This document shows, piece after piece, positions 1 to 64,000 of a stretch of DNA of 64,000 nucleotides. Made by a program: the position numbers and the translations under genes. The notes below the pieces were generated by a model. The model had not been told where the DNA came from. It did not search any database and worked only from the letters and a program-made list of their open reading frames with translations. Each line of letters begins with the position of its first letter. Position 1 is the stretch's first letter. Origin of the DNA: Gammaproteobacteria bacterium (GTDB taxonomy: Bacteria; Pseudomonadota; Gammaproteobacteria; Eutrophobiales; Eutrophobiaceae); the NCBI GenBank assembly GCA_965243205.1, contig CBDEUK010000002.1, positions 1,555,689 through 1,619,688 on the forward strand, written 5' to 3'.

Positions 1-437
1 GTGCAAGCTTACAAAAAACAGAACAACTGAGTACCCTAGAAAAAGAATTTGAATTATGTAAACAATATCTGAGTATAGAACAACACCGATTAGGCGATCG
101 TTTACAATGTGATTGGCAAGTGGATCCTTTACCATTAGATACACGAATACCAACATTGACCTTACAACCTTTAATTGAAAACGCAATTTATCATGGCATA
201 GAGCCTTTAGCTTCTGGTGGAACCGTCACTATTCAAGGCCGGGAAGATGATAAACACTGGATTATTTCTATTCATAATCCAATCGATAAACGTTTAATCG
301 CCAACCGAGAAGGCAATCGAATCGCTCAAGAAAACGTACGGCAACGATTAACGACTTATTACGATAATCCAAATTGTTTTCGTATTCTCGAAAGCGACGA
401 TGACTATCGAGTTGAAATAAGTATAGCTAAAGCATGA
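1..437 (+). CDS. Sensor histidine kinase, C-terminal part (AlgZ/FimS-like, LytS family); the gene starts upstream of the window
   Basis: The reading frame is open from base 3. The HATPase region carries the motif TLQPLIENAIYHGIE....GGTVTIQG. The stop overlaps the start of the downstream LytTR regulator (434). Confidence 0.7.
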   Translation, partial: ASLQKTEQLSTLEKEFELCKQYLSIEQHRLGDRLQCDWQVDPLPLDTRIPTLTLQPLIENAIYHGIEPLASGGTVTIQGREDDKHWIISIHNPIDKRLIANREGNRIAQENVRQRLTTYYDNPNCFRILESDDDYRVEISIAKA

Positions 438-1162
438 AATTATTAATTGTTGATGATGAACATTTAGCGCGCGATCGTTTAATTGATATGCTCAAAGACA
501 TCAATGCCAGCTATGAATTACATGAAGCAACGAATGGTGCAGAGGCAATTGAAACCCAAAGCCATATTCAAGCAGATGTAATTTTATTGGATATACGAAT
601 GCCTGTAATGGATGGACTAGAAGCCTCAATGCATTTGAATAAACTCGATCCTTCACCCATGATTGTGTTCACAACCGCTTATGGCGATCATGCATTAGAT
701 GCTTTTGAAAGCAACGCAATTGATTATCTTCTAAAGCCTATCAAGCAAGAACGATTAAAAGCAGCTTTAGATAAGTGTGTCACTATGCGACAAGGGCGAA
801 ACTTTAATGATGACATTGCTCAGCTTTCTTCTCAACGTACACACTTAAGCGCTAAAACACCTCTCGGTTTAAAAATCATCCCTGTACACGACATCCTTTA
901 TTTCAAAGCTGATCAAAAATACGTGAGTGGATTTTATGATGGAGGAGAATTAGTACTTGATGAAACTCTAAAATCTTTAGAAAAAGAGTTTGTAAGTATA
1001 TTTATTCGTACACATCGTAATACTTTAGTTTCGATCGAAGCCATTAAATCATTAGATAGAGATGAAGAAGGTAATGCCATTATCACTCTCAAACAAAGCA
1101 ATGATATGTTACCCGTGAGTCGCCGTCATTTAAGTACTGTAAAAGCATTAATGAAGTCGTAA
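434..1162 (+). CDS. algR: LytTR-family response regulator AlgR
   Basis: REC domain (LLIVDDE, LLDIRMP) plus a LytTR domain. Strong motif-level match to P. aeruginosa AlgR (SAKTPLGLKIIP, ADQKYV, VLDETLKSLEKEF, RTHRNTLV, VSRRH). Confidence 0.8.
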   Translation: MKLLIVDDEHLARDRLIDMLKDINASYELHEATNGAEAIETQSHIQADVILLDIRMPVMDGLEASMHLNKLDPSPMIVFTTAYGDHALDAFESNAIDYLLKPIKQERLKAALDKCVTMRQGRNFNDDIAQLSSQRTHLSAKTPLGLKIIPVHDILYFKADQKYVSGFYDGGELVLDETLKSLEKEFVSIFIRTHRNTLVSIEAIKSLDRDEEGNAIITLKQSNDMLPVSRRHLSTVKALMKS

Positions 1163-1169
1163 ATCACTG

Positions 1170-1628
1170 TTACGTCGACATGATGTTTACTGAACAACGT
1201 CGATAAGTTTCTTCTTTTATGATTTCCCAGCCTAGTTTTTTGTAAAAATCCTCTTGATCAGTAGTAAATAAATACAATTTATCAAAATTATATAAACTAG
1301 CCTGATTCATTACATATTTTACCAATCGGGAACCAACTCGCTGATGACGATATTTCTTAGATACATAGACACTTGCCAACCAAGGCGTCATTTCTGGATG
1401 AGTATCCATATCATTCTCGATAATAGAAGCAGAGCCAATTAACTCATGATCTGTTTTCGCAATGAACGTACTGGGTATAAATGTCTCCTCCAAATAACTT
1501 TGCATTTTTTGTTCACGAGATTTTAGGCTAGATTTTGGATTAAGATATGACCACTCAGCATGATGCCATTTAGCTAGCTGACTTAAATGTTGTGGGTATT
1601 TTTTTAAATCGAATATATCTATTCGCAT
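1170..1628 (-). CDS. GNAT-family N-acetyltransferase
   Basis: Acetyl-CoA binding-like motif HQRVGSRLVKYVM in a 152-aa protein. Confidence 0.55.
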   Translation of the reverse strand: MRIDIFDLKKYPQHLSQLAKWHHAEWSYLNPKSSLKSREQKMQSYLEETFIPSTFIAKTDHELIGSASIIENDMDTHPEMTPWLASVYVSKKYRHQRVGSRLVKYVMNQASLYNFDKLYLFTTDQEDFYKKLGWEIIKEETYRRCSVNIMST

Positions 1629-1649
1629 ATTTCACATGCAAATTATGTT

Positions 1650-2933
1650 TTATGCCATCTCATGACTAGCGGCTAATAACGCCAATCGCGCTATCACTCC
1701 ATAAGTATAAAATCGATTTGGGTGTGCATCAGGATCAAGTTCTTTATCTGGTGAGATACAAGAATCAGCAAACGCTAAACGCTCAAACCGCATACCAGGT
1801 GAATTTAAATTTTCATTGGCTCCTTTTTTTGAATGTACACGATAAAAACCACCGACTACATTATGATCAACCATATAAACAACAGGCTCTGCCGAACTCT
1901 CTTCATCATCCCATTTTTCATGGGTATAAACTCCTTCTTGTATGATCACTTGAGTTATCTTTTGACCTTCTTTAGTAGTTGACATTTTGTTACGTTGTTT
2001 CCGATTTAACTCCAATACATCGTCAGGACTTTTAACCGTCATAACACCCATACCATAAGTACCTGCATCGGCCTTAACCATTACGAAAGGATCACATGAC
2101 ACAGAATATTCTTGGTATTTTTTTTTAATCGAAGTTAATAATGTCTCAACATTTTTTACCAAACAGTTTGTACCTTCTTGTTTAACAAAATCGATTTCGC
2201 CACAATTACGAAACATCGGGTCTATTAACCAAGGATCGATATCAATTATTTCGGTAAACTCTTTTGCAATGGCTTGGTAATGTTTGAAATGAATCGACTT
2301 TAAACGTGTTGACCAACCCATATCCAAACTGGGTGTAATTGACTGTTCAATGTCCTTAAGAATGTCAGGCTTGCCACCCGATAAATCGTTATTTAACACA
2401 ACTAGGCAAGGGTCGAATTTTTCTAATAGAACTCGATTACCAGTTCGTTGTAAAGGTTCTAATAAAACTGAAGCACCTGAAGGTAATTCAATCGTTTGTG
2501 GTTCAGTAATGTCTTCAGAGATAGAACCAATGCGCACTTCATAGCCCGCTTTTTCAATAATGTTACGTATTGAATTTAAACTTTCTAAATAAAATAAATT
2601 ACGTGTATGGTTTTCTGGTATTAAAAGTACGCGATCAATTTCGGGGTTAATCCGTTCAATCGCCATTTGCATTGACTGTATACATAATGGTTCGAATGCA
2701 GAGTTTAAATTATTAAAACCTGCAGGGAATAAATTCGTATCGACGGGAGCAATTTTATAACCCGCATTACGTAAATCGACTGAAGCATAAAATGGCACGG
2801 TAACCTGCCGCCATTGATTACGAAACCATGACTCAATGATATGTTGTTTATCAAGAATATGGCTTTCTATCTCTTTTAAAGGCCCATTTAAAGCGGTCGT
2901 TAAATGCGGAACAGCGGACAATTGTGCGTTCAT
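1650..2933 (-). CDS. ATP-grasp-like ligase of uncertain specificity, sitting in the position gshB occupies downstream of rsmE
   Basis: 427 aa. KADAGTYGMGV resembles the ATP-grasp glycine-rich loop. The synteny rsmE->this gene matches E. coli rsmE-gshB. The length and N-terminus do not match canonical GshB. Confidence 0.35.
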   Translation of the reverse strand: MNAQLSAVPHLTTALNGPLKEIESHILDKQHIIESWFRNQWRQVTVPFYASVDLRNAGYKIAPVDTNLFPAGFNNLNSAFEPLCIQSMQMAIERINPEIDRVLLIPENHTRNLFYLESLNSIRNIIEKAGYEVRIGSISEDITEPQTIELPSGASVLLEPLQRTGNRVLLEKFDPCLVVLNNDLSGGKPDILKDIEQSITPSLDMGWSTRLKSIHFKHYQAIAKEFTEIIDIDPWLIDPMFRNCGEIDFVKQEGTNCLVKNVETLLTSIKKKYQEYSVSCDPFVMVKADAGTYGMGVMTVKSPDDVLELNRKQRNKMSTTKEGQKITQVIIQEGVYTHEKWDDEESSAEPVVYMVDHNVVGGFYRVHSKKGANENLNSPGMRFERLAFADSCISPDKELDPDAHPNRFYTYGVIARLALLAASHEMA

Positions 2934-3008
2934 AAATATGATCCCAATATTGATAAGGGCTAAGAGCCATATTGTACTGTTGAGTTCATAACAACAGTAT
3001 TATTTTTT

Positions 3009-3746
3009 TTAAGATAAATCACCCCAAAGTGACTGTAAAACACCCATTGCTACCAATGCGGCGGTTTCTGTTCGAAACACTCTAGGGCCCAATTTAATTG
3101 ATTGATAGCCATGAGAGATGGCCGATTCAATTTCATCATGACTCAAACCTCCCTCACTGCCAATCAACAATGTAACTGAATCAGATGGTTTGTTTAATTC
3201 ATTAACCGACTGACTAGATGAGGGCGCAAGAACAATTTTCAAGTCCGATAATTCCATTTCTAACCAATCTTCTAACAACATTGGTTCCAATAATTGTGGG
3301 ATTTTGCAACGACCCGATTGCTCAGTTGCAGATACAATGACTTTGTTCCAATGTTTTAATTTACTTTCTACTTTATCGGTTTTAATTTTGATACTAGAAC
3401 GTTGGTTAATAATAGGCACTATTCTGTGCACTCCCAGTTCTACAGCTTTTTGCAAAGTAAAATCCATTTTTTGTCCTTTACTCAAACCTTGAGCCAAGGT
3501 TATTTTTAGCGGACTTTCTGTTTTAGAATCTTCGCTAGATATAATTTTGACTTGTGCTAGTTTCTTTGAAATTGATTCAACTGTTGCTGTATATTGATAT
3601 CCATATCCATTAAACAATTGGATTTGATCTCCTATACCTTTACGCAGTACAGTAAGTAAATGATGAGAAACCTCCGAAGGCAACATCACTAATTCGCCTT
3701 CCCTTAAAGGTATTTCCACATAAAATCGAGATATTCTTTTTGACAT
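3009..3746 (-). CDS. rsmE: 16S rRNA (uracil1498-N3)-methyltransferase RsmE
   Basis: 245 aa. PUA-like N-terminus plus a SPOUT C-terminus (GPRVFRTETAALVAMGVLQSLWGDL). Confidence 0.85.
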   Translation of the reverse strand: MSKRISRFYVEIPLREGELVMLPSEVSHHLLTVLRKGIGDQIQLFNGYGYQYTATVESISKKLAQVKIISSEDSKTESPLKITLAQGLSKGQKMDFTLQKAVELGVHRIVPIINQRSSIKIKTDKVESKLKHWNKVIVSATEQSGRCKIPQLLEPMLLEDWLEMELSDLKIVLAPSSSQSVNELNKPSDSVTLLIGSEGGLSHDEIESAISHGYQSIKLGPRVFRTETAALVAMGVLQSLWGDLS

Positions 3747-3816
3747 TTTAATTATCAGAACGGAATTTTTTTATACGTTAACAAGTCTGACTCTAAAAAC
3801 AACCACCTGTAATACT

Positions 3817-4137
3817 TTGAGCATAATTAACGCAAAATTCGCCCCCGGCCAAATCATCTATCATCGATTATTCGACTATCGAGGTGTGATCATTGGCGTC
3901 GACGCCAACTTTGAAGGTGAAGACGAATGGTATGAACAAATGGCCAAGAGCAAACCGGCTAAAGATCGTCCCTGGTATCATGTCTTGGTCGATCAAGCTT
4001 CTCATCAAACCTACGTTGCTGAACAAAACTTAGAATTGGAAATAGAAAATCATAGCCCTATCCAACACCCACTGATCGATGAATTATTTTATGAATTGGA
4101 TAATGGTATATATAAAAGCCGCGCAATTGCTCATTAA
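3817..4137 (+). CDS. hspQ: Heat shock protein HspQ (YccV-like hemimethylated-DNA-binding domain)
   Basis: AKFAPGQIIYHRLFDYRGVIIGVD...PWYHVLV matches the HspQ family signature. Confidence 0.75.
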   Translation: MSIINAKFAPGQIIYHRLFDYRGVIIGVDANFEGEDEWYEQMAKSKPAKDRPWYHVLVDQASHQTYVAEQNLELEIENHSPIQHPLIDELFYELDNGIYKSRAIAH

Positions 4138-4142
4138 CACTA

Positions 4143-4592
4143 ATGCTCAATAAATTAATTCAACTCTTATCTGATAATTCGGATAACCAAGCATCCGATA
4201 TAGATAGAGAGAAGCTCATCCAACTTTCAACAGCAGCATTATTAGTTGAAATCAGCCTAGCGGATTCTGAGATCGGAAACGAAGAAATTGATACTATGAT
4301 GTCAATCATTGAATCGGAGTTTGATTTTTCCAGCGAAGAAGCCAGCCAATTATTAAACGAAGCAAAAAACCGTGTAGAGAACTCTGTTTCATTGTATGAG
4401 TTTACAAACTTACTGAAAGACGAACTATCGCTTACCGAGCGTAGTAACATCATCGAGCAACTATGGAAAGTGGCTTATGCAGATGCGGTTTTAGATAAAT
4501 ATGAAGAGTATTATGTAAGAAAAATAGCAGATTTGCTTTATGTACCGCAAACCAACTACATCAAAGCAAAATTATCTGCTCTAAACGATTAA
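4143..4592 (+). CDS. TerB-like (tellurite-resistance TerB / DjlA N-domain-like) protein, likely co-transcribed with hspQ
   Basis: 149 aa, acidic, helical. Lies 5 nt after the hspQ stop. The family assignment is tentative. Confidence 0.35.
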   Translation: MLNKLIQLLSDNSDNQASDIDREKLIQLSTAALLVEISLADSEIGNEEIDTMMSIIESEFDFSSEEASQLLNEAKNRVENSVSLYEFTNLLKDELSLTERSNIIEQLWKVAYADAVLDKYEEYYVRKIADLLYVPQTNYIKAKLSALND

Positions 4593-4596
4593 AAAT

Positions 4597-5031
4597 TTAA
4601 CTCAGCATTGTTTGAATTAATTGGTCTTCTAACTCAATACGAGTTGTCATATGTTCACCAAGTAACGATAAGTCTGCTTGAAACTCAGAAGATGAAATAT
4701 CCACATTATTTTTCTCGTATTTTTCATTGAAAGCTAGAGCTACTTCCGTTGTTTTAGCAATAGGAGGATAAATTTCTGCTGCTAACCCCGAAACTGCTTT
4801 GCGTCGTTCTTGGCCTTCAGCAATTCTCGCATATAAGCCAAAATGTCCTGCAGCGATATAATCGACTAAGACCTGACAAAAATCCTCAAATAACTCTTTT
4901 TTCATTTCCGCGGAATCATCTTCTTCCGCTTTTGGAAGTTGAAACAATAGCGAAAGTAATTGCTTTCGCTCTTTAAGCATATTATCAATTAATTTATTAC
5001 TTCTTCGTTCTTTTACTGAGTGTTCACTCAT
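4597..5031 (-). CDS. rsd: Regulator of sigma D (Rsd/AlgQ family anti-sigma-70 factor)
   Basis: FCQVLVDYIAAGHFGLYARI matches E. coli Rsd FCQSLVDYLSAGHFSIYERI. The start is placed at the internal MSEHSV. Confidence 0.75.
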   Translation of the reverse strand: MSEHSVKERRSNKLIDNMLKERKQLLSLLFQLPKAEEDDSAEMKKELFEDFCQVLVDYIAAGHFGLYARIAEGQERRKAVSGLAAEIYPPIAKTTEVALAFNEKYEKNNVDISSSEFQADLSLLGEHMTTRIELEDQLIQTMLS

Positions 5032-5379
5032 TTTTATAACCTCTCCATCACTTGCACCCATAGTAAACAGTCTCCTATTGTCCTGACAAGCATTAATAAT
5101 TTATGTGTTTTAGCCACAATCTCTATTCAAGAATCATGCTAGAATTTAATCAGCTGCACTATTGGTTGTTAAGCATTAAAACTACTGATATTGTGCTTTA
5201 ATAAATGGCTGTAAACTAAGCAAAGCAAATAAGAAATCTTCGTAGTGAATTGAATGTTACAAATTCCATCTGACAGCACTTTTCGTTTATAATACCGATA
5301 ATTTGCAATAATAATCAAACACTTCTGATTTTTTATTAAACTAAAGTTAAAATTAAGGAATATGGCCTAAGTAATAAAT

Positions 5380-6831
5380 ATGATAATTCCGGGTTATCAA
5401 ATTCAGAAAAAAATTGGCCAAGGCGGAATGGCCACAGTCTATCTTGCGATTCAAGAATCTCTGGATCGTCCAGTCGTCCTAAAAATCCTTGATGCTGAGC
5501 GAATTGAATCTGAACAATGGACTGAACGTTTTTTGTCAGAAGGCCGTTTAGTTGCCTCACTTCGACATCCAAATATTATTACTATCTATGATATAGGTCT
5601 TGCTGAAGAACAACTCTATATTTCGATGGAATACATCGAAGGCGGTGATTTAAAAAAACGCATGAAAACCCCAATTTTGCCTAGCCAATGTTTGGACTAT
5701 TTAATCAAAGTTGGATCCGCACTCGATACTGCACATGCTCATGGTATTGTTCATCGCGATGTAAAACCTGCAAATATTCTCTTCAAAGACGATGAAACGC
5801 CTCTACTCACAGACTTTGGTATTGCCAAACAAATTGATGGCGACTTAGATTTAACCTCAACCGGGATATTTCTAGGTAGTCCTAACTATGTCAGCCCAGA
5901 GCAAGCGGATGGCCTTGCTGTCGATGGTCGCTCCGATATATATAGTTTGGGGTGTATCTTTTACGAAATGCTCACTGGTGATAAACCTTTCCCGTCCGAC
6001 TCTGTGATCGAAATCGTTATCAAACATAAACAAGCGCCAATTCCTGATTTGCCCCATGAATACCGTGCATTTCAACCACTGCTTGATCGTATGATGGCGA
6101 AAAAGTGCGAAGATCGTTTTCGTAACTGCCAGATTATGATTGAGTATATCCAGGAAATGCGTGATCGGATCACTACAAATAATCAAATCAAACCGGTATC
6201 CGAATTTGATGCAACTGTAGCAGAACGAATATCAGAACCCATTGAAACGGTTGCGGAACCAAAGAAAAATCTTAATCCAATTCTGATGGTCCTATTAATT
6301 ATTGCGTTTTCTATCAACATTATTCTGCATTTTGTTGAGAAAAGCATTTCTATGGGTGACTACAAGCCTAAGATAGCAACTCAATCGAACATCCCGATAA
6401 ACCAAACTGATTTAAAAGCCCAATCAGGTGTAGATACTTTATCAGGTAATAACTCACCTGGGCTTGCAGCAGAATCCGCTTCACCCGCAGTTCGCAGCGC
6501 TCTTATGTGGTTAGGAAAACAAAGCTTAGAAGAATTTAAGCTAACTTACCCTGCAAAGGATAATGCCTATTATTATTTCTCAAAATTGTTGGATATAGAA
6601 CCTGAAAATCAAGAAGCAAAGAATGGAATCATTATGATTGCAGAACGCTATGCAATCCTTGCTGAAAAGGCAATCGCTGATAACGACTATCAAAAGTCTG
6701 CGGCTTATATCAACATTGGTTTACAAATCGATCCAAACAATGCCAGCTTGCATTCTGTTCGGTCATTTATGCAGGAATTGGATCAACCTTCGGCCTGGGA
6801 TGCCATCAAAGGTATTTTCACCAAACAATAA
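5380..6831 (+). CDS. Hanks-type Ser/Thr protein kinase with one transmembrane helix and a C-terminal TPR-like domain
   Basis: GQGGMATVY glycine loop, VLK lysine, HRDVKPANIL catalytic loop, DFGIAK and SPE motifs. A TM segment LNPILMVLLIIAFSINIILHF is followed by TPR-like repeats. Confidence 0.85.
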   Translation: MIIPGYQIQKKIGQGGMATVYLAIQESLDRPVVLKILDAERIESEQWTERFLSEGRLVASLRHPNIITIYDIGLAEEQLYISMEYIEGGDLKKRMKTPILPSQCLDYLIKVGSALDTAHAHGIVHRDVKPANILFKDDETPLLTDFGIAKQIDGDLDLTSTGIFLGSPNYVSPEQADGLAVDGRSDIYSLGCIFYEMLTGDKPFPSDSVIEIVIKHKQAPIPDLPHEYRAFQPLLDRMMAKKCEDRFRNCQIMIEYIQEMRDRITTNNQIKPVSEFDATVAERISEPIETVAEPKKNLNPILMVLLIIAFSINIILHFVEKSISMGDYKPKIATQSNIPINQTDLKAQSGVDTLSGNNSPGLAAESASPAVRSALMWLGKQSLEEFKLTYPAKDNAYYYFSKLLDIEPENQEAKNGIIMIAERYAILAEKAIADNDYQKSAAYINIGLQIDPNNASLHSVRSFMQELDQPSAWDAIKGIFTKQ

Positions 6832-6841
6832 ATACAAAAAA

Positions 6842-7360
6842 CTATTGATTGATAATTTCTTTCGCTTTATCTCGTTGAGTTTGTTCCCATTCACCGATTA
6901 ATTGCTTCATATCATCGATTGTTAAACCAGATAAATCTTCAGCTGTAATGGTTTCTGGTTCCTCTTCCTCCGGCTCAACTTCTGCAAGTTTCTCTTCAAC
7001 TTCCTCAAGTTCTTCTTCTAACTCATCAAGTTCACTTTTACGAGGTTTCGTCTTTTCCTGTTTAGACAATACCGATTTTGCCTTCTCACGGATACTTTCT
7101 TCATTGGCTATATTCAAAGAACTGTCACGTAATCTCTCTCTCTGCTCTTCGGAAACTCGAATACCGGTATCATCAACCAATTGGCCTGATTCAAATACAA
7201 AAATCCTGGGGCCTCTATCTCCCGTTCTGTACCAAGCAGGCGGCTTACCTGATAATTGAGTCGTACCAGTTTCAGAATCGGTCCATTGGTACATTCTAGC
7301 TTCAGCCGATATTCCAAATACCGTCAGAAACAGAATGAAAATACGCAAAGAGTTGATCAT
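6842..7360 (-). CDS. Secreted DUF4124-family protein with an acidic coiled-coil C-terminus
   Basis: Signal peptide, then the DUF4124 signature MYQWTDSETGTTQLSGKPP. The C-terminus is Glu-rich. Confidence 0.55.
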   Translation of the reverse strand: MINSLRIFILFLTVFGISAEARMYQWTDSETGTTQLSGKPPAWYRTGDRGPRIFVFESGQLVDDTGIRVSEEQRERLRDSSLNIANEESIREKAKSVLSKQEKTKPRKSELDELEEELEEVEEKLAEVEPEEEEPETITAEDLSGLTIDDMKQLIGEWEQTQRDKAKEIINQ

Positions 7361-7457
7361 CGATTTTCCTAAATCTTTCTATTATCAGTTTATTATAGCA
7401 CTGTGTTAGACCAGATACTCAAACAAGTCGATAATGCCTCTGTAATTAAATTTACTG

Positions 7458-8174
7458 TTAGGCTTCAATACACCTTAAATAAGCCTGTTCTAGCTCATCT
7501 ACACCGTACTTCTTGCAGCACTCATCGGGGGTCCCAATAAATTTCAGCCTAGCATTATGTAATATCGCCATACGATCACATAAGGACTGAACATCCGCCA
7601 ATAAATGGGTGCTAAAAAATAGTGTCTGACCCTGCTGCTTTAAATCCAGTAGGTATTGCTTCAGATACGCTCTAGCTTTAGGGTCTAAACCGCTCATCGG
7701 CTCATCTAAAATCAAACATTTTCGCTTGCTGAGTAAACTCGCGGCTAAACCCAATTTCTGTGCCATACCTTTGGATAATTGACCCACGGTTTTATCGAGT
7801 GCTCCAGGTGTTAAATCTAACGTATTAAGCATTTCTATAACTGACGATTCTTCGTATTCCAAACCATAAAGCTTTAGCATATAACGAATAAACTCACGGC
7901 CAGTTAAATAATAGGATGGAAGAAATTTTTCAGGTAAGTAACTCACATTTACCCGGGATGAAGTATTACTGTGTTCAACACCAAAAATATTAATCTCACC
8001 ACTTTCAAATAACACAAAATCTAATAAACATTTAATTAATGATGTTTTACCCGCACCATTAATTCCGACTAAGCCTAAGTATTCACCTTCAAAAACATTT
8101 AGATCGATTCCATCCAGAACCAATTGCTTTTGGTAACTTTTTTTAACTTGTTTAAATTCTAAAGCAGTGTTCAT
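7458..8174 (-). CDS. ABC transporter ATP-binding protein
   Basis: Walker A GINGAGKT, signature LSKGMAQKL, Walker B LILDEP. Confidence 0.85.
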   Translation of the reverse strand: MNTALEFKQVKKSYQKQLVLDGIDLNVFEGEYLGLVGINGAGKTSLIKCLLDFVLFESGEINIFGVEHSNTSSRVNVSYLPEKFLPSYYLTGREFIRYMLKLYGLEYEESSVIEMLNTLDLTPGALDKTVGQLSKGMAQKLGLAASLLSKRKCLILDEPMSGLDPKARAYLKQYLLDLKQQGQTLFFSTHLLADVQSLCDRMAILHNARLKFIGTPDECCKKYGVDELEQAYLRCIEA

Positions 8175-8212
8175 AAATTTAAGTTTATATTAAAAATAGT
8201 TTTGTAAAATAT

Positions 8213-8241
8213 AAAAAAGCCCGCTTAACGCGGGCTTGTTG
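8213..8241 (-). terminator. Rho-independent terminator downstream of the pilin gene
   Basis: GCCCGC-TTAAC-GCGGGC hairpin. On the minus strand it is followed by an A-run on the plus strand, which reads as a U-run in the minus-strand transcript. Confidence 0.6.
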
Positions 8242-8261
8242 TATTAATTAATTGGTAAAGA

Positions 8262-9050
8262 TTAGTAGATATACACTGCATTACAACTTTGTTGAGCGCC
8301 TTGAATATTCCATATTTGCTGAGCAGCACCACCCCCAGCAGGAGGAGCACCAGCTATAGTACATTGAGGATTTGCTGCAGAATTTACATCGACAACGATA
8401 CCAAATGCTCCACCACCACCGCCAGTAGCCGCCGTACCACGCATGATGCCTGTCTGAGGTAAAGAATCGTCAATTTTTACATCCAACTCTCTCAATACAT
8501 TTACAGGTATTTGTGTACCGAATGAAAAAATCAGTCTAGGTGCAGCCGCAGCACCTGCAGCTAACACATCATATTCATCAGAGGTTCCTAAAAGCACAGC
8601 TCCTTGGAAAGCATTTACAGGTGTTGCACCTGCAGCTTGGTAACCAGCAACGCCAATTGTAGAACCAGCTGCAGCACCAAAAGCGACATTTTGTCCTGCA
8701 TATAGCCCAGTAATAAATCCTGCATTCGATAGATGATGCCAAACGTTGACTGCTTCATCTAAACTGCCTCGATCTAACTGCCCGTTTCCATTACCTCCAT
8801 CTAAGTTATTCACGCCTATCGCATTTCGGGCATTATTCTGAGGCATATCACCAGGAATAGCTCTGTAGCGATCAATAAAACCATAGTAGGCAGCTTGGAT
8901 ACCTGAATTTTGATCGGCTAGGTTTCGTACTCTAGCACTGGTTATTAACTCCTGCCCTTTCAAAATACCGCCAAGTAATAGACCTATAATAACTAATACA
9001 ATCGCTATTTCTACTAAGGTAAAACCAGATTGTTTTTTTATACTAACCAT
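8262..9050 (-). CDS. Type IVa major pilin, unusually long (262 aa) and Gly/Ala-rich
   Basis: Class III leader MVSIKKQSG|FTLVEIAIVLVIIGLLLGG with Glu at +5. A C-terminal Cys pair forms a likely disulfide loop. A terminator lies downstream. Confidence 0.85.
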   Translation of the reverse strand: MVSIKKQSGFTLVEIAIVLVIIGLLLGGILKGQELITSARVRNLADQNSGIQAAYYGFIDRYRAIPGDMPQNNARNAIGVNNLDGGNGNGQLDRGSLDEAVNVWHHLSNAGFITGLYAGQNVAFGAAAGSTIGVAGYQAAGATPVNAFQGAVLLGTSDEYDVLAAGAAAAPRLIFSFGTQIPVNVLRELDVKIDDSLPQTGIMRGTAATGGGGGAFGIVVDVNSAANPQCTIAGAPPAGGGAAQQIWNIQGAQQSCNAVYIY

Positions 9051-9097
9051 ACTTTTTCTCTTTAAAAATTTATTAATAAGAACATTGCTATGCTTAT

Positions 9098-9113
9098 TGC
9101 AGTCATCATGCCA
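9098..9113 (-). promoter_or_regulatory. Candidate sigma-54 (-24/-12) promoter of the pilin gene
   Basis: The minus strand reads TGGCATGATGACTGCA, with GG and GC at the exact consensus spacing (TGGCAC-N5-TTGCW), about 45 nt upstream of the pilin ATG. Confidence 0.5.
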
Positions 9114-9253
9114 GAGTACAAGTCATTGATTATTAAGTAGAAACATATTTATATATAGTCTAAACTGGCAATATTTCATCAAAAGTTGTCGAAATATCAA
9201 CAGTTTTATTTTAGTTGTTTTTAAACAAACTCTTTAAAATATAACTAAACACA

Positions 9254-10564
9254 TTGCTTTTAAGCATAGGAAAAAAAGGATATGCAAACATGCAGTTTTC
9301 CAAAATAATAATCATTAAAGTCCTGATTATTTTTATTACCTTCTTCCTTTTTTTCAGTAACGCTGTTGGTTTGTTAGAAATGGGATGGATTACTAAACCA
9401 GATATATTTATTTCATCCAATTTTAGTAATCTCGGTGAACACTCGGTTTTGCAATTAGAAGTTTTCAGCTCACCTGAATTTTTCTGCCTTGTCATCATTG
9501 GAACAATACTAACCTTCGTACTACCAATGCTTAATCCTGTTATGGGATCTCTACTTACTTTTGTATGCATGATTCCACCTTTCATGATGCAAATTTACGC
9601 TGATCGAGGATTGTTTTTCTCAGGCAACATGGATCCGCTTATTCCTTTGGAATATACCTTCCTAATGATTCTAGTTTTATTCGTAGTAAACAATCTGGTT
9701 TCTTTATTCACCGAAATGAGACATAAACGATTAATGCTGGAATCATTCAGTCATTTTGTTCCTCCACAAATTGCTGAGCAGATTGCTAAAGACCCTGCAA
9801 ATGTCAACATGAAAGGACAAGCTAGAGAAATGACGGTTATGTTTACTGATCTCGTCAGTTTTACAGATGCATCGGAGCGTCTTAACTCGGCTCAAGTAAC
9901 CTCTTTACTCAATGCTTATTTCAATGAAATGACGGATGTAATTTATCAATTCCAAGGCACTATTGATAAATACATGGGGGATTCGATTATGGCATTTTGG
10001 AATGCTCCTATTACTCAAACCGATCATGCAAACCGTGCTATTGAAACCTGCTTTGAAATGCATAAACGAATCGAAGAAATCTCGGCTGATTTCAAAAAAA
10101 GAGGGTGGCCAGCTCCAGAAATGAGTATTGGTATTAATACAGGCATGATGAATGTTGGCAATATGGGATCAAAATATCGAATTGCATACACGGTAATTGG
10201 TGATGCAGTAAATACAGCTTCTAGAATTGAAAACTTAACACGGTTTTATAAAGTGCCTACCATTGTTACTAAAACAACAATGGAAAGTGCTTCTGGTTTT
10301 TTATACAGAGAACTTGACCAAGTCGCTGTTAAAGGTAAAAAAAATAAGGTTCAAATCTATGAACCTGTATGCAAAAAAGGCGAAGCAAATGAATCTATTT
10401 TAAAGAAAATTCAAAATCATGAAATAGCTCTCAAATACTACTTTAATGGTAATTGGATTGAAGCTAGACAAAAGTTTGAGAACTTGTTATTCGATTATAG
10501 AGATGACTATTATGAAGTAATGATTAGTATTATTGATCGTGAATATCAAATGTACTTAAGATAA
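9254..10564 (+). CDS. Membrane-anchored class III adenylate/guanylate cyclase (CyaB-like)
   Basis: About 5 N-terminal TM helices, then a cyclase domain (MTVMFTDLVSFTD ... YMGDSIMAFWNAP ... GINTGMMNVGNMG). Confidence 0.7.
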   Translation: MLLSIGKKGYANMQFSKIIIIKVLIIFITFFLFFSNAVGLLEMGWITKPDIFISSNFSNLGEHSVLQLEVFSSPEFFCLVIIGTILTFVLPMLNPVMGSLLTFVCMIPPFMMQIYADRGLFFSGNMDPLIPLEYTFLMILVLFVVNNLVSLFTEMRHKRLMLESFSHFVPPQIAEQIAKDPANVNMKGQAREMTVMFTDLVSFTDASERLNSAQVTSLLNAYFNEMTDVIYQFQGTIDKYMGDSIMAFWNAPITQTDHANRAIETCFEMHKRIEEISADFKKRGWPAPEMSIGINTGMMNVGNMGSKYRIAYTVIGDAVNTASRIENLTRFYKVPTIVTKTTMESASGFLYRELDQVAVKGKKNKVQIYEPVCKKGEANESILKKIQNHEIALKYYFNGNWIEARQKFENLLFDYRDDYYEVMISIIDREYQMYLR

Positions 10565-10567
10565 TAT

Positions 10568-11293
10568 TTAATCTTTCAATTTCGATTCCAACTCACTTAA
10601 GCGATTATGTAAAAAACGTAATTCATGCTCATCTTTAATTTCACCAGACTCTAGGAAACCCCCTATCAATATTTTTGCACTTTCAAGCTGATCCAATTCT
10701 TCCAGTATAAATAATTCCATTTGTGTTGCCCAAGCAGGCGCAGCATCATACGAAGTATTTTCTCTTAGAAGTTTAGCAAAACTCAAAGCCAAATCTAAAT
10801 CTTTAAGTTCGTATTTAGCTACATAAACACAATACGCCATCCATCGCCATCGTTGATTAGGCTTTTTTAAATATTCATCCTTAACAAAATCCAACATGAT
10901 TTTTTTCTTAATAGTGTTATCCACTCTAGAATAAACGCGGCTTGCAGTTAATAAGGGATATTGAGATTTATTGTCTAATGATTGAATCAGGCCCAACCAC
11001 TCTTTGATAATAGAATAGTTGAGTTCCTTAAAACTTAAACTAACACCGGGTTGATTATCAAACGCTTGCAGCCATAGCATAAGTGTTTTTGAAGCAATTA
11101 TGTTATCGGATAAAGCAGGTAATAAATAGTAATATGAATTAGCAGGTTTTGTTAATTGTTCAATTTTTAATTGGGGCTTTATGAAATAAAGATGAAAAAT
11201 AACTTGTAGCGCTAAAAATAATACCAATCCAATAATGTAGTGTTTTGGAACATATTCAACTGGCCTTTCCCTATTAGTAGTTAGTATATACAT
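10568..11293 (-). CDS. Membrane-anchored hypothetical protein
   Basis: 241 aa. One N-terminal TM helix, a helical soluble domain, and a coiled-coil C-terminus. Probably in an operon with 11299..12069. Confidence 0.35.
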   Translation of the reverse strand: MYILTTNRERPVEYVPKHYIIGLVLFLALQVIFHLYFIKPQLKIEQLTKPANSYYYLLPALSDNIIASKTLMLWLQAFDNQPGVSLSFKELNYSIIKEWLGLIQSLDNKSQYPLLTASRVYSRVDNTIKKKIMLDFVKDEYLKKPNQRWRWMAYCVYVAKYELKDLDLALSFAKLLRENTSYDAAPAWATQMELFILEELDQLESAKILIGGFLESGEIKDEHELRFLHNRLSELESKLKD

Positions 11294-11298
11294 TTAAT

Positions 11299-12069
11299 TT
11301 AAAATTCCATTCGATACAGATCAAAAAGTGCTACAAATGAAATAAATGCGACATATATAATGCATTGAAGCATATTTAAGAAAATATCATTAAGATTAAA
11401 ACTACCATAAATTAGCCACGAAGTTTGCGCAAAATCATATAATGATGGAATAACAGTATCAATTATATCTAACGTCCAATTAATAAATTTATAAGAAAGA
11501 GTGTTCGTTTCTATAATTGGGCTATCACTAATTAACTGGATAATTTCCATATTTCTGGAAAGGATATAAAACGACATAATACTTACAAACGAAATAACCG
11601 TTTGCTTAAATGTAAAAAAGAATAACAAACTAAGTGCTATCACGATTAATAACTCACAATAAAACGATAGACACCAATAAATGACTAGTTTCAGAGGAAT
11701 ATATAACGCTAGACAAATTGCAAGAATAACTACTGCAATTAAACCAATCAACGCGTAGCCAACCAGCTTTCCAGTGTAGTACGTATGGCGTTTAATTGCG
11801 TGAGAAAATATATGCAACATTACTTTATCATCAAACTCTCTTGTCAAACTTGTTAATATAAATAAACTCAGCACTACGACTAAAAGAATTCTGGATGAAA
11901 AACTAATCCAAGCGGTGGCAATTTCTTTACTTTCAGTAATTGCGATTTCAGAGATAAATTCTGCTATTCCTAATAACAAAAGCAAGCCTATAATAAGGAA
12001 TAATAAGTTTTTATTTCGAACACTTTCTATGACAGTATATTTAGCAATGGCAAAAGAACTATTTTTCAT
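11299..12069 (-). CDS. Polytopic integral membrane protein (ABC-2-permease-like or unknown)
   Basis: 256 aa with about 6 hydrophobic helices. No catalytic motif recognised. Confidence 0.4.
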   Translation of the reverse strand: MKNSSFAIAKYTVIESVRNKNLLFLIIGLLLLLGIAEFISEIAITESKEIATAWISFSSRILLVVVLSLFILTSLTREFDDKVMLHIFSHAIKRHTYYTGKLVGYALIGLIAVVILAICLALYIPLKLVIYWCLSFYCELLIVIALSLLFFFTFKQTVISFVSIMSFYILSRNMEIIQLISDSPIIETNTLSYKFINWTLDIIDTVIPSLYDFAQTSWLIYGSFNLNDIFLNMLQCIIYVAFISFVALFDLYRMEF

Positions 12070-12109
12070 TATCTAATCCGATTCGCTCAATTTTCTAAAT
12101 TATAACGGT

Positions 12110-13786
12110 ATGAATAATAAGAAAACAAATTCTCGTTTTACATTACAAACCATTAGCCTAGTTCTAATGCTAGAACTATTACATTTAGCCGTTTGGTTTG
12201 ATTTTGGAAGCTTAATTTCAAAATCGCTTTTCTTAGCTCATTTTGGATTTTTCTTAATATGGCAACCAATCTGGCAGCAAAGTAAAAGCTTCACACTTGT
12301 AAATACCTCGGTTTTTATTACTGCTATTTTCTGTTTCGTTTACTGGATTAATTTATGGTTAATCGTCGGATGGGTTATTTTATTGGTTGGCTTTATAGGT
12401 GGCATTTATAAACAACGCCGTACAGAACATTTATTTTATATGTTTGTGTTGATATTTTTAATTTCTGAATTGTTAATTGGCTGTAACACACAAATATTCA
12501 ATATCGTATTAAATATTCAAGAACAAAAAATCTTCAGCTATGGAATGCTCTATATTCCTCTATTACTATTTTTATTTAAACAAGAAACGAAAAAACAACT
12601 TATATCTGTTGACCTATTAAGAGCGATTAGTAGCGCATTACTTATCAGTATATTGACATTAGGAAGCTTATTAGTGATGTACCATACTGGGACTAATTAT
12701 TTTAATGCGTTAATTAGAACAATATTATCTATTGCTGTAAGTCTTATTGTTATCAGTTGGTTATTATCACCAAAACTTGGTTTTAGTGGTTTATCGCAAC
12801 TCTGGTATCAATCATTATTAAATATAGGAACACCTTTCGAAAAGTGGTTGCACGATTTATACATGATCAATCAAAGAATTGATTCACCTGAATTATTTAT
12901 CGAGGAAACGATGGATGAATTAACAACTGTTAATTGGGTTTCCGGTATTGAATGGCAATTACCACATACTAAGAATAAAGCTGGCGAAGAAAGCAAATAT
13001 ACTATCCCTATTAAAATTAATGATCTAAATGTCACTTTTCATACACATATTCTTGCTGGAGGTGCTTTAATTTTACATTCACGGTTATTAATTAGGCTTA
13101 TAGAAAATATGTACACCGCTAAAGTACAAGAACATAAATTAGCACAACAAGCACATCTTAAAAATATACATGAAACTGGCGCGAGAATTACGCATGATAT
13201 AAAAAACCTTCTACAGTCACTAAATATGATGACTGCTATGGCTTCAAAAAATAATCTGGATACTGATAAAAAACAAAAACTTATTAATCAACAATTACCA
13301 AATATTTCTCAACGTTTGCAACTTGCATTGAATAAACTAGAAACACCAGACATTACTGAAGAAATAATTATTAAACCCATTAATAACTGGTTAGAAACTT
13401 TAAACTCTAGAATCGAATCAAATACAGTTACTATTCATTCTGATATTAGAAGCAATCATCCTATCCCTATGAGTATGTTTGATAGTGTCGTCGATAATCT
13501 ACTAGAGAATGCCTATTTTAAGCAGCAATTAGATAATTCGATTAAAATTGAAATAACTGTTATTAGTAATGAAAAAGAAATCTCTATTCGCTTTGCTGAT
13601 AACGGAGATGCAATACCACAATATATAGCTGATAGATTGTTTAATGAAATAATTGCCTCAGAATCAGGCTTAGGTATAGGTTTATACCAAGCCGCTAAAC
13701 AAACAAAGCAAAACGGCTATGATTTTATTCTCTCAAACAATACTAATGGGAAGGTTGAATTTTCACTTATAAGAGAATTAGGGTAA
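12110..13786 (+). CDS. Polytopic sensor histidine kinase (PilS-like)
   Basis: About 6-7 N-terminal TM helices. H-box ITHDIKNLLQSL, N-box DNLLENAYF, G-boxes FADNGDAIP and ESGLGIGLY. Confidence 0.7.
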   Translation: MNNKKTNSRFTLQTISLVLMLELLHLAVWFDFGSLISKSLFLAHFGFFLIWQPIWQQSKSFTLVNTSVFITAIFCFVYWINLWLIVGWVILLVGFIGGIYKQRRTEHLFYMFVLIFLISELLIGCNTQIFNIVLNIQEQKIFSYGMLYIPLLLFLFKQETKKQLISVDLLRAISSALLISILTLGSLLVMYHTGTNYFNALIRTILSIAVSLIVISWLLSPKLGFSGLSQLWYQSLLNIGTPFEKWLHDLYMINQRIDSPELFIEETMDELTTVNWVSGIEWQLPHTKNKAGEESKYTIPIKINDLNVTFHTHILAGGALILHSRLLIRLIENMYTAKVQEHKLAQQAHLKNIHETGARITHDIKNLLQSLNMMTAMASKNNLDTDKKQKLINQQLPNISQRLQLALNKLETPDITEEIIIKPINNWLETLNSRIESNTVTIHSDIRSNHPIPMSMFDSVVDNLLENAYFKQQLDNSIKIEITVISNEKEISIRFADNGDAIPQYIADRLFNEIIASESGLGIGLYQAAKQTKQNGYDFILSNNTNGKVEFSLIRELG

Positions 13787-14707
13787 ACGCCCTGCTTGAA
13801 CAAGTTTGCTTTTTAATACCTGAGGGGAAATCCATATAATTTGATCATCAATACCAAGTTGACTTATACCTCCTGCGACAGCACCACCAGGCGACACAGC
13901 TGGCCCAGGGTTTATATAATTAGATAATATAAATATTCCATCAGAATCGCTATTTTCAGCTTCATTGCATAAAAAAGCTGGTGTTGGTGTATCTATTAAT
14001 CCTGTACCTGGATTTAAGGTTCTAGTGACATTTTCTCCATGCGAAACAACAACAGCAAATACATCTTGTGCCACCGGAACAAATGGCGCTACACAAACGG
14101 TTCCATCTTGTATAGTGATATTTCCTACAGGACACATGTCAATCGTCGCTAAATTCTCGGTTGAATTTAATGGGCAATTAACAGGAACGCTTATAGGATT
14201 AAGATTACCAGGGGTTCCAGTGCCAACAAAATCAGCCACATAATCCATAACAGAATATGTAAACCAACTTTCCCATTCATCAAATTCTCCAACCCCTAAA
14301 GTAACCCAAGGTAAATTGCCCTCAATAGGTAATACTCCTTGATTTCCATTGCCAAGCACAGCTGGGGTAGGATCAGCAGCACATTGTTGTGTACCGGCAG
14401 GACCAGGAATTAAATCTTCAGTACCATCATTTAAATTACCTACAGCAACCAAATTGCAGCTTCCAACTCCTGCATTTCTGCAATCAGGACATGGCAATCG
14501 ACCATTCGTTATAGCAAAACCATAAAGAGCTTCTTCAATTGTTTTCAAGCTTTCTTCTGTTTTAACACGCCGCTCTTGTTTTATTCCTTCTCTTAATGGA
14601 ACTAATAGTCCTGCAAGTAGCAAACCCATAATTACTAGGACAACGGTCATTTCAACTAAAGTAAAACCTGTTACTTTCTTTAATATAGTGTTTGATATTT
14701 TATTCAT
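13778..14707 (-). CDS. Large Cys-rich type IV pilin-like protein (minor pilin)
   Basis: Prepilin leader KKVTG|FTLVEMTVVLVIMGLLLAGLL. 309 aa with more than 10 Cys. The start overlaps the upstream gene by 4 nt. Confidence 0.7.
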   Translation of the reverse strand: MNKISNTILKKVTGFTLVEMTVVLVIMGLLLAGLLVPLREGIKQERRVKTEESLKTIEEALYGFAITNGRLPCPDCRNAGVGSCNLVAVGNLNDGTEDLIPGPAGTQQCAADPTPAVLGNGNQGVLPIEGNLPWVTLGVGEFDEWESWFTYSVMDYVADFVGTGTPGNLNPISVPVNCPLNSTENLATIDMCPVGNITIQDGTVCVAPFVPVAQDVFAVVVSHGENVTRTLNPGTGLIDTPTPAFLCNEAENSDSDGIFILSNYINPGPAVSPGGAVAGGISQLGIDDQIIWISPQVLKSKLVQAGRLP

Positions 14708-16770
14708 GGTTGAGTGGTATTTAGCATTATATTAATTTGATCATTATAGGAATTTGATAAAAGCTGTTTATCAAAATTTAAATTGCCGAGCCCTCCAATA
14801 CTTTCAAAATAATCTGTGAAAGTTGTATTAGGTCTTGCCGTTGGGTTTGGCGCTACTGCTGGTGTTAAATCCTGTCCAGCAATCATAAGTAAAACTCTAT
14901 TATCATTAATTTGATTTAGCCCATTGGAAGTTAAATTCAAGCAATTACCACCTGCACCTGGCACACAAATCGCTGAAGGAGGAAAAGCAGAGTTTATAGA
15001 ACCTGGCAATGGTTCTACAACCAAAACTGGATAAGCAACATAAACCATATGATGCCAATTATTAGCCACAAACCATGTTGGTAATACCGGAGGAGATTCA
15101 CCAACTGATGAATATGATGAATCACCATCAATATCAATTCCTAATGTATCAATATGATGATCAAGATTATTTATATTCATCGTTGTAGTGGGTGGAAATG
15201 GAACTACTCCTTGTACTGTTAATGTAGATTGTCCAAGTTGTACAGGCGGATTAGGGTTAATAGTTCCTACATCAGTAATTTGGATAGTCAGCTGATTTGG
15301 AAAGTTTCCATTGATACTAAGATTACGTCTCAAATGGGCTGCAGCAGTGGGAGGAATATAATTTACGTTTGAACCATCATCTGTGTATGTAATAGAGTAA
15401 GTTCTTACAAAATTATCATAGCATGTACCAGTATTATCGTTTATACAAATCGTTGTTGAACTAATATCAGATGAACAATTGAATGTATTACGTCCAGCAT
15501 TAATAGCGGAATTCCAAACACAATTAATATTATTTACTCCTAAAGCACCTGCAGTCATAGGAGAATTAATAGGAAAACCTGCGGGTGGAGGTATTATATT
15601 CACACCGCAATTTAGTGGGAAGTCATTCGTGCTACAGTAATAAGTCTCAATGCAATTAGAATCCGTTAAACAACTGACATTTGGATCAGCGGGATTAGGC
15701 CCGACAAAACCTGCGGCTGGCAGTCCACTCCAACTAGCATCAAAATTAACTGAAGCAATATTATAAACCGTATTATCTACAAAAACTGGTAACTGACCAA
15801 ATGTAGTGTTTATGACACCTAAAGAATTTACATCAGCTGTTGTAGGATCAAATGGTTTTAACCACGGTAATCCATATACATCATCACAATTAAATGGAGC
15901 AATTAGACAATTTGGATCATCATCAAAAAAATTATTATCGCCATCATCATCAACGCCATTAATATTTTGATCATCCCTATCTGGATCTATTCGATAATAT
16001 CTCAAGGCACTCGTTGCTTCATTTAGTACTCTTTTTTCTACCGCTTTCATTAACTCTTGGCGAGTAATTACTAATATTCGATCATTAAAATTTGTACCAT
16101 CATCACCAGGAAGAAAAGAAATAAAGTTTCTATCATTACCATCTGAATTTACTGAATCTAAATAGGCTGTATAGTCATTTACACCTAGTATTCGGTTTTG
16201 ACCAGGTAATGCAGCACCAGGAGAAAAGATAATCGCAACAATATCTGGGCCATTAATATTGTTATCAACAACAAAAGGCCCATCAATATTTGCAATGGCT
16301 TGATCGTCTGAAATAGTATCGCTGTTATGATTAGGATTAACAGGTAATGCACCAGTATTCCTATAATTGTCGGCTACCACGTACCATAAATGTTCTCCAG
16401 AACCATCTTGTAACTCTTCTATTTCCAAAGTTTTATAGGGTAACCAACCTACTGCACCTCCTGTAGAAAGATTTCCACACCCAAGATTATTAGTTTGTCC
16501 ATCATCATTATTATCTGGACATGGCAAATAACCTGGGCCTCTTAAAGTTGTAGCACCGGTTCTTTCTGGTACTGATACAGCATATGCAATTAATGCCTCT
16601 TTAGCCCTTTGGAGAGCATCGTAGGTTTTTTCTATATTTTCACGGTCACGAACTTTTGCATTAAGCTTTGAGACAAGTAGAAAAGATGAGCCAACAATCA
16701 TTACTAGCACGAAAGCTAATAACGCTGCGCCTCTTTGAGATTGGATTTTATTGTTTAGGCTAAACAACAT
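14704..16770 (-). CDS. PilX-N-like pseudopilin fused to a large Asn/Asp/Pro/Cys-rich extracellular domain (candidate pilus tip adhesin, MshQ/PilY1-like role)
   Basis: The N-terminal motif QSQRGAALLAFVLVMIVGSS has a PilX/MshP-type QRGA leader and no Glu5. An Asp-cluster DPDRDDQNINGVDDDGDNNFFDDDPN looks Ca-binding. 688 aa. Confidence 0.5.
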   Translation of the reverse strand: MLFSLNNKIQSQRGAALLAFVLVMIVGSSFLLVSKLNAKVRDRENIEKTYDALQRAKEALIAYAVSVPERTGATTLRGPGYLPCPDNNDDGQTNNLGCGNLSTGGAVGWLPYKTLEIEELQDGSGEHLWYVVADNYRNTGALPVNPNHNSDTISDDQAIANIDGPFVVDNNINGPDIVAIIFSPGAALPGQNRILGVNDYTAYLDSVNSDGNDRNFISFLPGDDGTNFNDRILVITRQELMKAVEKRVLNEATSALRYYRIDPDRDDQNINGVDDDGDNNFFDDDPNCLIAPFNCDDVYGLPWLKPFDPTTADVNSLGVINTTFGQLPVFVDNTVYNIASVNFDASWSGLPAAGFVGPNPADPNVSCLTDSNCIETYYCSTNDFPLNCGVNIIPPPAGFPINSPMTAGALGVNNINCVWNSAINAGRNTFNCSSDISSTTICINDNTGTCYDNFVRTYSITYTDDGSNVNYIPPTAAAHLRRNLSINGNFPNQLTIQITDVGTINPNPPVQLGQSTLTVQGVVPFPPTTTMNINNLDHHIDTLGIDIDGDSSYSSVGESPPVLPTWFVANNWHHMVYVAYPVLVVEPLPGSINSAFPPSAICVPGAGGNCLNLTSNGLNQINDNRVLLMIAGQDLTPAVAPNPTARPNTTFTDYFESIGGLGNLNFDKQLLSNSYNDQINIMLNTTQP

Positions 16771-16820
16771 TCTTTCTTAACCTTCCTTACTTTTCCAATC
16801 AGAAACTAAGATAGTTATTA

Positions 16821-17357
16821 TTAATTTTGAGCTTCAGAATCTAAAGTTTCTGGAGTATAGGTTTCGCCAACTTTGAGTGTAACATTGGTTTTATTATCGG
16901 GTAGTTTTACCGTAACACTATCATTATGAATCGTACGATTCTTCACAGTAATATTTTCTTCGATCATACCACCTTCATAGGTATTATTATCATTTATCCA
17001 AACGGTATTATTCCCTTTTTTACGTGAAACAATTCCCTTTAAGCTAATAGGTTCTTTAAGCACTTCAACCTCTTCTACTTCTTCCTCTTCCCAAAAGAGG
17101 CCTTCTTCTTCAAAGCCTTGAGTAACTTCTTGTCCTTCAGCAGTAATAGCTTGTTCATCTTTTACTTTAGAAGGATCTTTAATCTGAACGTCTTCGTATT
17201 GAGTAACGTGATGCTGAGATCTCATAGGTTTTGATATTCGTAAATCCTCCAACATGGAACGTTGTGCCGGTGAAGTAAACAAACGACCTAGCTGATCAAC
17301 ACTATGTACTGATGTTGAAACTAACATTAAAACCAGAAATGAATAAAATACTTTCAT
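16821..17357 (-). CDS. Small secreted acidic protein (MshK/PilP-like position)
   Basis: Signal peptide MKVFYSFLVLMLVSTSVHS and a Glu-rich linker EEEEVEEVEV. The assignment rests on position only. Confidence 0.35.
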   Translation of the reverse strand: MKVFYSFLVLMLVSTSVHSVDQLGRLFTSPAQRSMLEDLRISKPMRSQHHVTQYEDVQIKDPSKVKDEQAITAEGQEVTQGFEEEGLFWEEEEVEEVEVLKEPISLKGIVSRKKGNNTVWINDNNTYEGGMIEENITVKNRTIHNDSVTVKLPDNKTNVTLKVGETYTPETLDSEAQN

Positions 17358-17369
17358 AATATCAAACCA

Positions 17370-18017
17370 TTAAATCGATAACTCTGTACCATCACTTTTT
17401 TTAATATTAAACCATTCCAGTTCACACTTGGCATCTACATTACTAGTGGTAGTACTACGTTTAATCACATCATTTTTTCGAACCAGTTCACAGCTACGTA
17501 TCGAATAAATTCCATTAGCATTCTCATTTAATTTTTGCATTAGATTGACTAAATCACCTTCATGTAAAAGCTGTAAATTAAGATCCATGCTACTGACATA
17601 AACTTTAAAACTACCTTGTGTAACAGGAAAACGATTATCGTATTCTGTTTGGGAGTTAATTTGGTAGCCTACTGAAGGGATCTGAATTTCTTGCCCTAAA
17701 TTCCTTAATGTTTCTATCCAATTTAGGCGATGTTCACGACCAATAATGCCTATTTCATATAATGCAGCATAACTTGGATAAAAGTCCCGAATATTTTTTT
17801 CCTCTTGATCCACGGCTAAGTAACGTTGGCTAATATTTTGAAATTGCGTTTTATGTTTACTGTATTCTGCAAACATTTCACCACGAAAATAGTAGCTAAA
17901 CCAGATCATCAAAGCTGCGATTGCGATGCTAACCAATAAAACAATTAAAGCGCCACGTATCATTGAAAATTCAATGTTACTATTTGTACTCTCACTCATT
18001 GGGCACCCCCAAAGCAA
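17370..18017 (-). CDS. PilO/MshJ-like inner-membrane pilus assembly protein
   Basis: Single N-terminal TM helix (IVLLVSIAIAALMIWF) followed by a periplasmic domain. Lies between the PilM/N-fusion gene and the secreted protein. The real start is likely the internal MSEST. Confidence 0.45.
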   Translation of the reverse strand: MLWGCPMSESTNSNIEFSMIRGALIVLLVSIAIAALMIWFSYYFRGEMFAEYSKHKTQFQNISQRYLAVDQEEKNIRDFYPSYAALYEIGIIGREHRLNWIETLRNLGQEIQIPSVGYQINSQTEYDNRFPVTQGSFKVYVSSMDLNLQLLHEGDLVNLMQKLNENANGIYSIRSCELVRKNDVIKRSTTTSNVDAKCELEWFNIKKSDGTELSI

Positions 18018-19599
18018 TTCTTAATGTAAATTTAGCTTCTTTTTCTAGTTTTTCTACACTACCTTGCAAACTTGCTTCAGAACTAATATCCATAGGAAAT
18101 TCTTCGACTGTAACACTTTCAATATTTTCTTTACTTCTTAGTGCTTCGGCAAGATCATTCACCGTTTTAATCGCTGTTCTAAAGTCACCATTGAAATTGG
18201 CTATGCGGGCTTCAAAAGTCGCTATTTGATAGTAAAGATTACTGTTTTGGTTTTGTATATAATTCGCTACGGGTATAGTCGCATATAGATTTGTAACCGC
18301 TCGTGAATTTTGAAACTGATCATTTGGATCTAAGCTATGGTTCCATTGTAAATTTTCCAGAATAACTTGAGGATACATTTTTAAACTTGAACCAATAACT
18401 TTTAATATAGGTTCAGGATCCGTTTTAAATTTTTCTAAGTTACCCGCTATTTCAACCACTGTTTTTATATCGTTAGGTTCAATGGGCGTTTTAGGAAGAC
18501 CTTCTCGTGCAATATTAAATCGCTCTTGATAAAACTCCGTTTTCTTTATTGCTGACATGCTATCCTGCTTATAACTCACTGCGTTCATCAAAAACCAACC
18601 ACTCAAAATTGTACTGCTTAATAATAACAATGCACTTGCAGCATACATGCCCACACGCATTTTGCGCATAGTGGAGTAGCGAACCTCATTGGGATTAGCA
18701 TAGGCATTTTTGGCACCTTTTTTAAATAAATGATAAGCAAATAACTTATCACTAAATGGTGTTTTTAAAGAAAAATCCGTATTAGCGATTTTCGCCATAT
18801 AATTTAAATCGATCAATTTATAAGAGATAGATTCGGTATCTTGTAGTTTCTCTTTTAATTCTTTAAGCAATTCACCTTCAGTTAAAAAATAGACGTTTAA
18901 TTGTTCATCATTGCTCACTAAACGCATACTGTTTAAATAGCGGTAAATTTTTTCTATTTCTGAAGAAATGATTGGACCATAAGGTGTTGTGCCGTAACGT
19001 GGCATTTTTACCATACGGCTTATTTTTAAGTCTTCACCTTGAAAAAAAGACTGTCTTAAGCCACTGACGCTCTGCATAGTGACTAATAAGGTTTTTTCTT
19101 GTCGGTTAGGTAAAAATTCAAGAATGTTCTTACTGAATAAAGCAACTGATGTAACAGAGACAACTGGGTATTTATATTTTTCTAACAACTGTAACCAAGG
19201 TTTAACATACGATGTCTCACCAATTGAAGACAGTAAGACATTATCATCGCGTCTTCCTTCAGCTTCTCGGTTTTGAGTTTCGTCATAAACATAATCAGCA
19301 CCACGAAACAATCGTTCTTTTTTCCGATCTAATACAGCTTTACGATCACTACCATAAACATGAGGAATAGTGTCTAAACGAAATTCTTCTTCAGCAACGT
19401 CAACTAACACATAAGTCGTTTCAGGGTCTGATTCAGATAGATAACGTTCAAATTGAATTCGACCATTCTCCTTAGTATCAAATAAATATGAATTGATAAT
19501 TTCTCCTCGATACCATTGATAGGCAACCATCTTCTCAGCGCCTAATAAGATTACTCGTCTAGGAAAAATATCAATAGTCGATTTTAGTAATGAGATCAT
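17992..19599 (-). CDS. MshI-like pilus assembly protein (PilM-like cytoplasmic domain fused to a PilN-like TM/periplasmic domain)
   Basis: 535 aa. One TM helix near residue 330 (VGMYAASALLLLSSTILSGWFL). The architecture and position after the platform gene resemble MshI. Confidence 0.5.
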   Translation of the reverse strand: MISLLKSTIDIFPRRVILLGAEKMVAYQWYRGEIINSYLFDTKENGRIQFERYLSESDPETTYVLVDVAEEEFRLDTIPHVYGSDRKAVLDRKKERLFRGADYVYDETQNREAEGRRDDNVLLSSIGETSYVKPWLQLLEKYKYPVVSVTSVALFSKNILEFLPNRQEKTLLVTMQSVSGLRQSFFQGEDLKISRMVKMPRYGTTPYGPIISSEIEKIYRYLNSMRLVSNDEQLNVYFLTEGELLKELKEKLQDTESISYKLIDLNYMAKIANTDFSLKTPFSDKLFAYHLFKKGAKNAYANPNEVRYSTMRKMRVGMYAASALLLLSSTILSGWFLMNAVSYKQDSMSAIKKTEFYQERFNIAREGLPKTPIEPNDIKTVVEIAGNLEKFKTDPEPILKVIGSSLKMYPQVILENLQWNHSLDPNDQFQNSRAVTNLYATIPVANYIQNQNSNLYYQIATFEARIANFNGDFRTAIKTVNDLAEALRSKENIESVTVEEFPMDISSEASLQGSVEKLEKEAKFTLRIALGVPNE

Positions 19600-20776
19600 A
19601 AATAGGTCCTAAAACTGACAACATTATCCAACCAACAATTAACCCTAAAAATAGAGTCATCATCGGTTGCACCATCGATTGTAAACGTTCGATTGCTTCG
19701 CGCACATCGCGAGAATAAAAATACCCAACATTATGTAATGATTCTTCGAGTGCCCCGGTATTTTCTCCTACTCGTATCATTCTAAGTACTAATGGTGGAA
19801 AGAGATTTGTAGACTCAAAAGCATTGCTCAATGTAGCACCATCGGCTATTTGTTGTCCGACTTCACGCATCGCTTTTGAAACGACTTTATTACCAGCAAT
19901 CTCTTCACCAGTCCGAATACATTCAATAATGGTAATACCAGATGCATACATAATGGCAAAAAAACTCGTCAATCGAGTTAAAATAAGTTTTTTAAAAATC
20001 GGGCCAATGATTGGCAGCTTCAATTGAATGGCATCAACCGTCTCTTGGAAATCATCATTAGTTTTATAACTAACAATAGCAATAGCAATTAAAATAACAG
20101 GTAAAAAAACAACTACATACCAATAATCCACAAAGAAATTAGACACTGCTATTAATACTTTAGTATGTGTAGGTACCTCTTGTCCCATAGTTTTTACAAA
20201 CAGTAGTAATTCGGGTACAACAAAAATCATCAAGAATGTTATTGCAGCAAACACAAGCGTGCCAACAATAATTGGATATATAAATAGTTTCTTAGTGTGA
20301 GCCATTTGCTCATCTTGCCACTTTAAGTTTTCACCCAACTTTTCAAAGATGGTTGATAGATCACCTGTCTGTTCACCTGCTTTCACTAAGTTTGTGAATA
20401 CATTACTAAACACTGCGGGAAACTGTTGCATGGCTTCAGATAATGTTTGACCACCTTCGACCAATTCGATCATCGCAGTAAGTACTTCTTGTAAACGTGG
20501 GTTATCAGTACTGTCACGTAAATCTTGCAAACTATCGAGAATAGGCACGCCTGCCCGTGAGGTTTGTTCTAAATGAAAACACAACGTAATTAAGTCACGA
20601 CGATTAACACCTTTACCAGTTAAGCTAGAACCTCTGGTATCAATCTCTTTATAGTTGATGAGATCCAGTCCCATCTTTTTCAAACGCATTTCTAAATCAG
20701 CAACATTAACTGCGTCAGCGTTTCCATTATGAATGGAGCCAGATTTATCAATTGCTTTGTATTCGTAGAAAAACAT
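19571..20776 (-). CDS. Type IV pilus / T2SS platform protein (PilC/MshG/GspF family)
   Basis: 401 aa with two GspF repeats and 3 TM helices. Motifs include MIELVEGGQTLSEAM and MIRVGENTGALEESL. Confidence 0.9.
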   Translation of the reverse strand: MFFYEYKAIDKSGSIHNGNADAVNVADLEMRLKKMGLDLINYKEIDTRGSSLTGKGVNRRDLITLCFHLEQTSRAGVPILDSLQDLRDSTDNPRLQEVLTAMIELVEGGQTLSEAMQQFPAVFSNVFTNLVKAGEQTGDLSTIFEKLGENLKWQDEQMAHTKKLFIYPIIVGTLVFAAITFLMIFVVPELLLFVKTMGQEVPTHTKVLIAVSNFFVDYWYVVVFLPVILIAIAIVSYKTNDDFQETVDAIQLKLPIIGPIFKKLILTRLTSFFAIMYASGITIIECIRTGEEIAGNKVVSKAMREVGQQIADGATLSNAFESTNLFPPLVLRMIRVGENTGALEESLHNVGYFYSRDVREAIERLQSMVQPMMTLFLGLIVGWIMLSVLGPIYDLITKIDY

Positions 20777-20778
20777 TT

Positions 20779-22509
20779 CTATTTCTGAACTATACGTTTG
20801 GTTAAATCGACGACTCTTGATACTTCATCAATACTGGTTGTGCCATCTAAAACTCTATCCGATCCTACGTCGGCTAATGTTTTAAACCCTTTGGAAATCG
20901 CCATACGTAAAATTTCACCTTGAGTTCCACCACGGGCAATTAAGTCATCTATATCATCATCGAGTCTCAAAATTTCTAAGATTGCTACTCGACCTTTATA
21001 ACCTGTGTTATCACATTTATCACAACCTTTAGCCTTATAGACTTGTTTATCTTTATCACCAGAACGCAGTCCAAGTAAGTTACGTTCTATATCAGTAATC
21101 ACATAAGGTTCTTTACAATGCTCACAAAGCTTTCGTACTAAACGTTGAGCTAAGATACCAATAATATTTCCGGATAAGATATCGGGTTTAATGCCAATAT
21201 CTAATAGTCTAGGCATGGCACCAACGGCCGAATTGGTATGCAATGTTGAAAATACTTGGTGACCAGTCATAGCAGCACGAAATGCCATGTTTGCTGTATC
21301 TTCATCACGAATCTCACCGACAAGAATAATATCAGGGTCTTGACGCATGATAGAACGGATACCATTAGCAAAATCCAAACGTCCAGATTCTTGCACTGAG
21401 CTTTGACGAATCATTGTTGTTGGGTATTCAACAGGATCTTCCAACGTCATGATGTTAACTTGTTCAGTATTTAAATAATTTAACACCGAGTAAAGCGTGG
21501 TGGTTTTACCACTACCCGTTGGACCCGTAACTAAAATAATACCTTGAGGTCTTGCCACCATCACTTTTAAAGCATTAGATGCTTCATCATTCAACCCAAG
21601 TTTCTCTAAAGAAACGATACCTTTTTGTCTGTCAAGTACACGTAGAACGATGTTCTCTCCATGTACCGTCGGTAAAGTTGAAACACGAAAATCAACTTGG
21701 CGACCTGAAAGCGATAAAGAAATTCGACCATCTTGTGGTGCGCGAATTTCGGCTATATCAAGATTAGCCATAACCTTTAAACGTACAGCAATGGCCGACC
21801 AATAATTTTTATGTAAGCTTCGAATTTGACGTAATACGCCATCAATACGATAACGAAACCGTAAGAAACCTTCTTCTGGTTCAAAGTGAATATCCGATGC
21901 ACCGCGCTTTACTGCATCTGATAGCAATGAATTCACTAATCTAACAACAGGCTGGCTGTATTCTTCTGTATCCGCATCAAGACTTTGATAATCAATTTCA
22001 CCGGATTCAATCTCTCGTAAAATACCATCAACGGAAAGTTCGAAACCATAAAACTGATCCAATGCCTTTTCGATCTCAGCTTCACCTGCAAGCACTGGAA
22101 CAACGTCAGTCGATCGACCAACGACAGCATCTAATTGATCTAATGCTACAACGTTATAGACATCTGCCATTGCAACCGTTAGGCGATTATTAACGGCATC
22201 GAACGTTAAAGGTAACGCTCTTAACCTTCTTGCTAAATCTTTAGGTACCATTGCGATCGCTTCAGGATCGGCAACGGAACGACTGAGATCAACAGTATCA
22301 CGACCGATAACACCACCAAGAATATCATTGATAATGGCTTCGGTTGCGAAACCTAATTTAACTAAGATACGGCCAAGATGTTCTTTACTTTTTCGTTGCT
22401 CGGTTAAGGCAATTTCGATTTGATCGCTGGTTGCAACACCACGGCGAATAAGCATTTCGCCCAGTCGTAAACTCTTTTTAGGCATCTTAGTCATTAAACT
22501 TTCCATCAA
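20779..22509 (-). CDS. MshE-type pilus extension ATPase (GspE family) with an N-terminal c-di-GMP-binding MshEN domain
   Basis: Walker A GPTGSGKTT, Asp box, His box, and a tetracysteine CEHC..CDKC. The N-terminus has tandem motifs RLGEMLIRRGVATSDQIEIALTEQ and HLGRILVKLGFATEAIINDIL. Confidence 0.9.
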   Translation of the reverse strand: MMESLMTKMPKKSLRLGEMLIRRGVATSDQIEIALTEQRKSKEHLGRILVKLGFATEAIINDILGGVIGRDTVDLSRSVADPEAIAMVPKDLARRLRALPLTFDAVNNRLTVAMADVYNVVALDQLDAVVGRSTDVVPVLAGEAEIEKALDQFYGFELSVDGILREIESGEIDYQSLDADTEEYSQPVVRLVNSLLSDAVKRGASDIHFEPEEGFLRFRYRIDGVLRQIRSLHKNYWSAIAVRLKVMANLDIAEIRAPQDGRISLSLSGRQVDFRVSTLPTVHGENIVLRVLDRQKGIVSLEKLGLNDEASNALKVMVARPQGIILVTGPTGSGKTTTLYSVLNYLNTEQVNIMTLEDPVEYPTTMIRQSSVQESGRLDFANGIRSIMRQDPDIILVGEIRDEDTANMAFRAAMTGHQVFSTLHTNSAVGAMPRLLDIGIKPDILSGNIIGILAQRLVRKLCEHCKEPYVITDIERNLLGLRSGDKDKQVYKAKGCDKCDNTGYKGRVAILEILRLDDDIDDLIARGGTQGEILRMAISKGFKTLADVGSDRVLDGTTSIDEVSRVVDLTKRIVQK

Positions 22510-24404
22510 TTGACACTAAGTGCGTCAATTCTTGCCAAGATGTTAGAGGCACTAAAACTTGAAGGTTTATTTTTAGAAAGATTTAAAGCTGCTCGATAAT
22601 ACTCTATGGCCGCTTTAGATTGCCCCATGTGATCCAAACTAATCGCCAAATTCAAAGCATAATCAGCATTACCTGGTTGGCGACTGTATGCATCGAAAAA
22701 AGCCTGTTGAGCTTCTGGCCATCGTTGTTGTTTAGAATAAAGGTTTCCAAGAGAAAAGTGTAAACTTGGATTCTCAGGGTTTTGTTGAATTAAATCTTTA
22801 ACCGTTGATTCGCTAGTAACGTTACCAACTTGATTTTGTAAATTCAAAATCGAAACTTTCGCTACTGAGTCTTTAGGATTTAATTTTAATAATTTTCGAT
22901 AAATTTGATATGCACTTTGAGTATTACCTTTTTTTAATTCAATGGCTGCCATGCCTAGTAATGCATCACGATTATCAGGTGTTTCTTTTAATGAAATCCT
23001 ATATAACGAAGAAGCGACATCATAATTACCCTCTTGGAACGCATTAAAAGCACGTTTGTTGGTATCTAATTCAGGCCGTGGTTTTTTCTTCTTACTAATT
23101 TTAATCATTGAAGGCGAAACAGGAGCAGCAACAGGTGAGAAAACCACTTCTTCTTTTACGATTTCTTTTGTTATTGGTTTTCCATCAATAGACGGTGTTA
23201 TAGATTCTGTTGGAGTATCTAAATTTGCAACGGATGTTGCTGCGGTTTCTATTGGCTCTTCAGAACTATCGCTTGAAGTCGTTATTTCCACTGTCTCAAC
23301 AGGTTGTTCAACTACTTCATTTGAAGTCACTGGTAACTCAGTAGTTGATTTATCTTCATCATGAGAAATATATTGAGTTTCAATTTCCTCGGTTTCAGGC
23401 ACATTCACACTTGTCACGGCTGCCTGATTAGGCGTTACTAATTCATCTAGACTTTTAATTAAAGGTTCTTGTTTAGCTTCAACGCCCTTCGCAACAGACG
23501 GTGACAATACTTTTGGAACATCTGGGGTAATCTTGTATTGAATAAATAAACCGGCTGCTACCAATAGCAATAAACCTAAGGCAGCACTTAAACCGATCAT
23601 GAAACGATTGCCCCAGTTTTCAGATTTTGATGCTGCAAAAACAGTACTTGCTACAACTGGTGTAGGTTGCCCTTCATGTTGGCCAATATCACGCAACATT
23701 TGTGTAACCGATCCACTATCAAGTGCCTCTAACTCCAGTGAAGGATCGGTTAACTGGCCTAAATTCGTTCGATAGTTCTGTTGCTCTTGAGAATCACTAA
23801 CTTGCTTTTCAATCGTAGGTTCAGAAATCTCTTCTTCGTTTTCATTTTGGTTTTCTAACGTTTCTAATTTTAGTCCAAGAGTTTCATCATCGAGATTATC
23901 TTCAGCGATATCCATTCTTAATTCATCGGTGACATCTGAAAAATCATCACGACTAAACTCAGATGTTTCCATTGTTCTCTCGATGATTGTTTCATCGGTC
24001 ATATCGGAAATTAGCTGAGTATCTTCAAGGTCTAGATCAATATCATCTAATTCTTTTTCGCCTAATGTTAAAATCGTATCGTCGTCAACATCTCCAAGGT
24101 TTTGGTCATCCATAACGACTGTGTTTTCTTGTTCTATCTGAGTTGTTGAAAAAGTCGGTTCGTCATCAGCAAGAGTGAAGTCTTCATCTTTGTCTTGCAA
24201 TTCCATTGAAAGAGAAACTTCCTGAGTAAGTTCTTCAGAACCATCTACTTCATTTGTCATTGTCGTACTCAAAACTTGAGTATCATCTTCGACTATAGAA
24301 TGCTCACCAGTGGAAAGGATCGGATGCTGGCCAGTTTGCCGACGTTTTGCAGCTTCCTTCTTTTCCTTTTCCGCCTTTTTCAAGGCATCCATCAACAGAC
24401 TCAC
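22506..24404 (-). CDS. TPR-repeat pilus biogenesis protein (MshN-like) with a long acidic low-complexity N-terminal half
   Basis: C-terminal TPRs (AFNAFQEGNYDVASSLYRISLKETPDN...). About 250 aa of D/E/T-rich sequence, then a TM helix IGLSAALGLLLLVAAGLFI. 4-nt overlaps at both ends. Confidence 0.6.
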   Translation of the reverse strand: MSLLMDALKKAEKEKKEAAKRRQTGQHPILSTGEHSIVEDDTQVLSTTMTNEVDGSEELTQEVSLSMELQDKDEDFTLADDEPTFSTTQIEQENTVVMDDQNLGDVDDDTILTLGEKELDDIDLDLEDTQLISDMTDETIIERTMETSEFSRDDFSDVTDELRMDIAEDNLDDETLGLKLETLENQNENEEEISEPTIEKQVSDSQEQQNYRTNLGQLTDPSLELEALDSGSVTQMLRDIGQHEGQPTPVVASTVFAASKSENWGNRFMIGLSAALGLLLLVAAGLFIQYKITPDVPKVLSPSVAKGVEAKQEPLIKSLDELVTPNQAAVTSVNVPETEEIETQYISHDEDKSTTELPVTSNEVVEQPVETVEITTSSDSSEEPIETAATSVANLDTPTESITPSIDGKPITKEIVKEEVVFSPVAAPVSPSMIKISKKKKPRPELDTNKRAFNAFQEGNYDVASSLYRISLKETPDNRDALLGMAAIELKKGNTQSAYQIYRKLLKLNPKDSVAKVSILNLQNQVGNVTSESTVKDLIQQNPENPSLHFSLGNLYSKQQRWPEAQQAFFDAYSRQPGNADYALNLAISLDHMGQSKAAIEYYRAALNLSKNKPSSFSASNILARIDALSVN

Positions 24405-26155
24405 TATCTAGCCCCTACAGTTCCAGATAGTGCATTATTAGATTGAAGAAAAGGTTTGTATAAATCTAAATCCCCATCAACACTTGGGTCTTTAATAACG
24501 ATAGGACGAAGGAATATCACTAATTCTGTTTTTTGGGTTTCAATTCTTTTGGAGCTAAACGCTCTACCTACACCAGGAATATCTTTTAAACCAGGAATAC
24601 CTCGATCTAAGTCACTCGTCTCATCGCTCATCAAGCCACCCAGAACTGCTATTTCCCCATCATTCATTCTTAACATTGACTCCATCTCACGAACAGCAAT
24701 GACCGGAACATTATTTGGAATATTTGCCGGTAACTGAGGTTGGGGATCTCGCACATCTGCTATTCGCCTTGAAATCGTTGGACGAACATTCAAGATGATG
24801 TCATCGTTTTCACTTATATATGGGGTCATACTCATTACAAGCCCTACAGGAACAGTCTTAGCAGTTGTGTCAATTGCAGGTTGACCAACACCAGCAAGAG
24901 TTGCTACACCTGGCTCAGCATCAATTTCAAAATAAACTAAATTTTCAACCACTTTAAGTACTGCGGTTTGATTATTTAGCACCATCATTTGCGGGCTAGA
25001 TAAGACTTTAGTATCACCAAACTCATCCAATAAATTAACCGTTGCAGTTAAAGCATCGCCTTCACCACCAATATCCGTATCTTGATATCTTAAAAATCCG
25101 CCAGTTTGTTCATTGCTACCTGTTGGAGTGGTAGATACTAAACCAATAGCAGCAGAACCTATGGCAGAAGCTGCTGAGATACCTGTAGTCAAACCAGCTG
25201 TGCTGAATGAAAGGCCCGCTAAATTATTGATAAAAGACCAATCGATACCTGCCTGATAATTATCATTTAATGTAACTTCAACAATAGTCGCTTGAACCAA
25301 TACTTGTCTATTCGCACTATTCATCACCTGGTCGATAAAACCTTGAACCAGCTTATGTTGTTTACTAGTAGCATTCACCGTTAAAACACCACTTTCAGGA
25401 CTTGGAATCACATTATTGGTAATGGTGATTTCACCCTCTTGACCACCTGAATTGTCTTCAACTTCTTCTCCGATGATTGCCTGAATATTTCGTACCAAAT
25501 TTTCCCAAAAATTGTTGAATGATTGGCTACGCACGTCAGTTGTAGAATTATTATTACCACCACCACCTGCACCACCTCCTGCAGAACCACCAGCAACATC
25601 ACCAGTTCCTGTTGTTGCAATCTGAGTAGCAATCGTAATCTGGCTATCGGTTTCCCGTGCAATATTCACATAATCGATTTTATAAGATTTCAAATAAGCC
25701 TGATCCGCCGATACCAATAAATTGTTATTTTGATACTCATATCGAATATCAACTTGGCGTGATATGCGATCAAGGATTTGTGGCATAGTTTGCTCAACAG
25801 CATTAAGAGTCACTGTGCCTTCTATTCCAGGTGCAATATCGACATTCACATCCGCATCTCGAGCTAGAGCGAATAAAAGTTCCCGAACAGGAACATCGTT
25901 AACTACGACAGTGTATTTTTCTAATTCAGGAGCGGTTTCTGAAGGTTCAGGCAAAATAGGTTCTTGCTGAACAACTTGAGGTATAGAAGCTGGATCAACA
26001 GGCATTTTTTTCGCTACCGACTGAGAATCCGTTGTGATATGGCCCGGAGAGTTGTCCATAGGCTTGGGTTCGATTTGGGCACAGGCAACGAGAAAACTAG
26101 ATAAAACGCTGAATATAATAATGTTTTTCATAATATTAGCTTCACTTCGTGACAA
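24404..26155 (-). CDS. Secretin (MshL/PilQ/GspD family)
   Basis: Signal peptide with lipobox LVAC. Secretin C-domain motifs VPVGLVMSMTPYIS and IPGLKDIPGVGRAFSSK...ELVIFLRP. Confidence 0.85.
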   Translation of the reverse strand: MSRSEANIMKNIIIFSVLSSFLVACAQIEPKPMDNSPGHITTDSQSVAKKMPVDPASIPQVVQQEPILPEPSETAPELEKYTVVVNDVPVRELLFALARDADVNVDIAPGIEGTVTLNAVEQTMPQILDRISRQVDIRYEYQNNNLLVSADQAYLKSYKIDYVNIARETDSQITIATQIATTGTGDVAGGSAGGGAGGGGNNNSTTDVRSQSFNNFWENLVRNIQAIIGEEVEDNSGGQEGEITITNNVIPSPESGVLTVNATSKQHKLVQGFIDQVMNSANRQVLVQATIVEVTLNDNYQAGIDWSFINNLAGLSFSTAGLTTGISAASAIGSAAIGLVSTTPTGSNEQTGGFLRYQDTDIGGEGDALTATVNLLDEFGDTKVLSSPQMMVLNNQTAVLKVVENLVYFEIDAEPGVATLAGVGQPAIDTTAKTVPVGLVMSMTPYISENDDIILNVRPTISRRIADVRDPQPQLPANIPNNVPVIAVREMESMLRMNDGEIAVLGGLMSDETSDLDRGIPGLKDIPGVGRAFSSKRIETQKTELVIFLRPIVIKDPSVDGDLDLYKPFLQSNNALSGTVGAR

Positions 26156-26411
26156 CGATTGAGTCCTTATAGATTATCTTTCACATTATAATAGCACGAT
26201 AAATTCATGTGAATTAAGGATTTTTTGCTTATTTTGCTTAACTTATGACCAGTCGACAAAATTCGATAATAGTAGCCTTATTCTCGAAAAAAATTCGCAG
26301 CAACAAGAATTCTATTCAGGATTTATTCCAAATAAAAAATTAATAAACCACAACGGCTGATATTGATTATAACTTCGCCTAAATGTTATTAAATTCTTAT
26401 AAATTTGCAAA

Positions 26412-27320
26412 TTAAGAGACTATTTTATCGTATGGAAAAAACCATAAAATGATCAGTAAAAATAATAATAAAGTGCCAGCTATGAATAGCCATCGATATC
26501 GTCTCCATCCTGAGACAAATTCACTATCAGCAGCTGCAGCTCGAACATGTTTAGGCAAAACAGACATCGTATTATCAGCATATGCGGCCAACATAGCTTT
26601 ATCAGATAAAATATTGATTCTACGCAATAGGCCTTTCGAATAGTGGCCAATTTCTTTTATCGCGCTTTTACTAAATACATCAGCACCTCGATAACCACAT
26701 GCCCTTAAGCGAGAATTTATATATTCACGGATATCAGGTACTTCAAAAGGAGCCAAGTTAAAACTGTAGGTAATTCTTTCTTTCAACTGACGGATCTCAG
26801 GTTTTGAGATCATCTCATCTAATTCTGGTTGACCAAATAAAACTATCTGTAGCAATTTGTGTTTATTGGTTTCTAAATTACTTAATAATCTAATTTCTTC
26901 TAACGTTTGAATCGTCATGCTCTGAGCTTCTTCAACAAAAACCACAACCTGCTTATTTTCAGCATGTTTTTGTACTAGATAGTGTTGTAGTTCGTTCATA
27001 ACCTTTAAACGGTTATCATCGGTTTCTACATCCAGTTGTAACTCAAACGCAACAGCATGAGGGATTTGTTCAGGACTGATACTAGGGTTTGCTAGATAAA
27101 CAATTTCAACTGAATCATCTAAATCGTGCTCAAGCATGCGACTAAGCATGGTCTTACCTGTGCCTACCTCACCAACAACTTTGACAATACCTTCACCATT
27201 TACCACAGCATAAATCAATGCTTCTAAAATAGCGCCACGATTACCACCAGGAAAAAACAAGCTAGTATCTGGCGTTATCTTAAACGGAGGCTGATTCAAT
27301 CCGAAATAATCATAGTACAT
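26412..27320 (-). CDS. ExeA/GspA/MshM-like AAA+ ATPase
   Basis: Walker A GEVGTGKT. C-terminal TM helix WLFIAGTLLLFLLIILWFF. Confidence 0.7.
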   Translation of the reverse strand: MYYDYFGLNQPPFKITPDTSLFFPGGNRGAILEALIYAVVNGEGIVKVVGEVGTGKTMLSRMLEHDLDDSVEIVYLANPSISPEQIPHAVAFELQLDVETDDNRLKVMNELQHYLVQKHAENKQVVVFVEEAQSMTIQTLEEIRLLSNLETNKHKLLQIVLFGQPELDEMISKPEIRQLKERITYSFNLAPFEVPDIREYINSRLRACGYRGADVFSKSAIKEIGHYSKGLLRRINILSDKAMLAAYADNTMSVLPKHVRAAAADSEFVSGWRRYRWLFIAGTLLLFLLIILWFFPYDKIVS

Positions 27321-27322
27321 GT

Positions 27323-28771
27323 TTAAGGCTCTTCTATTGATAAACGTTGTAAACGACTATAAAGCGTCGTTCGATTCACACCTAATAACCTCGCAGCTTT
27401 ACTTAAATTACCTTCTGCTTTTTTTAAAGCTAATTTTATATACCTTACTTCCCACTGATCTAATGTCCTGTCAAGATTAAAATGATCACCAAACAACTCT
27501 TGTTCTAACACTTGATCATTTATTAGGGTTATATCACCTATACTATCAGCATCAATACTGGTTTCTAATTCATCATTTAATTGTTGCAATGTCACTTCTT
27601 GTGATGGGTACTTCGCACCCAAACGAATCACTATATTACGTAATTCTCGTACATTTCCAGGAAAAAAATACTGTTTAAATCGTTCTTTTGCATATTTATC
27701 AAGCATGAAAGATTGTTTACCAGAAGCATATAATCTACAAAAATGTTCTAGTAAAATAAAACAATCATCGCCGCGTTGTCTTAACGGCGGCACATGAATC
27801 GTTAATACGCTGAGTCTATGGAATAAATCCTTACGAAAGCGGCCTTGTCTAACTTCTTCCCTTAAATCACGATTGGTAGCAGCAATAATTCGCGCATTTG
27901 AAAATTGCGCTGTAGTTTCACCAATTGGATGATACTCTCCACTTTCCAAGACTCTCAGTAATTTTGATTGTAAGTCTAATGGCAACTCACCAACTTCATC
28001 TAAGAATAAACAACCATCGTTTGCTTCGTGAAAGAAACCACTTTTATTTTCAGTAGCACCTGTAAACGAACCTTTTTTATGGCCAAACAATTGCGACTCA
28101 AGTAATTCTGAAGTAAAAGCGGCACAATTCACCGTCATATACTTACCATTACTTCTTGAGCTTAGTTTATATAATTGTTCAGCGACTAATTCTTTACCAC
28201 TACCTGACTCACCTTCTACTAAAACCGGAAACGGTTGTTCCGCAAATTGATCTATCAAACTTTTTAAGGTTTGAATAACTTGGCTTTCACCGAGAATAGG
28301 CTGGCTAACATCAGCTTCGGCAATATCTTCAGCACCTAAAATCATAACCTGATGATTTAATCGAGCTTGCAGTAACTCTAAATCACAAGGTTTTGGGATG
28401 AAATCAACAGCACCTAATGTCAAAGCGTGTTGAATGTTTTGTTGTTCATTCTGTCCTGATAAAACCAAGGTTTTTATCTTACGATTAAAACCTAATAAAT
28501 CTTTTATCAAAGAAAAACCTTCTTCTGGGCTGTGGGGTTTTGGCGGCAAACCCAAATCAACTAATGCTATATTAGGTTTGTGCTTAATTTTTTGCAGTTG
28601 AGTTTTTGCTTGGTCACGAGTCGATGCAGTAATCAATTCGTATTCGTCTTCAAGCAGCATAGCTAATGAATCCAAAATTAATGGATCATCATCAACTAAT
28701 AACAAACTGTGTTTTTGAGATGGTTTTGACATGATCAGTCTTAGTGAGTAATTAAGACAACCTCCAAGCAT
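27323..28771 (-). CDS. Sigma-54-dependent response regulator (NtrC/PilR family enhancer-binding protein)
   Basis: REC domain (LLLVDDD), AAA+ domain (GESGSGKE), GAFTGA motif (GSFTGA), C-terminal Fis-type HTH (AARLLGVNRTTLYSRL). Confidence 0.9.
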   Translation of the reverse strand: MLGGCLNYSLRLIMSKPSQKHSLLLVDDDPLILDSLAMLLEDEYELITASTRDQAKTQLQKIKHKPNIALVDLGLPPKPHSPEEGFSLIKDLLGFNRKIKTLVLSGQNEQQNIQHALTLGAVDFIPKPCDLELLQARLNHQVMILGAEDIAEADVSQPILGESQVIQTLKSLIDQFAEQPFPVLVEGESGSGKELVAEQLYKLSSRSNGKYMTVNCAAFTSELLESQLFGHKKGSFTGATENKSGFFHEANDGCLFLDEVGELPLDLQSKLLRVLESGEYHPIGETTAQFSNARIIAATNRDLREEVRQGRFRKDLFHRLSVLTIHVPPLRQRGDDCFILLEHFCRLYASGKQSFMLDKYAKERFKQYFFPGNVRELRNIVIRLGAKYPSQEVTLQQLNDELETSIDADSIGDITLINDQVLEQELFGDHFNLDRTLDQWEVRYIKLALKKAEGNLSKAARLLGVNRTTLYSRLQRLSIEEP

Positions 28772-28850
28772 GCAATCATGTCAAAATACAACGAAGCAGA
28801 TGTGTCCGCAAGCTTTTGATGGGAAAGTAAAAAGCTTATGTTTTAATAAA

Positions 28851-29735
28851 CTAGCTATTGCCTAAACCTAGATTCTCACAAATGGCTTCTGATGCGTCTG
28901 CTTGATTCATACTGTAAATATGAATACCCGGAGCGCCTTGCTCTAATAAGTTTTCACAAAGTTTAGTAGTTACTTCGATACCGAACTCACGAATCGCATT
29001 TCGATCATCCCCGAAATCCCGTAATCGTTTTAAGATCCAGCGCGGTATATCAGCGCCACAACCTTCAGAAAAACGTACTAACTGAGTACATGTTATGATT
29101 GGCATAACACCAGGTACAATTGGGATATCAATACCCATTTTTTCGCAATCATCAACGAAACGATAATACGCTTCAGCATTGTAAAAATACTGTGTGATTG
29201 CAGAATTTGCTCCTGCATCCACTTTCTTTTTAAAGTTTTCTAAGTCTTCTTTAGCTGTACTTGCTTGTGGGTGAAACTCAGGATAACAAGCTACACTGAT
29301 ATGAAAATGATCACCTGTTTCTTGTCGAATGAATTCGACTAATTCATTCGCATAACGTAATGATCCCATACCAACTAAACCTGAAGGCAAATCACCACGT
29401 AAAGCAACAACTTGATTAATTCCGCTATCGATATAAGTATCAAGCACAGCTTTAATATCTTCTGCATTCGAACCGATACACGATAAATGTGGTACCCCTG
29501 AGATACCCGTTTTCTCCCGAATATCAACAACTGTCTCTAATGTTCTTTCACGTGTGCTACCACCTGCACCAAAAGTCACTGAGAAAAAGCTTGGATTTAA
29601 TTTAGCCAAGCGTTCTTGGGTCATTTGCAATTTGCCTACGGCTTCGGGATTGCGTGGGGGAAAAAATTCAAAACTGAGTTCTTGTGGATGTTTCTTTTGA
29701 GATTCCATAGCATTTAAACCTTTATCGTTAAACAA
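28851..29735 (-). CDS. metF: 5,10-methylenetetrahydrofolate reductase
   Basis: FEFFPP...SVTFGAGGS signature. 294 aa. Confidence 0.9.
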   Translation of the reverse strand: MFNDKGLNAMESQKKHPQELSFEFFPPRNPEAVGKLQMTQERLAKLNPSFFSVTFGAGGSTRERTLETVVDIREKTGISGVPHLSCIGSNAEDIKAVLDTYIDSGINQVVALRGDLPSGLVGMGSLRYANELVEFIRQETGDHFHISVACYPEFHPQASTAKEDLENFKKKVDAGANSAITQYFYNAEAYYRFVDDCEKMGIDIPIVPGVMPIITCTQLVRFSEGCGADIPRWILKRLRDFGDDRNAIREFGIEVTTKLCENLLEQGAPGIHIYSMNQADASEAICENLGLGNS

Positions 29736-29799
29736 TCACCAACCTTAAGTTCTGTCTATAAGAACTTAAGATCGGCAATTTTATAAAAAATATTAATAA

Positions 29800-31215
29800 T
29801 TAATAACGATAGTGATTTGGCTTATAAGGTCCTTCAACAGAAACGTTGATATAGTCTGCCTGTTCTTGTGAAAGAACCGTTAATTTCGCACCAATTCTAT
29901 CCAAGTGTAACCGCGCTACTTTTTCATCAAGATGCTTAGGAAGCACATAAACATCGTTCTCGTATTTATCACCCTGACTCCATAATTCGATTTGCGCTAA
30001 AACTTGGTTAGTAAATGAGTTAGACATAACAAAACTAGGATGACCAGTTGCACAACCTAAGTTAACCAAACGACCTTCAGCCAACATGATAATGCGTTTA
30101 CCATCAGGGAATACGATGTGATCAACTTGTGGTTTAATATTTTCCCATTTCACGTCTTTAAGACCAGCAATGTCAATTTCATTATCAAAATGACCAATAT
30201 TACAAACAATCGCTTCGTTCTTCATGGCAGCCATATGCTCAGGCGTAATGATGTTAAAGTTACCAGTAGTCGTCACGAAGATATCTGCTTCACTTACAAC
30301 ATCATCCATTCTGACTACTCTATAACCTTCCATCGCTGCTTGTAATGCGCAGATAGGATCGATTTCAGTTACCCAAACCGTCGCGCCTAAACCGCGTAAT
30401 GATTGTGCCGAACCTTTACCTACATCACCATAACCTGCAACAACAGCTACCTTACCTGCGATCATTACGTCCGTTGCACGCTTGATACCATCGACCAATG
30501 ACTCACGACAACCATAAAGGTTATCGAATTTAGATTTAGTCACTGAATCATTAACGTTAATTGCTGGAAAAGTTAAATCTCCACTTTTAACCATTTGATA
30601 TAAACGGTTTACGCCAGTTGTGGTTTCTTCAGTCACACCTTGAATATTCTTCAATGTTGTTGAATAAAAATCAGGGGTTTCTTTTAAGGTTTCTTTTATC
30701 TTGGCAAATAAAACTGTTTCTTCTTCTGAACCAGGATTATCTAATACCGAAAGATCTTTCTCCGCTTTGCTTCCTAAAATAAGTAATGTTGTAGCGTCAC
30801 CACCATCATCCAAAATCATATTTGGTGTAGAACCATCATGCCATTTCATAATTCGATGAGTGAAATCCCAATACTCTTCCAAGCTCTCGCCTTTATAAGC
30901 AAAAACTGGAATACCTTGATCGGCGATTGCTGCTGCAGCGTGATCCTGCGTGGAGAAAATATTACATGAAACCCAACGAACCTCTGCGCCTAAAGCAACT
31001 AAGGTCTCGATAAGAACTGCGGTTTGAATGGTCATATGTAATGACCCAGCGATTTTCGCACCTTTTAATGGTTGTGAATCTTTGTATTCTTCGCGAATTG
31101 ATACCAAACCTGGCATTTCGGTTTCAGCGATACGGATTTCTTTGTGGCCCCATGAAGCCAATGACATGTCAGCGACATGATAGTCAGAACTGAGAGTAGA
31201 AGCTGCTACGCTCAT
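29800..31215 (-). CDS. ahcY: Adenosylhomocysteinase
   Basis: [17 protein letters not shown], an NAD-binding site and HFDNEID. The start is placed at the ATG preceded by GGAGGT. Confidence 0.95.
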
Positions 31216-31237
31216 GTTGTTCACCTCCAAACAATAT

Positions 31238-31350
31238 AAGCGAGCGCCGTTGTGAATCTTGCCCCTTTACTGAGCCTGGCGGGTAATCCAAAATAATTTT
31301 GGCAGAATATTTTCTGGCCCGTCGCAGCGCTCCTCAGTACTGAGGTTTAT
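31238..31350 (-). ncRNA. SAH (S-adenosylhomocysteine) riboswitch in the ahcY 5' leader
   Basis: Minus-strand transcript: ...CUCAGUACUGAGGAGCGCUGCGACGGGCC...GCCAGGCUCAGUAAAGGGGC...AACGGCGCUCGC. This matches the RF01057 conserved blocks GAGGAGCGCUGCGAC / CAGGCUC / AACGGCGCUC. It lies about 15 nt upstream of the SD. Confidence 0.75.
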
Positions 31351-31506
31351 CAAGAGAGCGCGAGTATAGTACGGAAATTCGCGATATTCAAAGGCTTGTT
31401 ATCGGAAAAAAATATAATTGTCTTTAACAAAAAATTACAGAACGTTAAGTCAAAATAATAAACGCGACCGAAGTCGCGTTTATTAATTATCAAAATGAAT
31501 TAATAC

Positions 31507-32667
31507 TTAAAGCGCTGACTTTAATGCGTCTGCTTTATCTGTACGTTCCCAAGGTAAATCCACATCGGTACGGCCAAAGTGCCCGTAAGCTGCCGTAGCT
31601 TTATATATAGGACGTAATAAATCTAGCATTTGGATTATACCTTTAGGACGTAAATCAAAATGTTCGCGCACTAATTCGGTTAACTTTGCTTCATCTACTT
31701 TACCTGTACCAAAAGTTTCAACCGTAATTGATGTAGGTTCAGCAACACCGATCGCATAAGAAACTTGTAACTCACAACGTTCTGCTAAACCAGCCGCTAC
31801 AATATTCTTCGCAACATAACGTGCTGCATAAGCCGCTGAGCGATCTACTTTTGAAGGATCTTTTCCAGAGAAAGCACCGCCACCATGACGTGCCATACCA
31901 CCGTAAGTATCAACAATGATCTTACGGCCGGTTAAACCACAATCACCCACAGGGCCGCCAATCACAAAACGACCTGTAGGATTAACAAGATAACGCGTTT
32001 TATCTGTAATCATATTGGCAGGAAGCACAGGCTTAATAACTTCCTCAATAACAGCTTCCACTAAATCTTCATGTTTTATATCTTCATCGTGTTGCGTAGA
32101 TAAAACCACAGTATCAATCGCTACGGGTTTATTATCTTCATAAACAAACGTTAATTGTGATTTTGCATCTGGTCGTAACCAAGCAAGCTGCCCATTTTTA
32201 CGTACTTCAGATTGTTTCTTCACAAGTTTGTGTGCATATGAAATTGGAGCTGGCATTAATTCATCCGTTTCATTACATGCAAAACCAAACATCAAACCTT
32301 GGTCGCCAGCACCTTGGTTTAAATCAATACCTTCACCTTCATTAACACCTTGAGCAATATCCGCAGACTGCTCATCCATTGAAACGATAATGGCACAAGT
32401 GTCTGCATCGAAACCCATTTCAGACGAGGTGTATCCGATTTCACGGATGGTATCCCGAGCGGTATTAGTAAAATCAATTTGTGCTGAAGTGGTGATTTCA
32501 CCCGAAAGCACGACCATTCCAGTATTTACTAAAGTTTCACAGGCTACGCGTGCAGCTGGATCTTGAGCAAAAATAGCATCAATGATGGAATCTGAAACTT
32601 GATCGGCGACTTTGTCTGGGTGACCTTCTGATACCGATTCAGAAGTGAATAAAAAATTGCTGGCCAT
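31507..32667 (-). CDS. metK: S-adenosylmethionine synthetase
   Basis: [19 protein letters not shown]...GDQG....GGGAFSGKD. The start is trimmed to the internal Met. Confidence 0.95.
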
Positions 32668-32805
32668 AATTAAACCTTTAAAAGATGTTTGAGTAATTCG
32701 AAAGGCGGCGATTGTAACGAAGATTATCAAGAATTCCTATCATTTAGCGCTTACAATACATTCTTATGATTTATAATTAATCAAACTCTTCATAGGAAAG
32801 TAAGT

Positions 32806-33363
32806 ATGGCATTAATGGAAACCCCTATATGTAATTTTGGCGAAAGAGCCTATGATTTCACTTTAAAAAACGTTGATAGCTCACTCATGAGTCTCGAACA
32901 ATGTCGTGGTGAAAATGGAACCGTGATTATGTTCATCTCCAATCATTGCCCTTATGTAAAAGCTATTCAAACTACGTTAGTCTCTGATGCAAATAAACTT
33001 TCGGAAATTGGGGTCAATTGTGTTGCTATCATGCCAAATGATATCGTTAATTATCCTGAAGATTCTTTCGAAAACATGCAACGAGTTGCTCAAGAATGGG
33101 AATACCCATTTCCTTACTTAATCGATGAAACACAAGAAGTTGCACGCCAATACGATGCTAAGTGCACGCCTGATTTTTTTGGCTACAACCGTGATTTAGA
33201 ACTTCAATACCGTGGCCGACTAAATTCAATAACACCTTCAAATACAGCGCCTGAAACTATTGGGCAAGACTTAGTCGATGCCATGAGGCAAGTTGCTGAA
33301 ACAGGCAAAGGTCCTACACAACAAATACCGAGCATGGGTTGTTCCATTAAATGGCGGAATTAA
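32806..33363 (+). CDS. Thioredoxin-fold (AhpC/TSA-redoxin-like) protein
   Basis: 185 aa. HCPYVK motif after a beta-strand, typical of the redoxin fold. Confidence 0.5.
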   Translation: MALMETPICNFGERAYDFTLKNVDSSLMSLEQCRGENGTVIMFISNHCPYVKAIQTTLVSDANKLSEIGVNCVAIMPNDIVNYPEDSFENMQRVAQEWEYPFPYLIDETQEVARQYDAKCTPDFFGYNRDLELQYRGRLNSITPSNTAPETIGQDLVDAMRQVAETGKGPTQQIPSMGCSIKWRN

Positions 33364-33372
33364 CTGTTAACT

Positions 33373-34254
33373 TTAAGATAGTGATGAAAGCTCAATAAAA
33401 CTTTCTATAAAATATATCGCTTTATCTGTTTTTTTCATACCGGCATACAAAGATTTTTGTATGCCATTCTTACCTAACCGAACCAATGTAATTGGTAACG
33501 CTTCGAGATAATCTTGCGCTAACCACTTTGGCAACACACATATACCTCGATTAAACCCGACTAGCTGTAACATAATCTCAATAGATTCAATCTGCTTATG
33601 CTCTCGTACTTCACAATTTGCAGGAATTAAAAATTGAGCAAAGATATCTAATCTCTCTACTGCCACAGGAAATGTGAAAAGAGTTTGATCATGCAACATG
33701 TGAGGCTTAACAATTTTATTGTCAGCCAATACATTACTTTTATTTACAACTAAGACCGTTTCATAATCGAACAAAGAAACATAATGCAAACTCTTATCTT
33801 TGATCGGATCTGGAGTTATCAATAAGTCAATATGGCCATTCGATAAAGCATTAAGTCCACTAAACTGAAACTTAGTCACGATGTCCACATCAACGTCTGG
33901 GTATCGATGAAGAAACTTTATAATTGCTTTAGATAACCAGGTGTAACATGGATAACATTCGACACCAATCCTGAGCATTCCTTGTTTGCCTTCGCCATAT
34001 GCTTTTAAAGTCTGTTCTGCCTTATTGATAGTTGGTAATACAGTTTGTGCTAAATGTAATACCAGTTCACCGCTTTGCGTTAATCTCAATTGCCTGCCTT
34101 CTTTCTTCCATAAAGAAGTACCTAGTTTTTCTTCCAAATTTTTCATTTGGTGTGAAAGAGCTGATTGCGTCAAATAAAGCGAGTTAGCCGCTTCAGTTAA
34201 CGTACCGTACTCATGCAAAGCATTAATGATACTAAGATGTATTCGCTCAATCAT
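33373..34254 (-). CDS. metR: LysR-family transcriptional regulator, likely MetR (divergent from metE)
   Basis: N-terminal HTH LTEAANSLYLTQSALSHQMKNLEEKLG. Divergent arrangement with metE. Confidence 0.75.
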   Translation of the reverse strand: MIERIHLSIINALHEYGTLTEAANSLYLTQSALSHQMKNLEEKLGTSLWKKEGRQLRLTQSGELVLHLAQTVLPTINKAEQTLKAYGEGKQGMLRIGVECYPCYTWLSKAIIKFLHRYPDVDVDIVTKFQFSGLNALSNGHIDLLITPDPIKDKSLHYVSLFDYETVLVVNKSNVLADNKIVKPHMLHDQTLFTFPVAVERLDIFAQFLIPANCEVREHKQIESIEIMLQLVGFNRGICVLPKWLAQDYLEALPITLVRLGKNGIQKSLYAGMKKTDKAIYFIESFIELSSLS

Positions 34255-34262
34255 TTATATAT

Positions 34263-34275
34263 GAACATTTCTCAT
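34263..34275. promoter_or_regulatory. Candidate MetR box in the metR-metE intergenic region
   Basis: TGAACATTTCTCA matches TGAA-N5-TTCA at 12 of 13 positions. Confidence 0.3.
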
Positions 34276-34359
34276 AAATATTAAATTATATATCATTATT
34301 TTTCATGATAATAGCTGGATAAACTGCGCGGCCTAATTAACAAACCTAAGGAGACGGTA

Positions 34360-36642
34360 ATGGCCGTTATTCATAATCTAGGCTTTCCACGTATAGGAAA
34401 ACATCGAGAATTAAAATTTGCATTAGAACAATATTGGGCAGAACAACTGGATCAAACATCCTTGTTTGCAAAAGCAACAAAGCTACGTGAGGAGCATTGG
34501 CGCTTACAATCAGATTTAACCATGCAAACCGTTGGAGATTTTTCGTTTTATGATCAAGTGCTTGATACGAGTGAATTAGTCGGGAATATTCCTCCACGCT
34601 TTCAACAAGAAAATAGTATTAGCGGACTCGATAATTATTTTCTCGTTGCAAGAGGTCGATCAACGTCATCGAGCCCTTCTTCACATGCCAGTGAAATGAC
34701 AAAGTGGTTCGATACCAATTACCACTACATCGTGCCTGAGTTTGATTGCAATACGCAATTCAGTTTGCATGCGGAAAACTTGTTGCAACAAATAAAAGAA
34801 GCAAAGTCTCTTGGTTATAAGATCAAGCCCGTTATGATTGGACCTGTTTCGTACTTATGGTTAGGAAAGTCAAAAGACTCAACCAACAAACTTGAGTTGT
34901 TAGAGAGCTTATTACCTGTATACCTAGAATTATTAAATCAATTACATGCAGAAAATATTGAGTGGGTTCAAATCGATGAACCAGCTTTGGTCATGAATTT
35001 ATCGCGTGAATGGATCAATGCCTATGAACATGCTTATTTTGTTTTAAAATCTGCGTTGCCAAAAATTTTATTAACAACCTACTTTGGACCATTAAAAGGA
35101 AACTTACGTTTAGCATGTGAACTACCCATTGATGGGTTACACATTGATGCCATCAATGCCAAACAGGAAGTTGAACAAATAATCGATTGGCTACCTCAAC
35201 ATAAAGTGCTTTCACTCGGTGTGATTGATGGCAGAAATATTTGGAAAAGTGATCTAAACCAATTATTGGATTGGTTAGAACCATTGTTTGAAAAACGTAA
35301 AGATAAACTATGGCTAGCACCTTCTTGCTCATTACTCCACGTACCTATCGAACTAAAAGATGAGACAAAAATAGATCCCGAAATTTCGTCGTGGATGGCA
35401 TTCGCAATAGAAAAAATTCAAGAACTGAACATATTATCTTTAGCATTAACAAAGGGACGTGAATATGTAAAAGATGCATTAACTACCAATAGAGTCGCTA
35501 TTGATAATAGAAAAAACTCTAACAAAGCACATAACCCTGATTTGCAACAAAGGCTAAATGAAATATCGGACGATATGACAAAACGTAAGAGTTCACATAA
35601 ACAAAGGGCAGCTCTTCATAAGCAACGTTTAAATTTACCGTTATTTCCAACCACAACGATAGGTTCATTTCCACAAACCTCAGAGATTAGAAAAACTCGT
35701 AATGATTATCGCTCAGGAGAAATAACTCGAACTGCTTATGAAAAATTTATACAGGATACGATTGAATATCTGATCCGCGAACAAGAAGCCTATGATTTAG
35801 ATGTTCTTGTTCATGGAGAGCCAGAACGAAATGATATGGTGGAATATTTCTCTGAACACTTAGAAGGCTGCTTATCTACACAAGCTGGCTGGGTACAATC
35901 CTATGGTTCCCGTTGTGTAAAACCTCCCATTATCTATGGCGATATTGAACGCCCTAAGGCCATGACAGTAGACTGGATAAACTACGCTCAATCACTGACA
36001 GACAAACCTGTTAAAGGCATGTTAACTGGACCAACAACCATTCTAAATTGGTCATTTGTTCGTGATGATCAACCCTTGGCTGATACTTGCATACAACTTG
36101 CCTTAGCGATTCGGGATGAAGTATTGGATTTAGAAAAATCAGGCATCAACATTATTCAAATCGATGAAGCAGCTTTAAGAGAAGGTTTGCCGCTACGTAA
36201 AGAAGATTGGGAAGACTATCTATCATGGGCAATTAAATCATTTCGCCTAGCAGCGAATGGTGTTAGCGATGAAACGCAAATCCATACCCACATGTGCTAT
36301 TCAGAATTTAACGATATTATTCACGCAATTGCCGACATGGATGCGGATGTCATCACCATAGAAAACTCTCGGTCAGATATGGAGCTATTAGAAGCATTTG
36401 TGGATTTCGACTACCCTAATCAAATTGGCCCGGGCGTCTATGATATTCATTCGCCAAATGTGCCTGAAATCCAAAATATTATCGATAGCATGAAAAAAGC
36501 TACACAACATATTCCAATTGAAAATTTATGGTTGAACCCTGACTGCGGATTAAAAACTCGCTCTTGGGAAGAAGTCAAACCTGCATTGATGAACATGGTG
36601 GAAGCCGGGAAACAATTACGTAGTGCTCACGGTCAGTCTTAA
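34360..36642 (+). CDS. metE: Cobalamin-independent methionine synthase
   Basis: 760 aa. N-terminus [24 protein letters not shown]. Zn-binding residues in the C-terminal half ([16 protein letters not shown]). Confidence 0.95.
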
Positions 36643-36928
36643 AAATCATTTATGCAAAACTGAATATGGCTGAATCATGCCACATTGATTCAGCCATATT
36701 TGATAAAAATACAGAAATTCAGCTAAAAAAAAGCGATTTGTAGCGAAAATCCACAATACCATGCCTAAATTTACTTGCTCATAACAACCTAGTAATAGAG
36801 AATACGCCCTTCTTTTTATAAGTCCGGATCTCACCAGTATTAACTTCAACTGGTATTCCTGAGCAGCAACAAAATCCCATCAAAGAGGATTCTCAGGAAT
36901 CAATGCCGACAACTATCAATGGTACAAA

Positions 36929-38971
36929 ATGACTATGAAACAACAAACAGCCTCTGAGAATTCTAGCGAGGCCGTGAGTCCATCACGCCAACAATTAGCC
37001 AATGCAATCCGTGCTTTGAGCATGGATGCTGTACAAAAAGCCAAATCAGGGCATCCTGGTGCACCTATGGGGATGGCCGATATAGCAGAAGTGTTATGGA
37101 ATAATTTTATGCGCCATAACCCAGCTAATCCAAATTGGATTAATCGTGATCGTTTTATCATGTCAAACGGTCATGGCTCAATGTTGTTGTATTCGGTGTT
37201 ACATTTAACTGGTTATGACCTTTCCATTGATGATTTAAAAAACTTTCGTCAATTGCATTCAAAAACACCTGGTCACCCTGAATACGGTTATGCTCCTGGT
37301 GTTGAAACCACAACAGGTCCTTTAGGACAAGGTATTGCGAATGCGATTGGGATGGCGATAGCCGAACAAGTATTAGCATCAACTTATAACCGACCTGACC
37401 ATAATATTATTGATCACTATACATATGTTTCTGTGGGCGATGGCTGTTTAATGGAAGGCATCTCGCATGAAGTCTGTTCACTAGCCGGGACTTTAAAACT
37501 TGGCAAACTGATTACGCTGTTTGATTCCAATCAAATTTCGATCGATGGTGATATCTCAGGTTGGTTTACCGATGACCATGCGAATCGCTTCCGTTCGTAT
37601 GGCTGGCATGTCATCGAAAATGTCGATGGTCATGATCCAGAAGCAATTGATCAAGCTATTAAACAAGCTCAGGCTGAAACTGATAAACCTAGTTTTATCA
37701 TTATTAACACCATTATTGGTAAAGGTTCTCCGAACAAGCAAGGTTCTGAAAGCAGCCATGGTGCACCTTTGGGCGACGATGAAATTGCTGCGACTCGTAA
37801 AGAACTCGGTTGGGAACACGCGCCTTTTGAAATTCCCGAAGATATCTATAACGGTTGGAATGCCAAACAATCTGGTCAAAAACTAGAATCTGAATGGAAC
37901 GCTCAATTTATTGAGTATGAAAAAGCTCACCCAGAATTAGCAGATGAACTTACTCGAAGAATATCAGGCGAATTACCAAGTAACTGGCAACAGTCCATCG
38001 ATGCTTTTATCCAACAAACCGTTGAGAAAGCAGAAAAGATTGCATCTCGTAAAGCTTCACAAAATTCATTAAATGCCATCGGCCCTGTTTTGCCAGAACT
38101 GATTGGCGGTTCAGCTGACTTAGCTGGTTCTAACTTAACGATTTGGTCAGGCTCAGAGGATATTCAAACTGAAGGCTCGAAAAACTATATTTATTATGGT
38201 GTACGCGAATTCGGCATGACTGCGATTAATAATGGTATTGCTTTACATGGTGGTTTTATCCCTTATGGTGCAACATTCTTAATGTTCTCGGAATACGCTC
38301 GAAATGCTCTGCGTATGGCGGCATTAATGAAAGTACAGAACATTAATATTTTTACTCATGACTCAATTGGTTTAGGGGAAGATGGCCCAACCCATCAACC
38401 AGTCGAACAAGCTTCTACTTTACGTTTAATGCCTAATATGTCGGTATGGCGTCCATGCGATGCCGTTGAATCTGCTGTTGCTTGGAAAGCCGCAATTGAA
38501 AATACCAAAGGTCCATCCTCACTATTATTTTCACGCCAAGGCTTGCAACATATTGAACGTACTGAACAACAAATAAATGATATTTCTAGGGGTGGCTATA
38601 TTTTAATTGAAGGTACCGCTGAACCCGAGGCCATAGTGATTGCAACTGGCTCTGAAGTCGGCATGGCCTTCAACGTTGTCACACAACTTTCAGAATCTGG
38701 TCACAAGATCCGATTAGTATCAATGCCTTCTACAGATGCATTTGATAAACAAGACTCTGAATATCGAGAATATGTCTTACCACCTGAATGCAGTAAACGC
38801 ATTGCTGTCGAAGCAGGTGTCACAGATTTCTGGCGTAAATACGTCGGATTAAATGGAGCAGTTTTGGGTGTTGATACTTTTGGCGAATCAGCCCCAGCAA
38901 ATGATGTATATAAACATTTTGGATTAACAGAAGAAAATTTAAGCGAATTAGTAAAATCACTGCTAGATTAA
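36929..38971 (+). CDS. tkt: Transketolase
   Basis: [35 protein letters not shown]. ThDP-binding [12 protein letters not shown]. Confidence 0.95.
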
Positions 38972-39014
38972 TCTGTTTGAAATTATTAAAAAATAGATTG
39001 GAGAATAGATAAAA

Positions 39015-40025
39015 ATGGCTATTAAAATAGGCATCAATGGCTATGGCCGTATCGGTCGTAATATTTTACGTGCGTTGTATGAATCGGGCCGCACGGATGA
39101 ATTTGAAATTGTAGCGATTAATGATTTAGGTGACGCAGCAACCAACGCTCACTTGACTCAGTACGATAGTGCTCACGGCAAATTTCCTGGCACTGTCAGT
39201 GTAGACGGTGACTACATGGTAGTTAACGGCGATAAAATTCGTGTGTTGTCAGAACGTGACCCTGCAAAGTTACCTTGGGGCGAATTGGGTGTTGAAGTTG
39301 TTCATGAATCAACTGGTTTTTTTGCTAGCAAAGAAAAAGCCTCTGCTCACTTAGCTGGCGGCGCTAAAAAAGTTATTATCTCAGCACCAGGCGGCTCTGA
39401 TGTTGATGCAACAATTGTCTATGGTGTTAATCAAAACGTATTAACTTCATCTGATACCGTTATCTCCAATGCATCATGTACTACCAACTGTTTAGCACCA
39501 GTGGTTAAAGTACTTCACGATAATATTGGTGTCCAACATGGTGTAATGACCACTATTCATTCTTATACCAATGATCAAGTATTAACCGATGTATTTCACT
39601 CAGATTTACGTCGTGCTCGTTCTGCAACTGAGTCAATGATTCCAACCAAAACAGGGGCGGCAGCGGCAGTAGGATTGGTATTACCTGAACTAAACGGTAA
39701 GTTAGACGGTTTTGCGGTTCGCGTACCAACTATTAATGTATCAATGGTTGACTTAAGTTTTGTTGCTAATCGAGAAACAACAATTGAAGAAATCAATTCA
39801 TTGATGAAAACCGCTGCTGAAGGTGAAATGAAAGGTGTGCTTGCATATAACGATGCACCGTTAGTTTCTATCGACTTTAACCACGATCCTGCTTCATCTA
39901 CTTTTGATGCCGGCATGACTAAGGTAATCGATGGTACTTTAGTAAAAGTGATCGCTTGGTATGATAACGAGTGGGGCTTTTCTAATCGTATGTTGGATAC
40001 CACAAAAGCATTAGTGAATGCATAA
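39015..40025 (+). CDS. Glyceraldehyde-3-phosphate / erythrose-4-phosphate dehydrogenase (Gap/Epd family)
   Basis: [20 protein letters not shown] and [13 protein letters not shown]. The position between tkt and pgk is typical of epd. Confidence 0.9.
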
Positions 40026-40041
40026 TTTATAGGCCAACATC

Positions 40042-41247
40042 ATGTTTACTCATAGCAACAGCTTAGATTTAGGTAATAAAAAAGTTTTAATCCGCGTTGA
40101 TTTCAATGTGCCTTTAAAAGATGGGGTGATTGAAGATGACACACGAATTAAAGCCTGCTTACCCATTATCAATCAGTGTTTAGAAGCTGGTGCCAAAGTA
40201 ATGTTAATGTCACATCTTGGTCGTCCAACTGAAGGCGAATATGAAGAAAAATATTCTCTTGCACCAGTCGCTAATTATTTAAGTGACCTGTTAGACCGTG
40301 ATGTTGCACTTATTAAAGACTGGTTAGATAAAGACAGCAGCACGTTTCCAGATATCGCGTTAATGGAAAATGTGCGCTTCGAAGTTGGCGAGAAGGCAAA
40401 CGATGATGATCTAGCTCGGAAAATGGCTAACCTATGCGATGTCTTTATTAATGATGCATTTGCAACAGCACATCGTGCTCAAGCATCGACACATGGCGTC
40501 GCAAAATATTCTCCGCGTGCATGTGGTGGCCCGCTACTGGTCGCTGAAGTTGAAGCCTTATCCAAAGCCTTAGCAGATCCACAAAAACCTATGGTAGCAG
40601 TGGTTGGTGGCTCTAAAGTTTCAACTAAATTAACCATCCTCAGTGCTTTATCAGATAAGGTTGACCAATTAATTGTCGGTGGTGGCATCGCTAATACCTT
40701 TTTAAAAGCGGCAGGCTACAACATTGGTAAATCGTTATACGAAAAAGATTTAGTTGATGATGCTAAAGAAATCATCGAAAAAATTAAAGCCAAAGGCGGT
40801 GAGTTGCCGTTACCTTGGGATGTGGTTTGTGCTACAGAATTTTCTGAAGAGGCCAAAGCAACAACCAAAGGTATTAATGAAGTAGAAGACGATGATTTAA
40901 TTTTAGATGTAGGCCCTGAAACCAGTAAACATTTGGATAAGTTATTATCCGAAGCCAAAACCATTGTTTGGAACGGTCCATTAGGTGTTTTCGAGTTTGA
41001 ACAATTTTCTGCAGGGACCAAAGCATTAGGAGAATCGATTGCAAACAGTGATGCATTCTCAATTGCAGGCGGTGGTGACACATTATCGGCGATTTCAAAA
41101 TTTAATCTAACCGATCAAATTTCATATATATCTACTGCAGGCGGTGCTTTTTTAGAATTTCTAGAAGGCAAAGAACTACCAGCCATCGCTATCTTGGAAG
41201 AGTCAGCACGTGCTTGGGAAGCTATGGAACGTGCTCGAGAATATTAG
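40042..41247 (+). CDS. pgk: Phosphoglycerate kinase
   Basis: [13 protein letters not shown] and a C-terminal GGGDT-like ATP site ([10 protein letters not shown]). Confidence 0.95.
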
Positions 41248-41286
41248 TTAAGGATTATTACGTTAAGAGGTTTAATTACACTTTAA

Positions 41287-42729
41287 ATGAGAAGAACAAA
41301 AATTATTGCTACTTTGGGACCTGCGACGGATGATCCTAAAGTATTAGAAAAGTTATTTGATTATGGTCTTGATGTTGTACGTCTAAACTATTCTCACTCT
41401 AGTCACGAAGACCATGAACGACGTTTAAACGAAGTTCGTGCTTTATCCGAAAAACGCCATCATGCTGTTGGTGTTATTGCAGATTTACAAGGTCCTAAAA
41501 TTCGTATTCAACGTTTTGGCTCTGGAAAGATTGCTTTAAAAGAAGGCGATCCGTTTACCTTCGATATTGATCTGGCAGAAAACGATGGGGACACCGAACA
41601 CGTTGGCGTTAGTTATAAAGCCCTACCAAAAGATGTAAAACCAGGCGATGTGATCTTACTCGATGATGGTCGCGTCGAAGTATTGGTCAAAGAAGTGAAT
41701 GATCATGAAGTAAAATGTAATGTGATTACTGGTGGTGAGCTGTCCGACCGTAAAGGCATGAATTTACGTGGTGGGGGTTTATCTGCTGCTTCATTAACCG
41801 ATAAAGACAAAGCCGATCTTAAACATGCAATTAAAATCGGTGCTGACTTTATTGCAGTATCATTCGTACGCAGTGCTGAAGACATCCATGAAGCGAGAAA
41901 ACTAATCGCTGATGAAGGTAGCTCAGCCAGCATCATCGCTAAAATCGAACGTTCCGAATCTTTAGATTGCATTGAATCGATTATAGAAGCTTCAGACGTC
42001 ATCATGATTGCTCGTGGTGATTTAGGCGTAGAAATTGGCGATGCCAGTCTACCTCCAGTACAAAAACAATTGATCAAACTCGCAAGAGAAATGGATCGAG
42101 GTACGATTACCGCTACACAAATGATGGAATCTATGATTTCTTCACCAATTCCAACTCGTGCTGAGGTATTTGACGTCGCAAATGCGGTACTTGATGGTAG
42201 CGATGCGGTGATGTTATCGGGTGAAACCAGTGTCGGTAAACATCCACACAAAGTAGTCGAAGCAATGGCTCGGATCTGTGAAGAAACTGAAAAACAACGC
42301 ATGACACGAGTTTCCGACCATCGTATCAATCAACGCTTTGAATCCATTGGTGAAGCCATTGCTATGTCATCAATGTATGCAGCCAATCATATTGGTGCCA
42401 AAGCCATCGCGGCTTTGACGGAATCTGGTGCTACTTGTGTTTGGATGTCACGTATCAGCTCTGGGATTCCTATTTTTGCATTCACACGCCATGAAGCCAG
42501 TCGCCGTAAGGCAACCTTGTACCGAGGCGTTTATCCAGTAAAATTTGATATCACCCATACCGATCCACTCGAAGCCAATAAAGAAATCATTGAAATTCTA
42601 ATGGAAAAGAAAGTACTCGAAGAAGGTGACGTTGTTATTATTACCAAAGGTGATTTACGTGGAACACGTGGAAAAACCAATAATATGAAGATAATTCGGG
42701 TCGGAGAAGCGATCGAACACACACTTTGA
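41287..42729 (+). CDS. pyk: Pyruvate kinase
   Basis: RRTKIIATLGPA and the IMIARGDLGVEI signature. Confidence 0.95.
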   Translation: MRRTKIIATLGPATDDPKVLEKLFDYGLDVVRLNYSHSSHEDHERRLNEVRALSEKRHHAVGVIADLQGPKIRIQRFGSGKIALKEGDPFTFDIDLAENDGDTEHVGVSYKALPKDVKPGDVILLDDGRVEVLVKEVNDHEVKCNVITGGELSDRKGMNLRGGGLSAASLTDKDKADLKHAIKIGADFIAVSFVRSAEDIHEARKLIADEGSSASIIAKIERSESLDCIESIIEASDVIMIARGDLGVEIGDASLPPVQKQLIKLAREMDRGTITATQMMESMISSPIPTRAEVFDVANAVLDGSDAVMLSGETSVGKHPHKVVEAMARICEETEKQRMTRVSDHRINQRFESIGEAIAMSSMYAANHIGAKAIAALTESGATCVWMSRISSGIPIFAFTRHEASRRKATLYRGVYPVKFDITHTDPLEANKEIIEILMEKKVLEEGDVVIITKGDLRGTRGKTNNMKIIRVGEAIEHTL

Positions 42730-42900
42730 AGAAAAAGTCATAGAATTTAAATATTCAAATATTACAATCGTTTACTATACTGATTTAAAAAAATACTAAT
42801 GCGACTAAAGGAATAGCCAACAAACACTCCAACTAGTAATCAATCGGCGGTTTTGTTTTCCGCCCAAAGTTACATACTGATTAATTAATTGAGGAAAAAA

Positions 42901-43929
42901 ATGAGCGCGCAAGAACTTGAACAAACTGCCAAAGCAATGGTTGCTCCAGGTAAAGGTATCCTGGCTATTGATGAAAGCTTCCCAAGCATTAAGAAACGTT
43001 TTGACAGCATTAACATTGAATCAAACGAAGAAAATCGTCGAGCCTACCGTGATTTACTAATCACTAACCCTGGTTGCTCTGAATTTGTAAGTGGCATGAT
43101 CCTTTTTGATGAGACCATTCGTCAATCAACCGCAGATGGCACTCCATTCCCAAAAGCACTTATCGACCAAGGTATTATGCCAGGAATTAAAGTCGATACA
43201 GGCGCAAAAGATTTAGCTGGCCGTCCAGGTGAAAAAGTTACTGAAGGTTTAGATGGTTTGCGTGAACGCTTAGCAGAGTATAAAGAACTCGGCGCTAAAT
43301 TCGCTAAATGGCGCGCAGTTATTACCATTGGCGAAGGTATTCCTTCTCGCGGTTGTATCGAAGCCAATGCTCATGCACTAGCTCGCTACGCTGCTCTTTG
43401 CCAAGAAGCAGGTATAGTTCCAATGGTTGAGCCTGAGGTTTTAATGGATGCCGATAACACCATTGATACTTGTTATGATGTAACCAGCGCAACCTTAGAA
43501 ACCTTATTCAATCAATTACGATTACAAAATGTGGCCTTAGAACACACCATCTTAAAAACCAATATGGTTGTTTCAGGCAAACAATGTCCTAGCCAAGCTG
43601 GTGTACAAGAAGTCGCTGATAAAACCATTAAGTGTTTATTAAATTCAGTACCAGCTACTGTTCCTGGTATTGTGTTCTTATCAGGCGGCCAAGCTTCTGC
43701 TACTGCAACAGCACACTTGAATGCTATGAACGCAACATATAAAAACTTGCCTTGGCCAGTTAGCTTTTCTTATGGACGTGCTCTACAAGAAGATTGCTTA
43801 AAAACCTGGGGCGGTGATGCAGCTAAAGTTGCAGAAGCACAAAAAGTATTATTACATCGTGAAAAATGTAATAGCCTAGCCTGCTCAGGCGATTACAGCG
43901 ACTCACTAGAAAAAGTTGCTGCTGCTTAA
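42901..43929 (+). CDS. fba: Fructose-bisphosphate aldolase, class I
   Basis: GKGILAIDES and a Schiff-base lysine region. The start is trimmed to the ATG preceded by GAGG. Confidence 0.85.
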   Translation: MSAQELEQTAKAMVAPGKGILAIDESFPSIKKRFDSINIESNEENRRAYRDLLITNPGCSEFVSGMILFDETIRQSTADGTPFPKALIDQGIMPGIKVDTGAKDLAGRPGEKVTEGLDGLRERLAEYKELGAKFAKWRAVITIGEGIPSRGCIEANAHALARYAALCQEAGIVPMVEPEVLMDADNTIDTCYDVTSATLETLFNQLRLQNVALEHTILKTNMVVSGKQCPSQAGVQEVADKTIKCLLNSVPATVPGIVFLSGGQASATATAHLNAMNATYKNLPWPVSFSYGRALQEDCLKTWGGDAAKVAEAQKVLLHREKCNSLACSGDYSDSLEKVAAA

Positions 43930-44105
43930 AACTGAATAACTCAAGGAAACACTGAAAACGTTATCGAGGCAGTTAATAAGAGGCAAACAGCTACGAAAAG
44001 AGGGAGTTTATAAATTATAAATGACCGATTTTGAGTAGATGTTTAACGAAGTAATGACAACGTAGATAGTTTTCTGTGTTTTTTTGTTATAGTTAAATTC
44101 TTAGG

Positions 44106-44136
44106 ATGCCCTGCTTAGCCAGGGCATTTTTTTGTT
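44106..44136 (+). terminator. Rho-independent terminator
   Basis: ATGCCCTG-CTTAGC-CAGGGCAT hairpin followed by TTTTTTTGTTT. Confidence 0.6.
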
Positions 44137-44155
44137 TGATATGTGGGGATGTTAA

Positions 44156-44428
44156 ATGTCTGATAATCTGAATAACCTTTCTGAACAAGCTCAAGCTGCC
44201 TTAGAAGCGTATAAAAAAATGTCAGAAAGTAAGCGAGCTTACTTTTCTGTTTTACAAGCAATCGACGTTAAGTATAAAGATGGCGGCAATGCCACTGAAG
44301 AAGAAGAAAAAAAACTGGGCGATTTATTATTGGAACATGATAAGTGTGTCACTGCATTTAACGAAAAAATGGAAAAAGTAACAGATGGAGATGATCGTAT
44401 TGCTTTGATTAAATGTATGAGTGCTTAA
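44156..44428 (+). CDS. Small acidic hypothetical protein (90 aa)
   Basis: ORF only. Preceded by a terminator and a plausible RBS. No motif recognised. Confidence 0.3.
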   Translation: MSDNLNNLSEQAQAALEAYKKMSESKRAYFSVLQAIDVKYKDGGNATEEEEKKLGDLLLEHDKCVTAFNEKMEKVTDGDDRIALIKCMSA

Positions 44429-44451
44429 ATACTGTTTATACACATAACAAA

Positions 44452-45177
44452 CTAACGTTTAATAATCTTATGTAATCGCTTAGAACCATGTGCATCATGA
44501 AACATGGTTGTTGAATTATCTTTAAAAAACCAAATTAAGATCATACCTGCAATAAAACCACCTATATGCGCAAACCACGCAACACCACCTTCTTCTGCAT
44601 TGGACATTAAGGAACTGCCTATTTGAATAGCAAACCAAACACCTAACACCAGCATTGCTGGAAGTCTTAATAACAACGGATAAAAACCCAAAGGTATTAC
44701 GACTAAAACTCTAGCTTTAGGGTAGATCAATAAATAAGCACCTAACACACCAGATATAGCACCACTAGCACCTATCATAGGAATAACTGATTCAGGATTA
44801 TGTAAGACTTGTCCAAATACCGCAGCAAAACCACATAAGAAGTAAAAAATTATAAATTTAATATGCCCCATTGAATCTTCAATATTGTTTCCAAAGATCC
44901 ATAGATAGAGCATATTACCTGCAAGATGCATAAAACCACCATGCATAAACATAGAAGTAAGCATGGTTAATTCAGCAGGTAAAAAATATAGCTCTGGGGA
45001 TAATTGAGATTTATCTAATAAGACAGCAGGTATAACACCCAAACTCATGATCATTCGTTGACTACCATCAGAACCAAGTGATAGCTGCCATAAAAAAACC
45101 AGAACGCAGATTACAATAAAGAATATTGTAATAACGGGTTTTATATGTGTCGGGTTATCATCATGTAGTGGGATCAT
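44452..45177 (-). CDS. Rhomboid-family intramembrane serine protease
   Basis: GASGAISGVLGAY (catalytic Ser) and AHIGGFIAG (catalytic His). About 6 TM helices. Confidence 0.8.
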   Translation of the reverse strand: MIPLHDDNPTHIKPVITIFFIVICVLVFLWQLSLGSDGSQRMIMSLGVIPAVLLDKSQLSPELYFLPAELTMLTSMFMHGGFMHLAGNMLYLWIFGNNIEDSMGHIKFIIFYFLCGFAAVFGQVLHNPESVIPMIGASGAISGVLGAYLLIYPKARVLVVIPLGFYPLLLRLPAMLVLGVWFAIQIGSSLMSNAEEGGVAWFAHIGGFIAGMILIWFFKDNSTTMFHDAHGSKRLHKIIKR

Positions 45178-45198
45178 GATTCCTTTCTATGTACTACA

Positions 45199-46095
45199 TT
45201 AAGTAACGTTTAATACTAATCTGTTATAGGCTTCTTGATATTTAAGCGCGGTGTTATGAATAACATCTTGCGGTAATGCAGGGCCTGGAGCTGTTTTATT
45301 CCAGTCCAAAGTTTCTAAATAATCACGAACATATTGTTTGTCATAGCTTGGAGGACTGATGCCAACTTCATAAGAGCTAACTGGCCAAAACCTTGATGAG
45401 TCCGGTGTTAGAATTTCATCCATTAATACTAAGTCATCGTTTTCATCTAAACCGAACTCAAATTTTGTATCCGCAATAATAATACCTTTTTGCAAAGCAA
45501 ATTCAGCAGCTATTTCATAAAGTTTAATACTCACTTCTTTAATTTGATTCGCTAAATCTTCTCCAATTAGCTCAACTGTTTTTTCAAAGCTAATGTTTTC
45601 ATCATGATCGCCAATCTCAGCTTTAGTTGAAGGAGTATAAATAGTTTCTGGAAGTTTTTGAGCTTGTTGTAATCCTACTGGTAACTTTAAGCCACAAATT
45701 GTTCCGTTTTGTTGATAATCCTTCCAACCAGAACCAATAATGTAACCACGGACTATCGCTTCAACCGGTAACGCTTTGAGTTTTTTTACGATGATAGTTC
45801 GATCTTCTAATAAAAATCTATCTGCTTCATCCTGAATCACATCTGTTAACTGTAGATCCGATAAATGGTTTTTGACTAAGTTTTTAGATTTATCAAACCA
45901 AAAATTAGAAATAGCAGTTAAGACAATCCCCTTACGTGGAATAGGATCAGGTAATACCACATCAAACGCTGACAACCGATCAGTCGTCACTATCATCATG
46001 TGTTGTTCATCAATACTAAAAATATCCCTAACCTTGCCACGATATTGCAACGATAGAGAATTGAGTTGAGCTTCGAATACTGTTTCTTGGGTCAT
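45199..46095 (-). CDS. purC: SAICAR synthetase
   Basis: LYRGKVRDIF...ADTKFEFG. Confidence 0.9.
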   Translation of the reverse strand: MTQETVFEAQLNSLSLQYRGKVRDIFSIDEQHMMIVTTDRLSAFDVVLPDPIPRKGIVLTAISNFWFDKSKNLVKNHLSDLQLTDVIQDEADRFLLEDRTIIVKKLKALPVEAIVRGYIIGSGWKDYQQNGTICGLKLPVGLQQAQKLPETIYTPSTKAEIGDHDENISFEKTVELIGEDLANQIKEVSIKLYEIAAEFALQKGIIIADTKFEFGLDENDDLVLMDEILTPDSSRFWPVSSYEVGISPPSYDKQYVRDYLETLDWNKTAPGPALPQDVIHNTALKYQEAYNRLVLNVT

Positions 46096-46266
46096 CGAGA
46101 TATTCTAAAATACATTATTATTATTTTGGCTATTTTTACACAGATGAATCCATACCACCATCTGCAGTAAATAAATTCTTGTCATTTACAAAATTAAACT
46201 CATAGTTTTTCATAACATAGTTAATGTTGTAACCTATCTTAATAATCACTAATCAATTCGTAAATA

Positions 46267-46665
46267 ATGAAACGACCAAACCCAACACGTGGCATGCACC
46301 ATGTTGCTCTTAATGTAAAAGACCTAGCAGCCTCAGAATACTTTTATGTGAATTTAATTGGAATGGAAGTCGAATGGCGGCCCGATGAAGACAATGTTTA
46401 TCTTTGCTCAGGCAATGATAATCTTGCAATTCATAAAATTCCGGTTGATGATAATTTTGAAAAATCTCAACGTTTGGATCACATTGGTTTCATCTTAAAA
46501 ACAATAGACGATGTAGACGACTGGTATGAGTTTTTACTGGCTAATAATATCAAAATGAAAACGAAACCACGGACTCATCGTGATGGTGCCAGAAGTTTTT
46601 ATTGTTATGACCCTGAAGGTACGGTAGTACAAATGATTTATCACCCACCTTTAGAACATTTATAA
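46267..46665 (+). CDS. VOC/glyoxalase-family protein
   Basis: MHHVALNVKDL...DHIGF motifs. 132 aa. Confidence 0.65.
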   Translation: MKRPNPTRGMHHVALNVKDLAASEYFYVNLIGMEVEWRPDEDNVYLCSGNDNLAIHKIPVDDNFEKSQRLDHIGFILKTIDDVDDWYEFLLANNIKMKTKPRTHRDGARSFYCYDPEGTVVQMIYHPPLEHL

Positions 46666-46666
46666 A

Positions 46667-47500
46667 TTAATTACCAAATAATTTTTCGCTTCCTTGCCAT
46701 TGTTCGATCCAGCAACAACGGTGGTCAAAATCTGTTTTGATAATTAACTCAACATTTTTAGGATTACCTAGTTTTTCCACATATTGTTGCACAACGACTG
46801 GCGGGACGATTTTATCCTTTGCTCCTGCAAAATGAATTTGCTCCACCATTGATAATCGCTTATCGCTAGCGGGATTTAGAGAAGATTTCATTGGCAATAA
46901 AGAATGATAATCCGTCCATGTTTGTAAATCTAAATTAGCTGCAATGGTAATTAACCTTGAAACATCTTTTCTTCTAGCCGCTAAATGAGCCGCGATATTT
47001 CCTCCTCCAGAATACCCCACTAAAACAAATTCTTTAATTGCTGATTGTCGCTGCAACTGACCAAGAATTTCTTCATACGCATCAATTACTTCTTCTGAGT
47101 AACGATGGGACGTCCAATACTTTTGTTCACATCGCTCTAACTGTGATTTCGATAAGTATTGACAAGGTCTAGCAAGATAAACAACCGAAGAAGCTGGCTC
47201 TCTCTCAGCTAATTGAAGCGTGAAATAATCAATTGGTGTTGGATTTTTTGAAGGCCTATTACGTTTTTTATAAGCCAATCCATCACCTTCAATATAGATA
47301 GCAACCGCTCCATTATTATCATTGAGGCCTTTAGAAGCAGCCCAAATAGTAAATTGATTCGTTTTTATTTGTTGAACCGAAAAACCCGATTGAACTGCGA
47401 ACTCCTCTGAATTCGATTTCCTGATTGCAGGATCGAGTCGGGCACATGAAAACATACCTACAAGAAAAAGTAGACTTAGATAAAAAACTAGTTTATGCAT
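46667..47500 (-). CDS. Alpha/beta-hydrolase lipoprotein
   Basis: Signal peptide with a lipobox-like GMFSCA. Nucleophile elbow GYSGGG. Confidence 0.5.
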   Translation of the reverse strand: MHKLVFYLSLLFLVGMFSCARLDPAIRKSNSEEFAVQSGFSVQQIKTNQFTIWAASKGLNDNNGAVAIYIEGDGLAYKKRNRPSKNPTPIDYFTLQLAEREPASSVVYLARPCQYLSKSQLERCEQKYWTSHRYSEEVIDAYEEILGQLQRQSAIKEFVLVGYSGGGNIAAHLAARRKDVSRLITIAANLDLQTWTDYHSLLPMKSSLNPASDKRLSMVEQIHFAGAKDKIVPPVVVQQYVEKLGNPKNVELIIKTDFDHRCCWIEQWQGSEKLFGN

Positions 47501-47573
47501 AAAAAATCATTATAATTCAAATAATAATAATTGATAATTCACTAATATTATTAAGTATAGTTCGGGGAAGGCT

Positions 47574-48731
47574 ATGTTTTTAAAACAATTTTTTGTATTT
47601 CTAATCATTATAATTAGCTCTCATTTCGCTAATGCTGGAACGGGTCCAGCACCACCAAGCTTACCTAGCGAACAACAAGATATTATAGATAGCTGTGTAA
47701 GTAACGGCAGTGCCTTAGGCCTCAACAACACACAAATTGATGCCCTATGTCCCGCCACAACCGACGGGTTACAGTGGACTGTAGAAAGACTTAACCAACC
47801 TACCAATACTTTTTCTTCAAACTTACCATTTAATTCTGGTTCTGCAGCTAGTTCGGATCCAGATCGCCAGGAACAAACATTGGGAGCATTGCTCTATGGT
47901 AAAGAAGCAGGGGTAAACGCAGGTTCTTTCTTAAATAGTATCAATGTTTGGGGATCAGCCTCTAAATCTTCATCAGAGTATTCATTAGTACCTACAGAAT
48001 CAGATACGGGGAATGCGATGATTGGAGCCCACACATCAATTGGTGAAACGGGTTTAATTGGACTGAGTTTTGGTATTGCAGGCACGGATGTGAAAACGGC
48101 CTACAACACTGGCGAACAAAATTTAAAAGACTACAGTTTTGCTGCTTATATAGGCACGATGATCACCGACAATATCAGCGTCGGTGCAAACGGTGGGGTA
48201 TCTTTTAGAGATATAGAGCAATTTAGAACTGGTGTTGGGGGTACGACAGCCTTCACTATTGGCGAGACAGTTAATTCTAGTACTGACAGTGATACCTGGT
48301 TTATTTCTGGTAGTATTGATGGTTTTTGGGAGTTTGATGCCTTCGTATTTGGCGCACATTCAAGTATCTTCTATTCAGAAGAAGAAGTGGATGGCTTTAC
48401 TGAAACTGGAGCAACTTCGAACGCAACGGCTGCAGTAGCAAGTCGCGATATTGATACTGGTTTATTTCGTATCGGCTTTGATATTGGATATGCTAAACCG
48501 AAAGTATTTGAACCATATATTGGTGTAGCGTATTTAAATTATTTCGAACAACCTGAAATTACGGTTTTATCTTCAACAGCAGCTGATACTGACGACGATG
48601 AATTCCTTGCTAGTGCGGGCATCCGATTCTTTGGTGAGACTATCTCAGGCTCGGTTTCCTGGAATCGAAATTTCAGTCGCGACTTTCTCGATTACGATTC
48701 TTTGAATTTACTGTTTTCTGTCGATTTATAA
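47574..48731 (+). CDS. Secreted / outer-membrane protein, possible beta-barrel
   Basis: Signal peptide MFLKQFFVFLIIIISSHFANA. Gly/Ser/Thr-rich alternating pattern. No family recognised. Confidence 0.4.
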   Translation: MFLKQFFVFLIIIISSHFANAGTGPAPPSLPSEQQDIIDSCVSNGSALGLNNTQIDALCPATTDGLQWTVERLNQPTNTFSSNLPFNSGSAASSDPDRQEQTLGALLYGKEAGVNAGSFLNSINVWGSASKSSSEYSLVPTESDTGNAMIGAHTSIGETGLIGLSFGIAGTDVKTAYNTGEQNLKDYSFAAYIGTMITDNISVGANGGVSFRDIEQFRTGVGGTTAFTIGETVNSSTDSDTWFISGSIDGFWEFDAFVFGAHSSIFYSEEEVDGFTETGATSNATAAVASRDIDTGLFRIGFDIGYAKPKVFEPYIGVAYLNYFEQPEITVLSSTAADTDDDEFLASAGIRFFGETISGSVSWNRNFSRDFLDYDSLNLLFSVDL

Positions 48732-48740
48732 TTTGAATAA

Positions 48741-48765
48741 AAAGGCCCAAAGCGGGCCTTTTTCG
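48741..48765 (+). terminator. Rho-independent terminator
   Basis: GGCCC-AAAGC-GGGCC followed by TTTTT. Confidence 0.6.
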
Positions 48766-48875
48766 CATTTAGAGAATTATTATTAAACCAATCTCGATAT
48801 TACTCATCATATAAACTATAACAATAGATATCCCATAGGTTTTTAAAAACATTAGAAACAATTAGGAATAAAACT

Positions 48876-49556
48876 ATGTTTAACAAATTATCAAATAATT
48901 TATTAATTGCTCTTTTCTTGGCTTTTATCAGCTCTTCAATATTCGCCTTAGAACCAGCGGGTAAAATCGATAGCATGAAAGGCGATGTTAAAGCTCTACT
49001 AGATGGAGAAACTCGAACCTTATCCAAAGGCGATGAAGTTTTTCCCAATGATCAAATCATTACAGAAAAAAAATCGATTGCTGAAATAAAATTTGTCGAT
49101 GAGTCAAATTTTATTTTAGGGCCTGATTCAGAATTTAAGATCGATAAGTTTTCATACAACCAACCCGAAAAAGAAAACAGCTTTTCGACTAAATTGGTCA
49201 AAGGCACATTTCGTTTCGTCACTGGCTTAATCGCTCGCTATAAACCTGACACCATGCAAGTCAGCACAGCTGTTGCGACCATTGGTATACGGGGCACTGA
49301 AGTGGCAGTTGAAGCAGACGCAACTTCAGCAACCATCGTTTTAGAACAACCTGAAGATAAAAATAAAAAGACCGCTATTGAAGTATCCAATGAATATGGT
49401 TCGGTTTTAATTGATGAGCCGGGTTATGGAACCGAAATCCCTGATCAATTCAGTCCTCCGTCTCCTGCCCGTAGAATGCGTTTACGTACTATTGAAAACG
49501 TGATGCGTTCATTACAAAACATTCAACGAGTCAATATTCCTCGACCTGTTAGATAA
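48876..49556 (+). CDS. Secreted FecR-domain protein
   Basis: Signal peptide plus a FecR-like core (GDVKALLDGETRTLSKGDEVFPNDQIIT...ILGPDSEFKID). Confidence 0.5.
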   Translation: MFNKLSNNLLIALFLAFISSSIFALEPAGKIDSMKGDVKALLDGETRTLSKGDEVFPNDQIITEKKSIAEIKFVDESNFILGPDSEFKIDKFSYNQPEKENSFSTKLVKGTFRFVTGLIARYKPDTMQVSTAVATIGIRGTEVAVEADATSATIVLEQPEDKNKKTAIEVSNEYGSVLIDEPGYGTEIPDQFSPPSPARRMRLRTIENVMRSLQNIQRVNIPRPVR

Positions 49557-49577
49557 AATAGTAATTTATGGAAAAAA

Positions 49578-49608
49578 CTAAAAACGGGGCTAATGCCCCG
49601 TTTTTTAT
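49578..49608. terminator. Bidirectional rho-independent terminator
   Basis: AAAAA-CGGGGC-TAAT-GCCCCG-TTTTTT. Confidence 0.65.
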
Positions 49609-51278
49609 TACCCCTTATTTTCCCAAGTATCTCGTAAGGTAATAGTACGGTTAAATATTAAATTTTCTTCTGAGCTGTCTTTTGTATCTAAACAGAAATA
49701 ACCAACTCGTTCGAATTGATAACAACCGCTATGTTTACTTTCTTTAATACTCGGCTCAATTAATGCTTCTTCAATCACTTGCTTTGAATCAGGATTAATG
49801 TAACTAATCCATTCTTGTTCACTTGCTTCAGGCGCTTCAACATGAAACAGTCGATCATAAACGTTTACTTTAGCTTTTACCGCAGTATCTTCTGCCACCC
49901 AATGAATAATGCCTTTCACTTTACGACCGTCTGAAGTTTTGCCACCACCACTTTCTGGATCATAGGAACAATGTAACTCCATTATCTCTCCTTGATCGTT
50001 TTTGATTATTTCATCGCAACGGATCACATACGCATAACGTAAACGAACTTCTTTACCAGGTTTTAAACGAATATATTTTTTATTCGCTTCTTCACGAAAA
50101 TCATCACGGTCAATATAAACAACTTTGCTGAAAGGTATCTTTCGTTTACCCATTGCTTCATCATGTGGATGATTACTGGCTTCTATCCATTCAGTTTTAT
50201 CTTCAGGGTAATTAGTAATAATGATTTTTAATGGATCTAACACACCCATTATGCGTGGGCTTTCGATATTCAACTGTTCGCGTACTGAATTTTCTAACAC
50301 ACCTAATTCAATCACTGTATCGCTTTTGGTAATTCCTATTCGTTCGCAAAAATCCCTTAAGGCTGATGCAGGATAACCTCGACGACGGATGCCAGAGATA
50401 GTTGGCATTCGTGGATCGTTCCAACCATCAACTAAACCATCTTGTACTAATTGATTTAATTTACGTTTACTTAAAACTGTATAACTCAAGTTTAAACGGG
50501 CAAACTCTATTTGTTGTGGATGACATTGCACAGGCAATTGGTCCAAGAACCAATCATACAATGGACGATGATCTTCAAACTCTAAAGTACATAGCGAATG
50601 GGTAATATTTTCCAAGGCATCAGATATACAATGAGTATAATCATACATAGGGTAAATATGCCAAGCATCACCAGTACGATGATGAGTGGTATGCTTAATA
50701 CGATAAATTGCAGGATCTCGCATATTGATATTTGGTGAAGCCATATCGATCTTCGCACGTAATAAATGTTCACCCTCAGCAAACTTTCCTTGTTTCATTT
50801 GTTCGAAGAGTTGTAGATTTTCCTCAATACTTCGATCACGATAAGGACTGTTCTTACCAGGCGCATTTAATGTGCCGCGATATTCGCGAATCTCTTCGGC
50901 ATTTAAACTATCGACATAAGCCTTACCATCCTTGATTAAAAGAACAGCGAATTCATAAAGCTTTTCAAAATAATCAGAGGCATAAAACAATCGGTCTTCC
51001 CAATCGAAACCTAACCATTTCACATCTTCCTGAATCGAGTCGGTATATTCAGTATCTTCTTTATCAGGGTTGGTATCATCAAAACGTAAGTTGCAGACAC
51101 CATTAAAATCTTTGGCTATACCAAAATTTAAACAAATCGATTTAGCATGACCTAAATGCAGGTATCCATTTGGTTCAGGCGGGAAACGAGTATGAACTTT
51201 GCCATCGTTTTTTTGGTTTTCAACATCAATCGTTACAATTTTTCGAATAAAGTTACTGGTTTTATTTTCTGTTTCCAT
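49608..51278 (-). CDS. glnS: Glutaminyl-tRNA synthetase
   Basis: [18 protein letters not shown] (HIGH motif) and VLSKR (KMSKS-type motif). Confidence 0.95.
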
Positions 51279-51296
51279 AAAATTCTTTACATAAAA

Positions 51297-52538
51297 TTAA
51301 AAATAATTGGGCGTCTTCAAGGTCTCTGGAATATCTCCAGCAAGACCCATTGCACGGCGCATAATACACTGCTTTATAGGTGTTAGTTGGTTAATCACAT
51401 TCATGCCTTGGTTACGGATTAATGGCAATGGAAATGTTTGATTACCATATAGCGACTTAAAGCCACTGAATACATTCATCATAAAAACATTTTCGCTACG
51501 ACGTTTTCGTTCATAGCGACGTAAATAACGTTTTAAACCAAAATCGCGTTGTTGTTTATACAACTGAATAATTTCCTCACTTAAGACTTCTGCATCCATC
51601 ACACCCAAATTAGCCCCTTGTCCAGCTAGTGGATGAACTCTATGAGCAGCATCTCCTACTAAAGCTATACGATGTTCACAGTATTGGGCTGCTTGAGCCG
51701 ATGATAAAGGAAACGTTTGACGCGAATAACAATTTATAACTTCACCTAAAATCGATTCATTTGCATGGGTCATCGTTTGACAAAAACTTTGTTCGTCCAT
51801 TTGTTTTAAATATTCAGCATTAGATTCTGTTGTTGACCAAACAAAACCACAGTAACTTTCATCATACAAAGGTAATAGTGCTAATATACCTTCTTCTAAA
51901 AATCGTTGTCTTGCTGTTTGTTGATGCGAATTTTCTGTTTTAACAACACCAGCAATTGCTATCTGCTCATAACTGTTAGATTCGAATGTAATCCCAGCCA
52001 GTTCACGAATCTTAGAGCGTGCTCCATCAGCACCAACTAATAATCTTGCTGTTAAGCTTTTACCATTATTTAAACTTAACGAAACATAATCATTCTCGAA
52101 ACTCGCTGTGTTGATTTCTGTTTCATCATAAACAAAAATATTATCTTGTTTTAATAGTTGTTCGTTTAAATATTTTTCTAAAACTAACTGTTCAACAATA
52201 TATCCAAGATACTTTTGTATTGTGTCGTTTGAATCGAATTCAACTCTTCCATCGCCCATTTCATCCCAAACGTGAATTTTATTAAACACCCCAATTTTAT
52301 CTTGAGGTAGTTGTTGCCAAACTCCGAGCCCAGATAGAATAATTTTAGAGACAGGTGTGATCGCTAATGTTCTAGGATCAATTTTTTTAACGTTATTAAA
52401 GTCTGTAGGGTGCTCTTCAATCATAGCAACATTAAGACCAGCATATGCCAAGCGTAATGCTAAGATAGAACCTACAATACCTGCACCGCATATAATGACG
52501 TCTATAGTCTCTTGGTTAAATGGTTTTGATTGGATCAT
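51297..52538 (-). CDS. ubiI: FAD-dependent ubiquinone biosynthesis hydroxylase (UbiI/VisC-like)
   Basis: GAGIVGSILAL and GDAAHRVHPLAGQGANLG. Synteny ubiH-ubiI. Confidence 0.75.
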   Translation of the reverse strand: MIQSKPFNQETIDVIICGAGIVGSILALRLAYAGLNVAMIEEHPTDFNNVKKIDPRTLAITPVSKIILSGLGVWQQLPQDKIGVFNKIHVWDEMGDGRVEFDSNDTIQKYLGYIVEQLVLEKYLNEQLLKQDNIFVYDETEINTASFENDYVSLSLNNGKSLTARLLVGADGARSKIRELAGITFESNSYEQIAIAGVVKTENSHQQTARQRFLEEGILALLPLYDESYCGFVWSTTESNAEYLKQMDEQSFCQTMTHANESILGEVINCYSRQTFPLSSAQAAQYCEHRIALVGDAAHRVHPLAGQGANLGVMDAEVLSEEIIQLYKQQRDFGLKRYLRRYERKRRSENVFMMNVFSGFKSLYGNQTFPLPLIRNQGMNVINQLTPIKQCIMRRAMGLAGDIPETLKTPNYF

Positions 52539-53770
52539 AACGATTGTTTAACCATTGTTGCTTGTTCACCATATAATCCCATTGCCCGTAACATTAAAGA
52601 ATGTTTTAAAACTGGGACATGTTCAACAGCTGCCATACCTAAGGATCGAAAAGATTGTTTTAAAATATTTTCATTATAGAACAAACTCGCTAAGCCATCG
52701 GTAAAACGAATAACACTATCTTGATCTTTTTTTCGTAAATTAACGTACTGATCAAGTAATTTTATATCATTGATAGCTTGTTTATTCTCTATAGCATTAA
52801 TTAATTGCTCTGCTAATACTGCAACATCCCTTAAACCTAAGTTAAATCCTTGGGCCGCGTTAGGATGAATCGTATGAGACGAGTTCCCCAATAAAAGTAC
52901 ATGCTGAATATACTGTTGCTCAGAGACTAATAATTTTAATGGATAGGCTTTACGAGTGCCCAATCGTAAAAACTTACCTAATCTACGACCAAACCGTTTA
53001 CTTGCAGATTTTAAAAACACTTCATCAGGCAAATTCAAATAATATTCAACCTCGTCAGAATTTACACAAAACACCATGCCAAACTCATTTACAGTTGGTC
53101 TAGGCAATAGTGCGAATGGACCTGATGAACTAAAACGTTCATAAGCAGTAAAATCATGTGCTAATTCCGTTTGCACATTAGAAACAATCGCATGTTGATG
53201 ATAATTTTTTTCAGTTATCGTAAAACCTATCTGCTCTCTAAATTGAGAGTTAGAACCATCAGCAAGAATTAATAGACGACTTTTTATTAAATGCCTTTTA
53301 CCTGATGATTCTAATTCTACTTCAACTTGCTCAGCATTTTGAGAAACCGTACATACGGTTGCCGGGCAAATTAAGTTTAATCGTGAATGATGATTGGCCA
53401 ATTCCTTATGCAATAAGGAACCTAAATCTTTTGCCTTTAAAGAATAAGCAAGCGCATCAAGTCTTAATGATTTTGAATCTAAAAAAACGTTACCAAATCG
53501 ATTTTCTTCACTGATATAAATTTTCCTAATCGGTGTAATGTCCGTATGAAAATTTTCCCAAAGATTTTGTTTTTGGAAAATATTTTTGCTGGCTTGAGAT
53601 AAAACTAAATTTCGATCATCAAAACTACTTTCACTACTGATATTAAATTCATGCGATTCGATTAAAGCAATTTTTAAATTGGTATTGCGTAAAAAAACTG
53701 CAAGCGCAGAACCAATCATGCCAGCGCCGACGATGATAAGATCAAAATCTTCTGAAAAGTCTTCTGACAT
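52535..53770 (-). CDS. ubiH: 2-octaprenyl-6-methoxyphenol hydroxylase (UbiH-like)
   Basis: GAGMIGSALAV and GNSSHTIHPNAAQGFNLG. Synteny pepP-ubiH. Confidence 0.75.
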   Translation of the reverse strand: MSEDFSEDFDLIIVGAGMIGSALAVFLRNTNLKIALIESHEFNISSESSFDDRNLVLSQASKNIFQKQNLWENFHTDITPIRKIYISEENRFGNVFLDSKSLRLDALAYSLKAKDLGSLLHKELANHHSRLNLICPATVCTVSQNAEQVEVELESSGKRHLIKSRLLILADGSNSQFREQIGFTITEKNYHQHAIVSNVQTELAHDFTAYERFSSSGPFALLPRPTVNEFGMVFCVNSDEVEYYLNLPDEVFLKSASKRFGRRLGKFLRLGTRKAYPLKLLVSEQQYIQHVLLLGNSSHTIHPNAAQGFNLGLRDVAVLAEQLINAIENKQAINDIKLLDQYVNLRKKDQDSVIRFTDGLASLFYNENILKQSFRSLGMAAVEHVPVLKHSLMLRAMGLYGEQATMVKQSL

Positions 53771-53791
53771 TATGAATAGAATTAAAGAAAG

Positions 53792-55123
53792 TTAAGCTGC
53801 TTGGCTTTCGTACATTAGATTTTCGATGTCTTCGATGGTTTTTGGCGCATCTTTACTTAAAACATCATAACCATCTTTGGTTACGAGCACATCATCTTCG
53901 ATACGAATCCCTATATTCCACCACCGTTTATTCAAGCCTTTGGTTCCTTTTGGCAAATAAAGACCAGGTTCAACAGTGAGTACCATACCTGGTTCTAAGG
54001 TACGCCAATCACCTTCTATTTTATAATCGCCCACATCATGCACATCCATGCCTAACCAATGCCCCGTACGATGCATGTAATATTGCGCATAAACTTTATC
54101 TTTCATTAAGCTTTTTAAACGACCTTTTAAAATACCTGCATCTAATAGTCCGCGGGTTAACACTTCAGTCGCAGCGATATGTGGATCATTCCAATGATTG
54201 CCTGGCTGCACTTGTTCTATCGCGGCTAACTGCGCTTCTAAAACAATTTCATAAATAATCGCTTGTTCTTCAGTAAATTCTCCATTCACGGGAAAGCTAC
54301 GGGTGATATCACTGGCATAACCTTGATATTCACAACCCGCGTCGATTAAAACCACATCTCCGTCATTCAGAACCTGATTATTATTAACATAATGCAGGAT
54401 ACAGGCATTAGCTCCACCACCAACAATCGCAGGGTATGCTGAATCTCTCGCACCTGCTTGATGGAAATCATGATTGAGTTCAGATTCCAGTTGGTATTCC
54501 ATCATGCCTGGTCGACACATTTGCATCGCCCTTATATGAGCCTTTGCAGAAATCTTTGCAGCCTTTCGCATCAGTTTTATTTCATGGCGACTTTTGTATA
54601 ACCGCATCTCATGTAAAAAATGATTAGGGGAAATAATTTCATCAGGTGCATGCACGCCTGTTCTAGAACGTTCTCTAACTTGATTGACCCAACCCACGAC
54701 TTTTTGATCAAATAAACGATCATTGCCTATGTTAAAAAACAGTCGTTCTGTGTTTTCAATAAGCCCAGGCAAAATATCATCGAGATCGCTGATCGGAAAA
54801 GCATCATCAGCGCCATAATATTCACACACACCTTCAATACCGGCACGAGGACCATTCCATACCTCCATCGTAGGATCCCGTTCGCGACAAAACATCACAA
54901 ACTCACCACGTTCACGGTTAGGCAATAAGACAGCAACTGCTTCGGGTTCATCGAATCCCGTTAGATAATAAAAATCACTGTCGGCACGGAATGGGTATTC
55001 AACATCCCGATTACGCATACGTACAGGAGATGTTGGAATGATGGCTATGCTATCTTCTCCCATCATATCCATTAGTTTTTTACGACGGCGTTTGTATTCT
55101 TTAGCTGATGTAGTATCTATCAA
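53792..55123 (-). CDS. pepP: Xaa-Pro aminopeptidase
   Basis: M24 metal ligands (DAGCEYQGYASDITRS, HRTGHWLGMDVHD). Confidence 0.9.
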   Translation of the reverse strand: MIDTTSAKEYKRRRKKLMDMMGEDSIAIIPTSPVRMRNRDVEYPFRADSDFYYLTGFDEPEAVAVLLPNRERGEFVMFCRERDPTMEVWNGPRAGIEGVCEYYGADDAFPISDLDDILPGLIENTERLFFNIGNDRLFDQKVVGWVNQVRERSRTGVHAPDEIISPNHFLHEMRLYKSRHEIKLMRKAAKISAKAHIRAMQMCRPGMMEYQLESELNHDFHQAGARDSAYPAIVGGGANACILHYVNNNQVLNDGDVVLIDAGCEYQGYASDITRSFPVNGEFTEEQAIIYEIVLEAQLAAIEQVQPGNHWNDPHIAATEVLTRGLLDAGILKGRLKSLMKDKVYAQYYMHRTGHWLGMDVHDVGDYKIEGDWRTLEPGMVLTVEPGLYLPKGTKGLNKRWWNIGIRIEDDVLVTKDGYDVLSKDAPKTIEDIENLMYESQAA

Positions 55124-55680
55124 TGTATTATCTCAGGAGTTTCATGTTCACTATTGATCAAACTGAATTCATCATAGATGTATAACACACCCACTCGCAC
55201 ATATTCCGATAATTCAGTGAATGAGACTTCGGATTCTTCATCGTCTTGATCATCATCTGCCGATAAACGGCATATCTTATAAAAATCACCAATAATATCG
55301 TGGCATTGCGCCGATAATGCCTGCCAATTAGTTTGTCCTACAACGCCTAAACCACTTAAAAAGCCCTGACACCATTCGGCTAACGAAGCACTGCGTTCGA
55401 CGAGCGAATATCTATCCTCAGGAATCAGTAAATTAAAGCCAAAATCCTGATCGGATAACTGTTCACGAATATCTTCAGCAAGTGCAGCAAACGCTGCCAG
55501 GCATTCTTGAATAGATTCTTGGGAATTATCAGTTTCAGCAAGGAAATACTCCATCACCATATCTTCGGTAATTTTATCAGCAACACAAAGGTAGCCTGAA
55601 AGAAACCCATGTGCTTCGGAAGTTGGCATCGGTATACCAAACCGATCCAACATATCTTCAAGATCATCAAAACCAATCAT
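55120..55680 (-). CDS. ygfB: UPF0149/YgfB-family protein
   Basis: Position upstream of pepP. Acidic 186-aa protein. 4-nt overlap with pepP. Confidence 0.7.
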   Translation of the reverse strand: MIGFDDLEDMLDRFGIPMPTSEAHGFLSGYLCVADKITEDMVMEYFLAETDNSQESIQECLAAFAALAEDIREQLSDQDFGFNLLIPEDRYSLVERSASLAEWCQGFLSGLGVVGQTNWQALSAQCHDIIGDFYKICRLSADDDQDDEESEVSFTELSEYVRVGVLYIYDEFSLINSEHETPEIIH

Positions 55681-55885
55681 AATTATCGTTTTATTAAGAA
55701 AAATGCTCCAAAAAAGTAAGTTTTTAGCTGCTTTTCTGCATTAATTCGTTGATCTATCAACAGATGGTAACTTAAATAGCTATAGCCGCTTGACCACTAC
55801 ATAACACAGCTCTATATTGAACAGCTAATCATAAACGAAGCACTGGACTTGTGCATCCACTGAACTGTACATATGGTGATGAAGA

Positions 55886-56110
55886 ATGGCTGAAAACAAT
55901 AAAGAAACCATGGAATTGAGCGCTCTTGAGACAAGAGTTGATGAGTTAATCAAAACTGTTGAAGAACTCAAGACTGAAAATTCTGCCTTAAAAAATCAAC
56001 AAGAATCGTTAGTTAGCGAACGCGCAATTCTCATTGAAAAAACCGAGCAAGCTAGAACTCGAATTGAATCTATGATTGGTCGACTTAGAGCCATGGAAAC
56101 TCGCACATGA
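55886..56110 (+). CDS. ZapB-like coiled-coil protein (TIGR02449-type), translationally coupled to zapA
   Basis: 74-aa leucine-zipper-like protein. LETRVDELIKTVEELKTENSALK and the C-terminal IGRLRAME resemble ZapB (LEAKVQQAIDTI..LKEKNNSL, LLGRMEEV). Overlaps zapA by 4 nt. Confidence 0.5.
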   Translation: MAENNKETMELSALETRVDELIKTVEELKTENSALKNQQESLVSERAILIEKTEQARTRIESMIGRLRAMETRT

Positions 56111-56421
56111 GTGACAGCACCTCTCCTGTAAATATCACTATCCTCGATAAAGAATATCTGATTTCTTGTACTGAAGAAGAACGCGAACAACTCCATGAAG
56201 CTGTTGGTATTTTAAATAATAAAATATCACAGGTTAAAGATAGTGGTAATGTCATTGGTAGCGAAAGAATGGCAGTCATGGCGGCTCTGAATATTGCCCA
56301 TGAATTGATTGCATACAAACAAAAAAATCAGGTCTATACTTCTAAATTAGACGACACGATTCGTCGTCTGCAAAACAAAATACATAGTGCCTTAGGAAAA
56401 GGCGAACAATTGGAAATTTAG
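56107..56421 (+). CDS. zapA: Cell division protein ZapA
   Basis: VNITILDKEYLISCTEEEREQLHEAVGILNNKI...ERMAVMAALNIAHEL matches the ZapA pattern. Followed by 6S RNA, as in other gammaproteobacteria. Confidence 0.8.
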   Translation: MSDSTSPVNITILDKEYLISCTEEEREQLHEAVGILNNKISQVKDSGNVIGSERMAVMAALNIAHELIAYKQKNQVYTSKLDDTIRRLQNKIHSALGKGEQLEI

Positions 56422-56504
56422 CCAAACAGAAGTATTTAATCTCTGTTAGTCAAAGCACTAACAGCATGACAATAGTTTAATCTTACTGTCACCCGTTTTT
56501 AACG

Positions 56505-56712
56505 GATGCTCAGTAGACTCTCAGTTTGGGTATTTGCTACGGTGCTCGTTAACTGGCCTTAAGTACTTGAGCCGATACGCGATAACCAAGGGAATTTATC
56601 ACGATGTTGTTGTGCATGTCCTTAGCTGGAAAGCCTGATACGTCGTCAACTGTTCCCACTTGAACTTCTGGTTCAAGTCGTAAGCCAAGGCGACACCGTG
56701 GTGGTACCCCCC
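56505..56712 (+). ncRNA. ssrS: 6S RNA (SsrS)
   Basis: Conserved blocks CTCTCAGTTTGGGTATTTGC, GAGCCGATA and CTTGAACTTCTGGTTCAAG align to E. coli 6S RNA. The closing stem is GGGTA..CTACGGTG / CACCGTGGTGGTACCC. Ends are approximate. Confidence 0.6.
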
Positions 56713-56719
56713 TAATTTC

Positions 56720-58267
56720 CTAACTCAGAAATATCTGATAGGCAGAATTATCAGATTCGTCCCAGTATTTAATTCCAAGTCCATCTAAAAACTCTTGAAA
56801 CTGATCGAGTTCATCTTCTAACACTTGTATACCCATTAACACCCGACCATAAGCAGCACCATGATTTCGGTAATGGAATAAACTGATATTCCAACGCTCA
56901 CCTAATTGCGTTAAGAAGTGTAATAGTGCTCCTGAACGTTCTGGAAATTCAAATCTATATAGCCTTTCGTTTTCGGCTTGTGGTGCTTGTCCACCCACCA
57001 TGTAACGCACGTGCATCTTGGCTACTTGATCATTACTCAGATCAGCTACTTCAAAACCTTTATCTTGTAGTTGATTTAACAATGCATTTTTTTCTTCTAC
57101 GCCGTTTTTCAATTGTACGCCGGCAAATACATGTGCAGTCTGATTATCCGCGTATCGATAATTAAATTCGGTAATTAATCTAGGGCCTAAAGCATGACAA
57201 AAAGCTTTAAAACTACCGGGTTTTTCTGGAATAGTTGCAGCGAGCAAAGCTTCTTTTTGTTCGCCTAATGCTGAAAGCTCAGCAATGTGTCGTAAGCGAT
57301 CAAAGTTAACATTGGCTCCACTAAAGACTGCAGCCAAACGTTTATTCGTTAAACTCTCACGTGCTACATATTGTTTTAAACCTGCTAATGCTAAAGCACC
57401 AGCCGGTTCGGGAATCGATCTTGTATCTTCAAAAATATCTTTCACTGCTGCACAGATCTCATCAACACTGACCAATATAACTTCGTCGACCAATTCTTTA
57501 GCGATTCGAAACGGTTCAACTCCAGCTTGTTTTACTGCAGCACCATCTGCAAAAATACCGATTTGAGGTAATACAACCCGTTCATTCGCTGCAATCGCCG
57601 CATGCATGCAAGGAGCTTCATCGGGCTCAACACCTATGATACGAATGTTTGGATTTTGCTGTTTTAAATAAACCGACATACCAGCAATCAAACCACCGCC
57701 ACCAACAGGAATAAATACGATATCTGGATCAGAATTTAGCTGTTGTAATAGTTCTACCGCTACTGTTGCCTGACCGGCGATCACTTTTGGATGATCGTAT
57801 GGAGGAATATAACTTTTACCTTGCTGCTGAGATAGTACACTCGCATGTTCCTTCGCTTCGTCGTAATTATTACCATGTAATACGGTATGGCCGCCTAAAC
57901 GCTGTACAGACGAAACTTTTATTTCTGGCGTCGTTTTCGGCATTACAATCGTTGCATCAATGCCCAAACGATTCGCTGATAATGCAACCCCTTGAGCATG
58001 ATTACCTGCAGATGCAGTTACCACGCCTTTTGCACGTTCCTCATCACTTAAAGAGACGATTAAATTGTATGCCCCACGTAATTTATAGGAAAAAACAGGT
58101 TGCTGATCTTCACGCTTAAGCCAAATATCATTTTTTAAGCGTTCCGATAACACCGGGGCAAAATTTAAGTCGGTTTTTATAGCAACGTCGTAAACTCTCT
58201 CCGTTGCCTTGGCAATTAATTCTTTGTATTCATCAAACATAGGCATAAGATAACAAGCATTGTCCAT
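56720..58267 (-). CDS. ilvA: Threonine dehydratase, biosynthetic
   Basis: PLP site [14 protein letters not shown] loop, and two C-terminal ACT-like domains. 515 aa. Confidence 0.95.
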
Positions 58268-58290
58268 TTCGCATAGCTATCATAATCAAT

Positions 58291-58947
58291 ATGAATCAAG
58301 ACGAACTAAAAAAAGAAGTTGCTAAAGTGGCTGTCGACTATATTACTGACGATAGCATTGTTGGTGTAGGCACTGGCAGCACAGTGAACTTTTTTATCGA
58401 AGAACTCGCAAAAATCAAGCATCGTATTGAAGGCGCTGTATCCAGCTCTGAAGCAACAGAAACTTTACTCAAAAAACATAACATACCTGTTTACGAATTA
58501 AACTCTGTCATGGAATTACCCATCTATATAGATGGCGCTGACGAAGCGACTGAACACCGTCACTTGATTAAAGGTGGGGGTGGAGCATTGACCCGCGAAA
58601 AAATAGTACGCGCTGTCAGCCGTAAATTTATCTGTATTATGGATGAATCTAAACTAGTTGGAACCTTAGGTGCCTTCCCACTTCCGGTTGAAGTCATTCC
58701 GATGGCTCGATCCTATGTCAGCCGTGAACTCGCAAAACTTGGCGGTCAACCTAAATTACGAGAAGGATTTATTTCTGATAACGGCAATGAAATTGTTGAT
58801 GTGCATAACTTGAAAATACTGGATCCTATTGAACTTGAAACAAAAATTAACCAAATCCCTGGGGTTGTGACCAACGGCTTATTTGCACTAAACCCGGCAA
58901 CAGAACTGGTTATTGGGACAAAATCCGGCATAAAAACAATCAATTAG
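58291..58947 (+). CDS. rpiA: Ribose-5-phosphate isomerase A
   Basis: VGVGTGST and DGADE motifs. 218 aa. Confidence 0.95.
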
Positions 58948-59164
58948 TGGTGTTCGTACGTAATTTTGTTTAACATATTATTCTAGAAAACGACAATTTT
59001 AAGGTTGAGGAAATAATCTGTGGCTTTTTATCTAGTTTACTTACTCGCAATCATAGTAATTATTTTGCATTACACCGGTTGGTTAAGACGCCATAACCTT
59101 GAATGGATTGTTTTTGTCATGGCCATCGCTATTTTCCCTGCAATGATATTTTTATAACTGTTCA

Positions 59165-59602
59165 ATGATTGGGCTTTTGCAACGCGTGACAGAAGCCTCT
59201 GTTACGGTTGAAAGCCAAGTTATCGGTGAAATCAAAACAGGTATATTAGTACTGGTTGGTGTTGAAAAACACGACACTGAACAACAAGCCGAGCAACTTC
59301 TTCACAAACTTCTTAATTACCGAATTTTCCCTGACCAAGGTGGGAAAATGAATCTCTCCGTTAAAGATATAAAGGGTGGTTTATTACTCGTCTCACAATT
59401 CACCCTCGTTGCCGATACTCAAAAAGGTTTACGGCCTAGCTTTAGCTCAGGCGCAACTCCTGAACATGGAAAAAAGTTATACGATTATTTAGTTTCAAAA
59501 GCTCAACAAGAACATCATGAAGTTGCGACAGGTGAATTTGCAGCGGATATGAAAGTGAGTTTGTGTAACGATGGACCAGTTACTTTTTATTTAAAAGTGT
59601 AG
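59165..59602 (+). CDS. dtd: D-aminoacyl-tRNA deacylase
   Basis: MIGLLQRV and the SQFTL motif. 145 aa. Confidence 0.9.
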
Positions 59603-59622
59603 TTCCATACATATAATCACAT

Positions 59623-60327
59623 ATGATAATCGGTAATATAGAAATCTTTATCGATAAATCATTCCCGTATAACAGACTATTAGGTAAGAGTAAGACTATG
59701 TGGGGTAATGAAATACAAAAGCAAGAGTTCGGTAAACTTTGGCCATTGTGGTATGGGGATAGTGATGAACGAAACTATCGAGATGCTATAAAGCCACTTA
59801 CAAAGCTCAGTGACCTAGGTTATGCACCTGCTCAGTTCGTATTGGGCAATGCGTATTTACATGCTGATGGTGTGCGGCGTAACTATGAAAAATCATATAA
59901 ATATATTACCGCCTCTGCGGAGCAAGGCTTTCCCGCTGCAGAAGGTACTCTTGGCACCTTTTATTCAATGGTCGAACCTAAACAAAGTGTTTGTCCACAT
60001 GATGATGCTGAGGCAGTTAAGTGGTATCAACGTGCGGCTAAGCAAGGTAATGCTCCATCCATGTACAACCTTGCCAACAAATATCATTCGGGATTAGGCG
60101 TTGCTGAAGATATCTATGAAGCATATGTGTGGGCTAGTCTTGCATCTCAACTTTCAAAGATACGATTTCGTCCCGCCGAAGGGCTCCGAGACCAAACAGC
60201 GAACAAACTTAGTTCGGAACAACTTACCCTTGCTAACCATCAAATTGAGCAGTTAACTGAAACTGTATTAAAACCATGGTCAGATCCTAGAGAATATTGG
60301 CAGAGCTTATGGAAACAAACCTTGTAG
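59623..60327 (+). CDS. Sel1-repeat (TPR-like) protein
   Basis: Three Sel1-like repeats (GNAYLHADGVRRNYEKS.., AVKWYQRAAKQGNAPSMYNLANKYHSGLGV..). The true start may be the internal MWGNE. Confidence 0.65.
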   Translation: MIIGNIEIFIDKSFPYNRLLGKSKTMWGNEIQKQEFGKLWPLWYGDSDERNYRDAIKPLTKLSDLGYAPAQFVLGNAYLHADGVRRNYEKSYKYITASAEQGFPAAEGTLGTFYSMVEPKQSVCPHDDAEAVKWYQRAAKQGNAPSMYNLANKYHSGLGVAEDIYEAYVWASLASQLSKIRFRPAEGLRDQTANKLSSEQLTLANHQIEQLTETVLKPWSDPREYWQSLWKQTL

Positions 60328-60428
60328 TTAAATGGTTAGCTCTGTAAAACACATAACAAATCACTCCAGCGTTAACTAATACACTCTCGCTGCCACATAA
60401 ATTTTCTGTGGGAAAAGAATTTAAAAGA

Positions 60429-60599
60429 TCACATTAAATAAAACGCCAATAAGAAACATAAAACAATAATTAATATCCCTATAAGACCATCATTTTTTTT
60501 ATTTTGATTTTTTTTAAATGAATTTTTATAAACCCAAGACAACGATAAAAAAATAATAATAACGGCAATTGTGGCTACGAGTCTTACGTTCTCGTTCAT
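60429..60599 (-). CDS. Unannotated small membrane protein candidate (56 aa)
   Basis: ORF below the track cutoff, starting 4 nt after the hemF stop: MNENVRLVATIAVIIIFLSLSWVYKNSFKKNQNKKNDGLIGILIIVLCFLLAFYLM. Two hydrophobic helices joined by a Lys-rich loop. Confidence 0.25.
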   Translation of the reverse strand: MNENVRLVATIAVIIIFLSLSWVYKNSFKKNQNKKNDGLIGILIIVLCFLLAFYLM

Positions 60600-60603
60600 A
60601 ACT

Positions 60604-61524
60604 CTAATCTGCTAAAGAAACCCAGTCTTTGGCTATTAAAAACTCTTCATACAGATTAGATTCTTCTGAACCCGATTCTGGTTGCCAATCGTATTGCCAT
60701 TTTACTAAAGGTGGTAATGACATAAGGATCGATTCGGTTCGACCGCCCGATTGCAAACCAAATAATGTTCCTCGATCATAAACCAAATTAAATTCCACAT
60801 AACGGCCACGACGATATAACTGAAATTGACGTTGCTTATCGCTATATGGCATCTCTTTACGTTTTAAGACAATCGGTAAATACGCCAGCATGAAATGATT
60901 ACCCACACTTTGCATGAATTTGAATGATGTTTCGAAACCCCATTCATTCAAATCGTCAAAAAAGATTCCGCCAATACCACGAGGTTCATTGCGATGTTTT
61001 AAAAAGAAATAATCATCGCACCATTGTTTGTATCTCGGATAAACCTCTTCACCAAACTCATCACAGGCTTTTTTTGCCGTTTGATGCCAATAAATAGCAT
61101 CTTCAGTAAAGCCATAATAAGGCGTGAGATCAAAACCTCCACCAAACCACCAAATGGGATCTTCTCCTGCTTTTTCGGCAATAAAAAACCGCACATTCAT
61201 ATGCGTGGTAGGAACATAAGGGTTGAGTGGATGGATCACCAATGAGACACCCATCGCCTGGAAACTACGACCTGCTAGTTCAGGACGATGTGCAGTTGCC
61301 GATGCAGGTAATGAATCACCGAATACATGTGAAAAATTAATTCCAGCTTGTTCGAATAATTGGCCATTCTTCATGACTCGACTGCGGCCACCACCGCCTT
61401 GCTCTCGGTCCCAATTGTCTTCTATTAATTCTAATTTATCATCTTGCGCCATTAAGGCTGAAGTAATCTGGCTTTGTAGTCCGAGTAAATATTCTCGGAC
61501 ATGATCAATGTCTTTCTGTTGCAT
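60604..61524 (-). CDS. hemF: Oxygen-dependent coproporphyrinogen III oxidase
   Basis: [11 protein letters not shown] and [13 protein letters not shown] signature. Confidence 0.95.
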
Positions 61525-61587
61525 GTTTGTTGGAATTGCGAAAAATTAAAGGGTATCCTATCGCGAATTATTTTTCAGGTAAAAAAC

Positions 61588-62181
61588 ATGAGTGAGCGCA
61601 TAGCATCCGTTACCCGTAATACGAAAGAGACTCAAATTGAAGTCACTATCAATTTAGACGGTAGCGGCAAAGCCGATTTTAATATCGGTGTTCCATTTCT
61701 TGAACACATGTTGGATCAGATTGCCCGACACGGCGTTTTTGATATCACCATTAAAGCCAATGGTGACTTAGAAATTGATGACCATCACACAGTAGAGGAT
61801 GTAGGTATTACATTAGGCCAAGCTTTCACCAAAGCATTAGGAGATAAAAAAGGTATTTATCGTTATGGTCATGCTTATGTGCCGCTTGATGAATCATTAT
61901 CGCGCGTGGTTTTAGATTGTTCTGGTAGACCAGGCTTGGAATACTTTGCGGAATATCCACGAGCTCGCATTGGTGATTTCGATGTGGATCTTATCTTTGA
62001 ATTCTTTCAAGGCTTTGTGAATCATGCCTTAGTCTCCTTACACATTGATAATATTCGTGGCAGAAATGCACACCATATTGCTGAAACGATATTTAAAGCC
62101 TTTGGACGTGCTTTAAGAATGTCTGTCGCTCCTGATCCACGTATGCAAGGCGTATTGCCATCGACTAAAGAACATTTATAA
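61588..62181 (+). CDS. hisB: Imidazoleglycerol-phosphate dehydratase (monofunctional)
   Basis: [10 protein letters not shown] and [11 protein letters not shown]. The start is trimmed to MSERIA, preceded by an A-rich RBS region. Confidence 0.9.
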
Positions 62182-62193
62182 ATTATTTGAATA

Positions 62194-62811
62194 ATGAAAT
62201 CCGTTGTAGTTATCGATTACGGGACCAGTAATCTTCACTCTGTTAGTAAAGCCTTAGAACATGTTGCTGAAAACAATTATTCTGTTTCAGTGAGTAGCGA
62301 TGCTGAAACTATATTAGCAGCGGATAAAATCGTATTCCCAGGCCAGGGTGCGATAGGCCAATGCATGACTCAGCTCTGCGAACAAAAACTCGACGCAACG
62401 ATTAAACAAGCCATATTGAACAAACCATTTCTTGGGATTTGTTTAGGCTTGCAAAGCCTTATGCAGTTTAGTGAAGAAGATGGTGGTACGGATTGTTTAT
62501 CGATTATCGATGGAAAAGTTAAACGGTTTATCGAAGACGGTATCAATAAAATTCCACATATGGGTTGGAATCAGGTTGAACAGACACAAGATCATCCTTT
62601 ATGGTCAGGTATAGATAATCTTAGCCGCTTCTATTTTGTGCACAGTTATTATGTTCACTTAGAAGATCAAAGTAACTCTAGTGGTGAATGTTCATATATC
62701 AATAACTTTACAGCAGCGATCGCGAAAGACAATATTTTTGCCTGTCAGTTTCATCCTGAAAAAAGCCAAAATTCTGGACTTAGATTACTAAAAAACTTTT
62801 TAGACTGGTAA
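62194..62811 (+). CDS. hisH: Imidazole glycerol phosphate synthase, glutaminase subunit
   Basis: Catalytic GICLG and the HSY...H.E triad motifs. Confidence 0.9.
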   Translation: MKSVVVIDYGTSNLHSVSKALEHVAENNYSVSVSSDAETILAADKIVFPGQGAIGQCMTQLCEQKLDATIKQAILNKPFLGICLGLQSLMQFSEEDGGTDCLSIIDGKVKRFIEDGINKIPHMGWNQVEQTQDHPLWSGIDNLSRFYFVHSYYVHLEDQSNSSGECSYINNFTAAIAKDNIFACQFHPEKSQNSGLRLLKNFLDW

Positions 62812-62840
62812 ATCCGTTCCCTACCTTTAAAACCTAAGAA

Positions 62841-62872
62841 ATAAAAAAAGGTGCCAAAGGCACCTTTAAATA
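62841..62872. terminator. Bidirectional rho-independent terminator
   Basis: AAAAAAAGGTGCC-AAA-GGCACCTTTAAAT. Confidence 0.65.
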
Positions 62873-62894
62873 TAAATCTTATTGCTTGTAATTC

Positions 62895-63239
62895 TTATGC
62901 AATAGCGTCTTTAAGTGCTTTTAATGCAGTTGCACGTACGCTTGTACTTGCTGGCTTCGCTTTAAACATCATTTCTTCACCAGTAAACGGATTAACACCT
63001 TTACGCGCTTTACGTGCAGGTTTAATAACGCGTTTTAATTTAATACCTAATGAAGGAACAGTGAATTCACCTGAACCACGTTTCATTAAGTGACGCTGTG
63101 CAATAGTGCTTAAACTATCTAGAACAGCAGCAACTTCTTTTTTAGTTAACTCTGTTTCTTCAGCAATAGCAGTAATGATTTGTGCTTTAGTTTGCTTTTT
63201 GGCTATAGCACTAGGTTTCTTTGTTTTTTTAGCAGCCAT
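62895..63239 (-). CDS. HU/IHF-family DNA-binding protein with an N-terminal Lys/Ala-rich histone-H1-like tail
   Basis: Residues 1-20 are MAAKKTKKPSAIAKKQTKAQ. An HU-like body follows (arm region GEFTVPSLGIKLKRVIKPARKARKGVNPFTGEEMMFKAKP). Confidence 0.65.
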   Translation of the reverse strand: MAAKKTKKPSAIAKKQTKAQIITAIAEETELTKKEVAAVLDSLSTIAQRHLMKRGSGEFTVPSLGIKLKRVIKPARKARKGVNPFTGEEMMFKAKPASTSVRATALKALKDAIA

Positions 63240-63384
63240 TTTATCTCCTCAACTAAATCAGTGTGTAAACTATAGAACGATGCATTTTATGCAATGACAA
63301 CACAAAGTGGAAACATTTATTTACGTTTTTTTGATAAAAACCCTAAAAAAAACCTATAAAATAGATTTCAATAGTAAAAAAGAA

Positions 63385-64000
63385 TTAGTTTTTATGATGA
63401 TTTAACGCTTTATTACCAATATCCTTACGATAAAACATACCTTGCCATTCAATGTTGCCTACTGCTTTATACGCTTTATCTTGAGCTTCTTTAACGGTAT
63501 TTCCTAAAGCTGTCACACATAAAACTCTTCCGCCATTGGTGAATACTTGATTATTTTCTAACTTCGTACCCGCATGAAAGACTTTCACTGATTCATCAAG
63601 TGCTTTATCTAAACCCTGTATTTTTAGGCCTTTTTTAACACCACCAGGATATCCTTCTGCAGCTAACACAACACCTAACGCAACTCTATCATCCCAATTC
63701 ACTTGTTGTGATAATTTCCCTTCACAAGCTGATAAACATAAATTAACTAAATCACTTTGCATACGAAACAAAATAGGTTGTGTTTCTGGATCACCAAAAC
63801 GACAGTTATATTCTAAAACCTTTGCTTTTCCTGATTCAGTAATCATTAAACCCGCGTATAAAAAGCCAGTATAGGGCATGCCATCTTTTGCCATCGCTTC
63901 TATGGTCGGTGTAATCACTTCATCCATAACTTTTTGGTGCATAGACTCAGTAACGATTGGAGCAGGAGAATAAGCGCCCATACCTCCTGTGTTAGGACCG
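63385..64000 (-). CDS. purD: Phosphoribosylamine-glycine ligase, C-terminal part (gene continues beyond the window end)
   Basis: NTGGMGAYSPAPIVT...FNCRFGDPETQ...NGGRVLCVTALG is collinear with E. coli PurD. The frame is open to base 64000. Confidence 0.95.
   Translation of the reverse strand, partial: GPNTGGMGAYSPAPIVTESMHQKVMDEVITPTIEAMAKDGMPYTGFLYAGLMITESGKAKVLEYNCRFGDPETQPILFRMQSDLVNLCLSACEGKLSQQVNWDDRVALGVVLAAEGYPGGVKKGLKIQGLDKALDESVKVFHAGTKLENNQVFTNGGRVLCVTALGNTVKEAQDKAYKAVGNIEWQGMFYRKDIGNKALNHHKN

Follow-up and report, generated by a model that had tools for sequence, protein, structure and literature searches.

The question raised by this locus is how a type IV pilin gene that stands well apart from the genes for its pilus machine is brought under control. 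For type IVa pili, two-component control of the major pilin gene through sigma-54 (PilS–PilR) is textbook knowledge; to our knowledge, no such control has been described for MSHA-type machines or with a kinase of the family found here. In the whole 64-kb stretch of DNA analysed, which we call the window, the original prediction saw an RpoN/EBP-controlled pilin regulon, and the sequence features it listed all lie where it had placed them. Phylogenetic footprinting and gene co-occurrence now support that regulon. On these grounds, we give a probability of roughly three in four to a PilSR-like circuit in which the pilin's sigma-54 promoter would be driven by the cluster's own regulator and kinase. 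The pilin gene and its surroundings are as follows.

7458..8174, minus strand: ABC transporter ATPase, directly 3′ of the pilin gene throughout the related loci compared by synteny.
8217..8237, minus strand: intrinsic terminator hairpin 3′ of the pilin gene (8-bp stem with 6 GC pairs, then a T run).
8262..9050, minus strand: type IV pilin, 262 aa, probably the major subunit (prepilin N-terminal methylation models).
9098..9113, minus strand: sigma-54 (−24/−12) element TGGCATGATGACTGCA (matrix scan, position and conservation).
9119..9131, minus strand: putative IHF-like site AATCAATGACTTG (consensus WATCAANNNNTTR), whose end lies 5 nt short of the −24 element.
9166..9181, minus strand: predicted upstream activator dyad 2, TGATGAAATATTGCCA, a degenerate copy 21 bp 3′ of dyad 1.
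9187..9202, minus strand: predicted upstream activator dyad 1, TGTTGATATTTCGACA, centred about 82 nt 5′ of the −24 GG and conserved across loci.

The pilin scores 30.8 bits against PF07963 (cut-off 21.2) and 23.9 bits against TIGR02532 (cut-off 16.3). Its N-terminus, MVSIKKQSG/FTLVEIAIVLVIIGLLLGG, has a leader of eight residues with G−1, F+1 and E+5, and the clade shows hardly any variation over residues 1 to about 55 of the mature protein. Near the C-terminus are Cys230 and Cys256, which may form a disulfide bond of the kind usual in type IVa major pilins; such a C-terminal pair occurs in 23 of the 23 orthologues examined. By leader and helix as well as by cysteines, the protein is a type IV (class III signal peptide) pilin.

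The 16-mer TGGCATGATGACTGCA occurs once in the window, on the strand of the pilin gene, with its 3′ end 47 nt 5′ of the pilin ATG (9050). Its GG and GC are 10 nt apart, so that the element with exact GG/GC spacing which had been foreseen is indeed present, at 9113..9098. In the RpoN matrix scan that had been called for, it was the top-scoring match of the window, with 17.4 bits under a matrix that approximates the published consensus; no other site was credible, and the next-best hits, at 14959, 18652 and 39728, lie inside coding regions. With the same approximate matrix, 17.4 bits or more is reached somewhere in 3% of shuffled windows, and a window is expected to contain 0.56 matches to the degenerate pattern TGGCAYN6TGCW. 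Taken by itself, the lone site is not significant against chance; what carries the case is where it lies and that related loci conserve it. In 22 of the 22 scan loci that have both kinase and pilin, with GC contents from 37 to 71%, a −24/−12 element ends 37–57 nt ahead of the pilin start, and an equivalent element is found at the pilin gene of three distant relatives of the kinase (sensor region 23–26% identity). The median best sigma-54 score 5′ of the pilin gene is 15.0 bits, against 0.9–6.2 bits for 19 other cluster genes, and upstream of these 19 neighbouring control genes there is no signal comparable to that of the pilin. Transcription of the pilin gene is predicted to start near 9087. 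Rfam gave no match between 8 and 14 kb, and an RNA element such as a riboswitch ahead of the pilin gene was accordingly rejected. No rpoN gene lies within the 64-kb window; it is 8 kb from the kinase gene in a distant carrier, L087, and we infer that the present genome has one as well.

Farther upstream, two conserved TGTCGAnnnnTCGACA dyads about 21 bp apart are putative sites for the regulator. Across loci, the tandem centres lie 61–117 nt 5′ of the −24 GG, the second dyad being 19–23 bp from the first in most of them; in the window they are at about 82 and 61 nt, that is, near −106 and −85. There is one exact match to TGTYGANNNNTCRACA in the window, namely dyad 1; further enhancer dyads were rejected, matches with one or two mismatches occurring at about the chance rate. 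The IHF-like consensus, with at most one mismatch, is found in 14 of 21 aligned promoters, each time ending 5–7 nt before the −24 element, and it is likely a place where IHF would bind. Upstream sites (typically at about 80–150 bp), often with an IHF site in between, are the usual architecture of an enhancer-activated sigma-54 promoter, and such a promoter is what we appear to have here. A candidate activator is encoded in the same cluster.

27323..28771, minus strand: NtrC-family response regulator and sigma-54 EBP (REC, Sigma54_activat and HTH_8).

Matches to PF00072, PF00158 (218 bits) and PF02954 (Fis-type HTH), a Walker A motif GESGSGKE and a GSFTGA loop make this protein an NtrC-family EBP of the response-regulator type, whose phospho-acceptor is probably the Asp in ALVDLG. 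The window contains no second sigma-54 AAA+ domain, so this is its only sigma-54 EBP, as had been claimed. The loop is GSFTGA rather than the canonical GAFTGA; among the orthologues, GAFTGA occurs 30 times, GAYTGA 10 times and GSFTGA 3 times. The HTH recognition helix, NLSKAARLLGINRTTL, is nearly invariant, in keeping with the conserved dyad. The protein scores 332.3 bits against PrsR (TIGR02915), under that family's cut-off of 502.6, and 334.4 bits against NtrC; it is therefore not assigned to PrsR. Between the pilin gene and the assembly genes lie the kinase and its neighbours.

9254..10564, plus strand: membrane-bound class III nucleotidyl cyclase (PF00211, 79 bits), divergent from the pilin gene.
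10568..11293, minus strand: 241-aa protein matching no family, with a single TM helix at its N-terminus; its gene goes with that of the permease.
11299..12069, minus strand: ABC-2-type permease-like membrane protein (PF12698, 28.9 bits, cut-off 31.6), conserved in position.
12110..13786, plus strand: sensor histidine kinase, 558 aa (HATPase_c).

The adenylate cyclase that had been placed between pilin and operon is thus a class III enzyme by its PF00211 match, and its true start is likely the ATG at 9290. It is missing from L039, L050, L051 and L054, which retain kinase, regulator and promoter; judged by gene content, the cyclase is an optional part of the module. The two membrane proteins that had been left as unknown are an ABC-2-type permease and its partner, and they belong with the ABC ATPase 3′ of the pilin gene.

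The histidine kinase is borne out by its HATPase_c domain, and 40 homologues share its H, N, G1 and G2 box residues without exception. That it is PilS-like, as first described, holds by analogy only: there is no HisKA or PAS match in Pfam at E ≤ 1, the 336-aa sensor region has no Pfam or NCBIfam match at E ≤ 10, and the catalytic core is nearest to PrsK. Even this best family match (TIGR02916) reaches just 53.7 bits, residues 341–537 aligning with positions 463–660 of the 679 in the model, so that the kinase falls outside PrsK, for which a full-length match above 300 bits is the cut-off. Rather than the 6–7 TM helices of the original prediction, the AlphaFold model has about 8, in residues 2–218, followed by a small α/β domain (242–312), a DHp with His362 (THDIKN) and an ATP-binding domain. 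The DHp–CA core of the model is canonical, and the matches in a PDB fold search were limited to that core, which makes the search uninformative on the membrane sensor. The kinase family comprises about 370 clusters at 50% identity, all of one architecture; in exact-match searches, neither the window kinase nor protein P0002 gave a record.

What might such a kinase sense? It has no sizeable periplasmic loop and its membrane domain is strongly conserved, and for these reasons it presumably senses something within the membrane. The likeliest candidate is the pilin pool. Another is the neighbouring ABC transporter, which the kinase could read as Bce-type intramembrane-sensing kinases do, the circuit being otherwise as described; we hold this to be rather unlikely. 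The kinase and permease genes are divergent with 40 bp between them, an arrangement conserved in most loci, and the lack of loops suits this idea too. On the other side, neither point being decisive, L087, a distant relative, has its kinase gene right beside the pilin gene, ABC genes being absent both between the two and around them, and L017 and L077 keep the transporter where the kinase has been lost. It is tempting to propose that the conserved 8-TM sensor defines a separate kinase family, perhaps evolved independently of PilS to gauge the near-invariant pilin helix or, alternatively, reading flux through the pilus-linked ABC transporter; we offer this as a tentative idea.

The pairing of kinase and regulator is suggested by the loci themselves. 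Both genes are present in 34 loci and neither in 5; the regulator occurs without the kinase in 2, and the kinase without the regulator in none (Fisher p = 2.8e-5, for counts that share ancestry and carry no phylogeny correction). The loci without both genes fall on at least 3–4 separate branches of the MshE tree, a single-protein neighbour-joining tree. In terms of gene content, this co-occurrence shows a functional link between regulator and kinase. L017 and L077 have lost both while keeping the pilin and the ABC transporter, and there is no −24/−12 element at the conserved position before their pilin genes. A point on the other side is that L052 and L053 have the regulator in the cluster but the entire distal module outside it. 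Methylohalomonas lacus HMT 1 is the one cultured carrier that we found.

It could be argued that the kinase serves another response regulator, the regulator of the cluster being an orphan under another kinase or a small phospho-donor. The two genes are indeed 13.5 kb apart, on opposite strands and in separate transcription units. This layout had been called unusual; it is instead, by synteny, the conserved standard layout of the lineage, and it recurs in 34 of the 34 loci with both genes. In L087 the kinase gene adjoins the pilin gene; a metagenome scan with the 525-aa protein of L087, aimed at the regulator of that lineage, found no relative. Apart from the two genes discussed here, the window has just one kinase and one regulator, a LytS/LytTR pair encoded side by side, and no locus compared has another response regulator gene in or beside the cluster. 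Together with the joint loss in several branches, and with the fact that PrsK proteins, the closest catalytic relatives of the kinase, partner with NtrC-type regulators (PMC1569441), this makes a separate partner improbable, and we retain the pairing of the two as the preferred reading. The genes that lie between them are mostly those of the pilus machine.

13778..16770, minus strand: two pilin-like genes, one for a prepilin of 309 aa and one for a 688-aa protein whose N-terminus is pilin-like.
16821..26155, minus strand: MSHA-like assembly operon (profile matches and synteny).
26185..26213, minus strand: sigma-70-like promoter TTCACA-17 nt-TATAAT, 11/12 matches, 5′ of the secretin operon.
26412..27320, minus strand: MshM/ExeA-like AAA ATPase, its start overlapping the regulator stop codon.

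The operon encodes 178-, 215- and 535-aa proteins, GspF/MshG, MshE, a TPR protein and the MshL secretin. An MshL-type secretin (TIGR02519, 250.6 bits against a cut-off of 250.2) and an MshE with the N-terminal c-di-GMP-binding MshEN motif (NF053729, 56.2 bits against 38) identify an MSHA-type filament machine; the best matches of the TPR protein and the ATPase are PEP-CTERM-system families. The 309- and 688-aa proteins are probably minor pilins or a tip protein, the larger one varying from 345 to 1162 aa in related loci.

That the EBP heads the assembly operon, as had been thought, is true only in a loose sense: its gene forms an overlapping pair with the gene for the MshM-like ATPase, with which it is also lost, and the secretin operon has a strong sigma-70-like promoter of its own. 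The regulator as activator of the assembly operon was rejected, no sigma-54 site being found before the MshL, MshM or regulator genes in up to 55 loci per gene. Since no sigma-54 site precedes other cluster genes, the target of the regulator is assigned by elimination, which leaves room for the idea that the pilin promoter is real but answers to an EBP from elsewhere in the genome (a true PilR, FleQ or NtrC, for example), the cluster regulator controlling something else; our view, moreover, is restricted to 64 kb. We judge this quite improbable, because the promoter and dyads vanish precisely with the loss of the cluster's regulator and kinase (L017 and L077), because the clade has conserved the dyad as well as the HTH helix of the regulator, and because the arrangement persists in distant lineages. 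That the GG-N10-GC arose by chance, with a sigma-70 promoter serving the pilin gene instead, is very improbable indeed: besides the shuffled-window figures given above, it can call on one weak sigma-70-like match upstream (9171..9142), whereas 25 loci that differ widely in base composition have the motif at a fixed position and 19 control genes lack it, and sigma-70-like matches in the pilin upstream region are below expectation (2 against 4.5).

We propose, then, the following circuit. The 262-aa pilin would be the structural subunit of an MSHA-like pilus whose assembly genes, at 13.8–27.3 kb, are apparently transcribed from a sigma-70-type promoter, and the pilin gene would form a short transcription unit with an enhancer-dependent sigma-54 promoter. 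The regulator, as an oligomer, would bind the two TGTCGAnnnnTCGACA dyads, the DNA would be bent at the IHF-like site between dyads and promoter, and the AAA+ domain would remodel the closed complex of RNA polymerase and sigma-54 by means of its GSFTGA loop. Phosphorylation of the regulator would be the task of the 8-TM kinase, the only unpaired kinase nearby, in response to a signal read inside the membrane. That signal would most likely be the pool of unassembled pilin, as for PilS, or alternatively the activity of the adjacent ABC transporter.

The proposal amounts to a testable regulatory map of promoter, enhancer dyad, probable IHF site, regulator and kinase, for a pilus system that is widespread in mostly uncultured sulfur- and methyl-cycling Gammaproteobacteria and has a cultured entry point in Methylohalomonas lacus. 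The repeated joint loss of regulator and kinase, accompanied by promoter loss in the two loci that keep the pilin, is in effect a natural deletion experiment. If the sensor does detect pilin, then pilin autoregulation would have arisen more than once; and if that sensor is independent of PilS, type IV filament systems in general would have converged on a design in which the pilin inventory feeds back by way of an intramembrane kinase and sigma-54, and PilS would be no special case.

How does this compare with known systems? PilS–PilR, together with sigma-54, controls pilA (PMC6058289). As in Pseudomonas aeruginosa, Myxococcus xanthus, Geobacter and Dichelobacter, a polytopic minimal-loop kinase and an NtrC-type regulator would activate the −24/−12 promoter of a monocistronic major pilin gene (predicted here from sequence alone), with tandem upstream sites containing TGTC (PMC6058289). 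The pilA region of M. xanthus also has ABC-transporter-like genes, pilGHI (PMC6060248). The PilS family is commonly described by six TM helices, a PAS-like linker, a HisKA-type DHp and HATPase_c (compare PMC6058289), whereas the kinase here has about 8 predicted helices, no HisKA or PAS match and an unclassified sensor region. Its gene is 13.5 kb from that of the regulator, while pilS and pilR are adjacent, so that by domains and by gene adjacency alike it falls outside the family as described. The machine, too, is of the MSHA type (MshL, MshE, MshM, MshN-like) and not a PilBCMNOPQ type IVa machine.

PrsK–PrsR, with RpoN, controls PEP-CTERM genes (PMC1569441, PMC9850573). In that system, PrsK–PrsR–(PrsT), as proposed here, abundant surface proteins are encoded in single-gene operons that answer to a two-component system and sigma-54, with an upstream motif about 60 nt away (PMC1569441, PMC9850573); PrsK is the best match of the kinase core, and the regulator matches PrsR and NtrC about equally (332 and 334 bits). 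However, every score, those of the TPR protein and the ATPase included, falls far short of its family's cut-off (300, 502, 312 and 324 bits), the sensor region of PrsK is unmatched in our kinase, the enhancer is a TGTCGAnnnnTCGACA dyad rather than the PEP-CTERM upstream motif ending in TTTACA, and the gene under control would be that of a type IV pilin instead of a PEP-CTERM protein.

The machine itself resembles the Vibrio/Shewanella MSHA locus in its MshL-type secretin, MshE with c-di-GMP motif, MshG, MshM-like ATPase and MshN-like TPR protein. We know of no EBP, kinase or sigma-54 promoter at the pilin gene reported for the classical MSHA locus, and a literature search yielded none. The cluster described here differs from that locus also in its pilin set, of 262, 309 and 688 aa, and in having an ABC transporter and a class III cyclase built into it.

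The 262-aa pilin gene, probably encoding the major subunit, stands at the distal end of a 21-kb cluster in which nearly all genes lie on the minus strand and which encodes a pilus machine of MSHA type. The cluster comprises the following genes:

7458-8174, minus strand, ABC ATPase
8262-9050, minus strand, 262-aa pilin
9254/9290-10564, plus strand, membrane class III nucleotidyl cyclase
10568-11293, minus strand, 241-aa single-pass protein
11299-12069, minus strand, ABC-2-type permease-like protein
12110-13786, plus strand, 558-aa histidine kinase
13778-16770, minus strand, two pilin-like genes (309 and 688 aa)
16821-26155, minus strand, three unclassified genes, GspF/MshG, MshE, TPR protein, MshL secretin
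26412-27320, minus strand, MshM/ExeA-like ATPase
27323-28771, minus strand, response regulator with a sigma-54 AAA+ domain

The genes metF, ahcY and metK come next. MshE (20779-22509, minus strand) bears the c-di-GMP-binding N-terminal motif MshEN. As predicted, the kinase and the cyclase separate the pilin gene from the assembly operon, but the two "unknown membrane proteins" placed there are the permease-like and 241-aa proteins. The split of the circuit is likewise real, but it is not unusual. When genomes were scanned with the 535-aa assembly protein, 80 loci with the pilin-to-regulator span were obtained, nearly all from metagenome-assembled genomes, the one isolate being Methylohalomonas lacus HMT 1. 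In most of these loci, a tblastn synteny table gives the order metF, regulator, MshM, MshL, TPR protein, MshE, MshG and the 535-, 215- and 178-aa proteins, followed by the large pilin-like protein, the 309-aa pilin, the kinase (opposite strand), the permease, the 241-aa protein, the cyclase (opposite strand), the pilin and the ABC ATPase. The lineage thus keeps the split layout as its norm. Hundreds of full-length kinase homologues from uncultured Gammaproteobacteria also lie within this gene order.

The larger pilin-like protein (14704-16770, minus strand), whose N-terminus resembles that of a pilin, has no family match and varies from 345 to 1162 aa across loci; it probably serves as a variable subunit at the tip or as an adhesin. 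Two genes lie beside the ABC ATPase gene both here and in the related loci L001-L005, and their products may therefore belong to the pilus system: a Ser/Thr kinase whose C-terminal region is TPR-like (5380-6831), and an acidic secreted protein of 172 aa (6842-7360). The same stretch (4597-7360) holds an Rsd/AlgQ-like protein, named via the Pfam match of its L001 counterpart. At 120-1162 (plus strand), a LytTR-type response regulator gene overlaps at its start with a kinase gene that the window edge truncates to its C-terminal part; the pair looks like AlgZ/FimS-AlgR, and such pairs control minor pilin operons in Pseudomonas. A 6S RNA (SsrS) gene lies at 56531-56708 (plus strand; 66.4 bits).

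The pilin passes both prepilin N-terminal models, with a type IVa-like N-terminus (MVSIKKQSG/FTLVE...), and carries a C-terminal Cys pair; its N-terminal 55 residues are nearly invariant among related loci, and a strong terminator hairpin lies 3' of the gene. The sigma-54 promoter-like element of the original prediction, TGGCATGATGACTGCA, is present at 9113..9098 (minus strand), 47 nt 5' of the pilin ATG. An approximate sigma-54 matrix ranks it first in the window at 17.4 bits, a score attained somewhere in 3% of shuffled windows, and 0.56 occurrences of the degenerate consensus are expected per window. From the window alone, TGGCATGATGACTGCA is not beyond chance, and the case depends on comparison with related loci. 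All 22 kinase-bearing scan loci that cover the pilin, with GC contents of 37 to 71%, have GG-N10-GC in a TGGCAY...TGC context ending 37-57 nt 5' of the pilin start (confirmed by eye in two). Within 280 nt around the gene start, the median best score is 15.0 bits for the pilin versus 0.9-6.2 bits for 19 other genes, which served as controls with up to 81 loci per gene. The element also precedes the neighbouring pilin of three distant kinase-family members (23-26% identity in the sensor region), in one of which pilin and kinase genes are immediate divergent neighbours. These comparisons point to a sigma-54 promoter that is conserved and pilin-specific.

Aligning the upstream regions by the -24 element revealed two dyads with the consensus TGTCGAnnnnTCGACA, spaced 19-23 bp apart, with centres that fall, depending on the locus, 61-117 nt upstream of the -24 GG. 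Of 21 promoters, 14 match WATCAANNNNTTR between dyads and promoter, the match stopping 5-7 nt short of the -24 element. The corresponding sites in the window are:

9202..9187 and 9181..9166, dyads matching the TGTCGAnnnnTCGACA consensus
9131..9119, IHF-like site, AATCAATGACTTG, matching WATCAANNNNTTR

Across the 64 kb, TGTYGANNNNTCRACA has a single exact match, and this is at the dyad site. Dyads, probable IHF site and -24/-12 element together form a standard enhancer-dependent promoter architecture, to which we infer that the regulator and IHF bind. The enhancer region is common to the pilin gene and the divergent cyclase gene (9254-10564, plus strand). With a membrane cyclase beside the pilin and MshEN in the pilus ATPase, two nucleotide signals may therefore converge in the cluster, that of the class III cyclase and c-di-GMP.

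The regulator combines a REC, a Sigma54_activat and a Fis-type HTH domain and carries a Walker A motif as well as a GSFTGA loop. In its orthologues the loop reads GAFTGA (30), GAYTGA (10) or GSFTGA (3), and the HTH recognition helix hardly varies among them, in keeping with the conserved dyad. As had been claimed, the regulator is the sole sigma-54 AAA+ protein in the window. Among loci covering both positions, 34 have regulator and kinase, five have neither, two have the regulator alone and none the kinase alone (Fisher p = 2.8e-5, a statistic that ignores phylogeny). Loci with neither fall on at least 3-4 separate branches of an MshE neighbour-joining tree; in the two regulator-only loci, the cluster stops after the 309-aa pilin, and the distal module (kinase to ABC ATPase) is elsewhere or missing. 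The most telling loci for a link between regulator, kinase and promoter are L017 and L077, which have lost regulator, MshM, kinase and cyclase and retain permease, 241-aa protein, pilin and ABC ATPase; in both, the -24/-12 element is absent from its conserved position 5' of the pilin. The cyclase alone is missing in four loci that keep kinase, regulator and promoter, and it is therefore not needed for the circuit.

In L077, repeated GTTCAT-N6-ATGAAC palindromes (19040-19170) lie upstream of the pilin, with a weak GG-N10-GC (TGGTACCCTAATAGCA) about 200 nt 5' of its start; this pilin may be under a different activator instead. In the window, upstream of the regulator gene, an SAH riboswitch (31235-31341, minus strand; Rfam, 56.6 bits) precedes ahcY-metF. 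Only 80 bp with a weak hairpin separate the end of metF from the regulator start (28771-28851), and the adjacency is kept in most loci that extend to this point, so transcription could conceivably continue from the methyl-cycle operon into the regulator gene.

The AlphaFold model of the kinase (pLDDT 77.6) has eight membrane helices with very short connecting loops (residues 2-218), a small alpha/beta domain (242-312), a long DHp hairpin with His362 (THDIKN) and a canonical ATP-binding domain. A PDB fold search matched the DHp-CA core alone (e.g., HK853, WalK). The 40 homologues compared share, without exception, the residues of the H, N, G1 and G2 boxes and many membrane residues: H25, W29, W51-Q52-P53, W88, G94 and G98. 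The best family match, PrsK, covers the catalytic core only (53.7 versus a cut-off of 300 bits), and residues 1-336 match no Pfam or NCBIfam family at E <= 10. An exhaustive search with the sensor region gave about 370 clusters at 50% identity, whose full-length members are about 540-610 aa with the domain N-terminal; shorter matches resemble fragments. The unmatched sensor region, core-only PrsK match and homogeneous architecture argue for a family of its own, PilS-like in its proposed working but set apart from the PilS family by the description of the latter. Of the predicted PilS-like kinase with 6-7 membrane helices, a polytopic histidine kinase thus stands; the helix count is eight in the model, and HisKA and PAS are absent from its Pfam matches.

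The regulator gene does lie at the assembly end of the cluster, but it does not simply head the assembly operon: it overlaps the MshM gene, the pair being a separate unit upstream, and the secretin operon has its own sigma-70-like promoter (26213..26185, 11/12 matches). No sigma-54 site was found 5' of the assembly genes when the 19 other cluster genes were scored in up to 81 loci per gene, and the assembly genes appear constitutive or separately controlled.

We propose that the kinase would phosphorylate the regulator, which would oligomerise on the two dyads and, aided by an IHF-induced bend, activate RNA polymerase-sigma-54 at the pilin promoter, with the assembly genes remaining outside the circuit. 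As PilS does, the kinase could sense the pool of pilin in the membrane, an input that suits both its conserved membrane domain, free of loops, and the nearly invariant pilin N-terminus. Alternatively, the input could be the adjacent ABC transporter; kinase and permease genes are divergent and 40 bp apart. In L087, a locus of the distant carrier GCA_005503445.1, the pilin adjoins the kinase and ABC genes are absent nearby, a layout that leans slightly toward the pilin pool. This genome has sigma-54; its rpoN (L087, 152-1585) is 8 kb away from kinase and pilin, together with lptA, lptB and lptC, a proximity that is probably coincidental.

The observation behind the original prediction is confirmed, and its interpretation as an RpoN/EBP-controlled pilin regulon is supported as far as sequence comparison allows, with family assignment, helix count, intervening genes and operon structure corrected. 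In a limited literature search, neither an enhancer-binding protein nor sigma-54 control turned up for MSHA pilins, which is weak evidence of absence. By function, the closest system is PilS-PilR, which acts with sigma-54 at pilA, PilS sensing the membrane pilin pool (PMC6058289). The M. xanthus pilA region includes ABC-like pilGHI genes (PMC6060248), as the present cluster has ABC ATPase and permease-like genes. By sequence, PrsK is the nearest relative of the kinase and PrsR is co-best for the regulator; PrsK/PrsR drive PEP-CTERM genes that depend on RpoN, through a motif upstream of them (PMC1569441, PMC9850573), and the enhancer motif of the pilin differs from it. Kinase, regulator, TPR protein and MshM-like ATPase have PrsK, PrsR, PrsT and TIGR03015 as best or co-best NCBIfam matches, all below the family cut-offs. 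The resemblance suggests that the pilus cluster and XrtA/PEP-CTERM systems share accessory and regulatory paralogues. The circuit would be a known regulatory design, of the PilS-PilR type, in altered form.

Follow-up and report, generated by a model that had tools for sequence, protein, structure and literature searches.

A conserved gene module for a probable type IV filament machine that spans the envelope and is related to the MSHA, T2SS and T4aP group

The window (the whole 64 kb stretch of DNA analyzed) contains all 11 co-directional minus-strand ORFs listed in the original prediction, at the same coordinates (Table 1). Gaps of 2 nt separate the regulator and MshM-like genes (27320/27323) and the ATPase and platform genes (20776/20779), and overlaps join the secretin and TPR genes (1 nt, 24404), the TPR and ATPase genes (4 nt, 22506-22509), the platform and 535-aa genes (29 nt, 19571-19599) and the 688-aa and 309-aa genes (4 nt, 14704-14707). 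The 535-aa and 215-aa genes overlap by 26 nt (17992-18017), or by 8 nt with the ATG at 17999, which we favor because it better fits the ~206-aa orthologues. The predicted tight or overlapping spacing has one exception, the gap of 256 nt between the MshM-like and secretin genes (~280 nt counted from the likely secretin ATG at 26131). The 11 ORFs are genuine genes rather than chance reading frames, because six have strong Pfam/NCBIfam matches and all 11 have orthologues, colinear and in the same orientation, in each of the 80 related loci. Profile searches assign an NtrC-type activator, an MshM/ExeA-like ATPase, an MshL-type secretin, a TPR protein, an MshEN ATPase and a platform protein, in agreement with the identities first proposed, and uphold the locus as a type IV filament gene cluster. 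Apart from the prepilin signal, the other five genes have no Pfam or NCBIfam family match.

The ~15 kb, 11-gene unit first proposed is drawn too narrowly. The conserved module covers roughly 21 kb and continues down to ~7458, about 6 kb past the flagged region, where a convergent histidine kinase, an ABC-2 permease, a 241-aa protein, a class III cyclase, a third pilin (262 aa) and an ABC ATPase are co-conserved with the rest.

Table 1. Genes and candidate regulatory sites of the module, in order of decreasing window position.
Feature	Position	Strand	Evidence
NtrC-type response regulator / sigma-54 enhancer-binding protein (receiver + AAA+ + HTH_8)	27323..28771	-	Pfam
MshM/ExeA-like AAA_22 ATPase with C-terminal TM segment	26412..27320	-	AAA_22 95.4 bits
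Sigma-70-like promoter candidate TTCACA-17-TATAAT	26185..26213	-	Upstream of secretin gene; bare consensus match
MshL-type secretin	24404..26155	-	Secretin 121.3 bits, Secretin_N_2 28.4
TPR protein, MshN/TadD-like position	22506..24404	-	TPR families at residues 450-615
Filament assembly ATPase with N-terminal MshEN c-di-GMP-binding domain	20779..22509	-	T2SSE 446 bits, MshEN 59.9
Inner-membrane platform protein, GspF/PilC/MshG family	19571..20776	-	T2SSF 170.1 bits, two repeats
GspL/MshI-like 535-aa protein	17992..19599	-	Cytoplasmic PilM/EpsL-fold actin-like domain, TM helix, periplasmic alpha-beta domain
Bitopic inner-membrane protein, PilO/GspM-like	17370..17999	-	Topology and position only
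Small secreted 178-aa protein, acidic linker and C-terminal beta-rich domain	16821..17357	-	Signal-like N-terminus, by eye
Giant 688-aa minor pilin without Glu5, GspK/PilX-like N-terminus, variable C-terminal part	14704..16770	-	
Cys-rich 309-aa minor pilin, classical prepilin signal G|FTLVE	13778..14707	-	N_methyl 26.1 bits
Sensor histidine kinase, convergent, at least 6 N-terminal TM segments	12110..13786	+	HATPase_c 28.1 bits
ABC-2 type permease	11299..12069	-	ABC2_membrane_3 28.9 bits, just under cut-off
241-aa conserved protein, one N-terminal TM	10568..11293	-	Syntenic, 36-57% identity
Membrane-bound class III nucleotidyl cyclase	9254..10564	+	Guanylate_cyc 79.3 bits
Upstream activator site candidate, inverted repeat	9162..9206	.	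21-nt arms; contains TGTCGAAATATCAACA at 9187-9202
Sigma-54 -24/-12 promoter candidate TGGCATgatgaCTGCA	9098..9113	-	47 nt upstream of ATG at 9050
262-aa type IV pilin, candidate major subunit	8262..9050	-	N_methyl 30.8 bits
ABC transporter ATPase, DrrA/GldA-like	7458..8174	-	87 nt downstream of pilin gene; syntenic

Uncultured members of the Gamma- and Betaproteobacteria, well over a hundred of them, keep the module, and every homologue whose source is named comes from a metagenome-assembled genome. It also occurs, with different flanking genes, in Burkholderiales (locus L082) and Rhodocyclaceae (L083). In 42 of the 50 loci whose upstream flank is complete the regulator is present, and MshM always accompanies it; the remaining eight lack regulator, MshM and kinase alike and begin at the secretin gene. 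The kinase, also carried by the betaproteobacterial loci, is found in 38 of the 48 loci that extend far enough downstream and is missing from all eight regulator-less loci and two that contain the regulator (L048 and L049). The cyclase is lost together with the regulator and the kinase.

The MshM-like ATPase is 40% identical to Aeromonas MshM, and both fall below threshold for TIGR03015 (214 and 232.6 bits, respectively); its TM segment spans residues 277-295 and it presumably serves the system. The secretin passes the cut-off of the NCBIfam MshL model (TIGR02519, 250.6 vs 250.2), followed by GspD (164.5) and PilQ (115.5), the same ranking as that given by Aeromonas MshL, to which it is only 24% identical. 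Its likely start at 26131 yields the signal peptide MKNIIIFSVL. The TPR protein has an N-terminal region of ~270 aa without assignment, a TM segment at residues 270-288 and C-terminal TPRs; its PrsT match is weak, and Aeromonas MshN behaves alike. The assembly ATPase exceeds the cut-off for the c-di-GMP motif (NF053729, 56.2 vs 38), carries the RLGEMLIRRGVATSDQIEIALTEQ motif, and stays under the cut-offs for GspE (543.6) and PilB (541.4). It forms a clade of its own (100% bootstrap) with 36-39% identity to MshE, no closer than to GspE or PilB; its grouping with MshE has 11% bootstrap, and Aeromonas and Legionella MshE group together at 100%. The initial MshE-type assignment is not borne out by these comparisons, the MshEN domain being present nonetheless. 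The platform protein scores 303.1 against GspF, below the cut-off of 424, and is 28% identical to Aeromonas MshG.

Searches of Pfam, NCBIfam and PDB sequences gave no match for the 535-aa protein, whose family comprises 2,702 clusters at 50% identity. Its AF2 model (pLDDT 78, TM at about residues 320-338) has PilM (5eoy), EpsL (1yf5) and FtsA as top Foldseek matches (E about 2e-9). The predicted structure, in which a TM helix links a cytoplasmic PilM/GspL-like domain to a periplasmic one, agrees with the earlier call of a PilM/N fusion. The 215-aa ORF (17370-18017) encodes one TM segment (residues 22-40) and is conserved in 72 loci; its product matches nothing in Pfam or PDB, and hhalign shows no similarity between it and the MSHA proteins of Aeromonas. 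The 178-aa protein has orthologues in 56 loci, in which the motif G..V.R...W.N is invariant. It gave no match in family and PDB searches, and its topology and position suggest a PilP/MshK/GspC-like role. Orthology to MshI/J/K is not detectable by BLAST, HMM or hhalign. The 'I-J-K-like' description thus stands as an analogy of topology and fold and falls as one of sequence or profile similarity.

Both proteins at the end of the 11-gene run are pilin-like, as predicted. The 309-aa pilin is paralogous to the N-terminal region of its 688-aa neighbor (BLASTP E 2e-6, with a common LPCPD motif). The G|F[TS]L[IV]E motif can be read in most of 54 orthologues of the 309-aa pilin. The 688-aa protein, whose pilin assignment is supported by structure prediction, is highly variable in length and is a candidate tip or adhesin subunit; the two paralogues would probably prime and cap the filament. 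The 262-aa pilin is syntenic wherever loci extend that far. Its gammaproteobacterial orthologues have a nearly invariant N-terminus, GFTLVEIAIVLVIIGLLLGGILKG, and a conserved C-terminal Cys pair five residues from the end; two betaproteobacterial orthologues diverge at the C-terminus. The filament subunit would be this protein, encoded 4.7 kb further on beside ABC-transporter genes, and it is the likely major pilin. A length of 262 aa is large for a major pilin. The module has only three pilin-like genes, as against the I/J/K(+adhesin) tip set expected of type IV filaments (PMC13533445).

The ABC-2 permease has five TM segments and is syntenic in gammaproteobacterial loci and in Burkholderiales L082, where a 243-aa gene takes the place of the 241-aa gene, whose product has no Pfam or NCBIfam match. 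The cyclase, with about five TM segments, is likewise syntenic and is present in Rhodocyclaceae L083. The ABC ATPase matches TIGR01188 (146 bits) and GldA (134.6), both below threshold. The ABC transporter, 241-aa protein and cyclase may all have roles in the system. Profile searches of the 64 kb window found no prepilin peptidase or retraction ATPase, as originally predicted. The missing peptidase does not distinguish the locus, since this is normal for MSH loci (PMC6668835).

The regulator contains Sigma54_activat (217.8 bits), Response_reg (57.3) and HTH_8 (45.9) domains and scores under the cut-off of every named NCBIfam equivalog. The kinase has its TM segments within residues 10-219 and matches PrsK weakly (53.7 bits). 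PilS has six TM segments, and PilR works with sigma-54 on pilA (PMC6058289); by analogy, the regulator may have a PilR-like role with the kinase as its PilS-like partner. The sigma-54 element upstream of the pilin gene is kept in regulator-containing loci, including two from Betaproteobacteria, and is absent in 5 of 5 loci without the regulator; the motif is not enriched window-wide, and its support comes from position and comparative conservation. With up to two mismatches allowed, TGTCGA-N4-TCGACA matches only at 9187-9202 in the 64 kb window. Of 20 loci with the regulator, 18 have this palindrome between -141 and -197 relative to the pilin ATG, as against none of the five that lack the regulator (~250-fold enriched). 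Judged from these sequences, the regulator's evident target is most likely the sigma-54 promoter and palindrome before the 262-aa pilin gene, outside the flagged region. Their covariation with the regulator argues for PilS-PilR-like action on that gene, not for a regulator heading one operon.

The original prediction had the regulator heading a single operon. In a model of this kind all eleven genes would share one transcript, and the regulator would control its own operon. The genes do share one direction, most junctions overlap or measure 2-4 nt, and no convincing terminator lies inside the cluster. However, the sole large intergenic gap, before the secretin gene, holds the top-scoring sigma-70-like site of the 9-29 kb region (11/12), 54 nt upstream of the ATG at 26131; the eight loci without regulator and MshM retain the secretin-to-pilin block; and neither the regulator nor the secretin gene is preceded by an intergenic sigma-54 site or palindrome. 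We consider a single transcript unlikely. The block from the secretin gene to the 309-aa pilin gene is probably a machine operon with its own sigma-70 promoter.

A multi-TM histidine kinase, an NtrC-type activator, and a -24/-12 promoter ~50-65 nt before the pilin ATG with a palindromic site upstream resemble PilS-PilR-pilA of Pseudomonas, Myxococcus and Geobacter, although here the kinase gene converges on the pilus operon instead of adjoining the regulator gene. ABC-transporter genes flank the pilin gene, a likeness by neighborhood to pilA-pilG-pilH-pilI of M. xanthus, where pilS-pilR-pilA-pilGHI includes an ABC transporter (PMC6060248). Unlike in T4aP systems, PilB, PilC and PilQ scores are sub-threshold, and PilMNOP and PilT are absent.

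The MSHA loci of Vibrio cholerae and Aeromonas read mshIJKLMNEGF and mshBACDOPQ. With them the module has in common an MshL-type secretin, an MshM-like AAA ATPase, a TPR gene adjoining the secretin gene, an MshEN ATPase with a platform protein, and clustering at one locus without prepilin peptidase or retraction ATPase (PMC6668835; PMC4624765). Its NCBIfam scores follow almost the same pattern as those of the canonical MSHA proteins of Aeromonas (MshL above cut-off, MshE-type c-di-GMP motif), and of the five mandatory MacSyFinder MSH genes at least four are present, so that tool may call the system MSH. All this, with the identity of the MshM-like protein to Aeromonas MshM, could describe an ordinary MSHA orthologue with shuffled genes. 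Against this, MshE is no closer to the ATPase than GspE or PilB, identities to the Aeromonas secretin and platform protein are low, and MshI/J/K similarity is absent. The genes run M-L-N-E-G, and those for the L-like, O-like and small proteins come next, whereas Aeromonas and Legionella keep an I-J-K-L-M-N-E core (with G next in MSHA). Three unrelated pilins replace the seven msh pilin/adhesin genes (no MshB/A/C/D/O/P/Q set), MshM is dispensable in 8/50 related loci, and the module adds its own two-component and sigma-54 control, ABC transporter and cyclase. We regard plain orthology as very unlikely. The separate ATPase clade and a gene order unlike that of Vibrio and Aeromonas instead favor what was first proposed: the locus departs from the canonical Msh and Pil types and is a variant of its own.

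An alternative is secretion of the type II kind: a short periplasmic pseudopilus would push cargo through the secretin, and no surface pilus would be made. Several features fit. The best NCBIfam matches below threshold include GspE, GspF and GspD, E and F are adjacent, the 535-aa protein has the exact GspL architecture with EpsL a top fold match, Glu5 is missing from the giant pilin as from GspK, GspG/GspH models match the N-termini of the 309-aa and 262-aa pilins, some T2SSs are accompanied by an ExeA-like ATPase (PMC4624765), and the window lacks a retraction ATPase. Yet all Gsp scores fall under curated cut-offs, the secretin scores higher as MshL than as GspD, and GspC, H, I, J, M and N families are not detected. 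The ATPase carries an MshEN domain and falls outside the GspE pair in the tree, the module has no candidate cargo genes, and PilSR-like sigma-54 control and a C-terminal disulfide in a highly conserved pilin are typical of pilus major subunits. We therefore find a secretion system improbable.

On the gene content, folds and conservation described above, the region is best read, with fair though not full confidence, as a type IV filament machine that spans the envelope and belongs to an uncharacterized lineage related to the MSHA/T2SS/T4aP group, with PilS-PilR-like pilin control. The MshL-type secretin would sit in the outer membrane, with the TPR protein as its partner. The multi-TM histidine kinase would control the NtrC-type regulator in PilS-PilR fashion, and the regulator would bind the palindrome ~90 nt upstream and activate transcription of the 262-aa pilin gene from its sigma-54 promoter. 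The GspL/MshI-like protein would connect the ATPase with the periplasm, faced by its two small partners, and the MshEN domain of the hexameric ATPase should make filament extension c-di-GMP-dependent. The machine may produce a surface filament with an adhesive role.

The window encodes a type IV filament system assembled from known types of part. Its ORF list contains 11 minus-strand genes whose coordinates and junctions agree with the original prediction, that of a 15-kb, regulator-headed MSHA-like pilus operon, except at one gap: the MshM-like and secretin genes are ~256 nt apart, or ~280 nt if the secretin starts at the likely ATG at 26131. Searching each ORF against Pfam and NCBIfam confirmed 6 of the 11 genes and left the remainder mostly without a family match. 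Also as predicted, the window ORFs that were scanned include neither a prepilin peptidase (PilD) nor the retraction ATPase PilT.

Features of the pilus module and its surroundings in the window
Feature	Coordinates	Strand	Assignment
Rsd-like sigma-D regulator	4597-5061	-	
Ser/Thr protein kinase	5380-6831	+	TM and C-terminal TPR-like region
172-aa protein	6842-7360		secreted, acidic
ABC ATPase	7458-8174	-	
262-aa pilin	8262-9050	-	
Sigma-54 -24/-12 element	9098-9113		TGGCATgatgaCTGCA
Palindrome	9187-9202		TGTCGA-N4-TCGACA
Cyclase	9254-10564	+	
241-aa protein	10568-11293	-	
ABC-2 permease	11299-12069	-	
Histidine kinase	12110-13786	+	
309-aa Cys-rich pilin	13778-14707	-	
688-aa giant pilin	14704-16770	-	
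178-aa small secreted protein	16821-17357	-	
215-aa O-like protein	17370-18017	-	
535-aa GspL-like protein	17992-19599	-	
Platform protein	19571-20776	-	T2SSF
Assembly ATPase	20779-22509	-	T2SSE and MshEN domain; MshE-related c-di-GMP motif 56 bits (cut-off 38), also visible in the sequence itself
TPR protein	22506-24404	-	TPR, confirmed by profiles
Secretin	24404-26155	-	MshL TIGR02519 250.6 (cut-off 250.2), marginal pass; GspD and PilQ lower
MshM-like ATPase	26412-27320	-	AAA_22; TIGR03015 sub-threshold, as Aeromonas MshM
Regulator	27323-28771	-	NtrC-type receiver, sigma-54 AAA+, HTH_8 (Pfam/NCBIfam)
ahcY	29800-31230		
SAH riboswitch	31235-31341	-	Rfam RF01057, 56.6 bits
MetR-like regulator and metE	33373-36642		
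385-aa protein	47574-48731	+	autotransporter beta-domain (Pfam, 77.6 bits)
6S RNA gene	56531-56708	+	Rfam RF00013, 66.4 bits

The 535-, 215-, 178- and 688-aa proteins have no match in Pfam, NCBIfam or PDB sequences, with Pfam relaxed to E ≤ 1 for the 535-aa family and to E ≤ 5 for the 215-, 178-, 688- and 241-aa proteins. The 241-aa protein has no NCBIfam or Pfam match either, relaxed Pfam included, and profiles of the 535-, 215- and 178-aa families had no meaningful match among PDB sequences. All source names of homologues are "hypothetical protein" from metagenome-assembled genomes (MAGs), and for five of the conserved proteins there is no named or characterised homologue. The AlphaFold model of the 535-aa protein (pLDDT 78) has a single long TM helix between an actin-like domain and a C-terminal alpha-beta domain; a structure search matched the actin-like part to PilM, FtsA and EpsL (GspL) in its cytoplasmic domain (E ~2e-9), and the predicted architecture is that of GspL/MshI. 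This GspL-like family alone comprises 2,702 clusters at 50% identity. The TPR protein, far longer than Aeromonas MshN (394 aa), shows no recognisable domain in its ~270 N-terminal residues, after which a TM segment is predicted (270-288).

The 309-aa protein carries a classical prepilin signal (G↓FTLVE) and is paralogous to the 688-aa giant pilin over ~100 N-terminal residues, with an LPCPD motif common to both. Giant pilin orthologues span 345-1159 aa across species in the related Gammaproteobacterial loci, with the first ~240 residues conserved; the N-terminal module also occurs in Betaproteobacterial proteins of 390-1140 aa. A six-frame motif scan revealed a third pilin, of 262 aa, whose Gammaproteobacterial orthologues share 24 nearly invariant N-terminal residues and a conserved Cys pair 5 residues before the C-terminus, a pattern that would be expected of the major subunit.

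A genome scan with the 535-aa family detected the system in at least 131 species-level genomes, from which 80 loci were retrieved, all from metagenome-assembled Gammaproteobacteria. By tblastn of the window proteins every one of these loci (80/80) is colinear, and essentially every locus that is long enough has one arrangement: metF, regulator, MshM, secretin, TPR, ATPase, platform, 535, 215, 178, 688, 309, <histidine kinase, ABC-2 permease, 241-aa, <cyclase, 262-aa pilin and ABC ATPase, where "<" denotes the opposite strand. The unit is larger than the 15 kb first proposed, adding the kinase, ABC-2 permease, 241-aa protein, cyclase, 262-aa pilin and ABC ATPase. The literature searches made turned up no publication on such an arrangement. 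In L061 (~10300-15700) and L062 (~12200-15300), two of the Gammaproteobacterial loci, the 215-aa and giant pilin homologues are separated by an extra 3-5 kb, in which a 178-aa homologue was not detected. Just past the module in the window are the Rsd-like regulator and Ser/Thr protein kinase genes; the retrieved loci end before the position of the 172-aa protein.

Synteny within Gammaproteobacterial loci alone could reflect shared ancestry. The same module is found in Burkholderiales and Rhodocyclaceae MAGs, and it behaves as a functional unit because it recurs there amid unrelated flanking genes. Among the 50 loci with a complete upstream flank, the regulator and MshM are both present in 42 and both absent in 8 (L011, L032, L055, L057, L062, L067, L075, L079). 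These 8 loci also lack the kinase and cyclase and keep the secretin-to-pilin block, and those that extend far enough also show the ABC genes and 262-aa pilin. Because it is lost together with the regulator, kinase and cyclase, MshM travels with the regulatory genes and not with the machine.

The sigma-54 element lies 47 nt before the ATG of the 262-aa pilin. A window-wide scan for the sigma-54 consensus was not enriched (30 matches vs 29.8 expected from shuffles); since a scan match alone is not significant, the promoter call is based on position and cross-species conservation. Almost all orthologous loci with a regulator or kinase, Rhodocyclaceae and Burkholderiales included, have the element ~50-95 nt before the pilin ATG, and it is absent from all retrievable loci without both (5/5). 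The palindrome, ~90 nt further upstream, has one match in 64 kb, within an inverted repeat with 21-nt arms. It is present in 18/20 regulator-containing loci and 0/5 without, an enrichment of ~250-fold relative to the remaining sequence of these loci. Six or more TM segments are predicted in the N-terminal part of the kinase. PilS is a sensor of membrane pilin with six such segments, and PilR works together with sigma-54 at pilA (PMC6058289). The kinase, regulator and promoter match this PilS-PilR scheme in domains and layout: a multi-TM kinase, an NtrC-type activator and, in front of the pilin gene, a sigma-54 promoter that has a further site upstream.

The pilin promoter with its palindrome, the joint losses of regulator and MshM, and a sigma-70-like site within the MshM-secretin gap, the best of the region at 11/12, point to three transcription units or more rather than the predicted single operon under the regulator. 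At the other end, the last pilin gene (309-aa) is overlapped by 9 nt by the convergent downstream gene. Upstream of the pilus genes is a cluster of the housekeeping genes metK, ahcY and metF, with the SAH riboswitch directly upstream of ahcY; the MetR-like regulator and metE are divergent. The Rfam search found no riboswitch near the pilus genes, c-di-GMP riboswitch included; it also located the 6S RNA gene. The autotransporter-domain protein is encoded amid housekeeping genes.

For comparison with MSHA we used the canonical locus of the Aeromonas caviae chromosome and an MSHA-like locus of a Legionella adelaidensis plasmid. The latter (255102-280775 of NZ_LR134433.1; 365-kb plasmid, typed mobilizable) contains four pilin genes, I/J/K-like genes, mshL, an AAA ATPase and an MshE-like ATPase 50% identical to Aeromonas MshE, with no platform gene annotated after the ATPase and with core-looking neighbours (uvrB, cytochrome oxidase, ubiE/ubiB, tatABC). 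Both loci retain the I-J-K-L-M-N-E core of the order I-J-K-L-M-N-E-G(-F) (PMC4624765), whereas the window reads M-L-N-E-G followed by three alignment-like genes. The original prediction had called these three I-J-K-like, but no MshI/J/K orthologues were found: their products have no similarity to Aeromonas or Legionella MshI/J/K by BLASTP, HMM or hhalign, and the resemblance is confined to the PilM/GspL fold of the 535-aa protein. The MshA major pilin and the MshB/C/D/O/P/Q set are likewise missing from the window, which has only three pilin-like genes, similar to the Aeromonas msh pilins only in the N-terminal signal and helix.

Other features are shared with MSHA. The window secretin is of MshL type, its TIGR02519 match passing marginally, and Aeromonas MshL ranks the NCBIfam models in the same way; overall, Aeromonas MSHA proteins give nearly the same NCBIfam score pattern as the window proteins. 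MshM is also encoded with the secretin, yet is missing in 8/50 loci. Identities to Aeromonas are 40% for MshM, 38% for the ATPase, 28% for the platform and 24% for the secretin. MSH loci always lack a prepilin peptidase (Denise et al. 2019, PMC6668835), and the window system too is a single locus without one among the ORFs scanned. MSH is defined by mshA/E/G/L/M, all mandatory in the TFF-SF MacSyFinder model, and unclassified filament systems are to be expected because 884 were left "generic" (Denise et al. 2019, PMC6668835); under those models the window system could be called MSH or generic. The identities to Aeromonas are low, and the original suggestion of a distinct variant rather than a canonical Pil or Msh locus is supported.

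Membership in the type II secretion system would require scores that the window proteins do not reach (GspE 543.6 vs cut-off 630.25, GspF 303.1 vs 424, GspD 164.5 vs 351.35), and the GspC/G/H/I/J/K/L/M families have no NCBIfam or Pfam match in them. The type IVa pilus equivalogs are also below cut-off (PilB 541.4 vs 675.65, PilC ~255 vs 700, PilQ 115.5 vs 284.35), and PilMNOP and, among the window ORFs scanned, PilT and PilD were not found. A link to PEP-CTERM/exosortase systems was suggested by best matches to PrsR, PrsK, PrsT and TIGR03015; all four are below cut-off, no exosortase is among the scanned ORFs, and the matches are explained away because the same matches are obtained with canonical MshM and MshN of Aeromonas. 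In an identity matrix, the system's ATPases (Gammaproteobacterial and Betaproteobacterial) are 59-81% identical among themselves and 35-44% identical to MshE, GspE and PilB alike, MshE at 36-39% being no closer than the other two. In a small and crude bootstrapped neighbour-joining tree of 18 sequences they form a clade at 100% support, and their grouping with MshE has 11% support, compared with 100% for the MshE pair; with a tree of this kind, they may or may not belong to the MshE clade.

The analysis established component families and folds, conserved order and the c-di-GMP motif, and it showed that promoter and operator co-vary with the regulator. In the mechanism we propose, the secretin and TPR protein would form the outer-membrane conduit, and the ATPase, platform, GspL-like, 215-aa and 178-aa proteins the inner-membrane and periplasmic assembly complex. 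The filament would consist of 262-aa subunits, primed and capped by the 309-aa and 688-aa pilins; the variable giant pilin is a likely adhesin. Through the MshEN domain c-di-GMP may gate extension, and the kinase, regulator and sigma-54 may set pilin supply. MshM is dispensable in V. cholerae (PMC4624765), and the positional analogue of the ABC transporter next to the pilin is M. xanthus PilGHI (PMC6060248). An I/J/K trio is usual in type IV filaments, and a large adhesin may accompany it (PMC13533445); with three pilin-like genes only, the present system has either more pilins encoded elsewhere or a reduced tip complex.

A further reading, less likely than not, is that the system forms a separate, unnamed type IV filament family on a par with MSH, T2SS and T4aP, with its own ATPase clade and Pfam-less GspL-, O- and P-like proteins, a reduced set of two paralogous minor pilins, of which the hypervariable giant one replaces the usual I/J/K (plus PilY1/MshQ) tip complex, an ABC transporter and a dedicated kinase/sigma-54/cyclic-nucleotide circuit, and that it occurs widely among uncultured Gammaproteobacteria (labelled in part as Thiotrichaceae or Thiotrichales) and Rhodocyclales/Burkholderiales. 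The GspL-like family brings ~2,700 clusters at 50% identity without annotation, and none of the at least 131 species-level Gammaproteobacterial genomes and many Rhodocyclales/Burkholderiales that carry the whole module has been studied. The circuit is cleanly predicted, from kinase and activator through the 16-bp palindrome and sigma-54 promoter to the pilin. The system is a natural test of the fewest minor pilins for a type IV filament, and of whether a giant pilin lacking Glu5 can stand in for the I/J/K and adhesin tip complex. Ecologically, it is a likely organelle of attachment in groundwater and marine bacteria that are abundant and uncultured.

Follow-up and report, generated by a model that had tools for sequence, protein, structure and literature searches.

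Gene organisation of the locus

The gene for a protein of 688 amino acids, here termed p688, lies in an MSHA-like cluster of approximately 23 kb, where its position is fixed across approximately 80 MAG loci from uncultured Gammaproteobacteria. The order of genes in the cluster is M-L-N-E-G-p535-p215-p178-p688-p309. An earlier note on this DNA had placed a 688-aa protein at 14704-16770, and this was confirmed, with the gene on the minus strand. The features of the window (the whole stretch of 64,000 nucleotides that was analysed) which bear on p688 are as follows:

5380-6831, plus strand: Ser/Thr kinase, co-conserved accessory gene
6842-7360, minus strand: p172, co-conserved accessory gene
7458-8174, minus strand: ABC ATPase, co-conserved accessory gene
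8262-9050, minus strand: p262 (262 aa), Pfam N_methyl match, N-terminus Gly followed by FTLVEIAIVLVIIGLLLGGILKGQELI
9254-10564, plus strand: class III nucleotide cyclase, co-conserved accessory gene
10568-11293, minus strand: p241, co-conserved accessory gene
11299-12069, minus strand: ABC-2 permease, co-conserved accessory gene
12110-13786, plus strand: histidine kinase, co-conserved accessory gene
13778-14707, minus strand: p309 prepilin (309 aa), Pfam N_methyl and TIGR02532 matches, Gly followed by FTLVE, Glu5 present
14704-16770, minus strand: p688
16821-19599, minus strand: p535, p215 and p178, order conserved in approximately 75 loci, no Pfam or NCBIfam match
19571-20776, minus strand: platform protein (GspF/PilC-type)
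20779-22509, minus strand: ATPase with MshEN domain and c-di-GMP motif
22506-24404, minus strand: TPR protein
24404-26155, minus strand: MshL-type secretin
26412-27320, minus strand: AAA_22 ATPase in the MshM position
27323-28771, minus strand: sigma-54 response regulator

The genes from the platform protein to the response regulator were assigned using Pfam and NCBIfam. MSH systems are defined by an mshA-like pilin, mshE, mshG, mshL and mshM in a single locus without a prepilin peptidase (TXSScan; Denise 2019); the candidates for these components here, from matches in the two databases, are the pilins, the ATPase with the MshE-related motif, the platform, the MshL-type secretin and the AAA_22 protein, together with a TPR protein, and assignment of the machine to the MSH type is provisional. 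The secretin scored 250.6 bits against the MshL equivalog (cut-off 250.2) and the ATPase scored 56.2 bits against the MshE-related c-di-GMP motif (cut-off 38); the N-terminus of p309 scored best against the GspG and GspH models, and the platform protein against GspF. No prepilin peptidase gene was found within the window, and MSH loci are typically without one (PMC6668835). Pfam and NCBIfam searches across the conserved loci found no retraction ATPase in the cluster, and equivalents of MshI, J, K, B, C, D, O, P and Q were not recognisable using Pfam, NCBIfam or the p535 and p215 profiles. These two profiles were also compared with PDB sequences for PilM/N/O or GspL/M ancestry, and nothing was found; on the basis of position and membrane topology, p535, p215 and p178 are presumed to be inner-membrane alignment and secretin-linking components. 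The accessory genes, spanning 5380-13786, have Pfam matches and stand in the same order in most of 80 related loci.

Only three pilin-like ORFs are found in the window, as is also the case in all 66 loci with such motifs, and p688 is both the sole one of the three to lack Glu5 and, at 688 aa, far longer than p262 or p309. The stop codon of p688 overlaps the start codon of p309 as ATGA, and by this overlap p309 is translationally coupled to p688; gaps of -4 to +26 nt between the two genes are common at other loci. The 380 relatives of p309 carry only generic prepilin names. The third pilin, p262, has an N-terminus (Gly followed by the same residues as listed above) that is nearly invariant across 49 loci, and its gene is closely followed, at 8217-8237, by a strong terminator-like hairpin. 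It is likely to be the major pilin of the system.

The p688 gene and its protein family

The p688 ORF comprises 688 codons with an ATG start and has a ribosome-binding site, AAGGAAGG, upstream, whilst translation of the same interval on the plus strand meets many stops. The GC content of the gene is the same as that of the window. The protein is rich in Asn (11.9%), Asp (8.1%) and Pro (7.6%), with 2.0% Cys; its 14 cysteines occur as seven close pairs, four of which are conserved, and this pairing fits an extracytoplasmic protein. Database searches returned an identical protein and 218 other relatives (best non-identical E 3e-124), and a p688 profile gave 2,271 matches at E <= 1e-30 among 1.84 billion cluster representatives. 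Because of these relatives and profile matches p688 is a genuine gene, and a chance ORF is excluded. By the same comparisons it is a member of a large protein family, unnamed in any database, that numbers 2,271 or more clusters when grouped at 50% identity and is without a Pfam or NCBIfam model.

The earlier note had described a domain of about 650 residues following the N-terminus. A large extra region is indeed present, but it is not a single domain: the pilin module is followed by a helix, then by an insert that varies, and finally by the conserved C-module. The segments of p688, all on the minus strand, are as follows:

16729-16770: polar leader MLFSLNNKIQSQRG (residues 1-14), ending in a conserved Gly(-1), a putative prepilin-peptidase site
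16573-16728: hydrophobic α1 helix (residues 15-66), Ala at +5, defined by the AF2 helix and alignment to p309
16063-16572: pilin head domain (residues 67-236), defined by head-versus-head hhalign with p309
16000-16062: conserved helix RQELMKAVEKRVL (residues 237-257), a helix in both AF2 models
15874-15999: lineage-specific acidic insertion beginning DPDRDDQNINGVDDDGDNNFFDDDPNC (residues 258-299)
15085-15873: variable middle module (residues 300-562), defined by length variation and low identity
14707-15084: conserved C-module (residues 563-688), internal repeat of the pilin head, ending in the strand YNDQINIML

The N-terminal pilin module

The N-terminus of p688 consists of MLFSLNNKIQSQRG followed by AALLAFVLVMIVGSSFLLVS and includes the motif QRGAALL, with SQRG preceding the putative cleavage point. 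Across the family the leader takes the form (K/R/S)-Q-x-G followed by (A/V)(A/V)L(L/I), with Gly(-1) present in 53/53 motif-matched relatives and G14 at least 90% conserved in 120 sequences, and a leader of the K/R-Q-x-G form is likewise found in p262. As in class III signals, the leader of p688 is short and polar, with Gly(-1) as its last residue, and approximately 20 hydrophobic residues come after it; prepilin-peptidase cleavage after Gly14 is putative. The canonical Phe/Met+1 and Glu+5 of class III pilins are absent from p688 and from all relatives examined: A or V stands at position +1, and the 53 relatives have A, L, V or I, but never Glu, at position +5, so that the earlier reading of a QRGAALL leader without Glu5 was borne out. 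The same leader had been called PilX-type. The resemblance stands at the level of the motif only, because PilX_N (PF14341) gave no match at E <= 10 to either full-length p688 or its first 70 residues, and N_methyl (PF07963) and TIGR02532 were found in neither p688 nor 29 relatives, N_methyl being absent even at E <= 10.

The AF2 model of full-length p688 (pTM 0.79), together with a core model made from a natural 'mini' family member of 389 aa (pLDDT 88.5, pTM 0.87), describes the fold of this region. A helix of 53 residues is predicted at positions 14-66 with pLDDT 90-98, as had been anticipated for a pilin-like N-terminus, and is followed by the strands of a β-rich head. The α1 helix is in register with that of p309 (BLASTP E 3e-5), and hhalign of p688 against the p309 family, which is N_methyl-positive, gave Prob 99.6 and E 1.4e-24 over 223 columns; when the α1 helix was left out, the two heads still aligned over 162 columns (Prob 98.8, E 8.6e-17). 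The head carries a GPGYLPCPD..NDG..C loop (C84-C98), a VAIIFSPG strand, the motif YL(D/E)..N.D.D..F and an FNDRILVIT strand, and G80, L82, P83, C84, C98, G108 and W129 are invariant in the family. p688 thus combines a long α1 helix, a β head and homology to an accepted pilin (AF2, hhalign), and on these alignments residues ~6-245 are shown to be a complete pilin module, a paralogue of p309 derived from a common ancestor.

The helix, the acidic insertion and the variable module

Residues 237-257, which form the helix that follows the pilin head, are the best conserved segment of p688 (mean pairwise identity 0.61). The acidic insertion comes directly after this helix and contains, at residues 262-287, the stretch DPDRDDQNINGVDDDGDNNFFDDDPN that the earlier note had likened to Ca-binding loops. 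Among 29 aligned full-length relatives the insertion was found in only three (p688, P0004 and P0016); it is modelled by AF2 at pLDDT ~50, and its Cys288 and Cys295 are conserved in no more than 10% of relatives. Because of its restriction to 3/29 relatives and the low pLDDT, the acidic cluster is not considered a Ca site that defines the family. Asp-rich D-x-D/N-x-D-G strings are present at residues 86-91, 262-279 and 546-550, and PilY1-type adhesins use Ca sites. Two loops, CPD..NDG..C and G[IV]DLN.DGD, are widely conserved in the family and are candidate Ca sites. We infer that p688 may bind calcium and may function as an adhesin.

The middle module is the least conserved part of p688 (identity 0.28-0.35). 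Family members differ in the length of the insert between the anchors YPWL and P.WF..N.W, which ranges from 34 to 777 aa and falls into three size classes. In p688, AF2 predicts an eight-stranded β-sandwich at residues 412-537, and an Asp-rich loop, DIDGDSSYSSVGE, lies at residues 546-558. Using hhalign, no significant homology was found between the middle module and either the head or the C-module, and no Pfam or Foldseek match to it was obtained, family members of at least 1000 aa included. The constancy of the N- and C-modules around a cassette of 34-777 aa suggests a natural display scaffold, and suggests that these environmental bacteria alter their binding specificity by swapping the cassette.

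The C-module

The C-module repeats part of the pilin head: hhalign of residues 611-683 against residues 166-236 of the head gave Prob 94.8 and E 5.5e-8, and by this alignment the ~110-aa C-module repeats the head's last half within the same protein. The pair C602-C610 is invariant among aligned relatives. Near the C-terminus the family has a strand of the form FNDQxRII, and an FNDQ-type motif is found within the last 40 residues in 192 of 225 family members, in 149 of which it lies 7-14 residues before the C-terminus. Mean-field DCA of 243 sequences (Meff 207) was used to look for contacts between the C-terminal strand and the head; gap and alignment artefacts dominate this run, and head-to-C-module couplings such as D159-G334/A335 and K156-L356 (P0064 numbering) are hints only.

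Searches against known domains and structures

Pfam and NCBIfam gave no match for p688, its first 70 residues, 28 relatives or nine long relatives, with the sole exception of a small E1_FCCH-like match in one long family member. These searches included the GspK family T2SSK (PF03934/PF21687) for p688, the PilY1/Neisseria_PilC, LamG/MshQ and TSP3 models for p688 and its relatives, and vWA/MIDAS for p688, the 28 relatives and the nine long members. Comparison of the p688 family profile with all PDB sequences gave chance matches only (E >= 0.19). Foldseek against the PDB returned nothing at E < 0.7 with the full model or E < 1 with the core model, and neither model matched a GspK (3CI0-type), GspIJK, XcpVWX, PilY1 propeller or vWA structure; Foldseek against BFVD returned nothing significant for p688. 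The proposed relationship to the PilY1 β-propeller, von Willebrand A domains or MshQ consequently found no backing in Foldseek or in Pfam and NCBIfam, and no similarity between the family and a solved structure could be detected.

Proposed role of p688 and alternative explanations

Whether assembly of a filament starts, and what the filament binds, are decided by the minor pilins at its tip. A single minor pilin lacks Glu5 in the T2SS, in T4aP and in related systems, and it is the largest and forms the first, or tip, subunit (PMC5207764); in PilK homologues Glu5 is invariably missing (PMC13533445). The p688 gene lies among those of a type IV filament system, and the large extra region of the protein fits this published signature (PMC5207764, PMC13533445). 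Judged against the PilK-type apical pilins of Ellison et al. (2026), it is the only pilin of its system without Glu5, the largest, and has a predicted near-terminal strand. GspK and CpaL (the latter of ~600 aa) bring the licensing C-terminal strand with them, in cis (PMC13533445, PMC11870444). As in the modular pilins of Raynaud et al. (2021), for which a tip location is expected (PMC8179133), a pilin module (residues ~1-240) is joined to an insert unrelated to the head; their operational definition, IPR012902 together with a named domain, does not take in p688, because neither part of it is recognised by the databases. We therefore consider that p688 is probably an apical, Glu5-less minor pilin of the PilK/PilX/GspK/CpaL functional class, belonging to a type IV filament machine, as yet uncharacterised, that is related to MSHA.

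A mechanism can be proposed on this basis. A prepilin peptidase encoded elsewhere would cleave p688 after Gly14, and the mature protein, being without Glu5, could only serve as the first subunit of the filament. p688 and p309 would form a minimal priming complex, beneath which p262 would polymerise, driven by the c-di-GMP-responsive MshE-type ATPase. The C-module, as a duplicate of the head's last strand-loop-strand ending in the FNDQxRII strand, would fold back on the pilin head and so provide the in-cis C-terminal β-strand that licenses assembly of the tip complex, as in GspK and CpaL, and p688 would display its variable module at the filament tip.

A bolder proposal, which we put forward only tentatively, is that the cluster may encode a distinct and undescribed subtype of type IV filament, widespread in uncultured Gammaproteobacteria, in which the four-protein priming complex (PilI-PilJ-PilK plus PilY1/MshQ) would be reduced to two proteins. 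Here p688 would unite an apical pilin, a half-head replacing the missing subunit, the in-cis strand and an exchangeable ligand cassette of 34-777 aa, and p535, p215 and p178 would represent new families. As apical pilins, the p688 family would provide a third natural answer to the 'licensing strand' problem, which was recently defined for GspK, CpaL and PilY1, in the form of a strand with a duplicated half-head, and the two-protein tip complex would be simpler to reconstitute than the canonical four-protein ones. The p688 family profile would allow several thousand 'hypothetical proteins', and the pilus system that surrounds them, to be annotated in metagenomes.

Three other explanations were weighed. 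It is unlikely that p688 is a GspK-like bulky stopper of a T2SS-like pseudopilus, limiting its length and gating the secretin for export of a cargo, with no external adhesin. The GspG/GspH-like N-terminus of p309, the GspF-like platform, the lack of a retraction ATPase in the cluster and the co-conservation of an ABC transporter with further uncharacterised proteins would all suit such a cap, and GspK-type caps are themselves large, rigid and without Glu5 (PMC5207764); yet the secretin reaches the MshL equivalog cut-off, the ATPase has the MshE-type c-di-GMP motif, and the MshM-position ATPase, the MshN-like TPR protein and the single locus without a peptidase are as in MSH pili (PMC6668835). 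GspC, GspL and GspM went undetected using Pfam, NCBIfam and the p535 and p215 profiles, and the range of insert lengths suits a surface ligand module better than a steric plug. Considerably less probable is a bitopic inner-membrane or periplasmic scaffold of pilin origin, anchored by an uncleaved helix and contacting the secretin or platform. The loss of F+1 and E+5 and the lack of any match to pilin HMMs would suit such a protein, and the p688 gene does come directly after the assembly genes p535, p215 and p178, but a plain anchor would have no need of the Gly(-1) and Q-x-G leader, which are strictly kept and common to the major pilin; moreover, the pilin head is retained whole, the gene is coupled to that of a true prepilin, and loss of Glu5 with added bulk is the known signature of a tip pilin and not of a scaffold (PMC5207764, PMC13533445). 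Least probable of all is the original reading, in which p688 joins a minor pilin of PilX type to an adhesin domain that binds Ca and is functionally analogous to PilY1 or MshQ, with the acidic cluster as an EF-hand-like Ca switch, for although the Asp-rich strings and the two conserved loops are in its favour, the cluster is lineage-specific and poorly modelled, neither Pfam/NCBIfam nor Foldseek returned a PilY1, vWA, LamG/MshQ, TSP3, propeller or other fold signal, and in the current model PilY1 and MshQ are non-pilins that donate their strand in trans (PMC13533445), whereas p688 is itself a pilin.

Comparison with known systems

As a probable apical pilin, p688 can be compared with several characterised tip subunits. 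GspK/XcpX and the T4aP proteins PilK/PilX are likewise the sole Glu5-less and largest subunit, stand beside a Glu5-bearing minor pilin, have a conserved C-terminal strand and are predicted to be the first, apical subunit. The extra mass of p688 follows its pilin module, however, whereas the α-domain of GspK is inserted between strands of the head; p688 matches neither T2SSK nor PilX_N, nor GspIJK/XcpVWX by Foldseek, and it has one partner minor pilin where GspK has three. CpaL/TadG of the Tad (T4c) systems and ComZ of Thermus share its architecture: a pilin-like module at the N-terminus, from which the key acidic or aromatic residue is missing, is followed by an extra domain of several hundred residues and, at the very C-terminus, by a strand that is proposed to rejoin the pilin sheet. 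They are of similar size at ~550-690 aa (PMC13533445, PMC11870444), the likeness being one of architecture. CpaL differs in having a vWA/MIDAS domain, which p688 lacks, and a bare strand in place of the 70-residue duplicate of half a pilin head, and the p688 machine is MSH/T4a-like with an MshL-type secretin, unlike that of Tad. PilB and PilC of Streptococcus sanguinis and the T4b proteins CofB and TcpB also consist of a pilin module with one or more grafted modules whose bulk is compatible only with the tip, and the extra modules of modular pilins are often unrecognisable to domain databases (PMC8179133). In contrast to p688, these four proteins keep the canonical class III signal (CofB and TcpB also Glu5), the modules grafted on to them have vWA, lectin or β-repeat folds, and the T4b tips are homotrimers.

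The machine type appears to be that of Vibrio cholerae MSHA, with MshL, an MshE-type ATPase, an MshM-position ATPase, an MshN-like TPR protein and a single locus without a peptidase, and the p688 gene stands in the position of the tip proteins (MshP and MshQ; also MshD and MshO). Seven genes of the MSHA locus (mshBACDOPQ) are structural; among their products MshP is small and PilK-like, and MshQ, a protein in its own right of ~1200 aa, is the predicted strand donor in trans (PMC13533445). In p688 the roles of MshP and MshQ would be combined in one polypeptide, with only p309 alongside, and the gene order differs. By analogy of architecture, the closer counterparts of p688 are the PilK-type modular pilins that carry their strand in cis (GspK, CpaL/TadG and ComZ), rather than PilY1 or MshQ.

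The p688 gene and its family

The gene for the 688-aa protein p688 is real: the coordinates that the earlier note had given its ORF, 14704-16770, are exact, with an ATG start, and the strand is minus, the plus-strand reading being broken by many stops. A ribosome-binding site (AAGGAAGG) lies upstream of the start codon, and the protein begins with MLFSLNNKIQSQRG followed by AALLAFVLVMIVGSSFLLVS. It is composed of 11.9% Asn, 8.1% Asp and 7.6% Pro, carries an acidic string (DPDRDDQNINGVDDDGDNNFFDDDPN) at residues 262-287, and its 14 cysteines fall into seven close pairs. A word-indexed search returned 218 relatives (top non-identical match E 3e-124); those listed were all without Pfam domains and informative names. 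Exhaustive searching with the family profile over 1.84 billion cluster representatives gave 4,604 hits at E <= 1e-3, 3,356 at <= 1e-10 and 2,271 at <= 1e-30. Pfam and NCBIfam yielded no match to p688, to its 70 N-terminal residues at a threshold as loose as E <= 10, to 28 full-length relatives or to eight of nine long relatives, and the family profile found no relative among all PDB sequences.

Pilin ancestry of p688

p688 is NEVERTHELESS a pilin. Directly downstream lies the gene for p309 (13778-14707), a 309-aa textbook prepilin (G followed by FTLVE) that matches N_methyl and TIGR02532. BLASTP aligns residues 6-104 of p688 in register with residues 6-95 of p309 (E 3e-5), placing Gly14 opposite Gly14, and an LPCPD motif right after the helix is common to both. 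Three pilin-like families were taken from 80 related loci and their profiles compared pairwise: residues ~6-245 of p688 matched the whole of p309 (Prob 99.6%, E 1.4e-24, 223 columns), the match without the N-terminal helix reached 98.8% (E 8.6e-17, 162 columns), and the p309 head matched the third pilin, the 262-aa p262 (93.4%, E 2.5e-7). Since the helix-free match stays significant, the likeness extends beyond the hydrophobic helix to the globular head. AlphaFold2 with 120 homologues produced a usable model (pLDDT 74.8, pTM 0.79) in which a 53-residue helix (14-66) is followed by a beta-rich head, the hallmark of pilins, bearing out the pilin-like N-terminus that had been read from the sequence. 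The leader logo of the family is [KRS]-Q-x-G followed by [AV][AV]L[LI]; the Gly is invariably retained, and Q at -2 is common to p688 relatives and the likely major pilin. The absence of Glu5, also remarked on earlier, proved to be family-wide: none of 53 p688 relatives has Glu at +5, and Glu5 is present in all 59 relatives of p309 and all 49 of p262.

Architecture of the family

The family comprises an N-module of ~250 aa (the pilin module and the next helix), a variable insert and a conserved C-module of ~110 aa. Natural 'mini' members of ~390 aa consist of the N- and C-modules only, and one of 389 aa gave a high-confidence AlphaFold2 model (pLDDT 88.5, pTM 0.87). Family members have between 34 and 777 aa separating the anchors YPWL and P.WF..N.W and fall into three size classes by this distance (<100, 200-300 and 600-800; 263 aa in p688), and the insert is the least conserved part of p688, with a pairwise identity of 0.28-0.35 vs 0.50-0.61 for the head and following helix. 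C-module residues ~611-683 align with pilin head residues ~166-236 (hhalign 94.8%, E 5.5e-8), and three elements are shared: one strand, the loop DYFE/NYLE..N..D..F and a second strand, FNDQ/FNDR. By this sequence comparison, the last half of the pilin head is repeated within the protein as the C-module. The family terminus reads FNDQ[IV]R[IV]I..P, and in 192 of 225 members an FNDQ-type motif falls within the final 40 residues; in 149 of the 192 it lies 7-14 residues from the C-terminus. Four conserved Cys pairs (84-98, 367-373, 417-432 and 602-610) fit an exported protein.

The earlier note had suggested that p688 could be a tip adhesin functionally analogous to PilY1 or MshQ, with the acidic cluster as a possible Ca-binding feature. 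That cluster is an insertion confined to p688 and two of 28 aligned relatives, modelled at a pLDDT of about 50. Foldseek retrieved nothing from the PDB for p688 or the mini model (best E 0.7 and 1.1) and no match among viral structures. The non-conserved motif and the Foldseek and family nulls leave this reading unsupported. Two Asp-rich loops are better conserved, CPD..NDG..C (84-98) and G[IV]DLN.DGD (around 541-553), and it may be conjectured that they bind metal.

The filament gene cluster

Genes of the cluster in operon order, named from Pfam/NCBIfam matches where there are any
Minus strand: sigma-54 response regulator, first in the p688 operon
Minus strand: AAA_22 ATPase in the MshM position
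Minus strand: secretin, MshL equivalog (250.6 bits, cut-off 250.2)
22506-24404, minus: TPR protein of 632 aa in an MshN/TadD-like position
20779-22509, minus: assembly ATPase with MshEN domain; MshE-related c-di-GMP motif (56.2 bits, cut-off 38)
Minus strand: platform protein, GspF/PilC-type
16821-19599, minus: p535, p215 and p178, conserved machinery proteins with no Pfam or NCBIfam match, between the platform gene and p688
Minus strand: p688, then p309, last genes of the operon as listed
Past p309, in order: histidine kinase, ABC-2 permease, p241, class III cyclase, p262, ABC ATPase, p172, Ser/Thr kinase

The p688 stop overlaps the p309 start as ATGA, and in other loci the two genes are often -4 to +26 nt apart. 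About 80 loci keep the entire gene order. They were selected from the 192 matches that the GTDB species set gave, and all come from metagenome-assembled genomes, nearly always labelled Gammaproteobacteria. The p535 and p215 profiles found no relative among PDB sequences; p535 is predicted to combine cytoplasmic and periplasmic domains with a TM segment, p215 bears a TM segment at its N-terminus, and p178 carries a Glu-rich linker as well as a signal peptide. All three are probably PilM/N/O/P- or GspL/M/C-like components that are either new or very divergent. MSH-type systems have a peptidase-free, single-locus layout with MshL/M/N/E/G-like genes (PMC6668835), and the p688 locus resembles them in all three respects, whereas its structural genes differ.

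The assembly ATPase scores equally as GspE (543.6 bits) and PilB (541.4 bits), under both equivalog cut-offs; its MshE-type c-di-GMP-binding motif spans residues 15-64, and the cyclase of the locus is class III, not GGDEF. TPR repeats make up the C-terminal ~190 residues of the 632-aa protein, the remaining N-terminal ~440 being very acidic and low-complexity (Asp/Glu/Thr/Ser-rich) with one TM segment. Many loci retain, alongside the pilus genes, a further set (window 5380-13786): the ABC-2 permease, the ABC ATPase, the accessory protein p241, the membrane-bound class III adenylate/guanylate cyclase, the histidine kinase (PrsK-like), the Glu-rich accessory protein p172 and the Ser/Thr kinase, which has a TPR-like tail. 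The convergent histidine kinase (12110-13786, plus) and p309 (minus) genes overlap by 9 nt at their 3' ends (13778-13786).

The p262 N-terminus is almost invariant across 49 loci (FTLVEIAIVLVIIGLLLGGILKGQELI), and a strong terminator-like hairpin with a T-run (8217-8237) directly follows the stop of its gene (8262-9050, minus), as expected of a major pilin, which p262 likely is. Its body is Gly/Ala-rich with a Cys pair at the C-terminus, and its gene lies ~5 kb from the machine operon, between the cyclase and ABC ATPase genes. Further pilin-like ORFs were found neither in the window nor within 10 kb in 66 loci carrying such motifs, and the system therefore has three pilin-like proteins, namely p688, a major pilin and a minor pilin with Glu5. 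In a divergent GC-rich subgroup (L058, L062, L063, L066, L069, L073 and L079; ATPase about 55% and secretin about 35% identical) no p309 homologue was detected, and the first pilin gene to follow that of the p688 homologue, ~1 kb downstream, is p262-like; here the partner pilin may differ.

Other features of the window

A LytTR-type response regulator (434-1162, plus; Response_reg and LytTR, within region 120-1162) is preceded by the C-terminal end of a histidine kinase-like ORF with no Pfam match. We take the two to be a pair of AlgR/FimS type, which in Pseudomonas controls the minor-pilin operon. An SAH riboswitch (Rfam RF01057, 56.6 bits; 31235-31341, minus) lies upstream of ORF 29800-31230, which on its translation we take to be a putative S-adenosylhomocysteine hydrolase; nearby are, presumably and on the same basis, metF, metK, a LysR-type regulator and metE. 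A full-length 6S RNA gene (ssrS; Rfam RF00013, 66.4 bits) occupies 56531-56708 (plus).

A proposed role at the filament tip

In T2SS, T4aP and related systems a single minor pilin, the largest, has a hydrophobic residue at +5, and a minor pilin without Glu5 enters the filament only at the tip (PMC5207764). Glu5 is invariably missing from PilK homologues, and assembly of the tip complex is licensed by a C-terminal beta-strand, supplied in trans by PilC/PilY1 (and, by prediction, by MshQ onto MshP) and in cis in GspK and the ~600-aa CpaL (Ellison et al., PMC13533445). p688 fits the in-cis class on five counts: its pilin module lacks Glu5; its middle is long and, as the natural mini members show, dispensable; its near-terminal strand is strongly conserved; it is coupled to a minor pilin that has Glu5; and its gene belongs to a filament operon. 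On these grounds a four-step sequence is proposed: p688 would be cut after Gly14, p688 and p309 would pair into a priming complex, p262 would polymerise below it, and the variable module would be shown at the distal end. The C-module would fold back, and p688 at the tip may bind a ligand.

p688 could instead be the same cap in a secretion-type, GspK-like pseudopilus; the scores resembling GspG and GspF would suit this, as would the missing retraction ATPase, whilst the MshL/MshE features speak against it, and so does the high variability of the insert. That p688 is a pilin-derived scaffold staying in the inner membrane is hard to reconcile with the strictly retained Gly(-1)/Q-x-G leader and the intact pilin head.

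Comparison with known systems

As a pilus tip protein, p688 would be alike in function to GspK/PilK, CpaL/TadG, ComZ and the modular pilins PilB and PilC (PMC8179133, PMC11870444), although its sequence places it detectably in none of these families. The p688 family is large, unnamed and of distinctive build, in an MSH-related machine whose accessory proteins are likewise unrecognised. Unlike the compared proteins, p688 carries its extra mass after the pilin module rather than interrupting it, and its C-terminal element is a ~70-residue copy of half the head; its tip set apparently comprises two proteins, compared with three or four in the other systems.
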